A DNA stretch of 64,000 nt, taken from assembly GCA_950097015.1 (NCBI GenBank), contig CATNEN010000025.1, positions 6,696,001-6,760,000 of the forward strand, written 5' to 3'. This document shows, piece by piece, positions 1-64,000 of this stretch. This stretch comes from Macrostomum hystrix (taxonomy: Eukaryota > Animalia > Platyhelminthes). Numbering within the stretch: the first letter of the stretch is position 1; each line of letters opens with the position of its first letter. The notes below the pieces were generated by a model. It saw only the letters and a list, made by a program, of their open reading frames with translations, was not told where the DNA came from and made no database searches. The translations under genes were made by a program, and so were the position numbers.

Positions 1-471
1 CGTGGACCTCGGACTCCGCCCAAGGTCCCTCCCCGTCTCTCCTACTCTACTCTCGTCGCGCCCCACCCCCGTAACTTCTTCCCTGTCCAGAAGTCGCTCA
101 GTAATCATATACTCGATTGACTGCCGTATTTTCGCCTCTCTGGTATCCGTATAGGGTGGGGGATCGGATAGCCGGGGACCCAAGGACTGCTGCAGTCAAC
201 ATTTTTTCCCTATAAAAAATATAGGAGCAAAAGCAATCGAGAATAGACATGGATAGGTTGGGCCAGGAAAATTGCCAGATAACCTCCTCCCCCCGGATAA
301 TAGGTTGCATCGGATTCTCCCCGGCTCCCTCTGTACACCCACCCTCGCCACTAGACCCCCACCCCAAGCTCATATCTCCCGCATTGAAAACGCAGAAAAT
401 GTTTCTATTGGACACCAGGCCACCCAATGGATGACAGAATTTGTGCAACGAATCCGCGTTTTCGGCTCCGT

Positions 472-473
<2 letters not shown>

Positions 474-507
<34 letters not shown>
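474..507. repeat. (CT)n microsatellite
   Basis: About 17 perfect CT units. Confidence 0.95.
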
Positions 508-511
<4 letters not shown>

Positions 512-751
512 CTCTGTCCCCAACACACACCCCAGCTGCAAACGTCCAACCCAAACCGACTCCACAAAAAAATCTGACTTCAAACACCGAAGGCAAGCTG
601 ATTTGAGTAGACCATTTTATTAGGCATTTATAAAGGACGAAAATTATCTAAATCCTCTAAATCCACAGCAATATCCCAGACTCAGTGGAGTAGAATCTAC
701 TCGCTCTGTGAGAAAGACAAATATATAAAATATAAAAATTATCATTTCGAG

Positions 752-809
752 ATGGCATCGGCAAAACTGCCTGTCACTGAGGAGTCACTGACTGAAAGCG
801 GCGAGACAG
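752..809 (+). CDS. PRKD: PKD exon 1 ([19 protein letters not shown]), putative or alternative first coding exon
   Basis: ATG at 752 and donor AG|GTGAG at 810. The phase-1 end matches exon 2. There is no homology support for this peptide. Confidence 0.6.
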
Positions 810-3800
810 GTGAGAAATTTTAATCCCATTCTACGATATATTGATTTGACTGCGTTAAATTTACGATTGTAGTATTTTACGAATCGGGACCCAAGTTGAT
901 AACTAAGATACTACTCAATACATTTAATATAGATAGATTATAAGTTGGTGCTGCTGCTGCTGCAGCAATCGCTCTCACAAGAGTTTTCGTATCAATAAGA
1001 GGAGGGGTGGGTGCAACTTTATGGCCAAAGAATTGGAGAGGGGTGGGTGCAACTTTATGGCACAGAATTGAAGAGGGGTGGGTGCAAATTTATGGCCAAA
1101 GAATTGGAGAGGGGTAGGTGCAACTTTATGGCCAAAGAATTGGAGAGGGGTAGGTGCAACTTTATGGCACAGAATTGAAGAGGGGTGGGTGCAAATTTAT
1201 GGCCACATAATTGGAGGGGTACCTGGACACTTCGTCATCTTACAACTTCGTCATCCAGATGACGATCTGTCCAATATCTCAGAGGGTGGATTACGAAGAG
1301 ACTTAGACTTGTGGACACTTCGTCATCTATAAAACAAAAGTTTTCAAAGTTAGAACAGAACCACCCTTCCCCACCTCCTCACATCGTGTTGGCACCTATC
1401 TTTCAACTCTTATAATGAAATCAGTTTTGACACCTCTTTTTGACAATTTAGAGTGTGAAGTGTGTTCACACCTCTGCCACACCACCCCACCCTCACTTTA
1501 TTGATGACGAACTTGATTGCTTGTTATTAGTAGATGACGAAACTGACCAAACTTTAAAGCATGCCAATTGGCTGGATGACGAAGTGTCCTACCTTCCAAG
1601 TGGATGACGAAGTTGTAAGATGACGAAGTTGTAAGATGACGAAGTTGTAAGATGACGAAGTGTCTAGGATCCAATTGGAGGAGGGGTGGGTGCAACGTTA
1701 TGGCCAAAGAATTGAAGAGGGGTGGGTGCAACTCAATTGGCTACATAATTGGAGGGGTGGGGCAAATCTATGGTGACAGAATGGGGGGAGGAGAGGTGGG
1801 TGCAACTCTATGGCTACAGGACTGGAGAAGAGGTGAATGCAATCCTAGGAAAAATCGGAAGCTGGGTGGGTGTAACCAGTGTCTAACCTACTGAAAAATA
1901 CTGGAGGTTGGGTGGGTGCGATCGTTAGAACACATCTGAATGAAAGCGTACATAAACTGGAATGCGCACTCGGATGCTTTACTTCTAAAAAATGTTAACC
2001 TTTAGTCTTTTGGTCTTTGTTTAGTTGGCCCACTTACAACAATTCATTTAATCTAATTTGCAGACTCACTGTCGAGCGGCTTTGACCAGCAGCTGCAGAT
2101 CAGTTCGCACAATGTCCACGTGCACTCTTATCGTTCGCCGCACTTCTGCGACTTCTGTGGCGTAATGCTATTCGGCCTGGTGAAGCAGGGCTTAAAGTGC
2201 GATGGTGAGTGCGCTATTCAGGAGTATCTTGGCCAAGAAATTGGTAGAAATCGGACTAAAACTTTGACTGGCTGAGAGATTAGTCACGTGATTGGATGGA
2301 ATTGAAGGGTTTCCCACCGAAGTTCTAAAAATAGAAACAAATCTTAATGCCTCGTTCAATCAGTTCACTATCGTACTTCAAATTATAATTTCCCGCTTCA
2401 AAGCAGGTTCTACATCCGAATTTTTGTTAAAAAAATATTTTATTGTAGCGTTTTCGATTCCAGTTGCATTTTCTCCCTCTTTGGAGTGCAAAACACGAAG
2501 TGCCATCCCCCAAGAGGCTAAAGTGAAAGATTTTTTTCTAGATTAAAAATCTTCTTTAAAATCGAAAGAAAGCAGAAGCAGCTGCTGTTGCATGGCTTTG
2601 CATGTGAATGCGAACCAGTTCTTAGGGTGGGGGTGGTTAGATCTCAAACCGCCAATCAGCCTCCTGCTTTGTGGCAGTATCCGAGAGGAGTCCGACAATA
2701 ATCCCAACCTCCGCTCTAAAAGCCTAGAAATTGCTTGTCTAGCGGGGAGTAGCTACCCACCCCCTGTTTCTCTCTTTCATTCTAACTGGAGCACTCAAAT
2801 TTCTACTCAGATTAATGCTCCAAGCAATGCGTCCTTGGGTTCCGATGATCGTTTAGCAAATGGAAGGGCCATGCCACGGGTTAGTTGACGAGTGGAGACC
2901 TTGGGTGCTGCAGCGCCTGTTCCATCTACTACCCTCTCCCAGTATGTATCTTTCTCAGTCGCAGTTTCAGTCTCAGTCTCAGTTCCCTCTCCCAGTTTCT
3001 CAGTCGTGTCCTCAATCTGTTTATTCTACATCTTGAAAGCAGCAGAGAGCAAGGCTTATATAGGACAGATGGTTTGTCACCGAGACTTGCGAAGCAAGCA
3101 TACTGGAACATGCTGGCAGCTTAGATAGCGGCGAAGTTTGAGTAAGAAATGTTGCCAATTTTCAGCAGCTTGCTTCGCTTCGGTCATTCAAGTATAGCTT
3201 GGCTCATTGTCCCATCGGTCATTCAAGTAGCTTGGCTCATTGTCCCATCGGTCATTCAAGTATAGCTTGGCTCATTGTCCCATCGGTCATTCAAGTAGCT
3301 TGGCTCATTGTCCCATCGGTCATTCAAGTAGCTTAGCCCATTGTCCCATCGGTCATTCAAGTAGCTTGGCTCATTGTCCCATCGGTCATTCAAGTAGCTT
3401 AGCCCATTGTCCCATCGGTCATTCAAGTAGCTTGGCTCATTGTCCCATCGGTCATTCAAGTAGCTTAGCCCATTGTCCCATCGGTCATTCAAGTAGCTTG
3501 GCTCATTGTCCCATCGGTCATTCAAGTAGCTTGGCCCATTGTCCCATCGGTCATTCAAGTAGCTTGGCTCATTGTCCCATCGGTCATTCAAGTAGCTTGG
3601 CCCATTGTCCCATCGGTCATTCAAGTAGCTTGGCCCATTGTCCCATCGGTCATTCAAGTAGCTTGGCCCATTGTCCCATCGGTCATTCAAGTAGCTTGGC
3701 CCATTGTCCCATCGGTCATTCAAGTAGCTTGGCCCATTGTCCCATCGGTCATTCAAGTAGCTTGGCTCATTGTCCCATCGGTCATTCAAGTAGCTTGGCT

Positions 3801-6800
3801 CATTGTCCCATCGGTCATTCATGTAGATTGGCCCATTGTCCCATCGGTCATTCAAGTAGCTTGGCTCATTGTCCCATCGGTCATTCAAATAGCTTGGCTC
3901 ATTGTCCCATCAGTCATTCAGCAGTTTGGTCCTGTTGCGAATTCACAGGCTGCGGTCTGAACTTTCACAAGCGGTGCGTGTACAAGCTGCCAAACAATTG
4001 TTCACGATCGCGTGCCGGCCCATCGCCGTCACTCTCCGGCCAAGACCTGCTTCAGTTGCAGCAACAGCAGCAGCAGCAATCGCAGTCGCATGCGCAGCTA
4101 CTTCAGCCTGGCGGCGGCACCTGCGGCAAGTCCTGGAGCGGCGGGCGGCCATTGTGGCTAGAGCGACAGCTGGCTGAGCGCATCAAAGTGCCTCACACGT
4201 TTGACATTCATTCGTACACTAAGCCGACTGTGTGCCACTTCTGCAGGAAGCTCATGTACGGCCTGTTCCGACAGGGCTATCAATGCAAAGGTCAGTTCGC
4301 AATACATTAATCCTGCTATTTTTTATTGAGATACATTTTCCAATTTAAAATCCCTCATTTATTTTTATTCAGACTGCAAATACAACTGCCACAAAAAGTG
4401 TCTGCCCAGCGTGCCAAAGTCGTGCGAGGGCGTCATCCTGCCGGAGGAGGCCGCCTCGGGTGAGAGTAAAGCGTCATCCCGATGCCAGCCAATCAGCGAC
4501 AGCTTGGGGTTAGAGAGGAGGATCGCCTAATAAAATCGATGAATGAAGTTGGTGGTCTTTGTTAGTAGAGATACAGCTGTTGGCGTGTAACAAGTCAGAG
4601 GATGGTCTGTTGCAAATGTATATCTCAGATGAGTGGTACAATGCCGAGCCATAGAAGTGGAGTTGAGGTGGGTGAAATCTCAACCCACGGAAGTCGAGGT
4701 GGGGTGGGTGCGATCCCAACCCACGGAAGTCGAGGTGGGGTGGGTGCGGCCCCAAAGAGGTGGAAGAGTGGCGGGTGCAACCCTGATCCACAGAAATGGA
4801 GGAGGGGTGGTGCAATCCTGAGCCACAGAAAAAGAGGAGAGATGGGTGCAACCCTGAGCCACAGAAATGGAGGGGGTGGGTGCAACCCTGAGCCACAGAA
4901 ATGGAGGGGTGGGTGCAGTCCTGAGCCACAGAAACGGAGATGAGATGGGTGCAATCCTGAGCCACAGAAATGGAGGAGGGTGGGTGCAATCCTGAGCCAC
5001 AGAAATGGAGGAGGGTGGGTGCAATCCTGAGCCACAGAAATGGAGGTGGGTGCAGTCACAAGCCACAGTGGTGGAACAATATTGGAGGAGCATAAGGGTT
5101 GGCTCATTCACCTGGCAATAGAAACTAGCCTCATTAGGGTTTCGGCGCAAATGTTGCAATGCGGCCAAGTGCATGTCAAGTGGGGATACCAAATTGATAA
5201 AGGAATATGAAAGCATCGATGTCGGCGACTCCCAGTAAGGGCATCAATTCGGGCTTGCATCCCGCGATGCCTGGGTTAATCAGGATTTCTGTCCTCATTT
5301 TACCGTTGTCCGTATCGTGAGACGCAGCTGCTTTGACTCATGGTTGTCTCGCTATCGAGGCTTGAGGAGCGACTTAATTAGGATTAGACAGGAGAAAATT
5401 GACTGGCTCGAAGACAGGAACAGGTCCGAGATGTCCTTTGCGGCGGTAAGGGGCGGCAACAGTAAGGAGGAGCAGGCATTGGCTCAGTGGGTGACTGTCG
5501 TCACCCTTGTCCATTTACCTCAACGATGATGACAAATCCCACTGTCTGAGCCCAATTTAACAGAATTACAAATCACTGCAGCCAGTGTGAGAAATCGACT
5601 GCTGCTGTCAGTGTTGGACATGACATATTTTCTTCAATGTTTGAAGCTCGCCTTTAGACAGGTGAAATGAGAGCGATTAGACAGATGAAATGAGAGCGAT
5701 TAGACAGATGAAATGAGAGCAATTAGACAGTTGAAATGAGAGCAATTAGACAGGTGAAATGAGAGCAATTAGACAGATGAAATGGGGAAATGAGAGCAAT
5801 TAGACAGGTAAAATGAGAGCAATTACTTGTAGACAGATGAAATGAGAGCGTTTAGGCAGATAAAATGAGAGCGATTAGACAAATAAATTGAGAGCAATTA
5901 AGCAGGTGAAGTGACAGCAATTAGACAGGTAAAATGAGAGCAATTAGACAGATGAAATGAGAGCAATTAGACAGTTGAAATGAGAGCAATTAGACAGATG
6001 AAATGAGAGCAATTAGACAGATGAAATGAGAGCAATTAGACAGTTGAAATGAGAGCAATTAGACAGATGAAATGAGAGCAATTAGACAGATGAAATGAGA
6101 GCAATTAGACAGATGAAATGAGAGCAATTAGACAGATGAAATGAGAGCGATTAGACAGATGAAATGAAAGCAATTAGACAGTTGAAATGAGAGCAATTAG
6201 ACAAATGAAATGAGAGCAATTAGACAGATAAAATGAGAGCAATTAGACAGTTGAAATGAGAGCAATTAGACAAATGAAATGAGAGCAATTAGACAGATAA
6301 AATGAGAGCGATTAGACAGATGAAATGAGAGCGATTAGACAGATGAAATGAGAGCAATTAGACAGATGAAATGAGAGCGATTAGACAGATGAAATGAAAG
6401 CAATTAGACAGTTAAAATGAGAGCGATTAGACAGATAAAATGAGAGCGATTAGACAGTTGAAATGAGAGCAATTAGACAGTTGAAATGAGAGCAATTAGA
6501 CAGATAAAATGAGAGCGATTAGACAGATGAAATGAGAGCGATTAGACAGATGAAATGAGAGCAATTAGACTGATGAAATGAGAGCGATTAGACAGATGAA
6601 ATGAAAGGAATTAGACAGATAAATAAATTGAGAGCAATTAAGCAGGTGAAGTGAAAGCAATTAGACAGGTGAAATGAGAGCGACTAGACCGATGAAATGA
6701 GAGCAATTACTTGTAGACAGATAAAATGAGAGGAATTAGACAGATAAAATAAGAGCAATTAGACAGATGAAATGAGAGCAATTAGACAGATGAAATGAGA

Positions 6801-9800
6801 GCAATTAGACAATTGAAATGAGAGGAATTAGACAGATGAAATGAGAGCAATTAGACAGATGAAATGAGAGCAATTAGACAGATGAAATGAGAGCAATTAG
6901 ACAGATGAAATGAGAGCGACTAGACCGATGAAATGAGAGCAATTACTTGTAGACAGATAAAATGAGAGCGATTAGACAGATGAAATTAGAGCGATTAGAC
7001 AATTGAAATGAGAGGAATTAGTCAATTGAAATGAGAGGAATTAGACAGATGAAATGAGAGCAATTAGACAGATGAAATGAGAGCAATTAGACAGATGAAA
7101 TGAGAGCAATTAGACAATTGAAATGAGAGGAATTAGACAGATGAAATGAGAGCAATTAGACAGATGAAATGAGAGCAATTAGACAGATGAAATGAGAGCA
7201 ATTAGACAGATGAAATGAGAGCGACTAGACCGATGAAATGAGAGCAATTACTTGTAGACAGATAAAATGAGAGCGATTAGACAGATGAAATTAGAGCGAT
7301 TGGACAATTGAAATGAGAGGAATTAGTCAATTGAAATGAGAGGAATTAGACAGATGAAATGAGAGCAATTAGACAGATGAAATGAGAGGAATTAGACAGA
7401 TGAAATGAGAGCAATTAGACAGATGAAATGAGAGCAATTAGACAGATGAAATGAGAGCGACTAGACCGATGAAATGAGAGCAATTACTTGTAGACAGATA
7501 AAATGAGAGCGATTAGACAGATGAAATTAGAGCGATTGGACAATTGAAATGAGAGGAATTAGTCAATTGAAATGAGAGGAATTAGACAGATGAAATGAGA
7601 GCGATTAGACAGATGAAATGAAAGCAATTAGACAGTTGAAATGAGAGCGATTAGACAGATAAAATGAGAGCGATTAGACAGTTGAAATGAGAGCAATTAG
7701 ACAGTTGAAATGAGAGCAATTAGACAGATGAAATGAGAGGAATTAGTCAATTGAAATGAGAGGAATTAGACAGATGAAATGAGAGCAATTAGACAGATGA
7801 AATGAGAGCAATTAGACAGATGAAATGAGAGCAATTAGACAATTGAAATGAGAGGAATTAGACAGATGAAATGAGAGCAATTAGACAGATGAAATGAGAG
7901 CAATTAGACAGATGAAATGAGAGCGACTAGACCGATGAAATGAGAGCAATTACTTGTAGACAGATAAAATGAGAGGAATTAGACAGATGAAATGAGAGCA
8001 ATTAGACAGATGAAATGAGAGCAATTAGACAGATGAAATGAGAGCAATTAGACAATTGAAATGAGAGGAATTAGACAGATGAAATGAGAGCAATTAGACA
8101 GATCAAATGAGAGCAATTAGACAGATGAAATGAGAGCAATTAGACAGATGAAATGAGAGCGACTAGACCGATGAAATGAGAGCAATTACTTGTAGACAGA
8201 TAAAATGAGAGCGATTAGACAGATGAAATTAGAGCGATTAGACAATTGAAATGAGAGGAATTAGTCAATTGAAATGAGAGGAATTAGACAGATGAAATGA
8301 GAGCAATTAGACAGATGAAATGAGAGCAATTAGACAGATGAAATGAGAGCAATTAGACAATTGAAATGAGAGGAATTAGACAGATGAAATGAGAGCAATT
8401 AGACAGATGAAATGAGAGCAATTAGACAGATGAAATGAGAGCAATTAGACAGATGAAATGAGAGCGACTAGACCGATGAAATGAGAGCAATTACTTGTAG
8501 ACAGATAAAATGAGAGCGATTAGACAGATGAAATTAGAGCGATTGGACAATTGAAATGAGAGGAATTAGTCAATTGAAATGAGAGGAATTAGACAGATGA
8601 AATGAGAGCAATTAGACAGATGAAATGAGAGCAATTAGACAGATGAAATGAGAGCAATTAGACAGGTGAAATGAGAGCAATTAGACAGGTGAAATGAGAG
8701 CGACTAGACCGATGAAATGAGAGCAATTACTTGTAGACAGATAAAATGAGAGCGATTAGACAGATGAAATGAGAGCGATTAGACAGATAAATTGAGAGCA
8801 ATTAAGCAGGTGAAGTGAAAGCAATTAGACAGGTGAAATGAGAGGAATTAGACAGTTGAAATGAGAGCAATTAGACAGATGAAATGAGAGCAATTAGACA
8901 GATGAAATGAGAGCAATAATACAGTTGAAATGAGAGCGATTAGACAGTTGAAATGAGAGCAATAATACAGTTGAAATGAGAGCGATTAGACAGATGAAAT
9001 GAGAGCAATTAGACAGTTGAAATGAGAGCAATTAGACAAATGAAATGAGAGCAATTAGACAGTTGAAATGAGAGCAATTAGACAGTTGAAATGGTCTTAA
9101 AGCGAAAAATCTAACAGAACAGTGGAGAGACAGTTGAGCTTGACTGGATATCAGAATCCGTGATCTTCTAATTTGGCACCTAGCGACCACATTGGTAAAA
9201 AGATAATAAACGGTCCAGCGCTGCTTCTTTTTTCGTGTCTCCGCTGAAAACGTAATTATCGAACGATCGATTTCAAGACCATCTGTCCAAGACCGCTGGG
9301 ATTCCAGATGCATGCTCTGAACTCTCTTCTGCCTACCCTCCCCCTGTTCCTTTCCTGAGCTGGCGCTGTCAGGAATCTGACAGGAAATTGTCATCGATCC
9401 TTCCAGCTGGACTCCTCTGGGATTTCTGAGGCGGGCTGCCCGGGGATTTAGATTGGTCCAGACAGCTATGCGGGCTGGAGGAAGCGGCCCTCATTCAAAA
9501 TTAGCTTTTACGCGACTCTTTTTTAGTTTCAAGAGGAAAATGATGTTCGATTAGGACTGCATCCTAGTAGACAGTGCTTCGGCTATAGACTTTAGAAATT
9601 GCTTTAAGGAAAAAAGCCCTTATTTTTATACGAGGAGCGACTTGTCTCCCGTAGGATGTGTGTTGACGACCGCATGAGTTCATGAGTTCATGAGTTCAAT
9701 CGCTTATGAGTTCAATCGCTCATGAGTTCGTGAGTTCACGAATTCGTGAGTTCGTGAATTCATGAGTTCGTAAGTTCGAGAGTTCGTGAGTTCGTGAATT

Positions 9801-12800
9801 CATGAGTTCGGGAGTTAATGAGTTCATGAGTTCGTGAGTTCGAGAGTTAATGAGTTCATGAGTTCGTGAGTTCGTGAGTTCGAGAGTTAATGAGTTTATG
9901 AGTTCGTGAGTTCGTGAATTCATGAGTTCGAGAGTTAATGAGTTTATGAGTTCGTGAGTTCGAGAGTTCGAGAGTTCGTGAGTTCATGAGTTCGTGAGTT
10001 CGTAAGTTCGAGAGTTCGTGAGTTTATGAGTTCGTGAGTTCGAGAGTTCGTGAGTTCATGAGTTCGTGAGTTCGTGAGTTCATGAGTTCGTGAGTTCGTG
10101 AGTTCATGAGTTCGTGAGTTCGTGAGTTCATGAGTTCGTGAGTTCATGAGTTCATGAGTTCGTGAGTTGGTGAGTTCATGAGTTCGCGAGTTCATGAGTT
10201 GGTGAGTTCATATGAGTTCTTAAGTCGAAAACAATATGATTTGATTAGATTTTTACAGCCCGAGTCCAGAAGTCCGTATGTTTGTGAGCGTAGTATGAGT
10301 GATTGACTTATCGTTTCCAGCGAAAACTCCAAGAGCTTTGCATCATGATGCACCTGGGAATCCAGCTCGGGTTCTCGCATTGCCCATTTCAGCCTCTTAT
10401 GCGGCACTGCATGGCTTTGTTAGCGATAAGGAAGCCTCAAGTCTAAGAGAACGAATGGCCTGCTCTCTTCCCTATTTGTGTCTCACCGGGGATTATTTCA
10501 GATTTCTATCGGACCGAGCGGCCTGTAAATAAGTCAGCGAAATGCTACCCTCGTAGGGGATCAGTGGGGACATGGGGAACTGAGTCGATGGGAGAAAATG
10601 GAACTGAGTCGATGGGAGAAAATGGAACTGAGTCGATGGGAGAAAATGGAACTGAGTCGATGGGAGAAAATGGAACTGAGTCGATGGGAGAAAATGGAAC
10701 TGAGTCGATTGGGAGAAAATGGAACTGAGTCGATGGGAGAAAATGGAACTGAGTCGATTGGGAGAAAATGGAACTGAGTCGATGGGAGAAATGGGAAGCA
10801 AGTCGATGGGAGAAATGGGAAGCGAGTCAATGGTAGCCTCACAAACTGTTCACCAGCAGGCTCAAACACAGCCGGCGGGTCCAACAGTCCCGGCTCAAAT
10901 GAGGACGACGTCGACGACGAGTCGCCTGGAGGCGCCGGCAGCGGCAGCGGCGTCGGCAGCGGCGGCGTCGGCTCTGACGCTGGCAGAGGTCCCGAGGAGC
11001 CTCAGAAGCCGCCACTGGAGTGAGCACTTATTTTGAATGATCTCTGAGGTTGAGTTAAATAAAGCAACAAAGTGGCCAAATAATGGACATTGTTTTGCCA
11101 TTTTTTTCAGCCCCAAGGAGTCGGCCAACATTCCGCTAATGCGCGTTTTTCAATCCATCAAGCAGACAAAGAAGCAGGGCTCCAGTGTGCTGCGCGAGAA
11201 CTGGCTGGTGTACTACACCGACCGCTGCGCCGAGGTACCGTAAGGGGATAATGCTGATAGAAAATTGCCATCAGAAAATACTGATACCCCTTTCACAGCT
11301 GTGTGAGTTGAAGCACTAGAAATTAAGTGTTTTACCTTCGATTACAAATAGTTTCCATTGCGGCTGGGAATCGAACTCGAGACCTTTCAGTTCAGCTCTA
11401 ATCGACGAAAATATAGAAAGAGCACAATCTTCAAAGCCTTGATAATCGCGGTAGTCACTAAGGGACAGAGGCAATTAATAAAGTGCACAATCAGGTTTGA
11501 TGGCCAGATTTGTAGAGTGCGAAGCACCAACGACCCCACAAGCCATGCCCCTAGCAGGTGACGACGGATTTTCATTTCAAAGGATGATTCAAGACAGACT
11601 GACCAAGAGAATTCTGCCCAAGCCTAGAGTCTAATTAATTAGTTTGGTCAGGACAGGCCGAAATATAAATCGGGCCCCATCAAGGCGAGCGTGACGTTGT
11701 GTTTGTGTGAGAGAGAGGGAGAGAGCGAAAGTGAGAGAAAAGCACCGAGCCGGGGATGGTTTGGGTGATTTTCTTTGAGAATATTTGCCCCATTCGCGGT
11801 CAAATTTTCCCAGCTACCGGGATTGCTGAACGTGACGCGGGATCCTTAGCTTAGTGCCGTTGAGTTTTGTGCTTCATCTATCCATCCCAACTAATTTGCA
11901 GCTTGAGACGTGCTTCCCGACTCGTCCGTTTCTCTGCTCCCTCATCTGCAACCTCATCTCTCTCTTCTCTCCCAACTCTTGTCTCTCATCTCATCTCTCT
12001 CTCTTGTCTCTCATCTCATCTCTCTCTTGTCTCTCACCTCATCTCTCTCTTCTCTCTCATCTCATCTCTGTCTTGTCTCCCAACTCATCTCTCTCTTCTC
12101 TCCCAACTCATCTCTCTCTTGTCTCTCACCTCCTCTCTCTCTTCTCTCCCAACTCATCTCTCTCTTGTCTCTCACCTCATCTCTCTCTTCTCTCCCAACT
12201 CATCTCTCTCTTGTCTCTCACCTCCTCTCTCTCTTCTCTCCCAACTCATCTCTCTCTTCTCTCTCACCTCATCTCCTTCTTGTCTCCCAACTTATCTCTC
12301 TCTTCTCTCTCACCTCATCTCTCTCTTCTCTCCCAACTCATCTCTCTCTTCTCTCTCACCTCATCTCTCTCTTCTCTCCCAACTCATCTCTCTCTTCTCT
12401 CCCAACTCATCTCTCTCTTCTCTCCCAACTCATCTCTCTCTTCTCTCCCAACTCACCTCTCTCTTCTCTCTCACCTCATCTCTTTCTTGTCTCCCAACTC
12501 ATCTCTCTCTTCTCTCCCAACTCATCTCTCTCTTCTCTCCCAACTCACCTCTCTCTTCTCTCTCACCTCATCTCTTTCTTGTCTCCCAACTCATCTCTCT
12601 CTTGTCTCCCAACTTATCTCTCTCTTGTCTCCCAACTCATCTCTCTCTTGTCTCCCAACTCATCTCTCTCTTGTCTCTCATCTTATCTCTTTCTTGTCTC
12701 TCATCTTATCTCTCTCTTGTCTCCCAACTCATCTCTCTCTTGTCTCTCACCTTATCTCTTTCTTGTCTCTCATCTCATCTCTCTCTTGTCTCCCAACTCA

Positions 12801-15800
12801 TCTCTCTCTTGTCTCTCATCTTATCTCTTTCTTGTCTCCCAACTCATCTCTCTCTTGTCTCCCAACTCATCTCTCTCTTCTCTCCCAACTCACCTCATCT
12901 CTTTCTTGTCTCCCAACTCATCTCTCTCTTGTCTCCCAACTCATCTCTCTCTTGTCTCCCAACTCATCTCTCTCTTGTCTCCCAACTCATCTCTCTCTTG
13001 TCTCCCAACTCATCTCTCTCTTGTCTCCCAACTCATCTCTCTCTTGTCTCCCAACTCATCTCTTTCTTGTCTCTCATCTTATCTCTCTCTTCTCTCTCAT
13101 CTCATCTCTGTCTTGTCTCCCAACTCATCTCTCTCTTCTCTCCCAACTCATCTCTCTCTTCTCTCCCAACTCATCTCTCTCTTGTCTCCCAACTCATCTC
13201 TCTCTTGTCTCCCAACTCATCTCTCTCTTGTCTCTCATCTTATCTCTTTCTTGTCTCTCATCTTATCTCTTTCTTGTCTCTCATCTTATCTCTTTCTTGT
13301 CTCTCATCTTATCTCTTTCTTGTCTCTCATCTTATCTCTTTCTTGTCTCTCATCTCATCTCTCTCTTGTCTCCCAACTCATCTCTCTCTTGTCTCCCAAC
13401 TCATCTCTCTCTTGTCTCTCATCTTATCTCTCTCTTGTCTCCCAACTTATCTCTCTCTTCTCTCCCAACTCATCTCTCTCTTCTCTCCCAACTCACCTCT
13501 CTCTTCTCTCTCACCTCATCTCTTTCTTGTCTCCCAACTCATCTCTCTCTTGTCTCCCAACTCATCTCTCTCTTGTCTCCCAACTCATCTCTCTCTTGTC
13601 TCCCAACTCATCTCTCTCTTGTCTCCCAACTTATCTCTCTCTTCTCTCCCAACTCATCTCTCTCTTGTCTCCCAACTCATCTCTCTCTTGTCTCCCAACT
13701 CATCTCTCTCTTGTCTCCCAACTCATCTCTCTCTTGTCTCCCAACTCATCTCTCTCTTGTCTCCCAACTCATCTCTTTCTTGTCTCCCAACTCATCTCTC
13801 TCTTGTCTCCCAACTCATCTCTCTCTTGTCTCCCAACTCATCTCTCTCTTGTCTCCCAACTCATCTCTCTCTTGTCTCCCAACTCATCTCTCTCTTGTCT
13901 CCCAACTCATCTCTCTCTTGTCTCCCAACTCATCTCTCTCTTGTCTCCCAACTCATCTCTTTCTTGTCTCCCAACTCATCTCTCTCTTCTCTCCCAACTC
14001 ATCTCTCTCTTGTCTCCCAACTCATCTCTCTCTTGTCTCCCAACTCATCTCTCTCTTGTCTCCCAACTCATCTCTCTCTTGTCTCTCACCTCATCTCTCT
14101 CTTGTCTCCCAACTCACCTCTCTCTTCTCTCTCACCTCATCTCTTTCTTGTCTCCCAACTCATCTCTCTCTTGTCTCCCAACTCATCTCTCTCTTGTCTC
14201 CCAACTCATCTCTCTCTTGTCTCCCAACTCATCTCTCTCTTGTCTCCCAACTCATCTCTCTCTTGTCTCCCAACTCATCTCTCTCTTGTCTCCCAACTCA
14301 TCTCTTTCTTGTCTCCCAACTCATCTCTCTCTTCTCTCCCAACTCATCTCTCTCTTGTCTCCCAACTCATCTCTCTCTTGTCTCCCAACTCATCTCTCTC
14401 TTGTCTCCCAACTCATCTCTCTCTTCTCTCCCAACTCATCTCTCTCTTGTCTCCCAACTCATCTCTCTCTTGTCTCTCACCTCATCTCTCTCTTGTCTCC
14501 CAACTCATCTCTCTCTTGTCTCTCATCTTATCTCTCTCTTGTCTCCCAACTTATCTCTCTCTTCTCTCCCAACTCATCTCTCTCTTCTCTCCCAACTCAT
14601 CTCTCTCTTCTCTCCCAACTCATCTCTCTCTTGTCTCCCAACTCATCTGTCTCTTCTCTCCCAACTCATCTCTCTCTTGTCTCCCAACTCATCTCTCTCT
14701 TCTCTCCCAACTCATCTCTCTCTTGTCTCTCATCTTATCTCTCTCTTGTCTCCCAACTTATCTCTCTCTTCTCTCTCATCTCATCTCTGTCTTGTCTCCC
14801 AACTCATCTCTCTCTTGTCTCCCAACTCATCTCTCTCTTGTCTCCCAACTCATCTCTCTCTTCTCTCCCAACTCATCTCTCTCTTCTCTCCCAACTCATC
14901 TCTCTCTTCTCTCCCAACTCACCTCTCTCTTCTCTCTCACCTCATCTCTTTCTTGTCTCCCAACTCATCTCTCTCTTGTCTCTCACGTTATCTCTCTCTT
15001 CATTCCCATCTTATCTCTCTCTTCATTCCCATCTTATCTCTCTCTTCATTCCCATCTTATCTCTCTCTTCATTCCCATCTTATCTCTCTCTTTATTCCCA
15101 TCTTATCTCTCTCTTCATTCCCATCTTATCTCTCTCTTCATTCCCAACTTATCTCTCTCTTCTCTCCCAACTCATCTCTCTCTTCTCTCCCAACTCATCT
15201 CTCTCTTGTCTCTCACCTCATCTCTCTCTTCTCTCCCAACTCATCTCTCTCTTGTCTCCCAACTTATCTCTCTCTTCTCTCCCAACTCATCTCTCTCTTC
15301 TCTCCCAACTCATCTCTCTCTTCTCTCCCAACTCATCTCTCTCTTGTCTCTCACCTCATCTCTCTCTTCTCTCCCAACTCATCTCTCTCTTGTCTCCCAA
15401 CTTATCTCTCTCTTCTCTCCCAACTCATCTCTCTCTTCTCTCTCACCTCATCTCCTTCTTGTCTCCCAACTTATCTCTCTCTTCTCTCTCACCTCATCTC
15501 TCTCTTCTCTCCCAACTCATCTCTCTCTTCTCTCTCACCTCATCTCTCTCTTCTCTCCCAACTCATCTCTCTCTTCTCTCCCAACTCATCTCTCTCTTCT
15601 CTCCCAACTCATCTCTCTCTTCTCTCTCACCTCATCTCTTTCTTGTCTCCCAACTCATCTCTCTCTTGTCTCCCAACTCATCTCTCTCTTGTCTCCCAAC
15701 TCATCTCTCTCTTGTCTCCCAACTCATCTCTCTCTTGTCTCCCAACTCATCTCTCTCTTGTCTCTCATCTTATCTCTTTCTTGTCTCTCATCTTATCTCT

Positions 15801-18800
15801 CTCTTGTCTCCCAACTCATCTCTCTCTTGTCTCCCAACTCATCTCTCTCTTGTCTCTCATCTTATCTCTTTCTTGTCTCCCAACTCATCTCTCTCTTGTC
15901 TCCCAACTCATCTCTCTCTTCTCTCCCAACTCACCTCATCTCTTTCTTGTCTCCCAACTCATCTCTCTCTTGTCTCCCAACTCATCTCTCTCTTGTCTCC
16001 CAACTCATCTCTCTCTTGTCTCCCAACTCATCTCTCTCTTGTCTCCCAACTCATCTCTCTCTTGTCTCCCAACTCATCTCTCTCTTGTCTCCCAACTCAT
16101 CTCTCTCTTCTCTCCCAACTCATCTCTCTCTTGTCTCTCACGTTATCTCTCTCTTCATTCCCATCTTATCTCTCTCTTCATTCCCATCTTATCTCTCTCT
16201 TCATTCCCATCTTATCTCTCTCTTCATTCCCATCTTATCTCTCTCTTCATTCCCATCTCATCTCTCTCTTCTCTCCCAACTCTTGTCTCTCATCTCATCT
16301 CTCTCTCTTGTCTCTCATCTCATCTCTCTCTTGTCTCTCACCTCATCTCTCTCTTCTCTCTCATCTCATCTCTGTCTTGTCTCTCATCTCATCTCTCTCT
16401 TCTCTCCCAACTCATCTCTCTCTTCTCTCCCAACTCATCTCTCTCTTGTCTCTCACCTCATCTCTCTCTTGTCTCCCAACTTATCTCTCTCTTCTCTCAC
16501 CTCATCTCTCTCTTGTCTCCCAACTCATCTCTCTCTTGTCTCTCACCTCATCTCTGTCTTGTCTCCCAACTCATCTCTCTCTTGTCTCCCAACTCATCTC
16601 TCTCTTGTCTCCCAACTCATCTCTCTCTTGTCTCCCAACTCATCTCTCTCTTCTCTCCCAACTCATCTCTCTCTTGTCTCTCATCTTATCTCTTTCTTGT
16701 CTCTCATCTTATCTCTCTCTTGTCTCCCAACTCATCTCTCTCTTCTCTCCCAACTCATCTCTCTCTTCTCTCCCAACTCATCTCTCTCTTGTCTCCCAAC
16801 TTATCTCTCTCTTCTCTCCCAACTCATCTCTCTCTTCTCTCTCACCTCATCTCCTTCTTGTCTCCCAACTTATCTCTCTCTTCTCTCTCACCTCATCTCT
16901 CTCTTCTCTCCCAACTCATCTCTCTCTTCTCTCTCACCTCATCTCTCTCTTCTCTCCCAACTCATCTCTCTCTTCTCTCCCAACTCATCTCTCTCTTCTC
17001 TCCCAACTCATCTCTCTCTTCTCTCCCAACTCACCTCTCTCTTCTCTCTCACCTCATCTCTTTCTTGTCTCCCAACTCATCTCTCTCTTGTCTCCCAACT
17101 CATCTCTCTCTTGTCTCCCAACTCATCTCTCTCTTGTCTCCCAACTCATCTCTCTCTTGTCTCCCAACTCATCTCTCTCTTGTCTCCCAACTCATCTCTC
17201 TCTTGTCTCCCAACTCATCTCTCTCTTGTCTCTCATCTTATCTCTTTCTTGTCTCTCATCTTATCTCTCTCTTGTCTCCCAACTCATCTCTCTCTTGTCT
17301 CCCAACTCATCTCTCTCTTGTCTCTCATCTTATCTCTTTCTTGTCTCCCAACTCATCTCTCTCTTCTCTCCCAACTCACCTCATCTCTCTCTTGTCTCCC
17401 AACTCATCTCTCTCTTGTCTCCCAACTCATCTCTCTCTTGTCTCCCAACTCATCTCTCTCTTGTCTCCCAACTCATCTCTCTCTTGTCTCCCAACTCATC
17501 TCTCTCTTGTCTCCCAACTCATCTCTCTCTTGTCTCCCAACTCATCTCTCTCTTCTCTCCCAACTCATCTCTCTCTTGTCTCTCACGTTATCTCTCTCTT
17601 CATTCCCATCTTATCTCTCTCTTCATTCCCATCTTATCTCTCTCTTCATTCCCATCTTATCTCTCTCTTCATTCCCATCTTATCTCTCTCTTCATTCCCA
17701 TCTCATCTCTCTCTTCTCTCCCAACTCTTGTCTCTCATCTCATCTCTCTCTCTCTTGTCTCTCATCTCATCTCTCTCTTGTCTCTCACCTCATCTCTCTC
17801 TTCTCTCTCATCTCATCTCTGTCTTGTCTCTCATCTCATCTCTCTCTTCTCTCCCAACTCATCTCTCTCTTCTCTCCCAACTCATCTCTCTCTTGTCTCT
17901 CACCTCATCTCTCTCTTGTCTCCCAACTTATCTCTCTCTTCTCTCACCTCATCTCTCTCTTGTCTCCCAACTCATCTCTCTCTTGTCTCTCACCTCATCT
18001 CTGTCTTGTCTCCCAACTCATCTCTCTCTTGTCTCTCATCTCATCTCTCTCTTCTCTCCCAACTCATCTCTCTCTTCTCTCCCAACTCATCTCTCTCTTG
18101 TCTCTCACCTCATCTCTCTCTTGTCTCCCAACTTATCTCTCTCTTCTCTCACCTCATCTCTCTCTTGTCTCCCAACTCATCTCTCTCTTGTCTCCCAACT
18201 CATCTCTCTCTTCTCTCCCAACTCATCTCTCTCTTGTCTCTCATCTTATCTCTTTCTTGTCTCTCATCTTATCTCTCTCTTGTCTCCCAACTCATCTCTC
18301 TCTTCTCTCCCAACTCATCTCTCTCTTCTCTCCCAACTCATCTCTCTCTTGTCTCCCAACTTATCTCTCTCTTCTCTCCCAACTCATCTCTCTCTTCTCT
18401 CTCACCTCATCTCCTTCTTGTCTCCCAACTTATCTCTCTCTTCTCTCTCACCTCATCTCTCTCTTCTCTCCCAACTCATCTCTCTCTTCTCTCTCACCTC
18501 ATCTCTCTCTTCTCTCCCAACTCATCTCTCTCTTCTCTCCCAACTCATCTCTCTCTTCTCTCCCAACTCATCTCTCTCTTCTCTCCCAACTCACCTCTCT
18601 CTTCTCTCTCACCTCATCTCTTTCTTGTCTCCCAACTCATCTCTCTCTTGTCTCCCAACTCATCTCTCTCTTGTCTCCCAACTCATCTCTCTCTTGTCTC
18701 CCAACTCATCTCTCTCTTCTCTCCCAACTCATCTCTCTCTTGTCTCTCATCTTATCTCTTTCTTGTCTCTCATCTTATCTCTCTCTTGTCTCCCAACTCA

Positions 18801-21800
18801 TCTCTCTCTTCTCTCCCAACTCATCTCTCTCTTCTCTCCCAACTCATCTCTCTCTTGTCTCCCAACTTATCTCTCTCTTCTCTCCCAACTCATCTCTCTC
18901 TTCTCTCTCACCTCATCTCCTTCTTGTCTCCCAACTTATCTCTCTCTTCTCTCTCACCTCATCTCTCTCTTCTCTCCCAACTCATCTCTCTCTTCTCTCT
19001 CACCTCATCTCTCTCTTCTCTCCCAACTCATCTCTCTCTTCTCTCCCAACTCATCTCTCTCTTCTCTCCCAACTCATCTCTCTCTTCTCTCCCAACTCAC
19101 CTCTCTCTTCTCTCTCACCTCATCTCTTTCTTGTCTCCCAACTCATCTCTCTCTTGTCTCCCAACTCATCTCTCTCTTGTCTCCCAACTCATCTCTTTCT
19201 TGTCTCCCAACTCATCTCTCTCTTGTCTCCCAACTCATCTCTCTCTTGTCTCCCAACTCATCTCTCTCTTGTCTCCCAACTCATCTCTCTCTTGTCTCCC
19301 AACTCATCTCTCTCTTGTCTCTCATCTTATCTCTTTCTTGTCTCTCATCTTATCTCTCTCTTGTCTCCCAACTCATCTCTCTCTTGTCTCCCAACTCATC
19401 TCTCTCTTGTCTCTCATCTTATCTCTTTCTTGTCTCCCAACTCATCTCTCTCTTCTCTCCCAACTCACCTCATCTCTTTCTTGTCTCCCAACTCATCTCT
19501 CTCTTGTCTCCCAACTCATCTCTCTCTTGTCTCCCAACTCATCTCTCTCTTGTCTCCCAACTCATCTCTCTCTTGTCTCCCAACTCATCTCTCTCTTCTC
19601 TCCCAACTCATCTCTCTCTTGTCTCTCACGTTATCTCTCTCTTCATTCCCATCTTATCTCTCTCTTCATTCCCATCTTATCTCTCTCTTCATTCCCATCT
19701 TATCTCTCTCTTCATTCCCATCTTATCTCTCTCTTCATTCCCATCTCATCTCTCTCTTCTCTCCCAACTCTTGTCTCTCATCTCATCTCTCTCTCTTGTC
19801 TCTCATCTCATCTCTCTCTTGTCTCTCACCTCATCTCTCTCTTCTCTCTCATCTCATCTCTGTCTTGTCTCTCATCTCATCTCTCTCTTCTCTCCCAACT
19901 CATCTCTCTCTTCTCTCCCAACTCATCTCTCTCTTGTCTCTCACCTCATCTCTCTCTTGTCTCCCAACTTATCTCTCTCTTCTCTCACCTCATCTCTCTC
20001 TTGTCTCCCAACTCATCTCTCTCTTGTCTCTCACCTCATCTCTGTCTTGTCTCCCAACTCATCTCTCTCTTGTCTCCCAACTCATCTCTCTCTTGTCTCC
20101 CAACTTATCTCTCTCTTGTCTCCCAACTTATCTCTCTCTTCTCTCCCAACTCATCTCTCTCTTGTCTCTCATCTTATCTCTTTCTTGTCTCTCATCTTAT
20201 CTCTCTCTTGTCTCCCAACTCATCTCTCTCTTCTCTCCCAACTCATCTCTCTCTTCTCTCCCAACTCATCTCTCTCTTGTCTCTCACCTCCTCTCTCTCT
20301 TCTCTCCCAACTCATCTCTCTCTTGTCTCCCAACTCATCTCTCTCTTGTCTCTCATCTTATCTCTCTCTTGTCTCCCAACTCATCTCTCTCTTGTCTCCC
20401 AACTCATCTCTCTCTTGTCTCTCATCTTATCTCTCTCTTGTCTCCCAACTTATCTCTCTCTTCTCTCCCAACTCATCTCTCTCTTCTCTCCCAACTCACC
20501 TCTCTCTTCTCTCTCACCTCATCTCTTTCTTGTCTCCCAACTCATCTCTCTCTTGTCTCCCAACTCATCTCTCTCTTGTCTCCCAACTCATCTCTCTCTT
20601 GTCTCCCAACTCATCTCTCTCTTGTCTCCCAACTCATCTCTCTCTTGTCTCCCAACTCATCTCTCTCTTGTCTCCCAACTTATCTCTCTCTTCTCTCCCA
20701 ACTCATCTCTCTCTTCTCTCTCACCTCATCTCTCTCTTCTCTCCCAACTCATCTCTCTCTTCTCTCTCACCTCATCTCTCTCTTCTCTCCCAACTCATCT
20801 CTCTCTTCTCTCTCACCTCATCTCTCTCTTCTCTCCCAACTCATCTCTCTCTTCTCTCCCAACTCATCTCTCTCTTCTCTCCCAACTCATCTCTCTCTTC
20901 TCTCCCAACTCACCTCTCTCTTCTCTCTCACCTCATCTCTTTCTTGTCTCCCAACTCATCTCTCTCTTGTCTCCCAACTTATCTCTCTCTTGTCTCCCAA
21001 CTCATCTCTCTCTTGTCTCCCAACTCATCTCTCTCTTGTCTCCCAACTCATCTCTCTCTTGTCTCCCAACTCATCTCTCTCTTGTCTCTCATCTTATCTC
21101 TTTCTTGTCTCTCATCTTATCTCTCTCTTGTCTCCCAACTCATCTCTCTCTTGTCTCCCAACTCATCTCTCTCTTGTCTCTCATCTTATCTCTTTCTTGT
21201 CTCCCAACTCATCTCTCTCTTGTCTCCCAACTCATCTCTCTCTTCTCTCCCAACTCACCTCATCTCTTTCTTGTCTCCCAACTCATCTCTCTCTTGTCTC
21301 CCAACTCATCTCTCTCTTGTCTCCCAACTCATCTCTCTCTTGTCTCCCAACTCATCTCTCTCTTGTCTCCCAACTCATCTCTCTCTTCTCTCCCAACTCA
21401 CCTCATCTCTTTCTTGTCTCCCAACTCATCTCTCTCTTGTCTCCCAACTCATCTCTCTCTTGTCTCCCAACTCATCTCTCTCTTGTCTCCCAACTCATCT
21501 CTCTCTTGTCTCCCAACTCATCTCTCTCTTGTCTCCCAACTCATCTCTCTCTTCTCTCCCAACTCATCTCTCTCTTGTCTCTCACGTTATCTCTCTCTTC
21601 ATTCCCATCTTATCTCTCTCTTCATTCCCATCTTATCTCTCTCTTCATTCCCATCTTATCTCTCTCTTTATTCCCATCTTATCTCTCTCTTCATTCCCAT
21701 CTCATCTCTCTCTTCTCTCCCAACTCTTGTCTCTCATCTCATCTCTCTCTCTTGTCTCTCATCTCATCTCTCTCTTGTCTCTCACCTCATCTCTCTCTTC

Positions 21801-24800
21801 TCTCTCATCTCATCTCTGTCTTGTCTCTCATCTCATCTCTCTCTTCTCTCCCAACTCATCTCTCTCTTGTCTCCCAACTCATCTCTCTCTTGTCTCTAAC
21901 TTCATCTCTCTCTTGTCTCCCAACTTATCTCTCTCTTCTCTCACCTCATCTCTCTCTTGTCTCCCAACTCATCTCTCTCTTGTCTCTCACCTCATCTCTG
22001 TCTTCTCTCCCAACTCATCTCTCTCTTGTCTCCCAACTTATCTCTCTCTTCTCTCCCAACTCATCTCTCTCTTCTCTCTCACCTCATCTCCTTCTTGTCT
22101 CCCAACTTATCTCTCTCTTCTCTCTCACCTCATCTCTCTCTTCTCTCCCAACTCATCTCTCTCTTCTCTCTCACCTCATCTCTCTCTTCTCTCCCAACTC
22201 ATCTCTCTCTTGTCTCTCATCTTATCTCTTTCTTGTCTCTCATCTTATCTCTCTCTTGTCTCCCAACTCATCTTTCTCTTCTCTCCCAACTCATCTCTCT
22301 CTTCTCTCCCAACTCATCTCTCTCTTGTCTCTCACCTCCTCTCTCTCTTCTCTCCCAACTCATCTCTCTCTTGTCTCCCAACTTATCTCTCTCTTCTCTC
22401 CCAACTCATCTCTCTCTTCTCTCTCACCTCATCTCCTTCTTGTCTCCCAACTTATCTCTCTCTTCTCTCTCACCTCATCTCTCTCTTCTCTCCCAACTCA
22501 TCTCTCTCTTCTCTCTCACCTCATCTCTCTCTTCTCTCCCAACTCATCTCTCTCTTCTCTCCCAACTTATCTCTCTCTTCTCTCCCAACTCATCTCTCTC
22601 TTCTCTCCCAACTCACCTCTCTCTTCTCTCTCACCTCATCTCTTTCTTGTCTCCCAACTCATCTCTCTCTTGTCTCCCAACTCATCTCTCTCTTGTCTCT
22701 CATCTTATCTCTCTCTTGTCTCCCAACTCATCTCTCTCTTGTCTCCCAACTCATCTCTCTCTTGTCTCTCATCTTATCTCTTTCTTGTCTCTCATCTTAT
22801 CTCTCTCTTGTCTCCCAACTCATCTCTCTCTTGTCTCCCAACTCATCTCTCTCTTGTCTCTCACCTCATCTCTTTCTTGTCTCCCAACTCATCTCTCTCT
22901 TGTCTCCCAACTTATCTCTCTCTTGTCTCCCAACTCATCTCTCTCTTGTCTCCCAACTCATCTCTCTCTTGTCTCTCATCTTATCTCTTTCTTGTCTCCC
23001 AACTCATCTCTCTCTTGTCTCCCAACTCATCTCTCTCTTCTCTCCCAACTCACCTCATCTCTTTCTTGTCTCCCAACTCATCTCTCTCTTGTCTCCCAAC
23101 TCATCTCTCTCTTGTCTCCCAACTCATCTCTCTCTTGTCTCCCAACTCATCTCTCTCTTGTCTCCCAACTCATCTCTCTCTTGTCTCCCAACTCATCTCT
23201 CTCTTGTCTCCCAACTCATCTCTTTCTTGTCTCTCATCTTATCTCTCTCTTCTCTCCCAACTCATCTCTCTCTTCTCTCCCAACTCATCTCTCTCTTCTC
23301 TCCCAACTCATCTCTCTCTTCTCTCCCAACTCATCTCTCTCTTGTCTCCCAACTCATCTCTCTCTTGTCTCCCAACTCATCTCTCTCTTGTCTCTCATCT
23401 TATCTCTCTCTTGTCTCCCAACTCATCTCTCTCTTGTCTCCCAACTCATCTCTCTCTTGTCTCTCATCTTATCTCTCTCTTGTCTCCCAACTTATCTCTC
23501 TCTTCTCTCCCAACTCATCTCTCTCTTCTCTCTCACCTCATCTCCTTCTTGTCTCCCAACTTATCTCTCTCTTCTCTCTCACCTCATCTCTCTCTTCTCT
23601 CCCAACTCATCTCTCTCTTCTCTCTCACCTCATCTCTCTCTTCTCTCCCAACTCATCTCTCTCTTCTCTCCCAACTTATCTCTCTCTTCTCTCCCAACTC
23701 ATCTCTCTCTTCTCTCCCAACTCACCTCTCTCTTCTCTCTCACCTCATCTCTTTCTTGTCTCCCAACTCATCTCTCTCTTGTCTCCCAACTCATCTCTCT
23801 CTTGTCTCTCATCTTATCTCTCTCTTGTCTCCCAACTCATCTCTCTCTTGTCTCCCAACTCATCTCTCTCTTGTCTCTCATCTTATCTCTTTCTTGTCTC
23901 TCATCTTATCTCTCTCTTGTCTCCCAACTCATCTCTCTCTTGTCTCCCAACTCATCTCTCTCTTGTCTCTCACCTCATCTCTTTCTTGTCTCCCAACTCA
24001 TCTCTCTCTTGTCTCCCAACTTATCTCTCTCTTGTCTCCCAACTCATCTCTCTCTTGTCTCCCAACTCATCTCTCTCTTGTCTCTCATCTTATCTCTTTC
24101 TTGTCTCCCAACTCATCTCTCTCTTGTCTCCCAACTCATCTCTCTCTTCTCTCCCAACTCACCTCATCTCTTTCTTGTCTCCCAACTCATCTCTCTCTTG
24201 TCTCCCAACTCATCTCTCTCTTGTCTCCCAACTCATCTCTCTCTTGTCTCCCAACTCATCTCTCTCTTGTCTCCCAACTCATCTCTCTCTTGTCTCCCAA
24301 CTCATCTCTCTCTTGTCTCCCAACTCATCTCTCTCTTGTCTCTCATCTTATCTCTTTCTTGTCTCTCATCTTATCTCTCTCTTGTCTCCCAGCTCATCTC
24401 TCTCTTGTCTCCCAACTCATCTCTCTCTTGTCTCCCAACTCATCTCTTTCTTGTCTCTCATCTTATCTCTCTCTTGTCTCCCAACTCATCTCTCTCTTGT
24501 CTCCCAACTTATCTCTCTCTTCTCTCCCAACTCATCTCTCTCTTGTCTCCCAACTTATCTCTCTCTTCTCTCTCATCTCATCTCTGTCTTGTCTCCCAAC
24601 TCATCTCTCTCTTCTCTCCCAACTCATCTCTCTCTTCTCTCCCAACTCATCTCTCTCTTGTCTCCCAACTCATCTCTCTCTTCTCTCCCAACTCATCTCT
24701 CTCTTCTCTCCCAACTCATCTCTCTCTTCTCTCCCAACTCATCTCTCTCTTCTCTCTCACCTCATCTCTCTCTTCTCTCCCAACTCATCTCTCTCTTCTC

Positions 24801-27800
24801 TCCCAACTCATCTCTCTCTTCTCTCCCAACTCACCTCTCTCTTCTCTCTCACCTCATCTCTTTCTTGTCTCCCAACTCATCTCTCTCTTGTCTCTCACGT
24901 TATCTCTCTCTTCATTCCCATCTTATCTCTCTCTTCATTCCCATCTTATCTCTCTCTTCATTCCCATCTTATCTCTCTCTTCATTCCCATCTTATCTCTC
25001 TCTTTATTCCCATCTTATCTCTCTCTTCATTCCCATCTTATCTCTCTCTTCATTCCCAACTTATCTCTCTCTTCTCTCCCAACTCATCTCTCTCTTCTCT
25101 CCCAACTCATCTCTCTCTTCTCTCCCAACTCATCTCTCTCTTGTCTCTCACCTCATCTCTCTCTTCTCTCCCAACTCATCTCTCTCTTGTCTCCCAACTT
25201 ATCTCTCTCTTCTCTCCCAACTCATCTCTCTCTTCTCTCTCACCTCATCTCCTTCTTGTCTCCCAACTTATCTCTCTCTTCTCTCTCACCTCATCTCTCT
25301 CTTCTCTCCCAACTCATCTCTCTCTTCTCTCTCACCTCATCTCTCTCTTCTCTCCCAACTCATCTCTCTCTTCTCTCCCAACTCATCTCTCTCTTCTCTC
25401 CCAACTCATCTCTCTCTTCTCTCCCAACTCACCTCTCTCTTCTCTCTCACCTCATCTCTTTCTTGTCTCCCAACTCATCTCTCTCTTGTCTCCCAACTCA
25501 TCTCTCTCTTGTCTCCCAACTTATCTCTCTCTTCTCTCCCAACTCATCTCTCTCTTCTCTCTCACCTCATCTCCTTCTTGTCTCCCAACTTATCTCTCTC
25601 TTCTCTCTCACCTCATCTCTCTCTTCTCTCCCAACTCATCTCTCTCTTCTCTCTCACCTCATCTCTCTCTTCTCTCCCAACTCATCTCTCTCTTCTCTCC
25701 CAACTCATCTCTCTCTTCTCTCCCAACTCATCTCTCTCTTCTCTCCCAACTCACCTCTCTCTTCTCTCTCACCTCATCTCTTTCTTGTCTCCCAACTCAT
25801 CTCTCTCTTGTCTCCCAACTCATCTCTCTCTTGTCTCCCAACTCATCTCTCTCTTGTCTCCCAACTCATCTCTCTCTTGTCTCCCAACTCATCTCTCTCT
25901 TGTCTCCCAACTCATCTCTCTCTTGTCTCCCAACTCATCTCTCTCTTGTCTCTCATCTTATCTCTTTCTTGTCTCTCATCTTATCTCTCTCTTGTCTCCC
26001 AACTCATCTCTCTCTTGTCTCCCAACTCATCTCTCTCTTGTCTCTCATCTTATCTCTTTCTTGTCTCCCAACTCATCTCTCTCTTCTCTCCCAACTCACC
26101 TCATCTCTTTCTTGTCTCCCAACTCATCTCTCTCTTGTCTCCCAACTCATCTCTCTCTTGTCTCCCAACTCATCTCTCTCTTGTCTCCCAACTCATCTCT
26201 CTCTTGTCTCCCAACTCATCTCTCTCTTGTCTCCCAACTCATCTCTCTCTTCTCTCCCAACTCATCTCTCTCTTGTCTCTCACGTTATCTCTCTCTTCAT
26301 TCCCATCTTATCTCTCTCTTCATTCCCATCTTATCTCTCTCTTCATTCCCATCTTATCTCTCTCTTCATTCCCATCTTATCTCTCTCTTCATTCCCATCT
26401 CATCTCTCTCTTCTCTCCCAACTCATCTCTCTCTTGTCTCCCAACTCATCTCTCTCTTGTCTCCCAACTCATCTCTCTCTTGTCTCCCAACTCATCTCTC
26501 TCTTGTCTCCCAACTCATCTCTCTCTTGTCTCCCAACTCATCTCTCTCTTGTCTCCCAACTCATCTCTCTCTTCTCTCCCAACTCATCTCTCTCTTGTCT
26601 CTCACGTTATCTCTCTCTTCATTCCCATCTTATCTCTCTCTTCATTCCCATCTTATCTCTCTCTTCATTCCCATCTTATCTCTCTCTTCATTCCCATCTT
26701 ATCTCTCTCTTCCTTCCCATCTCATCTCTCTCTTCTCTCCCAACTCTTGTCTCTCATCTCATCTCTCTCTCTTGTCTCTCATCTCATCTCTCTCTTGTCT
26801 CTCACCTCATCTCTCTCTTCTCTCTCATCTCATCTCTGTCTTGTCTCTCATCTCATCTCTCTCTTCTCTCCCAACTCATCTCTCTCTTCTCTCCCAACTC
26901 ATCTCTCTCTTGTCTCTCACCTCATCTCTCTCTTGTCTCCCAACTTATCTCTCTCTTCTCTCACCTCATCTCTCTCTTGTCTCCCAACTCATCTCTCTCT
27001 TGTCTCTCACCTCATCTCTGTCTTGTCTCCCAACTCATCTCTCTCTTGTCTCCCAACTCATCTCTCTCTTGTCTCCCAACTCATCTCTCTCTTGTCTCCC
27101 AACTCATCTCTCTCTTCTCTCCCAACTCATCTCTCTCTTGTCTCTCATCTTATCTCTTTCTTGTCTCTCATCTTATCTCTCTCTTGTCTCCCAACTCATC
27201 TCTCTCTTCTCTCCCAACTCATCTCTCTCTTCTCTCCCAACTCATCTCTCTCTTGTCTCCCAACTTATCTCTCTCTTCTCTCCCAACTCATCTCTCTCTT
27301 CTCTCTCACCTCATCTCCTTCTTGTCTCCCAACTTATCTCTCTCTTCTCTCTCACCTCATCTCTCTCTTCTCTCCCAACTCATCTCTCTCTTCTCTCTCA
27401 CCTCATCTCTCTCTTCTCTCCCAACTCATCTCTCTCTTCTCTCCCAACTCATCTCTCTCTTCTCTCCCAACTCATCTCTCTCTTCTCTCCCAACTCACCT
27501 CTCTCTTCTCTCTCACCTCATCTCTTTCTTGTCTCCCAACTCATCTCTCTCTTGTCTCCCAACTCATCTCTCTCTTGTCTCCCAACTCATCTCTCTCTTG
27601 TCTCCCAACTCATCTCTCTCTTCTCTCCCAACTCATCTCTCTCTTGTCTCTCATCTTATCTCTTTCTTGTCTCTCATCTTATCTCTCTCTTGTCTCCCAA
27701 CTCATCTCTCTCTTCTCTCCCAACTCATCTCTCTCTTCTCTCCCAACTCATCTCTCTCTTGTCTCCCAACTTATCTCTCTCTTCTCTCCCAACTCATCTC

Positions 27801-30800
27801 TCTCTTCTCTCTCACCTCATCTCCTTCTTGTCTCCCAACTTATCTCTCTCTTCTCTCTCACGTCATCTCTCTCTTCTCTCCCAACTCATCTCTCTCTTCT
27901 CTCTCACCTCATCTCTCTCTTCTCTCCCAACTCATCTCTCTCTTCTCTCCCAACTCATCTCTCTCTTCTCTCCCAACTCATCTCTCTCTTCTCTCCCAAC
28001 TCACCTCTCTCTTCTCTCTCACCTCATCTCTTTCTTGTCTCCCAACTCATCTCTCTCTTGTCTCCCAACTCATCTCTCTCTTGTCTCCCAACTCATCTCT
28101 TTCTTGTCTCCCAACTCATCTCTCTCTTGTCTCCCAACTCATCTCTCTCTTGTCTCCCAACTCATCTCTCTCTTGTCTCCCAACTCATCTCTCTCTTGTC
28201 TCCCAACTCATCTCTCTCTTGTCTCTCATCTTATCTCTTTCTTGTCTCTCATCTTATCTCTCTCTTGTCTCCCAACTCATCTCTCTCTTGTCTCCCAACT
28301 CATCTCTCTCTTGTCTCTCATCTTATCTCTTTCTTGTCTCCCAACTCATCTCTCTCTTCTCTCCCAACTCACCTCATCTCTTTCTTGTCTCCCAACTCAT
28401 CTCTCTCTTGTCTCCCAACTCATCTCTCTCTTGTCTCCCAACTCATCTCTCTCTTGTCTCCCAACTCATCTCTCTCTTGTCTCCCAACTCATCTCTCTCT
28501 TCTCTCCCAACTCATCTCTCTCTTGTCTCTCACGTTATCTCTCTCTTCATTCCCATCTTATCTCTCTCTTCATTCCCATCTTATCTCTCTCTTCATTCCC
28601 ATCTTATCTCTCTCTTCATTCCCATCTTATCTCTCTCTTCATTCCCATCTCATCTCTCTCTTCTCTCCCAACTCTTGTCTCTCATCTCATCTCTCTCTCT
28701 TGTCTCTCATCTCATCTCTCTCTTGTCTCTCACCTCATCTCTCTCTTCTCTCTCATCTCATCTCTGTCTTGTCTCTCATCTCATCTCTCTCTTCTCTCCC
28801 AACTCATCTCTCTCTTCTCTCCCAACTCATCTCTCTCTTGTCTCTCACCTCATCTCTCTCTTGTCTCCCAACTTATCTCTCTCTTCTCTCACCTCATCTC
28901 TCTCTTGTCTCCCAACTCATCTCTCTCTTGTCTCTCACCTCATCTCTGTCTTGTCTCCCAACTCATCTCTCTCTTGTCTCCCAACTCATCTCTCTCTTGT
29001 CTCCCAACTTATCTCTCTCTTGTCTCCCAACTTATCTCTCTCTTCTCTCCCAACTCATCTCTCTCTTGTCTCTCATCTTATCTCTTTCTTGTCTCTCATC
29101 TTATCTCTCTCTTGTCTCCCAACTCATCTCTCTCTTCTCTCCCAACTCATCTCTCTCTTCTCTCCCAACTCATCTCTCTCTTGTCTCTCACCTCCTCTCT
29201 CTCTTCTCTCCCAACTCATCTCTCTCTTGTCTCCCAACTCATCTCTCTCTTGTCTCTCATCTTATCTCTCTCTTGTCTCCCAACTCATCTCTCTCTTGTC
29301 TCCCAACTCATCTCTCTCTTGTCTCTCATCTTATCTCTGTCTTGTCTCCCAACTTATCTCTCTCTTCTCTCCCAACTCATCTCTCTCTTCTCTCCCAACT
29401 CACCTCTCTCTTCTCTCTCACCTCATCTCTTTCTTGTCTCCCAACTCATCTCTCTCTTGTCTCCCAACTCATCTCTCTCTTGTCTCCCAACTCATCTCTC
29501 TCTTGTCTCCCAACTCATCTCTCTCTTGTCTCCCAACTCATCTCTCTCTTGTCTCCCAACTCATCTCTCTCTTGTCTCCCAACTTATCTCTCTCTTCTCT
29601 CCCAACTCATCTCTCTCTTCTCTCTCACCTCATCTCTCTCTTCTCTCCCAACTCATCTCTCTCTTCTCTCTCACCTCATCTCTCTCTTCTCTCCCAACTC
29701 ATCTCTCTCTTCTCTCTCACCTCATCTCTCTCTTCTCTCCCAACTCATCTCTCTCTTCTCTCCCAACTCATCTCTCTCTTCTCTCCCAACTCATCTCTCT
29801 CTTCTCTCCCAACTCACCTCTCTCTTCTCTCTCACCTCATCTCTTTCTTGTCTCCCAACTCATCTCTCTCTTGTCTCCCAACTTATCTCTCTCTTGTCTC
29901 CCAACTCATCTCTCTCTTGTCTCCCAACTCATCTCTCTCTTGTCTCCCAACTCATCTCTCTCTTGTCTCCCAACTCATCTCTCTCTTGTCTCTCATCTTA
30001 TCTCTTTCTTGTCTCTCATCTTATCTCTCTCTTGTCTCCCAACTCATCTCTCTCTTGTCTCCCAACTCATCTCTCTCTTGTCTCTCATCTTATCTCTTTC
30101 TTGTCTCCCAACTCATCTCTCTCTTGTCTCCCAACTCATCTCTCTCTTCTCTCCCAACTCACCTCATCTCTTTCTTGTCTCCCAACTCATCTCTCTCTTG
30201 TCTCCCAACTCATCTCTCTCTTGTCTCCCAACTCATCTCTCTCTTGTCTCCCAACTCATCTCTCTCTTGTCTCCCAACTCATCTCTCTCTTCTCTCCCAA
30301 CTCACCTCATCTCTTTCTTGTCTCCCAACTCATCTCTCTCTTGTCTCCCAACTCATCTCTCTCTTGTCTCCCAACTCATCTCTCTCTTGTCTCCCAACTC
30401 ATCTCTCTCTTGTCTCCCAACTCATCTCTCTCTTGTCTCCCAACTCATCTCTCTCTTCTCTCCCAACTCATCTCTCTCTTGTCTCTCACGTTATCTCTCT
30501 CTTCATTCCCATCTTATCTCTCTCTTCATTCCCATCTTATCTCTCTCTTCATTCCCATCTTATCTCTCTCTTTATTCCCATCTTATCTCTCTCTTCATTC
30601 CCATCTCATCTCTCTCTTCTCTCCCAACTCTTGTCTCTCATCTCATCTCTCTCTCTTGTCTCTCATCTCATCTCTCTCTTGTCTCTCACCTCATCTCTCT
30701 CTTCTCTCTCATCTCATCTCTGTCTTGTCTCTCATCTCATCTCTCTCTTCTCTCCCAACTCATCTCTCTCTTGTCTCCCAACTCATCTCTCTCTTGTCTC

Positions 30801-33800
30801 TAACCTCATCTCTCTCTTGTCTCCCAACTTATCTCTCTCTTCTCTCACCTCATCTCTCTCTTGTCTCCCAACTCATCTCTCTCTTGTCTCTCACCTCATC
30901 TCTGTCTTGTCTCCCAACTCATCTCTCTCTTGTCTCCCAACTCATCTCTCTCTTGTCTCCCAACTTATCTCTCTCTTGTCTCCCAACTCATCTCTCTCTT
31001 CTCTCCCAACTCATCTCTCTCTTGTCTCTCATCTTATCTCTTTCTTGTCTCTCATCTTATCTCTCTCTTGTCTCCCAACTCATCTCTCTCTTCTCTCCCA
31101 ACTCATCTCTCTCTTCTCTCCCAACTCATCTCTCTCTTGTCTCTCACCTCCTCTCTCTCTTCTCTCCCAACTCATCTCTCTCTTGTCTCCCAACTTATCT
31201 CTCTCTTCTCTCCCAACTCATCTCTCTCTTCTCTCTCACCTCATCTCCTTCTTGTCTCCCAACTTATCTCTCTCTTCTCTCTCACCTCATCTCTCTCTTC
31301 TCTCCCAACTCATCTCTCTCTTCTCTCTCACCTCATCTCTCTCTTCTCTCCCAACTCATCTCTCTCTTGTCTCTCATCTTATCTCTTTCTTGTCTCTCAT
31401 CTTATCTCTCTCTTGTCTCCCAACTCATCTTTCTCTTCTCTCCCAACTCATCTCTCTCTTCTCTCCCAACTCATCTCTCTCTTGTCTCTCACCTCCTCTC
31501 TCTCTTCTCTCCCAACTCATCTCTCTCTTGTCTCCCAACTTATCTCTCTCTTCTCTCCCAACTCATCTCTCTCTTCTCTCTCACCTCATCTCCTTCTTGT
31601 CTCCCAACTTATCTCTCTCTTCTCTCTCACCTCATCTCTCTCTTCTCTCCCAACTCATCTCTCTCTTCTCTCTCACCTCATCTCTCTCTTCTCTCCCAAC
31701 TCATCTCTCTCTTCTCTCCCAACTTATCTCTCTCTTCTCTCCCAACTCATCTCTCTCTTCTCTCCCAACTCACCTCTCTCTTCTCTCTCACCTCATCTCT
31801 TTCTTGTCTCCCAACTCATCTCTCTCTTGTCTCCCAACTCATCTCTCTCTTGTCTCTCATCTTATCTCTCTCTTGTCTCCCAACTCATCTCTCTCTTGTC
31901 TCCCAACTCATCTCTCTCTTGTCTCTCATCTTATCTCTTTCTTGTCTCTCATCTTATCTCTCTCTTGTCTCCCAACTCATCTCTCTCTTGTCTCCCAACT
32001 CATCTCTCTCTTGTCTCTCACCTCATCTCTTTCTTGTCTCCCAACTCATCTCTCTCTTGTCTCCCAACTTATCTCTCTCTTGTCTCCCAACTCATCTCTC
32101 TCTTGTCTCCCAACTCATCTCTCTCTTGTCTCTCATCTTATCTCTTTCTTGTCTCCCAACTCATCTCTCTCTTGTCTCCCAACTCATCTCTCTCTTCTCT
32201 CCCAACTCACCTCATCTCTTTCTTGTCTCCCAACTCATCTCTCTCTTGTCTCCCAACTCATCTCTCTCTTCTCTCCCAACTCATCTCTCTCTTGTCTCCC
32301 AACTCATCTCTCTCTTGTCTCCCAACTCATCTCTCTCTTGTCTCCCAACTCATCTCTCTCTTGTCTCCCAACTCATCTCTTTCTTGTCTCTCATCTTATC
32401 TCTCTCTTCTCTCCCAACTCATCTCTCTCTTCTCTCCCAACTCATCTCTCTCTTCTCTCCCAACTCATCTCTCTCTTCTCTCCCAACTCATCTCTCTCTT
32501 GTCTCCCAACTCATCTCTCTCTTGTCTCCCAACTCATCTCTCTCTTGTCTCTCATCTTATCTCTCTCTTGTCTCCCAACTCATCTCTCTCTTGTCTCCCA
32601 ACTCATCTCTCTCTTGTCTCTCATCTTATCTCTCTCTTGTCTCCCAACTTATCTCTCTCTTCTCTCCCAACTCATCTCTCTCTTCTCTCTCACCTCATCT
32701 CCTTCTTGTCTCCCAACTTATCTCTCTCTTCTCTCTCACCTCATCTCTCTCTTCTCTCCCAACTCATCTCTCTCTTCTCTCTCACCTCATCTCTCTCTTC
32801 TCTCCCAACTCATCTCTCTCTTCTCTCCCAACTTATCTCTCTCTTCTCTCCCAACTCATCTCTCTCTTCTCTCTCACCTCATCTCTCTCTTCTCTCCCAA
32901 CTCATCTCTCTCTTCTCTCCCAACTTATCTCTCTCTTCTCTCCCAACTTATCTCTCTCTTCTCTCTCACCTCATCTCTCTCTTCTCTCCCAACTCATCTC
33001 TCTCTTCTCTCCCAACTCATCTCTCTCTTCTCTCCCAACTCACCTCTCTCTTCTCTCTCACCTCATCTCTTTCTTGTCTCCCAACTCATCTCTCTCTTGT
33101 CTCCCAACTCATCTCTCTCTTGTCTCTCATCTTATCTCTCTCTTGTCTCCCAACTCATCTCTCTCTTGTCTCCCAACTCATCTCTCTCTTGTCTCTCATC
33201 TTATCTCTTTCTTGTCTCTCATCTTATCTCTCTCTTGTCTCCCAACTCATCTCTCTCTTGTCTCTCACCTCATCTCTTTCTTGTCTCCCAACTCATCTCT
33301 CTCTTGTCTCCCAACTTATCTCTCTCTTGTCTCCCAACTCATCTCTCTCTTGTCTCCCAACTCATCTCTCTCTTGTCTCCCAACTCATCTCTTTCTTGTC
33401 TCTCATCTTATCTCTCTCTTGTCTCCCAACTCATCTCTCTCTTGTCTCCCAACTTATCTCTCTCTTCTCTCCCAACTCATCTCTCTCTTGTCTCCCAACT
33501 CATCTCTCTCTTGTCTCTCATCTTATCTCTTTCTTGTCTCTCATCTTATCTCTCTCTTGTCTCCCAACTCATCTCTCTCTTGTCTCCCAACTCATCTCTC
33601 TCTTGTCTCTCACCTCATCTCTTTCTTGTCTCCCAACTCATCTCTCTCTTGTCTCCCAACTTATCTCTCTCTTGTCTCCCAACTCATCTCTCTCTTGTCT
33701 CCCAACTCATCTCTCTCTTGTCTCTCATCTTATCTCTTTCTTGTCTCCCAACTCATCTCTCTCTTGTCTCCCAACTCATCTCTCTCTTCTCTCCCAACTC

Positions 33801-36800
33801 ACCTCATCTCTTTCTTGTCTCCCAACTCATCTCTCTCTTGTCTCCCAACTCATCTCTCTCTTCTCTCCCAACTCATCTCTCTCTTGTCTCCCAACTCATC
33901 TCTCTCTTGTCTCCCAACTCATCTCTCTCTTGTCTCCCAACTCATCTCTCTCTTGTCTCCCAACTCATCTCTTTCTTGTCTCTCATCTTATCTCTCTCTT
34001 CTCTCCCAACTCATCTCTCTCTTCTCTCCCAACTCATCTCTCTCTTCTCTCCCAACTCATCTCTCTCTTCTCTCCCAACTCATCTCTCTCTTGTCTCCCA
34101 ACTCATCTCTCTCTTGTCTCCCAACTCATCTCTCTCTTGTCTCTCATCTTATCTCTCTCTTGTCTCCCAACTTATCTCTCTCTTGTCTCCCAACTCATCT
34201 CTCTCTTGTCTCTCATCTTATCTCTCTCTTGTCTCCCAACTTATCTCTCTCTTCTCTCCCAACTCATCTCTCTCTTCTCTCTCACCTCATCTCCTTCTTG
34301 TCTCCCAACTTATCTCTCTCTTCTCTCTCACCTCATCTCTCTCTTCTCTCCCAACTCATCTCTCTCTTCTCTCTCACCTCATCTCTCTCTTCTCTCCCAA
34401 CTCATCTCTCTCTTCTCTCCCAACTTATCTCTCTCTTCTCTCCCAACTCATCTCTCTCTTCTCTCTCACCTCATCTCTCTCTTCTCTCCCAACTCATCTC
34501 TCTCTTCTCTCCCAACTTATCTCTCTCTTCTCTCCCAACTTATCTCTCTCTTCTCTCTCACCTCATCTCTCTCTTCTCTCCCAACTCATCTCTCTCTTCT
34601 CTCCCAACTCATCTCTCTCTTCTCTCCCAACTCACCTCTCTCTTCTCTCTCACCTCATCTCTTTCTTGTCTCCCAACTCATCTCTCTCTTGTCTCCCAAC
34701 TCATCTCTCTCTTGTCTCTCATCTTATCTCTCTCTTGTCTCCCAACTCATCTCTCTCTTGTCTCCCAACTCATCTCTCTCTTGTCTCTCATCTTATCTCT
34801 TTCTTGTCTCTCATCTTATCTCTCTCTTGTCTCCCAACTCATCTCTCTCTTGTCTCTCACCTCATCTCTTTCTTGTCTCCCAACTCATCTCTCTCTTGTC
34901 TCCCAACTTATCTCTCTCTTGTCTCCCAACTCATCTCTCTCTTGTCTCCCAACTCATCTCTCTCTTGTCTCTCATCTTATCTCTTTCTTGTCTCCCAACT
35001 CATCTCTCTCTTGTCTCCCAACTCATCTCTCTCTTCTCTCCCAACTCACCTCATCTCTTTCTTGTCTCCCAACTCATCTCTCTCTTGTCTCCCAACTCAT
35101 CTCTCTCTTGTCTCCCAACTCATCTCTCTCTTGTCTCCCAACTCATCTCTCTCTTGTCTCCCAACTCATCTCTCTCTTGTCTCCCAACTCATCTCTCTCT
35201 TGTCTCCCAACTCATCTCTCTCTTGTCTCTCATCTTATCTCTTTCTTGTCTCTCATCTTATCTCTCTCTTGTCTCCCAGCTCATCTCTCTCTTGTCTCCC
35301 AACTCATCTCTCTCTTGTCTCCCAACTCATCTCTTTCTTGTCTCTCATCTTATCTCTCTCTTGTCTCCCAACTCATCTCTCTCTTGTCTCCCAACTTATC
35401 TCTCTCTTCTCTCCCAACTCATCTCTCTCTTGTCTCCCAACTTATCTCTCTCTTCTCTCTCATCTCATCTCTGTCTTGTCTCCCAACTCATCTCTCTCTT
35501 CTCTCCCAACTCATCTCTCTCTTCTCTCCCAACTCATCTCTCTCTTGTCTCCCAACTCATCTCTCTCTTCTCTCCCAACTCATCTCTCTCTTCTCTCCCA
35601 ACTCATCTCTCTCTTCTCTCCCAACTCATCTCTCTCTTCTCTCTCACCTCATCTCTCTCTTCTCTCCCAACTCATCTCTCTCTTCTCTCCCAACTCATCT
35701 CTCTCTTCTCTCCCAACTCACCTCTCTCTTCTCTCTCACCTCATCTCTTTCTTGTCTCCCAACTCATCTCTCTCTTGTCTCTCACGTTATCTCTCTCTTC
35801 ATTCCCATCTTATCTCTCTCTTCATTCCCATCTTATCTCTCTCTTCATTCCCATCTTATCTCTCTCTTCATTCCCATCTTATCTCTCTCTTTATTCCCAT
35901 CTTATCTCTCTCTTCATTCCCATCTTATCTCTCTCTTCATTCCCAACTTATCTCTCTCTTCTCTCCCAACTCATCTCTCTCTTCTCTCCCAACTCATCTC
36001 TCTCTTCTCTCCCAACTCATCTCTCTCTTGTCTCTCACCTCATCTCTCTCTTCTCTCCCAACTCATCTCTCTCTTGTCTCCCAACTTATCTCTCTCTTCT
36101 CTCCCAACTCATCTCTCTCTTCTCTCTCACCTCATCTCCTTCTTGTCTCCCAACTTATCTCTCTCTTCTCTCTCACCTCATCTCTCTCTTCTCTCCCAAC
36201 TCATCTCTCTCTTCTCTCTCACCTCATCTCTCTCTTCTCTCCCAACTCATCTCTCTCTTCTCTCCCAACTCATCTCTCTCTTCTCTCCCAACTCATCTCT
36301 CTCTTCTCTCCCAACTCACCTCTCTCTTCTCTCTCACCTCATCTCTTTCTTGTCTCCCAACTCATCTCTCTCTTGTCTCCCAACTCATCTCTCTCTTGTC
36401 TCCCAACTTATCTCTCTCTTCTCTCCCAACTCATCTCTCTCTTGTCTCCCAACTCATCTCTCTCTTGTCTCCCAACTCATCTCTCTCTTGTCTCTCATCT
36501 TATCTCTTTCTTGTCTCTCATCTTATCTCTCTCTTGTCTCCCAACTCATCTCTCTCTTGTCTCCCAACTCATCTCTCTCTTGTCTCTCATCTTATCTCTT
36601 TCTTGTCTCCCAACTCATCTCTCTCTTGTCTCCCAACTCATCTCTCTCTTCTCTCCCAACTCACCTCATCTCTTTCTTGTCTCCCAACTCATCTCTCTCT
36701 TGTCTCCCAACTCATCTCTCTCTTCTCTCCCAACTCACCTCATCTCTTTCTTGTCTCCCAACTCATCTCTCTCTTGTCTCCCAACTTATCTCTCTCTTGT

Positions 36801-39800
36801 CTCCCAACTCATCTCTCTCTTCTCTCCCAACTCATCTCTCTCTTGTCTCTCATCTTATCTCTTTCTTGTCTCTCATCATATCTCTCTCTTGTCTCCCAAC
36901 TCATCTCTCTCTTCTCTCCCAACTCATCTCTCTCTTGTCTCCCAACTCATCTCTCTCTTGTCTCCCAACTCATCTCTCTCTTGTCTCCCAACTTATCTCT
37001 CTCTTGTCTCCCAACTCATCTCTCTCTTCTCTCCCAACTCATCTCTCTCTTGTCTCTCATCTTATCTCTTTCTTGTCTCTCATCATATCTCTCTCTTGTC
37101 TCCCAACTCACCTCTCTCTTCTCTCCCAACTCATCTCTCTCTTCTCTCCCAACTCATCTCTCTCTTGTCTCTCACCTCCTCTCTCTCTTCTCTCCCAACT
37201 CATCTCTCTCTTGTCTCCCAACTTATCTCTCTCTTCTCTCCCAACTCATCTCTCTCTTCTCTCTCACCTCATCTCCTTCTTGTCTCCCAACTTATCTCTC
37301 TCTTCTCTCTCACCTCATCTCTCTCTTCTCTCCCAACTCATCTCTCTCTTCTCTCTCACCTCATCTCTCTCTTCTCTCCCAACTCATCTCTCTCTTGTCT
37401 CTCATCTTATCTCTTTCTTGTCTCTCATCTTATCTCTCTCTTGTCTCCCAACTCATCTTTCTCTTCTCTCCCAACTCATCTCTCTCTTCTCTCCCAACTC
37501 ATCTCTCTCTTGTCTCTCACCTCCTCTCTCTCTTCTCTCCCAACTCATCTCTCTCTTGTCTCCCAACTTATCTCTCTCTTCTCTCCCAACTCATCTCTCT
37601 CTTCTCTCTCACCTCATCTCCTTCTTGTCTCCCAACTTATCTCTCTCTTCTCTCTCACCTCATCTCTCTCTTCTCTCCCAACTCATCTCTCTCTTCTCTC
37701 TCACCTCATCTCTCTCTTCTCTCTCACCTCATCTCTCTCTTCTCTCTCACCTCATCTCTCTCTTCTCTCTCACCTCATCTCTCTCTTCTCTCTCACCTCA
37801 TCTCTCTCTTCTCTCTCACCTCATCTCTCTCTTCTCTCTCACCTCATCTCTCTCTTCTCTCCCAACTCATCTCTCTCTTCTCTCCCAACTTATCTCTCTC
37901 TTCTCTCCCAACTCATCTCTCTCTTCTCTCCCAACTCACCTCTCTCTTCTCTCTCACCTCATCTCTTTCTTGTCTCCCAACTCATCTCTCTCTTGTCTCC
38001 CAACTCATCTCTCTCTTGTCTCCCAACTTATCTCTCTCTTGTCTCCCAACTCATCTCTCTCTTGTCTCCCAACTTATCTCTCTCTTGTCTCCCAACTCAT
38101 CTCTCTCTTGTCTCCCAACTTATCTCTCTCTTGTCTCCCAACTTATCTCTCTCTTGTCTCCCAACTCATCTCTCTCTTGTCTCCCAACTCATCTCTCTCT
38201 TGTCTCCCAACTTATCTCTTTCTTGTCTCTCATCTTATCTCTCTCTTGTCTCCCAACTCATCTCTCTCTTGTCTCCCAACTCATCTCTCTCTTGTCTCTC
38301 ATCTTATCTCTCTCTTGTCTCCCAACTCATCTCTCTCTTGTCTCCCAACTCATCTCTCTCTTGTCTCCCAACTCATCTCTCTCTTGTCTCTCATCTTATC
38401 TCTTTCTTGTCTCTCATCTTATCTCTCTCTTGTCTCCCAACTCATCTCTCTCTTGTCTCCCAACTCATCTCTCTCTTGTCTTTCATCTTATCTCTTTCTT
38501 GTCTCTCATCTTATCTCTCTCTTGTCTCCCAACTCATCTCTTTCTTGTCTCCCAACTCATCTCTCTCTTGTCTCCCAACTCATCTCTCTCTTCTCTCCCA
38601 ACTCACCTCATCTCTTTCTTGTCTCCCAACTCATCTCTCTCTTGTCTCCCAACTCATCTCTCTCTTGTCTCCCAACTCATCTCTCTCTTGTCTCCCAACT
38701 CATCTCTCTCTTGTCTCCCAACTCATCTCTCTCTTGTCTCCCAACTCATCTCTCTCTTGTCTCCCAACTCATCTCTTTCTTGTCTCTCATCTTATCTCTC
38801 TCTTGTCTCCCAACTCATCTCTTTCTTGTCTCCCAACTCATCTCTCTCTTGTCTCCCAACTCATCTCTCTCTTGTCTCCCAACTTATCTCTCTCTTGTCT
38901 CCCAACTTATCTCTCTCTTGTCTCCCAACTCATCTCTCTCTTGTCTCCCAACTCATCTCTCTCTTGTCTCCCAACTTATCTCTTTCTTGTCTCTCATCTT
39001 ATCTCTCTCTTGTCTCCCAACTCATCTCTCTCTTGTCTCCCAACTCATCTCTCTCTTGTCTCTCATCTTATCTCTCTCTTGTCTCCCAACTCATCTCTCT
39101 CTTGTCTCCCAACTCATCTCTCTCTTGTCTCCCAACTCATCTCTCTCTTGTCTCTCATCTTATCTCTCTCTTGTCTCCCAACTCATCTCTCTCTTGTCTC
39201 CCAACTCATCTCTCTCTTGTCTCCCAACTCATCTCTCTCTTGTCTCTCATCTTATCTCTTTCTTGTCTCTCATCTTATCTCTCTCTTGTCTCCCAACTCA
39301 TCTCTTTCTTGTCTCCCAACTCATCTCTCTCTTGTCTCCCAACTCATCTCTCTCTTCTCTCCCAACTCACCTCATCTCTTTCTTGTCTCCCAACTCATCT
39401 CTCTCTTGTCTCCCAACTCATCTCTCTCTTGTCTCCCAACTCATCTCTCTCTTGTCTCCCAACTCATCTCTCTCTTGTCTCCCAACTCATCTCTCTCTTG
39501 TCTCCCAACTCATCTCTCTCTTGTCTCCCAACTCATCTCTTTCTTGTCTCTCATCTTATCTCTCTCTTCTCTCCCAACTCATCTCTCTCTTCTCTCTCAA
39601 CTCATCTCTCTCTTCTCTCCCAACTCATCTCTCTCTTCTCTCCCAACTCATCTCTCTCTTGTCTCCCAACTCATCTCTCTCTTGTCTCCCAACTCATCTC
39701 TCTCTTGTCTCTCATCTTATCTCTCTCTTGTCTCCCAACTCATCTCTCTCTTGTCTCCCAACTCATCTCTCTCTTGTCTCTCATCTTATCTCTCTCTTGT

Positions 39801-42800
39801 CTCCCAACTTATCTCTCTCTTCTCTCCCAACTCATCTCTCTCTTCTCTCCCAACTCACCTCTCTCTTCTCTCTCACCTCATCTCTTTCTTGTCTCCCAAC
39901 TCATCTCTCTCTTGTCTCCCAACTCATCTCTCTCTTGTCTCCCAACTCATCTCTCTCTTGTCTCCCAACTCATCTCTCTCTTGTCTCCCAACTCATCTCT
40001 CTCTTGTCTCCCAACTCATCTCTCTCTTGTCTCTCATCTTATCTCTTTCTTGTCTCTCATCTTATCTCTCTCTTGTCTCCCAGCTCATCTCTCTCTTGTC
40101 TCCCAACTCATCTCTTTCTTGTCTCTCATCTTATCTCTCTCTTGTCTCCCAACTCATCTCTCTCTTGTCTCCCAACTTATCTCTCTCTTCTCTCCCAACT
40201 CATCTCTCTCTTGTCTCCCAACTTATCTCTCTCTTCTCTCTCATCTCATCTCTGTCTTGTCTCCCAACTCATCTCTCTCTTGTCTCCCAACTCATCTCTC
40301 TCTTGTCTCCCAACTCATCTCTCTCTTCTCTCCCAACTCATCTCTCTCTTCTCTCCCAACTCATCTCTCTCTTCTCTCCCAACTCATCTCTCTCTTCTCT
40401 CTCACCTCATCTCTCTCTTCTCTCCCAACTCATCTCTCTCTTCTCTCCCAACTCATCTCTCTCTTCTCTCCCAACTCACCTCTCTCTTCTCTCTCACCTC
40501 ATCTCTTTCTTGTCTCCCAACTCATCTCTCTCTTGTCTCTCACGTTATCTCTCTCTTCATTCCCATCTTATCTCTCTCTTCATTCCCATCTTATCTCTCT
40601 CTTCATTCCCATCTTATCTCTCTCTTCATTCCCATCTTATCTCTCTCTTTATTCCCATCTTATCTCTCTCTTCATTCCCATCTTATCTCTCTCTTCATTC
40701 CCAACTTATCTCTCTCTTCTCTCCCAACTCATCTCTCTCTTCTCTCCCAACTCATCTCTCTCTTCTCTCCCAACTCATCTCTCTCTTGTCTCTCACCTCA
40801 TCTCTCTCTTCTCTCCCAACTCATCTCTCTCTTGTCTCCCAACTTATCTCTCTCTTCTCTCCCAACTCATCTCTCTCTTCTCTCTCACCTCATCTCCTTC
40901 TTGTCTCCCAACTTATCTCTCTCTTCTCTCTCACCTCATCTCTCTCTTCTCTCCCAACTCATCTCTCTCTTCTCTCTCACCTCATCTCTCTCTTCTCTCC
41001 CAACTCATCTCTCTCTTCTCTCCCAACTCATCTCTCTCTTCTCTCCCAACTCACCTCTCTCTTCTCTCTCACCTCATCTCTTTCTTGTCTCCCAACTCAT
41101 CTCTCTCTTGTCTCCCAACTCATCTCTCTCTTGTCTCCCAACTTATCTCTCTCTTCTCTCCCAACTCATCTCTCTCTTGTCTCCCAACTCATCTCTCTCT
41201 TGTCTCCCAACTCATCTCTCTCTTGTCTCTCATCTTATCTCTTTCTTGTCTCTCATCTTATCTCTCTCTTCATTCCCATCTTATCTCTCTCTTTATTCCC
41301 ATCTTATCTCTCTCTTTATTCCCATCTTATCTCTCTCTTCATTCCCATCTTATCTCTCTCTTCATTCCCAACTTATCTCTCTCTTCTCTCCCAACTCATC
41401 TCTCTCTTCTCTCCCAACTCATCTCTCTCTTCTCTCCCAACTCATCTCTCTCTTGTCTCTCACCTCATCTCTCTCTTCTCTCCCAACTCATCTCTCTCTT
41501 GTCTCCCAACTTATCTCTCTCTTCTCTCCCAACTCATCTCTCTCTTCTCTCTCACCTCATCTCCTTCTTGTCTCCCAACTTATCTCTCTCTTCTCTCTCA
41601 CCTCATCTCTCTCTTCTCTCCCAACTCATCTCTCTCTTCTCTCTCACCTCATCTCCTTCTTGTCTCCCAACTCATCTCTCTCTTCTCTCCCAACTCATCT
41701 CTCTCTTCTCTCCCAACTCACCTCTCTCTTCTCTCTCACCTCATCTCTTTCTTGTCTCTCACCTCATCTCTCTCTTCTCTCCCAACTCATCTCTCTCTTC
41801 TCTCCCAACTCACCTCTCTCTTCTCTCTCACCTCATCTCTTTCTTGTCTCCCAACTCATCTCTCTCTTGTCTCCCAACTCATCTCTCTCTTGTCTCTCAT
41901 CTTATCTCTTTCTTGTCTCCCAACTTATCTCTCTCTTGTCTCCCAACTCATCTCTCTCTTCTCTCTCACCTCATCTCTCTCTTCTCTCCCAACTCATCTC
42001 TCTCTTCTCTCTCACCTCATCTCCTTCTTGTCTCCCAACTCATCTCTCTCTTCTCTCCCAACTCATCTCTCTCTTCTCTCCCAACTCACCTCTCTCTTCT
42101 CTCTCACCTCATCTCTTTCTTGTCTCCCAACTCATCTCTCTCTTGTCTCCCAACTCATCTCTCTCTTGTCTCCCAACTTATCTCTCTCTTGTCTCCCAAC
42201 TCATCTCTCTCTTGTCTCCCAACTCATCTCTCTCTTGTCTCTCATCTTATCTCTTTCTTGTCTCCCAACTCATCTCTCTCTTGTCTCCCAACTCATCTCT
42301 CTCTTGTCTCTCATCTTATCTCTCTCTTGTCTCCCAACTCATCTCTCTCTTCTCTCCCAACTCATCTCTCTCTTGTCTCCCAACTCATCTCTCTCTTGTC
42401 TCCCAACTTATCTCTCTCTTGTCTCCCAACTCATCTCTCTCTTCTCTCCCAACTCATCTCTCTCTTGTCTCCCAACTCATCTCTCTCTTGTCTCCCAACT
42501 CATCTCTCTCTTGTCTCTCATCTTATCTCTTTCTTGTCTCTCATCTTATCTCTCTCTTGTCTCCCAACTCATCTCTCTCTTGTCTCCCAACTCATCTCTC
42601 TCTTGTCTCCCAACTCATCTCTCTCTTGTCTCCCAACTTATCTCTCTCTTGTCTCCCAACTCATCTCTCTCTTCTCTCCCAACTCATCTCTCTCTTGTCT
42701 CCCAACTCATCTCTCTCTTGTCTCCCAACTCATCTCTCTCTTGTCTCTCATCTTATCTCTTTCTTGTCTCTCATCTTATCTCTTTCTTGTCTCCCAACTC

Positions 42801-45800
42801 ATCTCTTTCTTGTCTCCCAACTCATCTCTCTCTTCTCTCCCAACTCACCTCATCTCTTTCTTGTCTCCCAACTCATCTCTCTCTTGTCTCCCAACTCATC
42901 TCTCTCTTGTCTCCCAACTCATCTCTCTCTTGTCTCCCAACTCATCTCTCTCTTGTCTCCCAACTCATCTCTCTCTTGTCTCCCAACTCATCTCTCTCTT
43001 CTCTCCCAACTCATCTCTCTCTTGTCTCTCACGTTATCTCTCTCTTCATTCCCATCTTATCTCTCTCTTCATTCCCATCTTATCTCTCTCTTCATTCCCA
43101 TCTTATCTCTCTCTTCATTCCCATCTTATCTCTCTCTTCATTCCCATCTCATCTCTCTCTTCATTCCCATCTTATCTCTCTCTTCATTCCCATCTCATCT
43201 CTCTCTTCATTCCCATCTTATCTCTCTCTTCATTCCCATCTTATCTCTCTCTTCATTCCCATCTTATCTCTCTCTTCATTCCCATCTTATCTCTCTCTTC
43301 ATTCCCATCTTATCTCTCTCTTCATTCCCATCTCATCTCTCTCTTCATTCCCATCTTATCTCTCTCTTCATTCCCATCTTATCTCTCTCTTCATTCCCAT
43401 CTTATCTCTCTCTTCATTCCCATCTTATCTCTCTCTTCATTCCCATCTTATCTCTCTCTTCATTCCCATCTCATCTCTCTCTTCATTCCCATCTTATCCC
43501 TCTCTTCATTCCCATCTTATCTCTCTCTTCATTCCCACCTTATCTCTCAATCCAACTCGTCACCTTAAATTAGTATTTTCTGCCTGCTTTAATTTCAATG
43601 CCAGGTCTCTAATCGCGCCTCCATCTTATCTAAGTTATTTTGCGCTCCAATTTAAAAACAGAACAATCATGCTTATTAAGCCGCTATCCTGCCATTGTGT
43701 TCAGCTGCGCGCACGGCAGTGTTTTTCTGCTATTTCCTAAAGTACCGCATTCAACAGGCCTCGAGAAGGAAAAGGCTTCCCAGGGTTCTGTGGACTGTCT
43801 CTCTCCCTGAAACATTCGCCCTAAAAACAATCCTATATTGCTCAAACGCGAACAGCATCCCCCAATTTCATTTTCAGATAGTCCGTCTCGTATTTTCCCG
43901 GCCTGCCAACCAGAAAAAAAGCTGCCATAAAAAATAAACAGCTGAAAATTCCCTTAGAGACGAAATCCCGCCACCAACCGGTGTTTTTTAGATGGGCAAA
44001 TTATTAACAAATTTGAAATGATTTCCGTTTTAATTATGCTGCTGCTAATCTGAAACTCGATTAACGACTCGCCAATCGACCATTGGCAATCCAGATGAGG
44101 CGTCACTTCTGGAGGCTGGACTCTCGGGGACTGACTCTCTACCCCGACGAAGCCACTAATCGATATTACAAGGTGAGAAATCGTACACACATTGTTTCAT
44201 ATTAATTATGGAGTTGAAATTCAATGCGTTTTTTTTTAAAACCAACGATTTTTACGATGTATTAGGATGTTTTTTAAAAGATGTCGATATACTGTCTACC
44301 CGATTGCTTCCCAATTTTGACACTGGAATTTGTCATATCTCATAGCCGCTCTATATAACTTGTCTTATAACTTGTATATAACTTGACACCCGGCAAATCA
44401 CCCATGCCACTATCTGGCGTGTCTGAGCACAGCTGAGCTGTGCTTTAAAAATGATTGATCGACTTGAGTCTATATGCTCAGTCTGTATTTATGGCCGCAT
44501 TAACTCCAGAAATCGCTTGTATATATACTCGTACTAGCTTTTTTTGCCCGTTGTTTTTGGGGCAGAAATTTAAAGCAAAGCAGTAAACAATTCACGTCTC
44601 TGTATTAACTTTATAGTGAAGGTCACCATTTATTTATTTACTGCATTAATGAAAAGTGAAGAGTTTGTTTAAGGGCGTTTTAAGTAAAAAAAAGTGAAAA
44701 GTTTGTCCAAACAGCCCCCTCTTGATTACTTCTTTAGAAACATGTCTCTTAGCCACTCCTCTATACAGTCAGTGGCAGATCCAGGAATTTTGTTTTGGGG
44801 CGGTCTGTCAGGGGAGCGCCATGAGAATCACAGAGGGGGTGCCAGCGGCCGAAAAAGGGCGCCAGGAGCCAAGAAAGGGCGCCAGCGGCTGAAAAACGGG
44901 AGCCAGCGGCTGAAAAAGGGGCGCCAGCGGCCGAAAAGGGGCGCCAGTGCTGCGACTGGCGCCCCTGGTGGGGGCATCTTATTCCCATGATTAAAATTTG
45001 GGGGGGGCGACTGCCCCACGCCCCCCCCCCCTAAATCTGCCTCTGTATACAGTATGCATGTACACGCGTATACATAAGGAAAATAGCCATGGCATAACAA
45101 TAACAATGTCAAAGAAACAAAATTAAACTGTTTCAGAGTTCAGAGTTAGACAGGTCAAGGTCAATTCGTGACTACTTTTCTATTAATTGCTTGCGAGTCA
45201 CCTCAAGGCCTGGGGATACACCACATTCTTCGTTCTTCCCCTTGGTGCGAAAATGAATAGGCCAGCTGGAGTTCCAACACGGGAGCAGGCAACATAAAGC
45301 TGCCCATGCGAGAAGCAAGGAGTCTCCAGGTTGATGCCAGCCACCTTCAGCGACTGTCCCTGAGCCTTGTTAATAGTCATCGCAAAGCACACTCTCACAG
45401 GGAACTGCAGTCGCTTGAACTGAAATGGCAGGTCCGTGGGGATAATTGGAATCCGGGAACGAACACAGACTCTCCTCTGCCAGATCCAGTCATTATCGTG
45501 GCCTCAATCACGTGTGGGAAGAGCCGCCTGACTATCAGTCTGGTGCCGTTACACAGCCTTGGCGCATTCAGGTTGCGGAGGAGCATAATTGGTGCCCCAA
45601 CTTTCAGCTGCAAGTTGTGCGATGGAGTTCCAGGAGGATCTAGAGAGTTCAGAAACTCAACAGGATACTCCACAGCGGTGTCATCAGTCAACGTTGTATC
45701 AATTGACTTGTAGGTGAAAACTGCACCTGGCAACTCCTGAAGCAGTTGGTAGTTAATTTCGTTGGCGGCATCATTTCTAGGACACAGAATTGCCCTCTCT

Positions 45801-48800
45801 GACAGCCAGTCAACGCCAGCCTCTCTTTCTTCTATCCCAGGCTGGCTGGAGAGAAATATCGACCGGAGAGCCCTGCGCACTGGGACGCCACCGCACTCAC
45901 CGCACTCAGTCTCAGTGCTGCTTGGGGGCCAGTAGACAGTCTAGGGGTTTGGGCTGTGTACATTCACGGCTTGAAATACAATGTACAGTCTGGGGCTTCG
46001 GCGCCCGGGGAAGGGAGGGGGTGGCTGTAATAAAATTTGGCCCGCAGAGTGGCGGAGGGGAGTTGGGGTGGCTGTCCTCGGAAAACAAAAAGTGACTCAC
46101 TTTGAGATGATGCAGCTTTGCTCTGGATTGAGTAGAGATGTTCAAAATTGACAGCATTGTTGGAAAACATGTAAAGTGTAAGTGGATCAAATTTGGAGAA
46201 AATCTGACAAAGTGGGGCGACGATATGTCGAATTGAGTGATTTTTTGACGATTTTTGAGCAGTTTTTTGCACTTTTGAGCAGGAAGGAAATGATTTTTCG
46301 GGAATTTGAGTAGCCTATTGCACTCAGCGTAGGTGGTTTTAGGTATGTGCAAAGTTTGGTGCGATTTGGTTGAGCGGTTTCGGCGTCTATAAAGACAAAA
46401 GGTTGCACACAGACAGACAGACAGACAGACAGAGTTTTCACTTTTATATATATAGATATATAGAAATACGCGCCCAAAAATCTATGCATTAATATTATCA
46501 GCTGTGTAACCTGCTCTTTACACAAGCAATTTGACAAGTGCAATTTGCCAAACGCTTAGGTTTGGACATAGTGGAGGCAATATATTAATCGAGGGTTGGA
46601 CTAAATGCTAGGGCTACAGAGGGCGTACGAGATGGGATAAATGGAAGACGGCTCGGAGCACGGCAGAAGTACACAGCTCCAGCTGGTGGGTATCTTCTTT
46701 ACCCAATCACCCTATGCAATGCCCCAGCGTGTTGCTGCCAGGCGCCCACCCCACTCCCCAAGGGTCGCGGCAGTTGTTAGGGTGGGGAACTAAAACTTTA
46801 CTCATCCAAGCACAGTGACTGCAGCATATGGGTTAGGCGACAAACACTTCCTAGGATAGGCTTTTTCTGCAACCCAATGCCCCCCCCCCAACACGCATGA
46901 GGGAGTTTGTTAGTCACACATTCTTCTGTGACTGGCTTTTGTCCCATTGCTTCAAATGTCGAAGCTCCGCCAGAAATTAGACTTATGCCTAAAATTTCAG
47001 CAGCCCCTCAAAGTGTTACTCAAAAGTACACTTTCGCCGCCTGAATTGACAATTTATCCCCCTTTTTTTCTTGCCTAAGGGCTCCCAAAACGAAATTATC
47101 CCTTGGGAGAATTTTCGATTCGCTGCTTCAGTCGACTAAGCGTCAAGCTTCGTCAGCCATACGAAATGAGTTTCCGGGTTTCAAAAATGAGCTTTTGAAA
47201 GTGTAATTTACTTGTTTCCTGTGACCCCTGTCTCATCCACCCTGTTCCATGCGTTCAGACGCCTTTTAATTCTGTCTAGCCCCAGATTATTCAATGATGA
47301 TGATCCAACCCGAAGTATCATAAGACCAAGCCTCGATTTATCGACACCACTTCTCTAACCCCAGATATACATTGAATAAGACAGAGCCTCAATTTATCGA
47401 CACCGTTTCTCTAACCCCAGATATACATTGAATAAGAAAGAGCCTCAATTTGTCGACTCCGCTTCTCTAACCCCAGATGTACATTGAATAAGACAGAGCC
47501 TCAATTTATCGACAGCGCTTCTCTAACCCCAGATGTAGATTGAATAAGACAGAGCCTCAATTTATCGACAGCGCTTCTCTAACCCCAGATGTAGATTGAA
47601 TAAGACAGAGCCTCAATTTATCGACAGCGCTTCTCTAACCCCAGATGTAGATTGAATAAGACAGAGCCTCAATTTATCGACAGCGCTTCTCTAACCCCAG
47701 ATGTAGATTGAATAAGACAGAGCCTCAATTTGTCGACAGCGCTTCTCTAACCCCAGATGTAGATTGAATAAGACAGAGCCTCAATTTATCGACAGCGCTT
47801 CTCTAACCCCAGATGTAGATTGAATAAGACAGAGCCTCAATTTATCGACACCGCTTCTCTAACCCCAGATATACGAGTACATTGAATAAGAAAGAGCCTC
47901 AATTTGTCGACTCCGCTTCTCTAACCCCAGATATACATTGAATAAGACAGAGCCTCAATTTATCGACAGCGCTTCTCTAACCCTAGATGTAGATTGAATA
48001 AGACAGAGCCTCAATTTATCGACACCGCTTCTCTAACCCCAGATATACGAGTACATTGAATAAGACAGAGCCTCAATTTGTCGACTCCGCTTCTCTAACC
48101 CCAGATATACGAGTACATTGAATAAGACAGAGCCTCAATTTATCGACATCGCTTCTCTAAAACAAATTGCCGATTCATATTCTGACATTTGTAACAATTT
48201 TTTAGAATCATAAATTACGCATTAGCTTTTAATTAAAAATGACAGTAAACTATCGTAAAGAACTTCGGTTTAATAATTCCCTTTGAAAGTTATGATGAAG
48301 GAATTTAAAGACGGAATTCGAATCGGCCATGCTGGAAAAGAAAATTTTCGAAAATGAAGAAACATCTTGGGAAGAAAAGCAGCCGAAGCCGACAGTGGGC
48401 TTGAATGAAAACGTCCTGCCGGCTGAAGCTTTATTAATCAATATTTTATACACGCAGGCCCCAGCCAAAGCTGAGAAAAACTTTGGGACTGTAGGCATGC
48501 AGGAAAAAAGAAAAGGGAAGAAATTGTAAAAAGTCGGGCTGCTCGCGCGAAGGGGCACTTGAGCAGCGAACGCCGAAGCCGGCCAAAATATGAGTACTTA
48601 TAACCAACTCCTTCACTCAAAAAATCTAACTGAAAACTTTGCAACATCAACATCGATAGTTTTCCTATCGCGCCTCTAAATTGCATAGTACTCACAAGGC
48701 ATCAGAAAGTCCATTTCGACCATTCTCAGAATTCTATGCTTAAGCAAGCCATTGAGACTTCTGCACTCTTAAAGAAGTTTAAGTTAGGCTTTTTTCATAA

Positions 48801-51800
48801 ACTATATCATCAGCAGTACAGTTCACTACAAAAGTACATTTCACACTACCCAGGAGATCCTACTAACTGAAATTGTCAGCGTCGCTAGCTGCAGCACCCA
48901 GACTGTCAAGGACTATGTGTTTGCGCTCAAGACCAGCTCCGGCACAACCTACTTCATCGGTGGCGGTGGTGCCGGAGGCGGCGGTGGCGGCGCAGGCGGG
49001 CACGATCGGCCGGCCATCCCGACTGACCTCCTGCAGCTATCGCGCCAGCAGGCGGTGCACTTTGAGGCCGCAGTCCGCGCCGCCCTGCTACCTGTGTCCG
49101 CGAGCCGAGGCAGCGGTGGCGGTGGCGGCAGCGGCGGCGGCGGGCCAGGAGAAACATCCCAGCCAGCAGCTTCGAGCGCTCAGTCAGGCACCGTCTCCGC
49201 AGCCTCCAGCTCGTCGTCGTCTGTTGGGGGCGCCGGCGCCAGCAGCGGCGACGGCAGCGCCGGTGGCGGCGTCGTCGTCGAGACGCTGGAGTCGCAGTTC
49301 GACATACATCATGAGGAGATCCTGGGCAGCGGCCAATTCGGCACAGTCTATGCCGGAGTTTGCCGCGCCAACGGACAGGAGGTGGCCATCAAGGTCATTG
49401 ATAAGCTGCGGTTTCCTACCAAGCAGGAAACGCAGCTAAAGAATGAGGTATCAGTCTGTGTTAAATCTCTTACGACGCGATCATCAGCGAATTATAAAAG
49501 TTTTTTTTATTTCAAATGCTCTTCCCCAGGTGAGCATCCTGCAGTCGCTAAACCACGAAGGTGTAGTGAAGCTGCACAAAATGTTTGAAACTCCGCGCAC
49601 CCTGTTCGTCGTAATGGAGAAGATGGCTGGCGACATGCTGGAGATGATTTTGTCTGGCGCCGATGGCCGACTCTCAGAGCGGGTTACCAAGTACCTCGTG
49701 GCGCAGATCCTGTGCGCACTACGCTATCTGCACACCCGCTGCGTTGTGCACTGCGATCTCAAGCCTGAGAATGTACTTTTAGCACCTGCCGCTGGCCACG
49801 GCAGCCTGCACTATCCGCAGATCAAACTGTGCGACTTCGGCTTTGCCCGAATCATCGGAGAAAAAAGTTTTCGAAAAAGCATTGTGGGAACGCCGGCGTA
49901 TCTAGGTGAGTTTTTATCCTTGCATTTGGTGGTCATTCGATGGATAGCATGAATGTACATTGTCCCAGCCAGCTAGCCCTACTTTCTCGCAGACTGTTCT
50001 AGCCTGAATGTACATTGTCCCAGCCAGCTAGCCCTACTTTCTCGCAGACTGTTCTAGCCTGAATGTACATTGTCCCAGCCAGCTAGTCCTACTTTCTCGC
50101 AGACTGTTCTAGCCTGAATGTACATTGTCCCAGCCAGCTAGTCCTACTTTCTCGCAGACTGTTCTAGCCTGAATGTACATTGTCCCAGCCAGCTAGTCCT
50201 ACTTTCTCGCAGACTGTCCTATCGCTACAGTCGTTTGTACTTCAGTCTTCTGAAATAGAAGTGTCATCCTGAGTCGGTTTAACCGCCTTACAGCGTATAA
50301 ATTATTCACAAACCCGCCTGTTGCAAAGAAAAACTGTCAAAAATGTTAGATTTTTTCAGAATTCGTCAAATTTGGATTTCTGCTTACTGACTGTTGAATT
50401 GTCAATGCAGTTTTTTTCAACTCGTTAAACTTTTGAAAAATTCAAATCGATGTCTATCTTCTAGCCTTGGAGAAAATACTTGTTGTGCGAAGAGAAATTC
50501 GGGGCAGATGTACACACCAGTGTGTGTGTGTATGTGCCAGCGCAGGTATCCGTGTTGTGTGCTCAGGTGTCAGTGATTGAATGGTCAAAATCTCGCTGGC
50601 TGCAGGTCGACTGTTTGCAAATGATGTGTTTCTGCCCGCATGGAAAATATTACTAAACAAATTATTATCCTTTTTAGATATAGAAACTATACTATTGAGC
50701 CTTGCAATCTACGGGCTTAACCGTCCCGACTCGACCCCAGATGCGCAGGGATAATGAAATCGCATTGATCTCCCAATCGATTCCAGCTCCCGAGGTCCTA
50801 AAGTACAAGGGCTACAACCGCAGCATCGACATGTGGAGCGTGGGCGTGATCACCTACGTGAGGTGAGGCGTCGTTGGTATTGAGCAGTGCCGCAATTGGC
50901 AGCTGGCGTGCAGCCTAAGATTATTAGCTCATTGGATGGCTTATTATGGCCCTAGTAGATGATTATGCAGTGGATCGCTGAGATACGGATTTCAGACCAG
51001 TCGATCCAAGTCAAATAGTTTCGATGCAGTACAAATCTAATAATTATCTGATTTTTTCCTCTGACAAAATATCAATTCTGCTAAAAGCAATGGTTTCGAT
51101 TGAGCTGGTCAACTGGTTAGCATCTTGCAATGCAGGTTCGGAGTTCGATTCCTCGACTAGACAGTTTTGAGAACATTTTATTATTCTTGTACAAGGCATC
51201 AATTCAACCAGTGGTACTCGTACCAGTATTAAAAACAAAATAATAATTGCAGGAGGACTCTGGGAAATGGCGCATTATATGGTGACACTGGACCCGCAGC
51301 CAGCGACGAGGCAATTCTGTCCATTTCGCTGACTCCTGAGCACAAACTCGCACAGGTGTGTACATCTGCCCTGACTTTCTCATCGTCAGGCAGTGTACAC
51401 TTTCACTGATGTGCCTTGGAGGTTGGCCCCAATTTAATGTGGCCTCGCCGCGGAATCGAACTCAGGGACCTTGGCGCGAGAGGCAAACGTGTTAACCGCT
51501 CTGCCACTCACCCCCTCACGTACCAGTATTAGCTGGGGCAGAAATTTGGGTAGATGCGCGGCCCTCGAACCCCAGTCCACGGACTGAACACTACACGCTG
51601 CCCCCACCTACAATAACCCGCCATGCAGCCTAAGCGGCACCTTCCCATTCAACGAGGACGAAGACATTGCCGACCAGATCAAGAATGCGTCCTTCATGTA
51701 CCCGCCGGTGCCCTGGGAGACCATCTCAGTCGAGGGTGAGTTTCTTAGAAAGCTTAAAAAAATTATTGAAGACTGGCCTTCAAAAAAGGCGACGAATTTC

Positions 51801-54800
51801 CGTATTTTCTGCTTTCCGGTTTTTAGTCGAGAATTGGTTTACTTACTTTGACTTTCTTCTTTGGAGCCGTTTCTGTTTTGCATTTTTCTGGCTTCGCTTC
51901 TCTCAGAAGCCGGAAAATGCTCCTTGGAAACAAACACACCGCACACATGCCGCTTTCGCGTTCGCTCAAACCTGACACTCGAAGTTATTAGTCACCTTAT
52001 AGCCACAGCGGCTAAGGGCTATCAATTTCCAATCCTTTCTCGCTTGGCATTAATTAATTATTCAGTAGGCCGTAGCCAAGCCAAGGTGCCTGTTTGTGGG
52101 CTCCGCAGCGAGAAGAAGCACTGTGTTTTTTTACAACGGGCCCGCCTTCACCGCTACTACGAGTCTCCAATCTCGACAGCGTGGGATAAGGTGCAGAACT
52201 CACTGCAGACAGATTTAAATGACTAATTCTTCTGCAGTCTGATTTACTTTACTCGTAGTTTCTACGAGCTAAAAGCAGTGAACTGGAAGGATTCAATCGT
52301 GTTTCCAGTTTGCTTCAATGAGTTCAACAGAAGGGAGTTATGGTGCCTACTTTATCGCGTGCACTTTCTTCTACCTTATAGGCGCCTTCTAAAAGATGTT
52401 CAGTATTATTTTCAGGCAAAAAATGTTCATCCGATAGTTTGTCTATGATTGCCAGGAATGAAAAAAATACTTCTTTCGCACCTGGATCAGAGTCAGACAA
52501 ACTTGGACACAGCAGGTTGGAAATATAGTGGGGTAGAAAGGAATGAAGGACAGAATTTTGAACAAAAAATAGTGGAGTAGGAGAGGGAGTGAGGTAGATT
52601 GGTAGAAAGAGAGATTGATTGGAAACAGCTGGGGTGGATTGTGAAAGAATGGGGTATATTGACAGAGAGTGGGGTAGATTGTGAGAGAGTGGGGTAGACT
52701 GAAAGAGAGTGGGGTATATTGACAGAGAGTGGGGTAGATTGTGAGAGAGTGGGGTAGACTGAAAGAGAGTGGGGTATATTGACAGAGAGTGGGGTAGATT
52801 GTGAGAGAGTGGGGTATATTGACAGAGAGTGGGGTAGATTGTGAAAGAGTGGGGTAGATTGTGAGAGAGTGGGGTAGACTGAAAGAGAGTGGGGTAGATT
52901 GCGAGAGAGTGGAGTAGATTGTAAAAGAGTGGGGTAGATTGTGAGAGAGTGGAGTAGATTGTAAAAGAGTGGGGTAGATTGTGAGAGAGTGGAGTAGATT
53001 GTAAAAGAGTGGGGTAGATTGTGAGAGAGTGGAGTAGATTGTAAAAGAGTGGGGTAGATTGTAAAAGAGTGGGATTGATTGGGAGAGAGTGGAGTATATT
53101 GTAAAAGAGTGGGATTGATTGGGAGAGAGTGGAGTATATTGTAAAAGAGTGGGATTGATTGGGAGAGAGTGGAGTATATTGTAAAAGAGTGGGATTGATT
53201 GGGAGAGAGTGGAGTATATTGTAAAAGAGTGGGATTGATTGGGAGAGAGTGGAGTATATTGTAAAAGAGTGGGGTAGATTGTGACAGAGTGGGGTAGATT
53301 GTGAAAGATTAGCGTATATTGACAGAGAGTGGGGTAGATTACGATAGAGTGGGGTAGATTGGGATAAAGTGGGGTAGATTCACAGAGAGTGGGGAAGATT
53401 GGGAAAGAGTGGGGTAGATTGGTAGTAGGGTGGGGTAGTCCATGTAGGGAGTAGGTACAAGACTTTAAGCTCTCCGTATGTGGCCAGTTAGGCAGGAATT
53501 GCAGCGCGATCCCATTGTCCGAAACTGTCCACTTGCAGCCACCGACCTCATTGACCACCTAATGGACTTGTCAATCAAAGATCGTTACACAGTGGCTATG
53601 GCGTGGTGCCACAAGTGGATAAAAGAGGTTTCACATTTGCTTAGCTGTCAGAAAAATTATTACATTTTTGTCTCTTATTTAATTTTCAGTAGCAATTGAA
53701 TGTTAAAAAACTATCAGTGTCGCATTTAACCTTTGACGCTTTTCCTCTGGATCTAATAATTGTTTTCAACTGTAATTATTCGCCTGAAATTGTTCTTGTC
53801 CATCATTTTATTATAGAAAATTTGTCTGTATTATTCCTGACTTGACTAAATTAGGAATTTTGTGGAAAAATTTCACCGAGAATTCCAGGCTCACGAAAAT
53901 CCTAACTCACCGAAATCCCGATTGACCGAAATCCAAAAATGCACCCAAATCCGAATTCCCCAAAATAACAACTCACTGAAATCCCAATTCACTGAAATCC
54001 CAATTCACCGAAATCCCAATTGACCGAAATCCAAAAATTCACCCAAATCCAAATTCCCCAAAATAACAACTCACTGAAATCCCAATTCATCAAAATTCCA
54101 ATTCACCAAAATCCCAATTCACCAAAATCCCAATTCACCAAAATCCCAATTCACCAAAATCCCAATTCACCAAAATCCCAATTCACCAAAATCCCAATTC
54201 ACCAAAATAACAACTCACTGAAATCCCAATTCACCAAAATTCCAATTCACCCAATTCCTGGTTCCCCAAAAAACAACGCACTGAAATACCGATTCCCTAA
54301 ATATCAATTCCAAAAAATCCCAATTCCTAAAAATCCCGATTCCCGAAAATCCCAAATTCACAGAAATCCCAATTCACATTTTTCAAATGGCAGATTATTT
54401 CACAGAAATCCCAATTCACCAAAATCCCAATTCACCTAAATCCCAATTCACCAAAATCCCGAGATTATTTACAGTACGGCAGATTATTGCTTTAAATAAC
54501 GAGCTTAGAAGCCAATCACTCCTCTTCAGTACGAGTCCTTTTTTCTATCAAGTTCCACATGAATATGAAAAAACTATGTTAATCTCAATCTTTTGATAAT
54601 TTTGAAGTTTTTTTAATCTTTCTGGTGCTGCCTCCTGACTATCTTTCTGATTTACAATTCACTCTTTGTGTGCGTGTGTACTAGCCATTGTGCAATTGTA
54701 AAAACTCTTAATGGCAGAGCAATGAGAGATTAATTAATTGGTGTTGTTGGCACCTTGTAGTCGTGAAATATGTATATTTGTTTGTGCGCATTTGTACAGC

Positions 54801-56681
54801 ATTCTCAAATATCGATCGGTTTTCATTCTCTTAATTGCAGCGATCGACTTAATTAACCAGCTGCTGCAGGTAAAGCTGCGGCACAGGCTGTCAGCTGATA
54901 AGACCCTCATGCACGTCTGGCTGCAGGTAAATTGTTCAGGGGCAGCAGAAGCAGCAGCAGCAGCAGCAGCAGCAACATTGCCCATTATAGTCCCGTCTAA
55001 TGTTTGGGCTTAAAATATTTGTGTTATTTTTTTACAATTAGACTTCGCGCTTGTCCAGAACTAATCCAGTTACATGCATAATAGCAGCTGGTGCCATTAT
55101 TGGTGTAGATTAATTGAAATCTCGAGATCAAAACAACACGTACAGGGTAGGTCTAGTAACTAAGGCTGAATTAGCTATGCCAAATCCCAATTCACCAAAA
55201 TCCCAATCATAGAACTAGTCATAACAAACAGAGGAGGTGGTAATGAACCAGTCATAGCACACAGAGGAGGGGGTAATGAACCAGTCATAGCACGCAGAGG
55301 AGGGGGTAATGAACCAGTCATAACACGCATAGGAGGGGGTAATTAACCAGTCATGCACGCAGAGGAGGGGTAATGAACCAGTCATAGCACACAGAGGAGG
55401 GGGTAATGAACCAGTCATAGCACACAGAGGAGGGGTAATGAACCAGTCATAGCACACAGAGGAGGGGGTAATGAACCAGTCATAGCACGCAGAGGAGGGG
55501 TAATGAACCAGTCATAGCACACAGAGGAGGGGGTAATGAACCAGTCATAACAAACAGAGGAGGGGGTAATTAACCAGTCATAACAAACAGAGGAGGGGGT
55601 AATGAACCAGTCATAGCACGCAGAGGAGGGGGTAATGAACCAGTCATAACAAACAGAGGAGGGGGTAATGACCCAGTGACAAAGATGGCAGTGATTATGC
55701 AGATAGAAGTGATATCCATCTAGATTGTAGCTGATTCAAATTCGCCAAAGTCAAAGCTATTAGAGAATATAAGCTTTAAAGATAAAGCCAACTGAACAAT
55801 GGCGTGTTGTACCAGAAACATTTTAGACACCCGCAGGTCCAGATTGTATTAGGTTTTCTAACACCTTTTTGCAACTGCATGCAAGTATATTTACAGATAT
55901 ACCTAGCTCCTTAGTTACATATTAGTTATTTATTGAGTTATTTACCTGGAATGATTTGCATGTTCATTTTAGAGGTGTCGTCGTTCCAAATACATTCACG
56001 TCTACTTATATTTCTCAGTAGTATGTTAGATAGAAGTTATTTTAACTTTCTGGTTCGCGGAAAATTTTCTGATGTCACTTAAGGTGTCAATTAAGGTGGC
56101 TTTTTTGAATTTGAAATAACGAATTTGAAAAGTGAAAATCTAGACGGGCTTATAATTATTCAGTACTTGATTAGATATTATACCAACAGGCGCAAAGTGA
56201 GATATATGCAGCTGTTTTCTCACGTCACGCAATACTTTTAACTATTTTTAGAGTCTACTAAGTTCAAATTAGCGCGAAAATGAAATTTTGCCGAACGGCG
56301 GTTATAACAAACTAACTGTACTAAATGCAACGTAAACAAAAAGGACTAAACTTTGTTGAAATTGTTTGAAAAGAACAATCCAAGCAGAGGAAAAGTATTG
56401 GCGCGAATTTAAATGTAAGCAGTTCAACAAAAATGCCGTCAATAAAGCAGTCAGCTGACACCCGACTCGCCCCTCGACACCGCGCCCAGGACTACGCCTG
56501 CTGGTGCGATCTGCGCAAGCTGGAGCTTCGCTGCGGCGGCAGTCGCTACCTGACGGACGAATCAGACGACGAGCGCTGGGAGTCGCTGCGCCGCCGTCGC
56601 GGCCTGGCCGAATGGGAGAAATACGGCTGGAATTCCGAACTGGCGTCTCCGATATACTACTCGGCCGACGGAGAGAAGTAG
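752..56681 (+). CDS. PRKD: Serine/threonine protein kinase D (PKD/PKC-mu family), spliced: join(752..809,2064..2204,3949..4290,4373..4459,10860..11019,11111..11234,44095..44172,48854..49447,49530..49905,50787..50862,51629..51735,54841..54926,56490..56681); 806 aa
   Basis: All introns are GT-AG, phases match at every junction, and the total of 2,421 nt is a multiple of 3. The protein has two C1 zinc fingers, the PKD motif [10 protein letters not shown], a PH domain, a kinase with HCDLKPEN / [27 protein letters not shown] / [11 protein letters not shown], and the C-terminal TDESDDERW motif. Confidence 0.93.
1000..1220. repeat. 36-nt minisatellite (GAGGGGTGGGTGCAACTTTATGGCCAAAGAATTGGA)
   Basis: About 6 copies; degenerate copies resume at ~1674-1930 after the foldback element. 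Confidence 0.9.
1222..1668. mobile_element. Foldback/MITE-like element with modular inverted ends
   Basis: Left end CCTGGACACTTCGTCATCTTACAACTTCGTCATC; rc of right end CCTAGACACTTCGTCATCTTACAACTTCGTCATC. Further internal GATGACGAA modules. It splits a 36-nt minisatellite. No TSD found. Confidence 0.65.
1674..1930. repeat. Degenerate continuation of the 36-39-nt GGGTGGGTGCAAC minisatellite
   Basis: Same core motif, more diverged. Confidence 0.75.
2064..2204 (+). CDS. PRKD: PKD exon 2, first half of C1a ([32 protein letters not shown])
   Basis: Acceptor CTAATTTGCAG, donor GTGAGT, C1 Cys/His spacing. Too short for the ORF track. Confidence 0.93.
3180..3920. repeat. 33-nt tandem array (CGGTCATTCAAGTAGCTTGGCTCATTGTCCCAT)
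   Basis: About 22 near-identical copies ending ~28 nt before the exon 3 acceptor. Confidence 0.97.
3949..4290 (+). CDS. PRKD: PKD exon 3: end of C1a, Gln-rich linker, first half of C1b
   Basis: CGLNFHKRC...GRPLWL...[20 protein letters not shown]; flanked by CAG and GTCAG. Confidence 0.95.
4373..4459 (+). CDS. PRKD: PKD exon 4, end of C1b ([18 protein letters not shown])
   Basis: Acceptor TTTTATTCAG, donor GTGAG, phase 1 to phase 1. Confidence 0.93.
4660..5065. repeat. ~35-nt minisatellite (GGGTGCAACCCTGAGCCACAGAAATGGAGGA)
   Basis: About 11 copies; same GGGTGGGTGCAA core as the intron 1 array. Confidence 0.9.
5654..9092. repeat. 23-nt purine-rich satellite (AGACAGATGAAATGAGAGCAATT)
   Basis: About 150 copies with higher-order structure. 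Confidence 0.98.
9673..10219. repeat. 8-nt tandem array (TGAGTTCG/TGAGTTCA)
   Basis: About 65 copies. Confidence 0.95.
10565..10832. repeat. 24-nt minisatellite (TGGGAGAAAATGGAACTGAGTCGA)
   Basis: About 11 copies ending just before the exon 5 acceptor. Confidence 0.95.
10860..11019 (+). CDS. PRKD: PKD exon 5, acidic and Gly/Ser-rich linker ([16 protein letters not shown])
   Basis: CAG acceptor and GTGAG donor; phase 1 in and phase 2 out fits both neighbours; acidic stretch expected between C1b and PH. Confidence 0.8.
11111..11234 (+). CDS. PRKD: PKD exon 6, start of PH ([18 protein letters not shown]...[10 protein letters not shown])
   Basis: Acceptor TTTTTTTCAG, PKD signature motif, donor GAG|GTACC. 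Confidence 0.92.
11940..43548. repeat. Giant 23-nt polypyrimidine satellite (CTCCCAACTCATCTCTCTCTTGT and variants), ~31.6 kb, ~1,370 monomers, inside PKD intron 6
   Basis: Continuous array of monomer variants (CCAACTC/CTCATCT/CTCACCT/CATTCCCATCT). It ends in a homogeneous CATTCCCATCTTATCTCTCTCTT block at ~43030-43540. Confidence 0.99.
44095..44172 (+). CDS. PRKD: PKD exon 7, PH domain ([26 protein letters not shown])
   Basis: 78 nt, phase 0 to 0, CCAG acceptor and GTGAG donor. Matches the PKD RKRHYWRLDSK...RYYK segment. It is the first exon after the satellite intron. Confidence 0.93.
44770..45045. mobile_element. hAT-superfamily MITE (276 bp) nested in the Helitron
   Basis: Imperfect TIRs CAGTGGCAGATCCAGG and rc CAGAGGCAGATTTAGG; exact 8-bp TSD TATACAGT at 44762-44769 and 45046-45053; internal ~21-nt GC-rich repeats. 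Confidence 0.85.
45198..45880 (-). pseudogene. Helitron RepHel PIF1-helicase C-terminal fragment, frameshifted
   Basis: [29 protein letters not shown] and [21 protein letters not shown]...[15 protein letters not shown] 1-nt loss near 45453-45457 splits V-P-R-I-P-I-I-P between two frames. Confidence 0.9.
47320..48160. repeat. 56-nt tandem array (TTCTCTAACCCCAGATGTAGATTGAATAAGACAGAGCCTCAATTTATCGACAGCGC)
   Basis: About 15 copies. Confidence 0.95.
48854..49447 (+). CDS. PRKD: PKD exon 8: end of PH with poly-Gly inserts, kinase N-lobe ([25 protein letters not shown])
   Basis: CAG|GAG ATC acceptor; 594 nt, phase 0 to 0. Confidence 0.93.
49530..49905 (+). CDS. PRKD: PKD exon 9, catalytic core and activation loop
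   Basis: [11 protein letters not shown] and [13 protein letters not shown]; CCCCAG acceptor and GTGAGT donor. Confidence 0.96.
49951..50218. repeat. 55-nt tandem array
   Basis: About 5 near-identical copies starting GAATGTACATTGTCCCAGCC at 49951, 50006, 50061, 50116 and 50171. Confidence 0.95.
50787..50862 (+). CDS. PRKD: PKD exon 10 ([26 protein letters not shown])
   Basis: Kinase subdomains VIII-IX; TTCCAG acceptor and GTGAG donor. Confidence 0.95.
51101..51157 (+). mobile_element. tRNA-like SINE head, probably of an older element interrupted by the 51232-51518 SINE
   Basis: A box TGGTCAACTGG and B box GAGTTCGATTCC; no complete cloverleaf. Confidence 0.5.
51232..51518 (-). mobile_element. 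tRNA-derived SINE (287 bp) with 13-bp TSD
   Basis: On -, A box TGGCAGAGCGG and B box GAGTTCGATTCC with an AT-rich tail. The direct repeat CGTACCAGTATTA lies at 51219-51231 and 51519-51531. Confidence 0.8.
51629..51735 (+). CDS. PRKD: PKD exon 11 ([35 protein letters not shown])
   Basis: PKD-specific subdomain X motif; TGCAG acceptor and GTGAGT donor. Confidence 0.95.
52570..53445. repeat. 20-nt purine-rich array (GAGAGTGGGGTAGATTGTGA)
   Basis: About 43 copies, ending ~90 nt before exon 12a. Confidence 0.95.
53539..53627 (+). CDS. PRKD: Candidate alternative, mutually exclusive PKD exon 12a ([30 protein letters not shown])
   Basis: Acceptor CCACTTGCAG in the same phase as exon 12b. The peptide aligns without gaps to 12b. 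The donor GAG|GTTTCA is weak. Confidence 0.6.
53885..54460. repeat. 16-nt array (TCCCAATTCACCAAAA)
   Basis: Degenerate tandem copies between exons 12a and 12b; a short copy recurs at ~55183-55207. Confidence 0.9.
54841..54926 (+). CDS. PRKD: PKD exon 12b, subdomain XI ([29 protein letters not shown])
   Basis: Canonical PKD sequence; TTAATTGCAG acceptor and GTAAAT donor. Confidence 0.93.
54943..54976. repeat. (CAG)n microsatellite
   Basis: About 10 units just downstream of the exon 12b donor. Confidence 0.9.
55215..55680. repeat. 33-nt array (ATGAACCAGTCATAGCACACAGAGGAGGGGGTA)
   Basis: About 14 copies. Confidence 0.95.
56490..56681 (+). CDS. PRKD: PKD terminal coding exon ([12 protein letters not shown]...[12 protein letters not shown]...SADGEK*)
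   Basis: CCCAG acceptor, conserved post-kinase motif, TAG stop. Confidence 0.92.
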   Translation, partial: DYACWCDLRKLELRCGGSRYLTDESDDERWESLRRRRGLAEWEKYGWNSELASPIYYSADGEK

Positions 56682-57007
56682 TAGTATACAAAGTGTCGTT
56701 CTGTTATTTCCTAGACATTTTCTCGTTATTTTGCGTTTCTTGATAGGAAAAATAATTTGTTAATTTTAACATTCGAAAACCTTTTTTGCAGTCGCAGAGT
56801 TTTTGTATTTTAATTCCAGAAAGACACCTAACTTCATTTAAGAAATTAATTAGTAGCTCATATAAAGCTTTAATAAGTGTTACATGTATACTAGTAGAAT
56901 ATGTTTTAATTCATTGGTGAGACAATTACCTGGCTCACTGAGAGTTACTAACTCAATATTAGTAAAACGTGCAAATTGTGGACAGGCTTGCGTTACAATA
57001 GTACTTT

Positions 57008-57013
57008 AATAAA
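57008..57013 (+). promoter_or_regulatory. Candidate polyadenylation signal (AATAAA) of the PKD gene
   Basis: AATAAA in AT-rich sequence about 330 nt after the stop codon; position only. Confidence 0.35.
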
Positions 57014-57334
57014 TTAGATATTTGTGCATGCTCTGTAACCTTTAAATTGGCAATATTTAATTATTTAATCGTAATTGTTGTATTGTCACTCATGAAACTG
57101 ATTACAATTACTCGTATATATTTGCCTATTTCGCAAGAATCTATTGAATCACGCAAGTAATCACTTTAGGTATTTGTCAAGCACTGTCTACAGTGCTATC
57201 TGTGTGCACCCAGGTTTGTGAATTGAAATAATCTAATCATCATTACATGCCACCCACTGTTATGATTGGCCTGAGTAATGATCGGTCATTACCAAAGCCC
57301 AAAAGTCAGCGATCGGGTCAATAATTATTACCCA

Positions 57335-58295
57335 ACATCCAGTGTGATGATAGGTCCTTACCCAACACCCATTGTAATGATAGGTCATTACCCAACACCC
57401 ATTGTAATGATAGGTCATTACCCAAACACAGTGTGATGATAGGTCATTACCCAACACCCATTGTAATGATAGGTCATTACCCAACACCCATTGTAATGAT
57501 GGGTCATTACCCAAACCCAGTGTGATGATAGGTCATTACCCAACACCCAGTGTGATGATAGGTCATTACCCAACACCCATTGCAATGATAGGTCCATTAC
57601 CCAACACCCATTGTAATAATAGGTCATTACCCAACACCCATTGTAATGATGGGTCATTACCCAAACCCAGTGTGATGATAGGTCATTACCCAAACACAGT
57701 GTGATGATAGGTCATTACCCAACACCCATTGTAATGATAGGTCATTACCCAACACCCATTGCAATGATAGGTCCATTACCCAACACCCATTGTAATAATA
57801 GGTCATTACCCAACACCCATTGTAATGATGGGTCATTACCCAAACCCAGTGTGATGATAGGTCATTACCCAACACCCAGTGTGATGATAGGTCATTACCC
57901 AACACCCATTGTAATGATAGGTCATTACCCAACACCCATTGTAATGATAGGTCATTACCCAAACACAGTGTGATGATAGGTCATTACCCAACACCCAGTG
58001 TGATGATAGGTCATTACCCAACACCCATTGTAATGATAGGTCATTACCCAACACCCATTGTAATGATAGGTCATTACCCAAACCCATTGTAATGATAGGT
58101 CATTACCCAGACCCAGTGTGATGATAGGTCATTACCCAACACCCAGTGTGATGATAGGTCATTACCCAACACCCATTGTAATGATAGGTCATTACCCAAC
58201 ACCCATTGTAATGATAGGTCATTACCCAAACCCATTGTAATGATAGGTCATTACCCAGACCCAGTGTGATGATAGGTCATTACCCAAAACCCAGT
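57335..58295. repeat. 30-nt array with internal hairpin (ATGATAGGTCATTACCCAACACCCATTGTA)
   Basis: About 32 copies; GTAATGA-TAGG-TCATTAC is a perfect 7-bp inverted repeat. Confidence 0.95.
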
Positions 58296-58934
58296 AGAGT
58301 GCACAAAGGAACACCAATATCTTGCTGTATAGTGTATTGAAAGGTCGCAAGATACTCTTGCTGCCCTTAACAATATCATATCGAAGAAGCCCTTTGTTTT
58401 CAGCCTAAAAATGTTTGCGTCTCTCTAAACATTCTACTCAATTATATCTGGATAGTAGTATAATACTGGTAGAAGCAGATTCATGTTGGAGTAATGTGCA
58501 AGAAAATAGTAAAAAAGCTTCATATCTATTATTTTGAATGATTTTGTGTGAGCTAATTGTAACAGACTGTTGATTTTATTTGAGTACGCTCATGTGAGCA
58601 CAGTGTTGGCTAAAAACAAAATTGCGAAGAACTAAAGTACACAAACATATAATTGTGTCATAGAAGCATTGCATACGCAACTCTAATTACTCGTTAAATC
58701 TGTCAGCTTGTCAGATGGTGTCAGTGGTACAGACGACACAGTTTAATTGGAGAATATAACGAAACAATCAATTTATAAATAAATTATTTGCGCTACAAAT
58801 TCAATTGGACTGGAATGCAACCCTGGCGACAAGTCTAAGTAGCAACTAGCATGATTCAGATGGGATGAATGCATCAGCGAATTCTTTAACTGCGGGATTG
58901 CGATGCGAGGATAAAATCTACTAAGCAAAAAGAT

Positions 58935-59415
58935 GAAAGAATAAAGCAAGGAGCGGATTAAAGAATGAAGTAGGGAGCGGATAAAAGAATGAAGTAGGGA
59001 GCGGATAAAAGAATGAAGTAGGGAGCGGATAAAAGAATGAAGTAGGGAGCGGATAAAAGAATGAAGTAGGGAGCGGATAAAAGAATGAAGTAGGGAGCGG
59101 ATAAAAGAATGAAGTAGGGAGCGGATAAAAGAATGAAGTAGGGAGCGGATTAAAGAATGAAGTAGGGAGCGGATTAAAGAATGCAGTAGAGAGCGGATGA
59201 AGTAATGTAGTAGAGAGCGGATAAAGTAATGCAGTAGAGAGCGGATGAAGTAATGCAGTACAGAGCAGATGAAGTAATGCAGTAGAGAGCGGATGAAGTA
59301 ATGCAGTAGAGAGCGGATGAAGTAATGTAGTAGAGAGCGGATAAAGTAAGGTAGTAGGTAGCCGATGAAGTATTGGGGTAGGGAGCGGATGAAAGAATGA
59401 ATCAATGAGCGGATA
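58935..59415. repeat. 24-nt array (GGGAGCGGATAAAAGAATGAAGTA)
   Basis: About 20 copies just downstream of the MMS19 stop codon. Confidence 0.95.
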
Positions 59416-59501
59416 AGCAAATAAAACGGCTAGAAATCGATCAGGAAACACGGAAGACGATTAACGGAGCGGGTGGCGCAACTTTAATTGGTTGTACGAG
59501 A

Positions 59502-59903
59502 TCAGCCAATCAGAAACCAGGCGTTGCGGGCCCGCGCGGCGTCACCCCGAGCCAGCCGCTTGGGATCGTTGAGGGCAGCGCCGAGGCGAGCAACGACAGC
59601 GGGCCGGTGTGGCAGCAGCTCTGCGGTAGGCAGGCCGCCAGTCGCCAATCGGCGAAGCAGCCGGGCGGAGGCCCGCCTGGCTTCCAAATCGGCGCGGCCA
59701 GGCTCCAGGCAGGCGAGCAGGCGCGGCAGTAGGTCGCCGAGACAGCGCGGCGCCATGGCACCCAGAGCGGCCTGACGGGAGGCTAGAGTCTCCAGCAGGC
59801 GAAGAATTGGAGCGCGGAGGCTGCCAGCTGAAGCTGCTTCGTCAGCCGGTTGAAGGTGCAGCATCAGGGCCGGAATCAGCTGCGGGATTTCGGAGTTCAG
59901 GAG
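59502..59903 (-). CDS. MMS19: MMS19 terminal coding exon
   Basis: Acceptor GCAATAG, TGA stop at 59504-59502, conserved D-x-KRL-x-R...A...R..WFL motif. Confidence 0.85.
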   Translation of the reverse strand, partial: LLNSEIPQLIPALMLHLQPADEAASAGSLRAPILRLLETLASRQAALGAMAPRCLGDLLPRLLACLEPGRADLEARRASARLLRRLATGGLPTAELLPHRPAVVARLGAALNDPKRLARGDAARARNAWFLIG

Positions 59904-62900
59904 CTATTGCGAAGTACGCAGCTTGGGTATTTGAAATACCAGCGTGGTCTCTCCACTGAACTGAAGCACAAGATGATCCAGTTTCTAAAGGAATTTACGA
60001 TTGATAATTAATGTGCAGCCGATAACTGCGTACGGCTGTTCAGTCCATGGACTGGAAAGACACAAATTTTTCCACTGGAGGTCGGGAATCGAACCCCCGA
60101 CCTTCAAGTTTCGAGTCTGACACACTAACTACTAGGCCAGAACCCCCCCCCCGAGTTACGGTTGAATGCCCGGGTTGATAATGCGAATCAGAAAGCAGCC
60201 AGCTCACGGAGTCGATATAGTCCACAATTAGGTCAGGCGATGCCGACTGTGCCAAACTGATAGCTGCTAACAGACAGGCTTCGTCTGAAAATGTTTTATT
60301 GTGTTGGTAATGAAGAGACATCTTATCTACTGACAGTAGCAATGGGTGCTAAATTCAGACTATTTTCTTAGAACTTAGTTATAATGTGGAAATGACCAGC
60401 TTAGCGCCGGCCACAATAGGTTTAAAAATACTCACTGCGCCTCGCATCGGCTAACAGCGGCTGCAGCAGCAGGCAGAGGCACTTCTGTACGGCTAGCGGG
60501 CCAATGGAGGCTTTGGCCGCCGAGCACAGCACTCGATCGCATGGCGTCAGCAGCAGCTCCAGACGGCTGGCGAGCCGCATTGCCAGGCCCTGACGGTCAC
60601 CGTCAATGTAGCCGCGAAGAATTTTCAGAACTCGTTCGGCTAGTTGTGAGAATAGCGGCGATCCGCTGAGCAGGAGGGCCTTCAAGCACCAGGCTAGGAA
60701 TTCGGAGGCGAGCCGCGGATCGGCTGGGCTGTTGTCGGCGATCACGGAGTCGACATCTGATTGCAGTCGTTGCTCCACCGCCGACATGGCAGGATCTTTT
60801 AAAGCATTTGAATGTCAATAATTTTAGCACAATCGTTTCTACAAAAGTACATGTGCACTTTGCACCGATAAAAAGTGCACATGAACTTAAAAGAACATTT
60901 GCACTTCCACAGTAGAACAACCGCGCCATTTTTCCTGTTGGCGAAAGACCACACGGTGCTTCAAATTCTCACTGCCTACTTAACGATAGCTCCCAAACCG
61001 AATGACCGATGACCGTGATTAAAGTCCGATGAACTAATTTTCAAAGCCCTCCGACGTGGAGAAGGGAGCATCGTCAGAGAATCGTTGAATATCTCGACGA
61101 TGCCGATGTTTTGTGATTCTGGAAGTTGTCACAACGGATAGAGCGGAGAATTTCTGCCCGTGTTCTGGATTTTTATGGCAATTGGTTGAATAGTTTAGGA
61201 GATTAGGTATTTGAAATACCCCGAGTTCTTTTTACTGTTAAAAAGTACGTCTGCGATCGAAAAGTACATTGTCACTTATTAAAAGCACACATTCCGTATT
61301 CCGTAGGCAAAGGCTAATTAAAAAAAACTGACGCATTTTATGAATAGACGAATAACGTAAAACGACTCACCTCGACTATAGTCCAGGCACTTGTTAATCA
61401 GGGAGGCGTATAATTCTAGGCTAAATTTGGCACCGTCAGACAAATAGAGAGCGAATAGGCGCGGAAGAAGGGCAACCGCGTGATATTTAACAGTCTGGAA
61501 GAAGAATTTGGATAACTGTAGATCAAATTGATCAAATCAAACAGATCCATTATTGGCGAATGGTGCTCACCTCTGGTGACAAATTAATTAGCAGAGCGCA
61601 GTGCAGCCAACAAAACTGCTCCCTTGTAAGAGCCTGTTGAACAGTCCAGTCAATAGCCGGTTTGACTCTCGACGATTCGTCACTGGGACAGGCGGGTTAA
61701 ACAAGGAATGAAAATTTTTTTTATTCTATCATCTACAATTCAATTTTAGCCCTATTTTTTTCTGTGTTCTTAACCCAGTAACATATGAATAATAATGTTA
61801 CTATACGTTCCTATTCCTTTAATTCCTCTTGTGCTTTCAAATTCTTCAATCTGACCAGATCTTTTCCAATTCTCCCATCTCATCAGACCACTTCCCATTC
61901 TCCCATCTCATCAGATCTTTTCCAATTCTCCCATCTCATCAGACCACTTCCCATTCTCCCATCTCACCAGATCCTTCTCCATTCTCCCATCTCACCAGAT
62001 CATTTTCCATTCTCCCATCTCACCAGATCCTTCTCCATTCTCCCATCTCACCAGATCCTTCTCCATTCTCCCATCTCACCAGATCCTTCTCCATTCTCCC
62101 ATCTCACCAGATCCTTCTCCATTCTCCCATCTCACCAGATCCTTTCCCATTCTCCCATCTCACCAGATCCTTTCCCATTCTCCCATGTCACCAGATCCTT
62201 TCCCATTCTCCCATGTCACCAGATCACTTCCCATTCTCCCATCTCACCAGATCCATCTCCATTCTCCCATCTCACCAGATCCATCTCCATTCTCCCATCT
62301 CACCAGATCCATCTCCATTCTCCCATCTCACCAGATCCTTCTCCATTCTCCCATCTCATCAGATCTCACCAAAACACATCTTTTTTTATCTTTTTTTCAA
62401 TTCCTTTCCCTTTAAGAGGGCCACAACTACAAGGAGAATATATAAAAGCCTCACTCTATTGATAGATTGCGAGCGAAGGCTTGCACGCAGACAAAAGAGG
62501 CGGCTTTGGTCACATCATTGACGCTGGTTCCAGTGAAAGCTCCAGTGAAGCTTTCAAAATGCCCGGTCCACAGGCCGATGGCAGGAGATCGCGCAGCCTC
62601 CGATGCCATTGCTGTCTCCGTGGCCAGTCTCAGGGCTTCCAGGCGCGGTCTGATCTCTTCGGTTGCTGCTGCAAATGGGTGGTCACTATAGAATTAGTCA
62701 CTCAGAGCAGACTTATGGCTTTTCGATGTCCTTCATCCCACTTCCCACGTGTATTTTATCCCACTTCCCACCAGTAATTTAACACACTTCCCACTTGTGT
62801 TTTATCTAACTTACAACCTGTGTTTTATCCCACTTCCCACCTGTGTTTTATCCCACTTCCCACCTGTAATTTATCCCACTTCCCACCTGTGTTTTATCCC

Positions 62901-64000
62901 ACTTACAACCTGTAATTTATTACACTTCCCACCTGTGTTTTATCCCACTACCCACCAATAATTAATCACACTTCCCACCTGTTTTTTATCCCACTTCCCA
63001 CCTGTCCTTTCTCTTACTTCCCATCTGTCTAATCCTTATCTCCTAATCTGTCCCTTGATCTAGAATCTCACAAAGACATTATCTTTAAGTATTTTTAGCC
63101 AATCATAACCCAAGTCTCACCAGCCCCCGATCCGGCGTCCACGCACAGCCGCATGAGCAGTTGCAGCAGGGCCTCGCTAATAGTAACTGGCAGGTCGCAA
63201 AGTTCGGCTAGCAACAATAGCGACTCAGCTCGCACGTCAGCATCAGCGTGATCTGTGAAATTTTTTATAAATCATACGCAATTTTAGTAGTATAGAAGGA
63301 ACATTTTAACAAAAAATATTTAAGTTAATAAGATACGCACCAGTTGCTAACGGCAAAAATCCCTTAGAAACCAGATTTGCCGCTTCGTTCATTCCGTCAG
63401 GCGTTCCAGTTGCTAGGCGACGAGCAAAATCGCGCACCAACTGTCGGGTCAGCTGACCGGGCAGTCGGCGCAGCCTACTGTGGCCGCCCAGCTCGCCAAG
63501 CAGGTGCTCAACAAAGCCGGCTCGCTGTTCGCAGTTGGCTAGTCCCGGCTCGGCGCACAGTCGGGCCATGCAGGCCAGGCAGCCGACACGCAGCTGATCG
63601 CCGATTGGCTCGGCCGATTCCGCTACAGAATCTGCCAAGCTGTACAGAGCGGCACCGATTGTCTCGAGTTCGCCAGACAGGTGAGCAACTAGAGGCTGTT
63701 GAGTCGAAGATGACTCGGCTGCCGGGTTGACCGACGGCGATGGTGACAGAGAGGCGATCAGCAGACGGCGCAGAATGTCTAACAGGCTACATTTAGTAGC
63801 CGACTGGGGTCAGAGTAAGGCATTCCTTGGTTTAGTAGCTGTTTTTCTCTACTGAAAGCAATGCATAAAAGTACACGAAGGCTTACATCTTTCCTATCCG
63901 CTAGTCCAGCGAGGATGTCCGGCAGAATGCCCGTCAGCAGTTTCAGCCGGATTTCGTAGCCGGCGGATAGGGAGGCCGATTCCAGTGCGCGGCCAGTGGC
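59502..64000 (-). CDS. MMS19: MMS19/MET18-like cytosolic Fe-S assembly HEAT-repeat protein, 3' part: complement(join(59502..59903,59940..59984?,60208..60284,60436..60795,61371..61515,61571..61682,62455..62668,63121..63252,63341..63803,63887..>64000))
   Basis: A phase-consistent GT-AG exon chain. The C-terminus LPTAELLPHRPAVVARLGAALNDPKRLARGDAARARNAWFLIG* matches the MMS19 C-terminal motif recalled as LLPYKPQVIRALAKPLDDKKRLVRKEAVSARGEWFLL. Leu/Ala-rich helical repeats lie upstream. The gene continues beyond the window. Confidence 0.8.
59940..59984 (-). CDS. MMS19: MMS19 candidate 45-nt exon (KLDHLVLQFSGETTL)
   Basis: TTCCTTTAG acceptor and GTATTT donor, phase 0 to 0, followed by a 36-nt intron. 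Confidence 0.5.
60030..60152 (-). mobile_element. tRNA-derived SINE or tRNA pseudogene fragment in an MMS19 intron
   Basis: On -, TGGCCTAGTAG (A box) and GGTTCGATTCCC (B box); arms do not pair well. Confidence 0.55.
60208..60284 (-). CDS. MMS19: MMS19 exon (EACLLAAISLAQSASPDLIVDYIDS)
   Basis: TTTTCAG acceptor and GTGAGC donor; phase 1 to 0. Confidence 0.75.
60436..60795 (-). CDS. MMS19: MMS19 exon (EFLAWCLKALLLSG...IGPLAVQKCL)
   Basis: AAAG acceptor and GTGAGT donor; WxxKALxL motif as in MMS19. Confidence 0.8.
61371..61515 (-). CDS. MMS19: MMS19 exon (LSKFF...LYASLINKCLD)
   Basis: TACAG acceptor and GTGAGT donor; open frame; phase 0 to 1. Confidence 0.75.
61571..61682 (-). CDS. MMS19: MMS19 exon (DESSRVKPAIDW...ALLINLSPE)
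   Basis: CTGTCCCAG acceptor and GTGAGC donor; phase 2 to 0. Confidence 0.7.
61850..62370. repeat. 28-nt array (CTCCCATCTCACCAGATCCTTCTCCATT) in an MMS19 intron
   Basis: About 18 copies. Confidence 0.95.
62455..62668 (-). CDS. MMS19: MMS19 exon (ATEEIRPRLEAL...CVQAFARNLSI)
   Basis: TTTGCAG (NAGNAG) acceptor and GTGAGG donor; phase 1 to 2. Confidence 0.7.
62735..63050. repeat. 23-nt array (TTTTATCCCACTTCCCACCTGTG) in an MMS19 intron
   Basis: About 13 degenerate copies. Confidence 0.85.
63121..63252 (-). CDS. MMS19: MMS19 exon (HADADVRAESLLLLAELC...)
   Basis: TTTCACAG acceptor and GTGAGA donor; HEAT-like; phase 1 to 1. Confidence 0.75.
63341..63803 (-). CDS. MMS19: MMS19 exon (SATKCSLLDILRRLL...GFLPLAT)
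   Basis: CCCCAG acceptor and GTGCGT donor; 154-codon open frame; phase 0 to 1. Confidence 0.75.
63887..64000 (-). CDS. MMS19: MMS19 exon, truncated by the window edge (...IRLKLLTGILPDILAGLADRKD)
   Basis: Open frame ending at donor GTAAGC in phase 0. Confidence 0.65.

Follow-up and report, generated by a model that had tools for sequence, protein, structure and literature searches.

A 31.6-kb minisatellite within one intron of the Macrostomum hystrix PKD gene, probably an incidental extreme of a genome-wide process

One intron of the only PKD gene of the flatworm Macrostomum hystrix holds a 31.6-kb tandem array of a 23-nt unit, the largest example we have seen of the repeat-filled introns that are common in this genome. 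The array was analyzed in a window of 64,000 nucleotides, by which we mean the whole stretch of DNA under study. The reading that we favor, with a probability of roughly 0.7, is that it is a genuine giant intronic minisatellite (VNTR) whose presence is incidental to function, lying at the far tail of a process that operates genome-wide. It is an extreme and clean case of intronic minisatellite growth inside an intact, single-copy and conserved gene.

By homology, the host gene reads as an intact PKD with C1, PH and kinase exons, all of them on the plus strand. Exons 2-4 (2099-2204, 3949-4290 and 4373-4459), located by Pfam C1_1, tblastn and splice sites, encode the tandem C1a and C1b domains; they match C1_1 with E values of 2.5e-7, 6.6e-10 and 2.2e-4, the first two passing the curated cut-off, and are colinear with residues 107-275 of a PKD3-like protein from Ptychodera (P0001). 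Exon 6 (11111-11234, acceptor tttttttcag at 11101-11110) encodes linker sequence and the first part of the PH domain, is translated over 11112-11234 as PKESAN...YYTDRCAE and ends on a complete codon. By tblastn it falls on residues 345-384 of the Ptychodera protein, projecting to 387, and exon 7 (44095-44172), a PH-domain segment that ends in NRYYK and is followed by the donor GTGAGA, takes up residues 388-413 (tblastn match from 389). Exon 7 also matches PH-domain structures solved for human PKD2 and PKD3 (PDB 2coa and 2d9z, chain residues 25-49, E 6e-6 and 1e-5). Together, exons 6 and 7 lie contiguously on the PH region of 141 PKDs, while the Pfam PH model alone stays below significance on the short, separate PH exon pieces.

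The downstream part of the gene follows in order. Using tblastn, open frames and splice sites, the remainder of the PH domain, a linker and the beginning of the kinase were placed at 48854 to ~49456, an alternative exon pair at 53538-53627 and 54840-54926, and the C-terminus exon at 56487-56594. The kinase exons (49527-49907, 50786-50860 and 51627-51734) are supported by tblastn, Pfam Pkinase and splice sites; the first of them scores 111 bits with Pkinase, as a CAMK-group Ser/Thr kinase, and is 69% identical to the Ptychodera protein, with other kinase loci in the genome at 46% or less. The N-terminal ubiquitin-like dimerisation domain (ULD; residues 1-106 of the Ptychodera protein) gave no match by tblastn or in the search of the worm's own genome, and may have diverged or lie upstream of the window. 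A 2.4-kb coding sequence spread over 56 kb, as first proposed from the sequence, is plausible from the exon map, but the search did not recover the exon or exons for the N-terminus. PKD, a kinase broadly used in other animals, is present once in the Macrostomum assembly (220 Mb), and no second PKD-like locus occurs in the genome. The exon flanks are equally single-copy, and the comparison of array length across homeologous copies that had been suggested has no such copies to draw on in this assembly. Protein-database queries with the exon 6 ORF, with a full-length PKD and with a nematode-PKD profile plus four window exons returned no Macrostomum PKD or transcript, and the best matches to the window exons were at most 65% identical.

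Intron 6 extends from the GT at 11235 to the AG at 44094 (32,860 nt, phase 0), and its status as an intron is a homology-based gene model that draws on these GT/AG bounds and on the consecutive exons at either side. The sequence-only reading had taken exons 6 and 7 for consecutive PH-domain segments in phase 0, and this was borne out: in 141 of 141 PKD proteins of other animals that match both exons by blastp, the first residue of exon 7 comes directly after the last residue of exon 6. Because an intact, single-copy PKD must be expressed across intron 6, the junction between the two exons (11234/44095) is presumably used in RNA.

The array accounts for 31,590 of the 32,860 nt of the intron (96.1%). 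Ahead of it lies a unique 5' part (11235-11958, plus strand, 724 nt), which begins at the donor GAG/GTACCG and into which the array edge decays. Set beside the other donors of the gene, GTACCG departs from the consensus, and the GTAAGG at 11240, 5 nt further downstream, looks stronger. The unique 3' part (43549-44094, plus strand, 546 nt) ends in the acceptor ggcaatccag and is single copy in the genome. The only recurring stretch of the 5' flank is a SINE- or tRNA-like fragment at 11277-11386, present at five genomic loci with 72-74% identity; tRNA and Rfam scans of intron 6 gave no match. That the array belongs to a transposon was ruled out, as both flanks are unique apart from this fragment.

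The array itself (11959-43548, plus strand, 31,590 nt) consists of ~1,365 units of 47 types. At period 23, TRF reports 1365.0 copies over 11959-43529 with 90% matches and a score of 25,745; at periods 46 and 69 it reports the same tract (11976-43548) with scores of 46,742 and 43,403. These values agree with the ~1,370 copies and ~96% of the intron estimated earlier. The description of the tract as copies of one 23-nt unit simplifies what is a mosaic, in which the commonest unit, CTCCCAACTCATCTCTCTCTTGT, makes up 36% of the units and unit lengths range from 14 to 28 nt. The unit is private to the array, where all 774 of its 774 genome matches at up to one mismatch are found. Arranged head-to-tail with a unit in the range of ~10-100 nt, wholly intronic and locus-specific, the array is a minisatellite. 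CT-rich look-alikes, recovered by looser matching, exist elsewhere in the genome.

The sense strand of the array is 43.0% C, 42.4% T, 11.9% A and 2.7% G (GC skew ~-0.88), and the homopurine/homopyrimidine bias noted previously is confirmed at 85% pyrimidine. There are three AG, no GTRAG and no AATAAA on this strand, versus the 8,771 AG and 236 GTRAG that the antisense orientation would carry. We considered, and rejected, selection that keeps arrays free of splice signals: the other arrays of the PKD gene contain many sense-strand AG and GT, one of them with 25 GTRAG, and AG-creating variants are not significantly depleted in the main array (one was seen, whereas the 56 substitutions inferred would predict ~2-3). 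The 'inert' composition belongs to the unit that founded the array and does not speak for selection.

The interior of the array records how it grew. An internal segmental duplication of ~10 kb, found by k-mer diagonal analysis, consists of block A (15950-25556, plus strand) and its near-identical copy, block B (26414-36443, plus strand). The two share matched stretches of up to 3,748 nt at 99.9-100% identity, with offsets between 8,904 and 10,887 nt that vary because of indels between the copies, and a rare CAG variant at 24391 reappears at 35278, exactly one offset of 10,887 away. On a second scale, the outermost 5' edge of the array has a truncated marker unit of 14 nt, which recurs seven more times inside the array, each time after a run of units that also ends the array, which gives eight macro-copies of 1.4-5 kb. 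The mosaic of unit types, the macro-copies, the decay of the array edges into unique sequence and the 99.9-100% identical duplicates argue that the array grew in place and recently, and the near-identity of the internal duplicates further implies recent change, so that its length may vary. The locus exposes nested whole-array duplications and near-identical 10-kb blocks in the interior of such an array, and could serve as a hypervariable marker.

Arrays of this kind are usual in the genome. Two random 100-kb blocks proved to be 26-27% minisatellite and contained 111 arrays, the largest of 2.3 kb, and the PKD array is at least 13 times as long as the largest of the other arrays so measured. Across the 264 kb sampled, on which its outlier status rests, its 31.6 kb compares with 3.3 kb or less for 135 other arrays. 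The PKD introns that lack arrays are 82 and 93 nt long, while those that have them reach 1.7, ~6.4, 4.7 and 32.9 kb, and the surroundings of the array are exon-bearing and ~26% minisatellite, like the sampled genome. Other introns of this genome combine a short unique core with an array of their own; the main array differs in its size and in starting 724 nt past the donor. It is, therefore, an extreme size outlier and not a new kind of thing. As minisatellite-inflated introns are the usual state here, a neutral origin is the default, and we assume that the tail of a neutral process reaches an outlier as strong as this one.

How such an intron could arise and be tolerated can be proposed as follows. 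The 23-nt repeat would have arisen in place, in the phase-0 intron between the first two PH-domain segments of the sole PKD gene, through the same process by which otherwise tiny introns across the genome each gain a tandem array of their own. Repeated unequal exchange or replication slippage, including the duplication of whole sub-arrays and of the ~10-kb block, may then have expanded it to 31.6 kb. Three features would probably make it tolerable: the two splice sites lie beyond the array edges, within 0.5-0.7 kb of unique sequence, the transcribed array is CU-rich and nearly without signals that would disrupt RNA processing, and its non-template strand is C-rich, the arrangement in which R-loops are least likely to form. 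If the array is neutral in this manner, its main consequence would be ~32 kb of extra transcription per mRNA, or minutes to tens of minutes at the elongation rates of other animals. In a flatworm genus capable of transgenesis, the locus offers a natural test case of splicing and Pol II against tens of kb of CU-rich repeat.

An assembly artefact is unlikely. According to this reading, a genuine array has been given the wrong length or internal order, through collapse, expansion or false duplication, and at worst the flanks are misjoined. Blocks of ~10 kb at 99.9-100% identity are indeed hard for assemblers, and an assembly error within a repeat could itself generate such near-identical duplicates. 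However, indels and a few substitutions separate the two copies, which share rare variants in register, a pattern that looks biological; the assembly has high contiguity, its 220 Mb falling into 42 contigs, and the window contains no Ns. A misjoin is very unlikely given that the flanking exons are exactly consecutive in all 141 homologues and that beyond them the gene continues in order and on one strand.

It is quite improbable that the array is non-neutral in either of two ways, namely that its length is selected through PKD output or timing, or that its CU-rich intron RNA persists and titrates a PTB-type splicing regulator, possibly with pairing to intron 4. Were this true, a regenerating flatworm would tune a conserved signaling kinase through a hypervariable repeat within an intron. 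The first of these builds on the suggestion, made in the sequence-only reading, that the length of the array could serve as a polymorphic timer or rheostat; a 32-kb structure-prone repeat would delay or throttle PKD mRNA output, and selection would act on its length. We regard this as highly unlikely. Across the portion of the gene seen, the array does more than double the length of the primary transcript, and its very recent internal duplications imply a variable length. Of the triplex and R-loop structures invoked earlier, the triplex has some sequence basis, in 59 non-overlapping homopyrimidine mirror repeats of H-DNA type (arms of 14-16 nt, spacer of 7 nt) that could slow the polymerase. 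R-loops, by contrast, have the wrong orientation for sense transcription: they are disfavored where the non-template strand is C-rich and the RNA G-poor, and here the C-rich non-template strand yields a G-poor, pyrimidine-rich RNA. Moreover, the timer found no support here, PKD is not known to need delayed expression, and arrays of the same kind fill most introns of this genome, so that a special explanation is not needed.

Two precedents have been considered for such a timer, and both help to place the array among known systems. The closest analogue, along with similar large intronic VNTRs, is the human CACNA1C intron-3 VNTR ('TRACT'), which has a 30-bp unit, spans 3 to 30+ kb with many unit variants in structured blocks, and shows variation in length and sequence that has been tied to disease risk and to neuronal responses (10.1101/311795, PMC13131567). 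Like the PKD array, it is locus-specific, lies wholly in one intron of a signaling gene, extends over tens of kb and contains many variants in blocks. Unlike it, the human VNTR is an exception in its own genome and comes with association and functional data, whereas in Macrostomum arrays are the norm for introns and only the size is exceptional. If array length did modulate PKD expression, the human concept of expression-modifying VNTRs would extend to invertebrates. The second precedent, the satellite-filled introns of Drosophila Y-loop genes, which need the RNA-binding proteins Blanks and Heph (Fingerhut et al. 2019, PMC6508621), is real, but the analogy drawn from it is loose. In kl-2, kl-3 and kl-5, as in PKD intron 6, Pol II has to traverse an intron composed almost wholly of tandem repeats before the mRNA can be made; the fly introns, however, measure hundreds of kb to Mb, consist of 5-7-nt satellites shared with heterochromatin, and belong to Y-linked fertility genes in a testis-specific program. 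At 32,860 nt, intron 6 falls short of the megabase scale of such gigantic introns, and its 23-nt unit is a private minisatellite in gene-dense surroundings, not a shared heterochromatic satellite.

The other non-neutral scenario, in which the array RNA acts as a CU-rich scaffold or sponge that sequesters PTB-type proteins and may base-pair with the GA-rich intron 4 array, looping out exons 5-6, seems remote. It draws on 1,720 TCTT and 2,502 CTCTCT motifs in the array and on the PTB homologue Heph being needed for the fly genes with gigantic introns (PMC6508621). Its precedent is PNCTR, a stable, Pol I-derived, pyrimidine-rich short-tandem-repeat lncRNA that sequesters PTBP1 (PMC6224606). PNCTR and the PKD array are alike in carrying very dense UCUU and CUCUCU on one transcribed strand, but binding of PTBP1 has been shown for PNCTR, while the RNA considered here is a putative excised intron and its case is built on motifs, in a genome where CT-rich arrays are common. 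The intron 4 array is complementary to the main array in register at 17 of 23 positions, with an RNAduplex energy of -57 versus -40 kcal/mol for shuffles. A special inverted pair of introns 4 and 6 was nonetheless rejected: the shuffle test gave P = 0.006, but among real arrays the intron 4 array ranks only 4th of 71, and a closer resemblance to the main array is seen at unrelated loci. Intronic RNA is, in addition, normally short-lived.

Finally, a reading of the array as one giant exon that codes for a Ser/Leu-rich repeat protein can be dismissed, as the ORFs of 10,628 and 10,568 aa that run through it reflect three sense frames left open by a unit without stop triplets (2 TAA, 0 TAG and 0 TGA in 31.6 kb), the array has no ATG, its period of 23 is not divisible by 3, its 14-28-nt units repeatedly shift the frame, and the flanking exons join perfectly without it. 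An artefactual ORF of 10,000 codons makes this locus a useful stress test for assemblies and annotation.

A single tandem array dominates the window, which contains no Ns. It spans positions 11959-43548 and, according to TRF, comprises 1365.0 copies of a 23-nt unit with 90% matches, scoring also at periods of 46 and 69. The array lies in intron 6 of the protein kinase D (PKD) gene, which is bounded by GT at 11235 and AG at 44093-44094, and it makes up 31,590 of the 32,860 nt of this intron (96.1%). Its composition on the + strand is 43.0% C, 42.4% T, 11.9% A and 2.7% G, with a GC skew of about -0.88 along the whole length. Therefore, the coordinates and numbers that the sequence-only reading gave for the array and its intron are correct, and its basic observation, a giant array within a PKD intron, is confirmed for the array, the intron bounds and the adjacency of the flanking exons.

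That reading had also described these exons as consecutive PH-domain segments in phase 0, which our analysis bears out. The translation of exon 6 (11111-11234), read from 11112, begins PKESAN, and exon 7 (44095-44172) encodes 26 residues. Used as a query by itself, exon 7 aligned with chain residues 25-49 of the PH-domain structures of human PKD2 (2coa; E = 6e-6) and PKD3 (2d9z; E = 1e-5), while exon 6 alone, being too short a query, matched neither. When exon 3 was searched against 1.8 billion representative proteins, PKDs were returned, the best full-length one being a PKD3-like protein from Ptychodera flava (P0001), and tblastn with P0001 as query delineated a colinear + strand gene in the window, with C1a, C1a/C1b, C1b, linker, PH, kinase and C-terminal segments; in the remaining exons, the C1 and kinase domains were confirmed by Pfam. 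Residues 345-387 of P0001 correspond to exon 6 and residues 388-413 to exon 7. Both exons were compared with every PKD fetched, and in 141 of the 141 proteins that matched both, the first residue of exon 7 immediately follows the last residue of exon 6. Because of this, the two exons are consecutive, with nothing missing between them and the break falling between codons. The sole PKD feature missing is the N-terminal ubiquitin-like domain, which was not found in the window, and the homologue searches for PKD in protein databases returned no Macrostomum protein. One late kinase exon has alternative versions at 53538-53627 and 54840-54926 (+ strand; tblastn, 27% and 76% identity to P0001). In exon 8, the PH-kinase linker (48960-49250) is long, of low complexity and rich in Gly/Ala/Ser, and the other aligned PKDs have nothing that corresponds to it.

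A coding repeat is excluded, as the array has no ATG, its period of 23 is not divisible by three, units of variant length change the frame, and it is solely the lack of stop triplets in the unit that keeps the frames open. For this last reason, artefactual ORFs with as many as 10,628 codons extend across the array in all three frames (11836-43737, + strand), a trap for ORF-based gene callers. It is also very unlikely that the two flanks of the array were misjoined in the assembly, since both the exact exon adjacency and the gene order speak against it.

The array can be cut into 1,362 units, which fall into 47 types; the commonest type accounts for 36% of the units, and 94% of the units are exactly 23 nt long. 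The string of unit types forms a structured mosaic rather than a homogeneous run. At the extreme 5' edge, at 11969, lies a truncated 14-nt marker unit, which is found again, with the same four following units, at 16273, 17718, 19761, 21717, 26737, 28665 and 30621; most of the internal occurrences are directly preceded by the run of units that closes the 3' edge of the array. Therefore, the array contains a smaller, earlier array in eight macro-copies spaced 1.4-5 kb apart. In addition, the block at ~15.95-25.56 kb is repeated at ~26.41-36.44 kb, with matched stretches of up to 3,748 nt at 99.9-100% identity and offsets of 8,904 to 10,887 nt, and a rare CAG variant at 24391 is present again at 35278, exactly one block offset away. 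Both outer edges fade gradually into unique sequence. The macro-copies, the block duplication, the shared rare variant and the decaying edges point to an array born in place that grew recently and stepwise by unequal exchange or slippage; its length appears to be unstable. Near-identical 10-kb blocks are a known assembly hazard, and the length and internal order of the array given here are those of the assembly sequence.

The sequence-only reading envisaged a comparison with homeologous copies. In the assembly searched (220 Mb in 42 contigs), the unique sequences flanking exons 6 and 7 are each single-copy, and a whole-genome search with P0001 revealed no further PKD, with at most 46% identity at the best of the other kinase loci vs 69% here; thus, there is no homeologous copy to compare. 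On the predicted gene structure, the PKD of this animal would have to be made across intron 6. With up to one mismatch allowed, the commonest unit occurs 774 times in the genome, on one strand only, and all 774 occurrences are inside the array: the 23-nt repeat is private to the PKD locus. We rejected the idea that the array is part of a dispersed element, as its flanks are not repeated elsewhere. The only part of the flanks that recurs is a 110-nt SINE-like/tRNA-like piece (11277-11386), present at five other genomic loci with 72-74% identity. Another short tRNA-like/SINE-like piece, at 60076-60146 (- strand), meets the gathering score of Rfam for tRNA (30.1 bits) and is not called by ARAGORN.

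In two arbitrarily chosen 100-kb blocks of the genome (200 kb), tandem arrays with a period of at least 7 make up 26-27% of the DNA (111 arrays by TRF, the largest 2.35 kb), and the next-largest array of the window measures 3.3 kb. In the relative M. lignano, simple and tandem repeats account for 15% and the mean intron is 1.1-1.4 kb (PMC5730564). The PKD introns without arrays measure 82 nt (4291-4372) and 93 nt (11018-11110), and those with arrays 1.7, ~6.4, 4.7 and 32.9 kb, arrays accounting for most of the length of every larger intron. Therefore, judging from the background and same-gene counts, the array is of a kind ordinary in this genome and of extreme size, exceeding each of the 135 other arrays measured by a factor of at least 13. 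Its nearest known counterpart is the human CACNA1C VNTR, a large structured intronic array of a 30-bp unit spanning 3 to 30+ kb (10.1101/311795, PMC13131567); the PKD array is a new, extreme case of this type, smaller versions of which are routine in the Macrostomum hystrix genome. Three other arrays of the region, at 1002-1216, 1673-1842 and 4654-5068, consist of 35-37-nt units with a common GGGTGGGTGCAA core, so some arrays form local families across different introns and not all are private.

Read in the sense of PKD, the array contains 3 AG, 840 GT (of which 827 are GTC), no AATAAA, no GTRAG and no pyrimidine-tract-plus-AG acceptor motif, a composition that would provide hardly any signal for cryptic splicing or premature polyadenylation. 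Its antisense reading has 8,771 AG and 236 GTRAG. When tested, selection does not appear to lie behind this inertness: other arrays of the gene have many sense-strand AG and GT, with 25 GTRAG motifs in one, and of the 56 substitutions inferred between unit types a single one creates an AG, vs 2-3 expected. The inertness stems from the founding unit, and may explain how the array could grow to such a size. As regards the junction itself, the exon 6 donor (GAG|GTACCG) has no G at +5, where one is usual, and other predicted PKD donors, such as GTATCA and GTTTCA, are also non-consensus. Five nucleotides into the intron there is a second donor-like sequence, GTAAGG (11240-11245), and 5 nt into exon 7 a second AG (44098-44099). 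Used together, they would keep the frame and replace Met-Arg by Val-Pro; mixed use of first and second sites would shift it. Because the basic residue at the junction is conserved, homology favours the 11234/44095 junction originally proposed over the shifted pair.

The mechanism put forward for the array fared less well. The precedent invoked was correct, as Drosophila Y-loop genes with satellite-filled introns do require Blanks and the PTB homologue Heph (PMC6508621). The proposed triplex potential finds partial support in pure pyrimidine runs of up to 22 nt (454 of them of 17 nt) and in 59 non-overlapping homopyrimidine mirror repeats with arms of 14-16 nt and a 7-nt spacer. R-loops are favoured by G-rich or purine-rich RNA; the sense orientation would disfavour them, because the array RNA would be G-poor and pyrimidine-rich, contrary to what had been suggested. 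Transcription proceeds at 1-4 kb/min in other animals, from which we infer that 33 kb would add ~8-30 min. Structurally, the sequence-only reading is right. Functionally, it finds no support, the proposed timer or rheostat role included, and is contradicted in part.

An RNA-level role of the transcribed array is conceivable from its 1,720 TCTT and 2,502 CTCTCT motifs, a content in which it resembles PNCTR (PMC6224606). Intron 4 holds a 3.4-kb array (5654-9093), also of 23-nt period and purine-rich on the + strand, and exons 5-6 thus lie between the two arrays in the pre-mRNA. They are complementary in register, the intron 4 unit being identical at 17/23 positions to the reverse complement of a main-array variant (shuffle P = 0.006), with ~62% similarity over 3.4 kb in inverted orientation only and an RNAduplex energy of -57 vs -40 kcal/mol for shuffles. 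This similarity ranks only 4th of 71 real arrays elsewhere, behind unrelated CT-rich arrays on other contigs; the likeness therefore probably reflects a shared CT/GA-rich compositional motif and no specific partnership. Two CT-rich arrays of the 16-nt unit CCCTGTCTCATCTCTC lie at unrelated loci on another contig (L019:265-1498 and L021:2902-3321; G000:C2, near 2.01 and 2.03 Mb) and are more similar to the main array than the intron 4 array is. There are hints here of a recurrent CT-rich minisatellite motif in the Macrostomum hystrix genome.

Follow-up and report, generated by a model that had tools for sequence, protein, structure and literature searches.

Mutually exclusive homologous exons within the C-lobe of the kinase domain are known from the Ser/Thr kinases JNK (MAPK8/9/10, exon 6a/6b) and p38-alpha (MAPK14), where they have been described in vertebrates and change docking or substrate preference but not the catalytic core. 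Another kinase with a tandem-duplicated, mutually exclusive exon pair, ancient and conserved, is FYN, in which exons 7A and 7B give FynB and FynT (PMC9741552; also PMC2119231). Here, we describe what is very probably such a pair in the protein kinase D (PKD) gene of the flatworm Macrostomum hystrix. As in FYN, neighbouring homologous exons are used one at a time and the isoforms differ in one homologous stretch touching the kinase domain. However, in FYN, a tyrosine kinase, the alternative sequence spans the SH2-kinase linker and the first, ATP-binding part of the N-lobe. The PKD exons belong to a CAMK-group Ser/Thr kinase and lie at the opposite, C-terminal end of its kinase domain, where they encode helix H, the subdomain-XI Arg and helix I. 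With JNK and p38-alpha it shares mutually exclusive homologous exons within a Ser/Thr kinase C-lobe, although those kinases belong to the CMGC group and their pairs fall in other subdomains. As a central effector of diacylglycerol, PKD takes part in secretion, growth and stress signalling. What is known of its control comes almost entirely from vertebrates, in which the kinase domain is a fixed unit. The subdomain-XI arginine anchors the activation segment.

Two alternative exons in a single PKD gene

The window is the whole stretch of 64,000 nucleotides that was analysed (contig CATNEN010000025.1 of assembly GCA_950097015.1, positions 6,696,001 to 6,760,000). Its C1-end, PH and kinase exons match the PKD of Macrostomum lignano (Table 1), which identifies the gene as a protein kinase D (PKD/PRKD, CAMK group); the spliced kinase has 69–72% identity with named PKDs from molluscs and other animals. 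A 31.9-kb satellite occupies the intron after the second upstream exon. The 220-Mb genome has one PKD gene, and the peptides of exons 12a and 12b are each encoded once, so there is no second genomic copy that could mimic splicing. Two primate PKD1 fragments (P0353, P0357) were left out of the analyses.

Table 1 Features of the PKD locus, numbered from the first base of the window. P0283 and P0270 are the M. lignano PKD proteins PAA77718.1 and A0A1I8HQD8.
Feature	Position (strand)	Length	Content and evidence
Upstream PKD exon, C1 domain end	4372-4461 (+), approximate borders		tblastn, P0283 residues 2-31, 90% identity
Upstream PKD exon, PH domain region start	11106-11237 (+), approximate borders		tblastn, P0283 residues 87-130, 91% identity
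PH-domain exon	44086-44262 (+), approximate borders		tblastn, P0283 residues 127-188
Exon with PH-domain end, Gly/Ser-rich linker, kinase N-lobe start	48854-49447 (+)		AG/GT borders, open spliced frame; matches P0283 and P0270
Main kinase exon	49530-49905 (+)		From before helix C through catalytic and activation loops; best library matches are PKDs, about 70-74% identity
Kinase exon, APE motif to helix F	50787-50862 (+)		M. lignano PKD comparison, spliced frame
Exon 11	51629-51735 (+)	107 nt	Ends in phase 1; helix-G acidic patch; donor common to 12a and 12b; RNA contigs 51627 to 51734/5
12a acceptor region	53525-53538 (+)		With about 4 nt past the donor, the sole 12a-flanking intron sequence alignable to M. 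lignano
Exon 12a	53539-53627 (+)	89 nt	Variant helix H, subdomain-XI Arg, helix I; acceptor ...cacttgcag/CC, weak donor GAG/gtttca; 30 codons with shared first base
Read-through tail	53628-53699 (+)		Stop 53697-53699; RNA of run X3 to 53687; not conserved in M. lignano
Exon 12b	54841-54926 (+)	86 nt	Canonical PKD helix H, Arg, helix I; acceptor ...taattgcag/CG, donor CAG/gtaaat; 29 codons
Last coding exon	56490-56681 (+)		Conserved PKD tail after the kinase domain; stop 56679-56681

The original prediction placed two exons with phase-1 acceptors after exon 11, and both were confirmed in position and reading. Each has AG/GT borders, enters in phase 1, leaves in phase 0 and is 2 mod 3 in length, with exon 11 contributing a single base (G) to either. 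Joined between exon 11 and the last exon, 12a and 12b both give an open frame that ends at the same stop, in transcripts whose 3' UTR reaches at least 56896 in RNA (X2 record 11). With these lengths, an mRNA that has both exons, or has neither, is out of frame: skipping both shifts the frame, and the frameshift foreseen for joint inclusion is realized as a stop that lies four codons into 12b and precedes the last junction by 74 nt. This logic is alike in M. lignano. The short terminus expected from read-through of the 12a donor likewise ends at the expected base, 53699.

The two exons align without gaps at low identity, as had been claimed (8 of 29 residues and 39 of 86 bases), a similarity that is weak on its own. 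In ungapped BLOSUM62 comparisons 12a scores 78 against the typical PKD subdomain-XI segment and 47 against its own 12b. The Arg and H-x-W that it was said to keep are all present in the alignment, with the Arg and His invariant and the Trp near-invariant, and several PKD-specific near-invariant residues of the segment are altered. Exon 12b has the usual PKD sequence for this segment, which hardly varies among animals. By these comparisons, 12a and 12b are homologous neighbours that correspond to one and the same protein segment.

In Pfam, 12b alone gives a weak Pkinase match (profile positions 237–263, E 0.065, below the cut-off) and the open reading frame containing 12a another (positions 225–263, E 0.085), and 12a alone does not reach Pkinase. 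A Suv3_C_1 match of 12a, at 22.0 bits just below the cut-off of 22.5, was taken as chance in a 29-residue query. Among solved-structure sequences 12b finds weak CAMK and MNK matches, and 12a has no match at E up to 10. AlphaFold2 models of both isoforms, which rest on an alignment of mostly b-type sequences, have the same kinase fold and the same helices (235–244 and 255–259), with a pLDDT of 91–97 over the exon-12 part.

Transcripts and selection in Macrostomum

Splicing was followed in three public runs (X1–X3), taken to be RNA from their spliced contigs. All four joints of the proposed exon choice are present in assembled contigs, which drop rare variants. X1, X2 and X3 each show exon 11 joined to 12a (51735 to 53539), X1 and X2 also show 12a joined to the last exon (53627 to 56490), and X1 alone shows the two 12b joints, from exon 11 (51735 to 54841) and to the last exon (54926 to 56490). 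No joint of 12a to 12b is among those listed for the contigs of the three runs, a list of all joints but three; by these assembled contigs, transcripts carry 12a or 12b, not both, although mRNAs with both exons or with neither could escape such assemblies. One unbroken X2 contig (record 11, 1333 nt) holds exon 11, 12a and the last exon, and X1 has separate contigs for 12a (146 nt, depth 8.8) and 12b (142 nt, depth 5.6), each flanked by 28–30 nt of the shared exons.

The syntenic M. lignano locus has the same layout, with 12a at 26171–26259 and 12b at 26750–26835 of L008. Of its public proteins, P0270 (UniRef A0A1I8HQD8) is of the 12a type and P0283 (PAA77718.1) of the 12b type; in the databases these look like unrelated fragments, and they are isoforms of one gene. 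The original prediction called for a syntenic 12a in relatives and for selection on it, and both are borne out here. The M. lignano 12a is intact and used in a public protein model, 29 of its 30 residues are identical, and nine of the ten changes are synonymous and one a replacement (dS 0.92, dN 0.014, omega 0.015, binomial p = 2.5e-6) at a near-saturated synonymous distance. Omega for 12b is 0.036. Purifying selection has thus kept both exon copies in relatives. Introns of the two species do not align beyond a few bases flanking the exons: the blastn block around 12a spans 53525–53631 (89.7% identity), and the short flanks of the other exons are likewise alignable.

Other phyla and rival readings

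Beyond flatworms we compared PKD loci of the annelid Capitella (L012), the brachiopod Lingula (L013) and the chiton Liolophura (L014), and protein isoforms of the mussel Mytilus. All three loci have, in this order and with AG/GT borders, an exon 11 of 107 nt, an ‘a’ exon of 89 nt and a ‘b’ exon of 86 nt. RefSeq isoforms of both types, with a 30-residue ‘a’ or a 29-residue ‘b’ segment, exist for Lingula, Liolophura and Mytilus; the Capitella gene model is without an ‘a’ isoform. The description of an old, selected exon pair holds and even understated the case: the sizes and order of the exons recur in annelid, brachiopod and chiton alike, and the mussel proteins are of both isoform types. The PKD pair was seen in lophotrochozoan animals only: an ‘a’ exon was looked for and not found in Tribolium and the fluke Opisthorchis felineus, and the pair is absent among the vertebrate PKD isoforms sampled. 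A word-based protein search with the 12a end of A0A1I8HQD8 matched only itself. This blank comes from the limits on length and words, since 90% clusters later proved to contain ‘a’ isoforms.

The pair could be real in each lineage and yet have several origins, with exon 12 duplicated separately in the flatworm, annelid, mollusc and brachiopod lines, which we regard as improbable. Tandem exon duplication recurs in other genes, and ‘a’ exons are very dissimilar between phyla, with about 10 of 30 residues in common between Macrostomum and the chiton. A tree of the exon peptides (30 columns) does not recover the ‘a’ exons as a group; neither a single ‘a’ clade (p-AU 0.35) nor the Macrostomum a and b exons held together (p-AU 0.33) is rejected. 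However, no ‘a’ exon groups with the ‘b’ exon of its own species in that tree, and all five genomes have the variant exon first, at exactly 89 nt and with its extra codon at the 3' end, followed by a canonical exon of exactly 86 nt. Column 12 is Asp, Asn or Ser in every ‘a’ exon and Lys in every ‘b’ exon, where it is the first Lys of a basic K-x-R-K-R stretch, and the Asp that follows the Arg (column 20) is missing from every ‘a’ exon. The pair is most simply explained as ancient.

Exon 12a could instead be mainly an alternative last coding exon, with its donor often unused and PKD ending in a short intron-encoded tail in place of the conserved C-terminal one. The weak GAG/gttt donor, a caveat of the original prediction that proved apt, is conserved in M. 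lignano, and ‘a’ donors depart from the usual consensus after GT (+3 to +5) in all five genomes. Moreover, one X3 contig (record 17) joins exon 11 to 12a and continues 60 nt past the donor, to 53687, in a run that is without the 12a-to-last joint. This contig may nevertheless be unspliced pre-mRNA, and inspection of 53628–53700 by eye showed neither an AATAAA nor an ATTAAA hexamer. The tail itself is not conserved, since 4 nt past the donor align to M. lignano and the tails then differ completely, and 12a is joined to the last exon in two runs, once inside the single 1333-nt contig; we consider this reading very unlikely. A decaying duplicate or ‘poison’ exon, included through splicing noise or serving only to lower PKD output, would suit the splice signals of 12a, which are weaker than those of 12b, and its failure to match Pkinase or a solved structure by itself. 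That reading is already contradicted and has next to no probability left. Exon 12a alone preserves the frame, is found in all three runs (12b in one), retains the invariant Arg and His and near-invariant Trp, and has equivalents annotated as coding isoforms in Lingula, Liolophura and Mytilus; it is not a dead duplicate, because its changes are almost purely synonymous. With very high probability, 12a and 12b are thus a true mutually exclusive, tandem-duplicated exon pair in the single Macrostomum PKD gene, with one of them in each mRNA. The prediction of an exon pair is supported, and the tests on which it could have failed all came out in its favour; that the pair acts as a ‘switch’, with a choice regulated by tissue or stage, is a possibility.

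Exon choice and its meaning for PKD

From this exon pair, one gene would give two PKD proteins identical but for 29–30 residues. Exclusivity is enforced at least by the reading frame: a frame shift whose stop precedes the last junction by more than about 50 nt is the arrangement expected of frame- and NMD-type exclusion, and nonsense-mediated decay could remove mRNAs that include both exons. The outcome, one exon of a tandem set per mRNA, is that of Dscam1-type docking-site/selector choice, but no conserved complementary intron elements were found here and, between the two Macrostomum species, there are no conserved intron blocks, only exons and a few flanking bases aligning. The inverted repeats of the introns are weak. 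One pair (53789–53809 with 56359–56379) could loop out 12b, and control by RNA pairing was rejected because the repeats are not conserved in place or sequence in M. lignano. Steric hindrance was set aside on intron length, since 12a and 12b are separated by 1213 nt in M. hystrix and by 490 nt in M. lignano, and the Capitella pair by 92 nt. U12-type splice sites were rejected because every border is GT-AG with no U12-like donor.

Through their C-lobe surface, the two isoforms may be regulated differently or bind different partners. In human PKD1, a helix-G acidic patch mediates an autoinhibitory face-to-face kinase dimer (10.1101/2022.05.05.490744); here, that patch falls in the constitutive exon 11, outside 12a and 12b. 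For an intermolecular cross-link in human PKD1, the Methods of the same paper give 622–831 and the main text 622–668 (10.1101/2022.05.05.490744). Counted from the paper's numbered residues, residue 831 would be the Asp lost in ‘a’ exons, which is a weak lead. It is conceivable, although we hold this only tentatively and think it rather less probable than its opposite, that the ‘a’ exon arose once, no later than in the common ancestor of flatworms, annelids, molluscs and brachiopods, and gave PKD a second regulatory state. The remodelled helix H-I face, including the loss of the first Lys of K-x-R-K-R and of the following Asp, would then alter autoinhibition, dimerisation or partner docking, and this layer of control would have been lost or never gained in Tribolium and the sampled vertebrate PKDs.

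Our literature search found no paper on this exon pair or on any alternative PKD helix H-I module, and the pair is apparently an old, undescribed way to two PKD enzymes from one gene. The matter is open to experiment: activity, dimerisation and binding partners can be compared between the two expressed kinase domains, and M. lignano is amenable to RNAi and transgenesis. Two versions of helices H and I around the Arg, which several phyla have apparently kept over hundreds of millions of years, amount to a natural experiment on the PKD C-lobe. Their long retention indicates that this surface of the kinase, on which little work has been done, has a function.

A diverged copy of the subdomain-XI exon in protein kinase D

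Most of one protein kinase D (PKD) gene lies in the window, the only one in the genome, with its linker-plus-kinase exon best matched by a Macrostomum lignano protein. Two alternative exons, 12a and 12b (the canonical PKD segment), stand between exon 11 and the last coding exon, and the peptide of each is single copy.

PKD exons and neighbouring features in the window
Feature	Position	Strand	Remarks
PKD exon, C1 end	~4372-4461	+	Match to M. lignano PKD
PKD exon, PH domain	~11106-11237	+	Match to M. lignano PKD
Satellite array, ~31.9 kb	11953-43700		23-bp unit CTCTTGTCTCCCAACTCATCTCT; 92% matches in stretch tested; GC skew ~-0.88
PKD exon, PH domain	~44086-44262	+	Match to M. lignano PKD
Pif1-type helicase fragment	45201-45880	minus	Pfam Pif1_2B_dom, E = 1.2e-19
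PKD exon, linker + kinase start	48854-49447	+	Exact AG/GT borders
PKD kinase exon	49530-49905	+	Exact AG/GT borders
PKD kinase exon	50787-50862	+	Exact AG/GT borders
Intron repeat	51300-51520		Just 5' of exon 11
Exon 11, 107 nt	51629-51735	+	Exact AG/GT borders
Upstream minisatellite	52443-53460		G-rich
Exon 12a, 89 nt	53539-53627	+	Acceptor cag/CC, donor GAG/gtttca
Downstream minisatellite	53860-54470		CACCAAAATCCCAATT-like
Exon 12b, 86 nt	54841-54926	+	Acceptor cag/CG, donor CAG/gtaaat
Last coding exon	56490-56681	+	Exact AG/GT borders; stop 56679-56681
MMS19-like gene	59500-63640	minus	Pfam MMS19_C, E = 5.8e-9 (60425-60787)

The two exons are identical at only 8 of 29 amino-acid positions and 39 of 86 nucleotides. 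Alone, 12a has no match among solved structures and does not reach Pfam Pkinase; 12b weakly matches the last 27 profile positions (E = 0.065, below the cut-off). In ungapped BLOSUM62 comparisons 12a scores up to 78 against typical PKD segments and 47 against its own 12b. When 51 PKD kinase domains are aligned, three key columns of this stretch are retained in the 12a form: the subdomain-XI Arg and the His, both invariant, and the H-x-W Trp, which is nearly so. Several near-invariant PKD-specific residues are altered. The pattern agrees with the original prediction that 12a is a diverged copy of the subdomain-XI exon. The 29-residue subdomain-XI segment of another PKD (P0051, 743 aa) is equally like Macrostomum 12a and 12b (scores 72 and 71), and has the pattern L-M-[ED]-x-S-I-x-x-R-Y in common with 12a.

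Each exon borrows one base from exon 11 and ends in phase 0, and either one alone leaves the frame open to the stop in the last exon. Joint inclusion introduces a premature stop, which lies four codons into 12b and 74 nt ahead of the last junction, and omission of both shifts the frame, so that both-or-neither products are incompatible with the reading frame. If the 12a donor is read through, the frame closes at a stop at 53697-53699. All sequence statements of the original prediction were borne out, among them the exon positions, the frame break on joint inclusion and the read-through end at 53699.

The surroundings are rich in repeats. The satellite array, with strong strand asymmetry, fills the intron between the two PH-domain exons, and the helicase fragment, also intronic, is probably the remnant of a Helitron-like element. 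The repeat before exon 11 looks like an abundant transcribed family (hundreds of RNA contigs, summed depths in the thousands, many variant joints), and part of it resembles a tRNA-derived SINE by eye. Minisatellites flank 12a on both sides; sequence loosely similar to the upstream one occurs in two introns of the M. lignano PKD locus (L008, 23839-24109 and 27866-28123), and some RNA contigs map to the downstream one. The MMS19-like gene lies tail to tail with PKD and is also its downstream neighbour in M. lignano, whereas trematodes have a SAP/AAA_33 gene in this place.

Splice junctions in RNA contigs

Three public sequencing runs (X1, X2 and X3; one study, one organism), available as assembled contigs, were taken as transcriptome because the contigs cover exons and jump over introns precisely at GT..AG borders. 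All four junctions expected from the original prediction were present: exon 11 to 12a (51735/53539) in all three runs, 12a to the last exon (53627/56490) in X1 and X2 but not X3, and exon 11 to 12b (51735/54841) and 12b to the last exon (54926/56490) in X1 only. In X2, one contig (record 11, 1333 nt) links exon 11 through 12a to the last exon. X1 holds separate contigs for 12a (146 nt, depth 8.8) and 12b (142 nt, depth 5.6), each with 28-30 nt of shared exon flanks, the pattern that alternative paths through an assembly graph would give. In these samples 12a is no rarer than canonical 12b. No 12a-12b joint is among those listed from the contigs of X1-X3, from which assembly drops rare forms. 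Each mRNA carries one exon, joined separately to exon 11 and the last exon, as had been predicted for a mutually exclusive pair. A retrocopy as the source of these joints is ruled out, the genome being without a second copy. The foreseen weakness of the 12a donor is seen in X3, where record 17 passes from exon 11 into 12a and on through 60 nt of intron; either the donor is at times not used, or this RNA was still unspliced.

Conservation and age of the exon pair

The same layout is found in M. lignano (L008: exon 11, 12a at 26171-26259, 12b at 26750-26835, last exon), including the weak donor GAG/gttt and the frame logic. Its protein P0270 (UniRef A0A1I8HQD8) ends in a 12a-type segment joined to exon 11, and P0283 (PAA77718.1) is of 12b type with the full tail. 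Between the species, 12a differs at 10 of 89 bases (9 synonymous, one replacement, Asp to Asn; dS 0.92, dN 0.014, omega 0.015, binomial p 2.5e-6) and 12b at 13 of 86 (11 synonymous, 2 replacement; dS 0.86, dN 0.031, omega 0.036, binomial p 9.8e-6). Judged from these substitutions, both exons are under strong protein-level constraint. The reading of 12a as a dead duplicate is excluded on the same grounds, nearly all of its changes being synonymous, and the expectation of a selected, syntenic 12a is upheld. Apart from the exons, alignable sequence is limited to ~14 nt directly upstream of 12a and a few bases flanking the other borders. In constitutive exons 9-11 dS is higher (1.4-3.6); splicing signals within 12a and 12b may explain their lower values, which rest on small numbers.

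The exon peptides were used as queries against PKD loci of other animals, with relatives sampled through a few loci, and two primate PKD1 fragments from a cluster listing (P0353, P0357) were excluded from later analyses. In Capitella teleta, a second copy that the annotation lacks lies between exon 11 and annotated exon 12 (L012, 24076-24164). In clusters of proteins at 90% identity, both a 30-residue variant and the 29-residue canonical segment occur among the RefSeq isoforms of Mytilus, the chiton Liolophura sinensis and the brachiopod Lingula anatina, and the Lingula and Liolophura loci have the same a-then-b order. In all five genomes (the two Macrostomum species, Capitella, Lingula and Liolophura) exon 11 is 107 nt, the 12a-type exon 89 nt and the 12b-type exon 86 nt, all borders are AG/GT, and 12a-type donors deviate from the usual consensus after GT (+3 to +5). 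At a position that is Lys in all 12b-type exons, every 12a-type exon has Asp, Asn or Ser; every 12a-type exon also lacks the Asp following Arg and ends with one extra codon. In Lingula (L013) the exon 11 peptide occurs twice (40041-40148 and 41538-41645), 1.5 kb apart with identical translation; either the assembly is duplicated here or this PKD gene has another duplicated exon.

These comparisons suggest that the pair long predates the flatworms, in line with its predicted old age. The simplest reading is a single origin of the 12a-type exon before the split of these phyla, because position, size and extra codon are shared; a tree of the exon peptides has 30 columns, too few to choose between one origin and several. 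The exon was not found in the loci of Tribolium (L015), the fluke Opisthorchis felineus (L007) and a metagenome-derived compact animal (L009), or among sampled annotated isoforms of spiders, sturgeons, Hydra, Schistosoma and several gastropods and bivalves, where absence from annotation is weak evidence.

Mechanism, structure and possible role

Mutually exclusive, tandem-duplicated exons occur in the kinases JNK and p38-alpha. FYN has tandem-duplicated, mutually exclusive kinase exons of the same kind as the PKD pair (PMC9741552). Both isoform types already stand in the automatic annotation of three lophotrochozoans and as two separate records in M. lignano, and a full-text literature search found no description of such a pair in PKD; the original prediction likewise names none. 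The type of system is known, and its occurrence in PKD is apparently undescribed.

As for how exclusivity arises, RNA docking and selector pairing is not supported by a search for intron inverted repeats or by the M. lignano comparison, nor is an a-b intron too short for splicing, and the exon borders do not support U12-type sites. Splice-site competition, with the weak 12a donor as the regulated step, would account for the choice, and loss of out-of-frame products would add to exclusivity.

By established kinase anatomy, the exon-12 segment comprises helix H, the Arg pairing with the APE glutamate, and helix I. For the M. lignano kinase domain, AlphaFold2 builds practically identical models from the two versions (mean pLDDT 83.8 with 12a and 83.7 with 12b), with helices at 235-244 and 255-259 and pLDDT 91-97 across the exon-12 part. 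The models indicate that 12a is compatible with the kinase fold and do not imply equivalence, because the input alignments were mostly of 12b-type sequences. An acidic patch on helix G mediates the autoinhibitory PKD kinase dimer (10.1101/2022.05.05.490744), and this patch is encoded in constitutive exon 11. Hence, we hypothesize that, rather than acting on catalysis itself, the variant most likely tunes an adjacent C-lobe surface or the way in which the activation segment is anchored.
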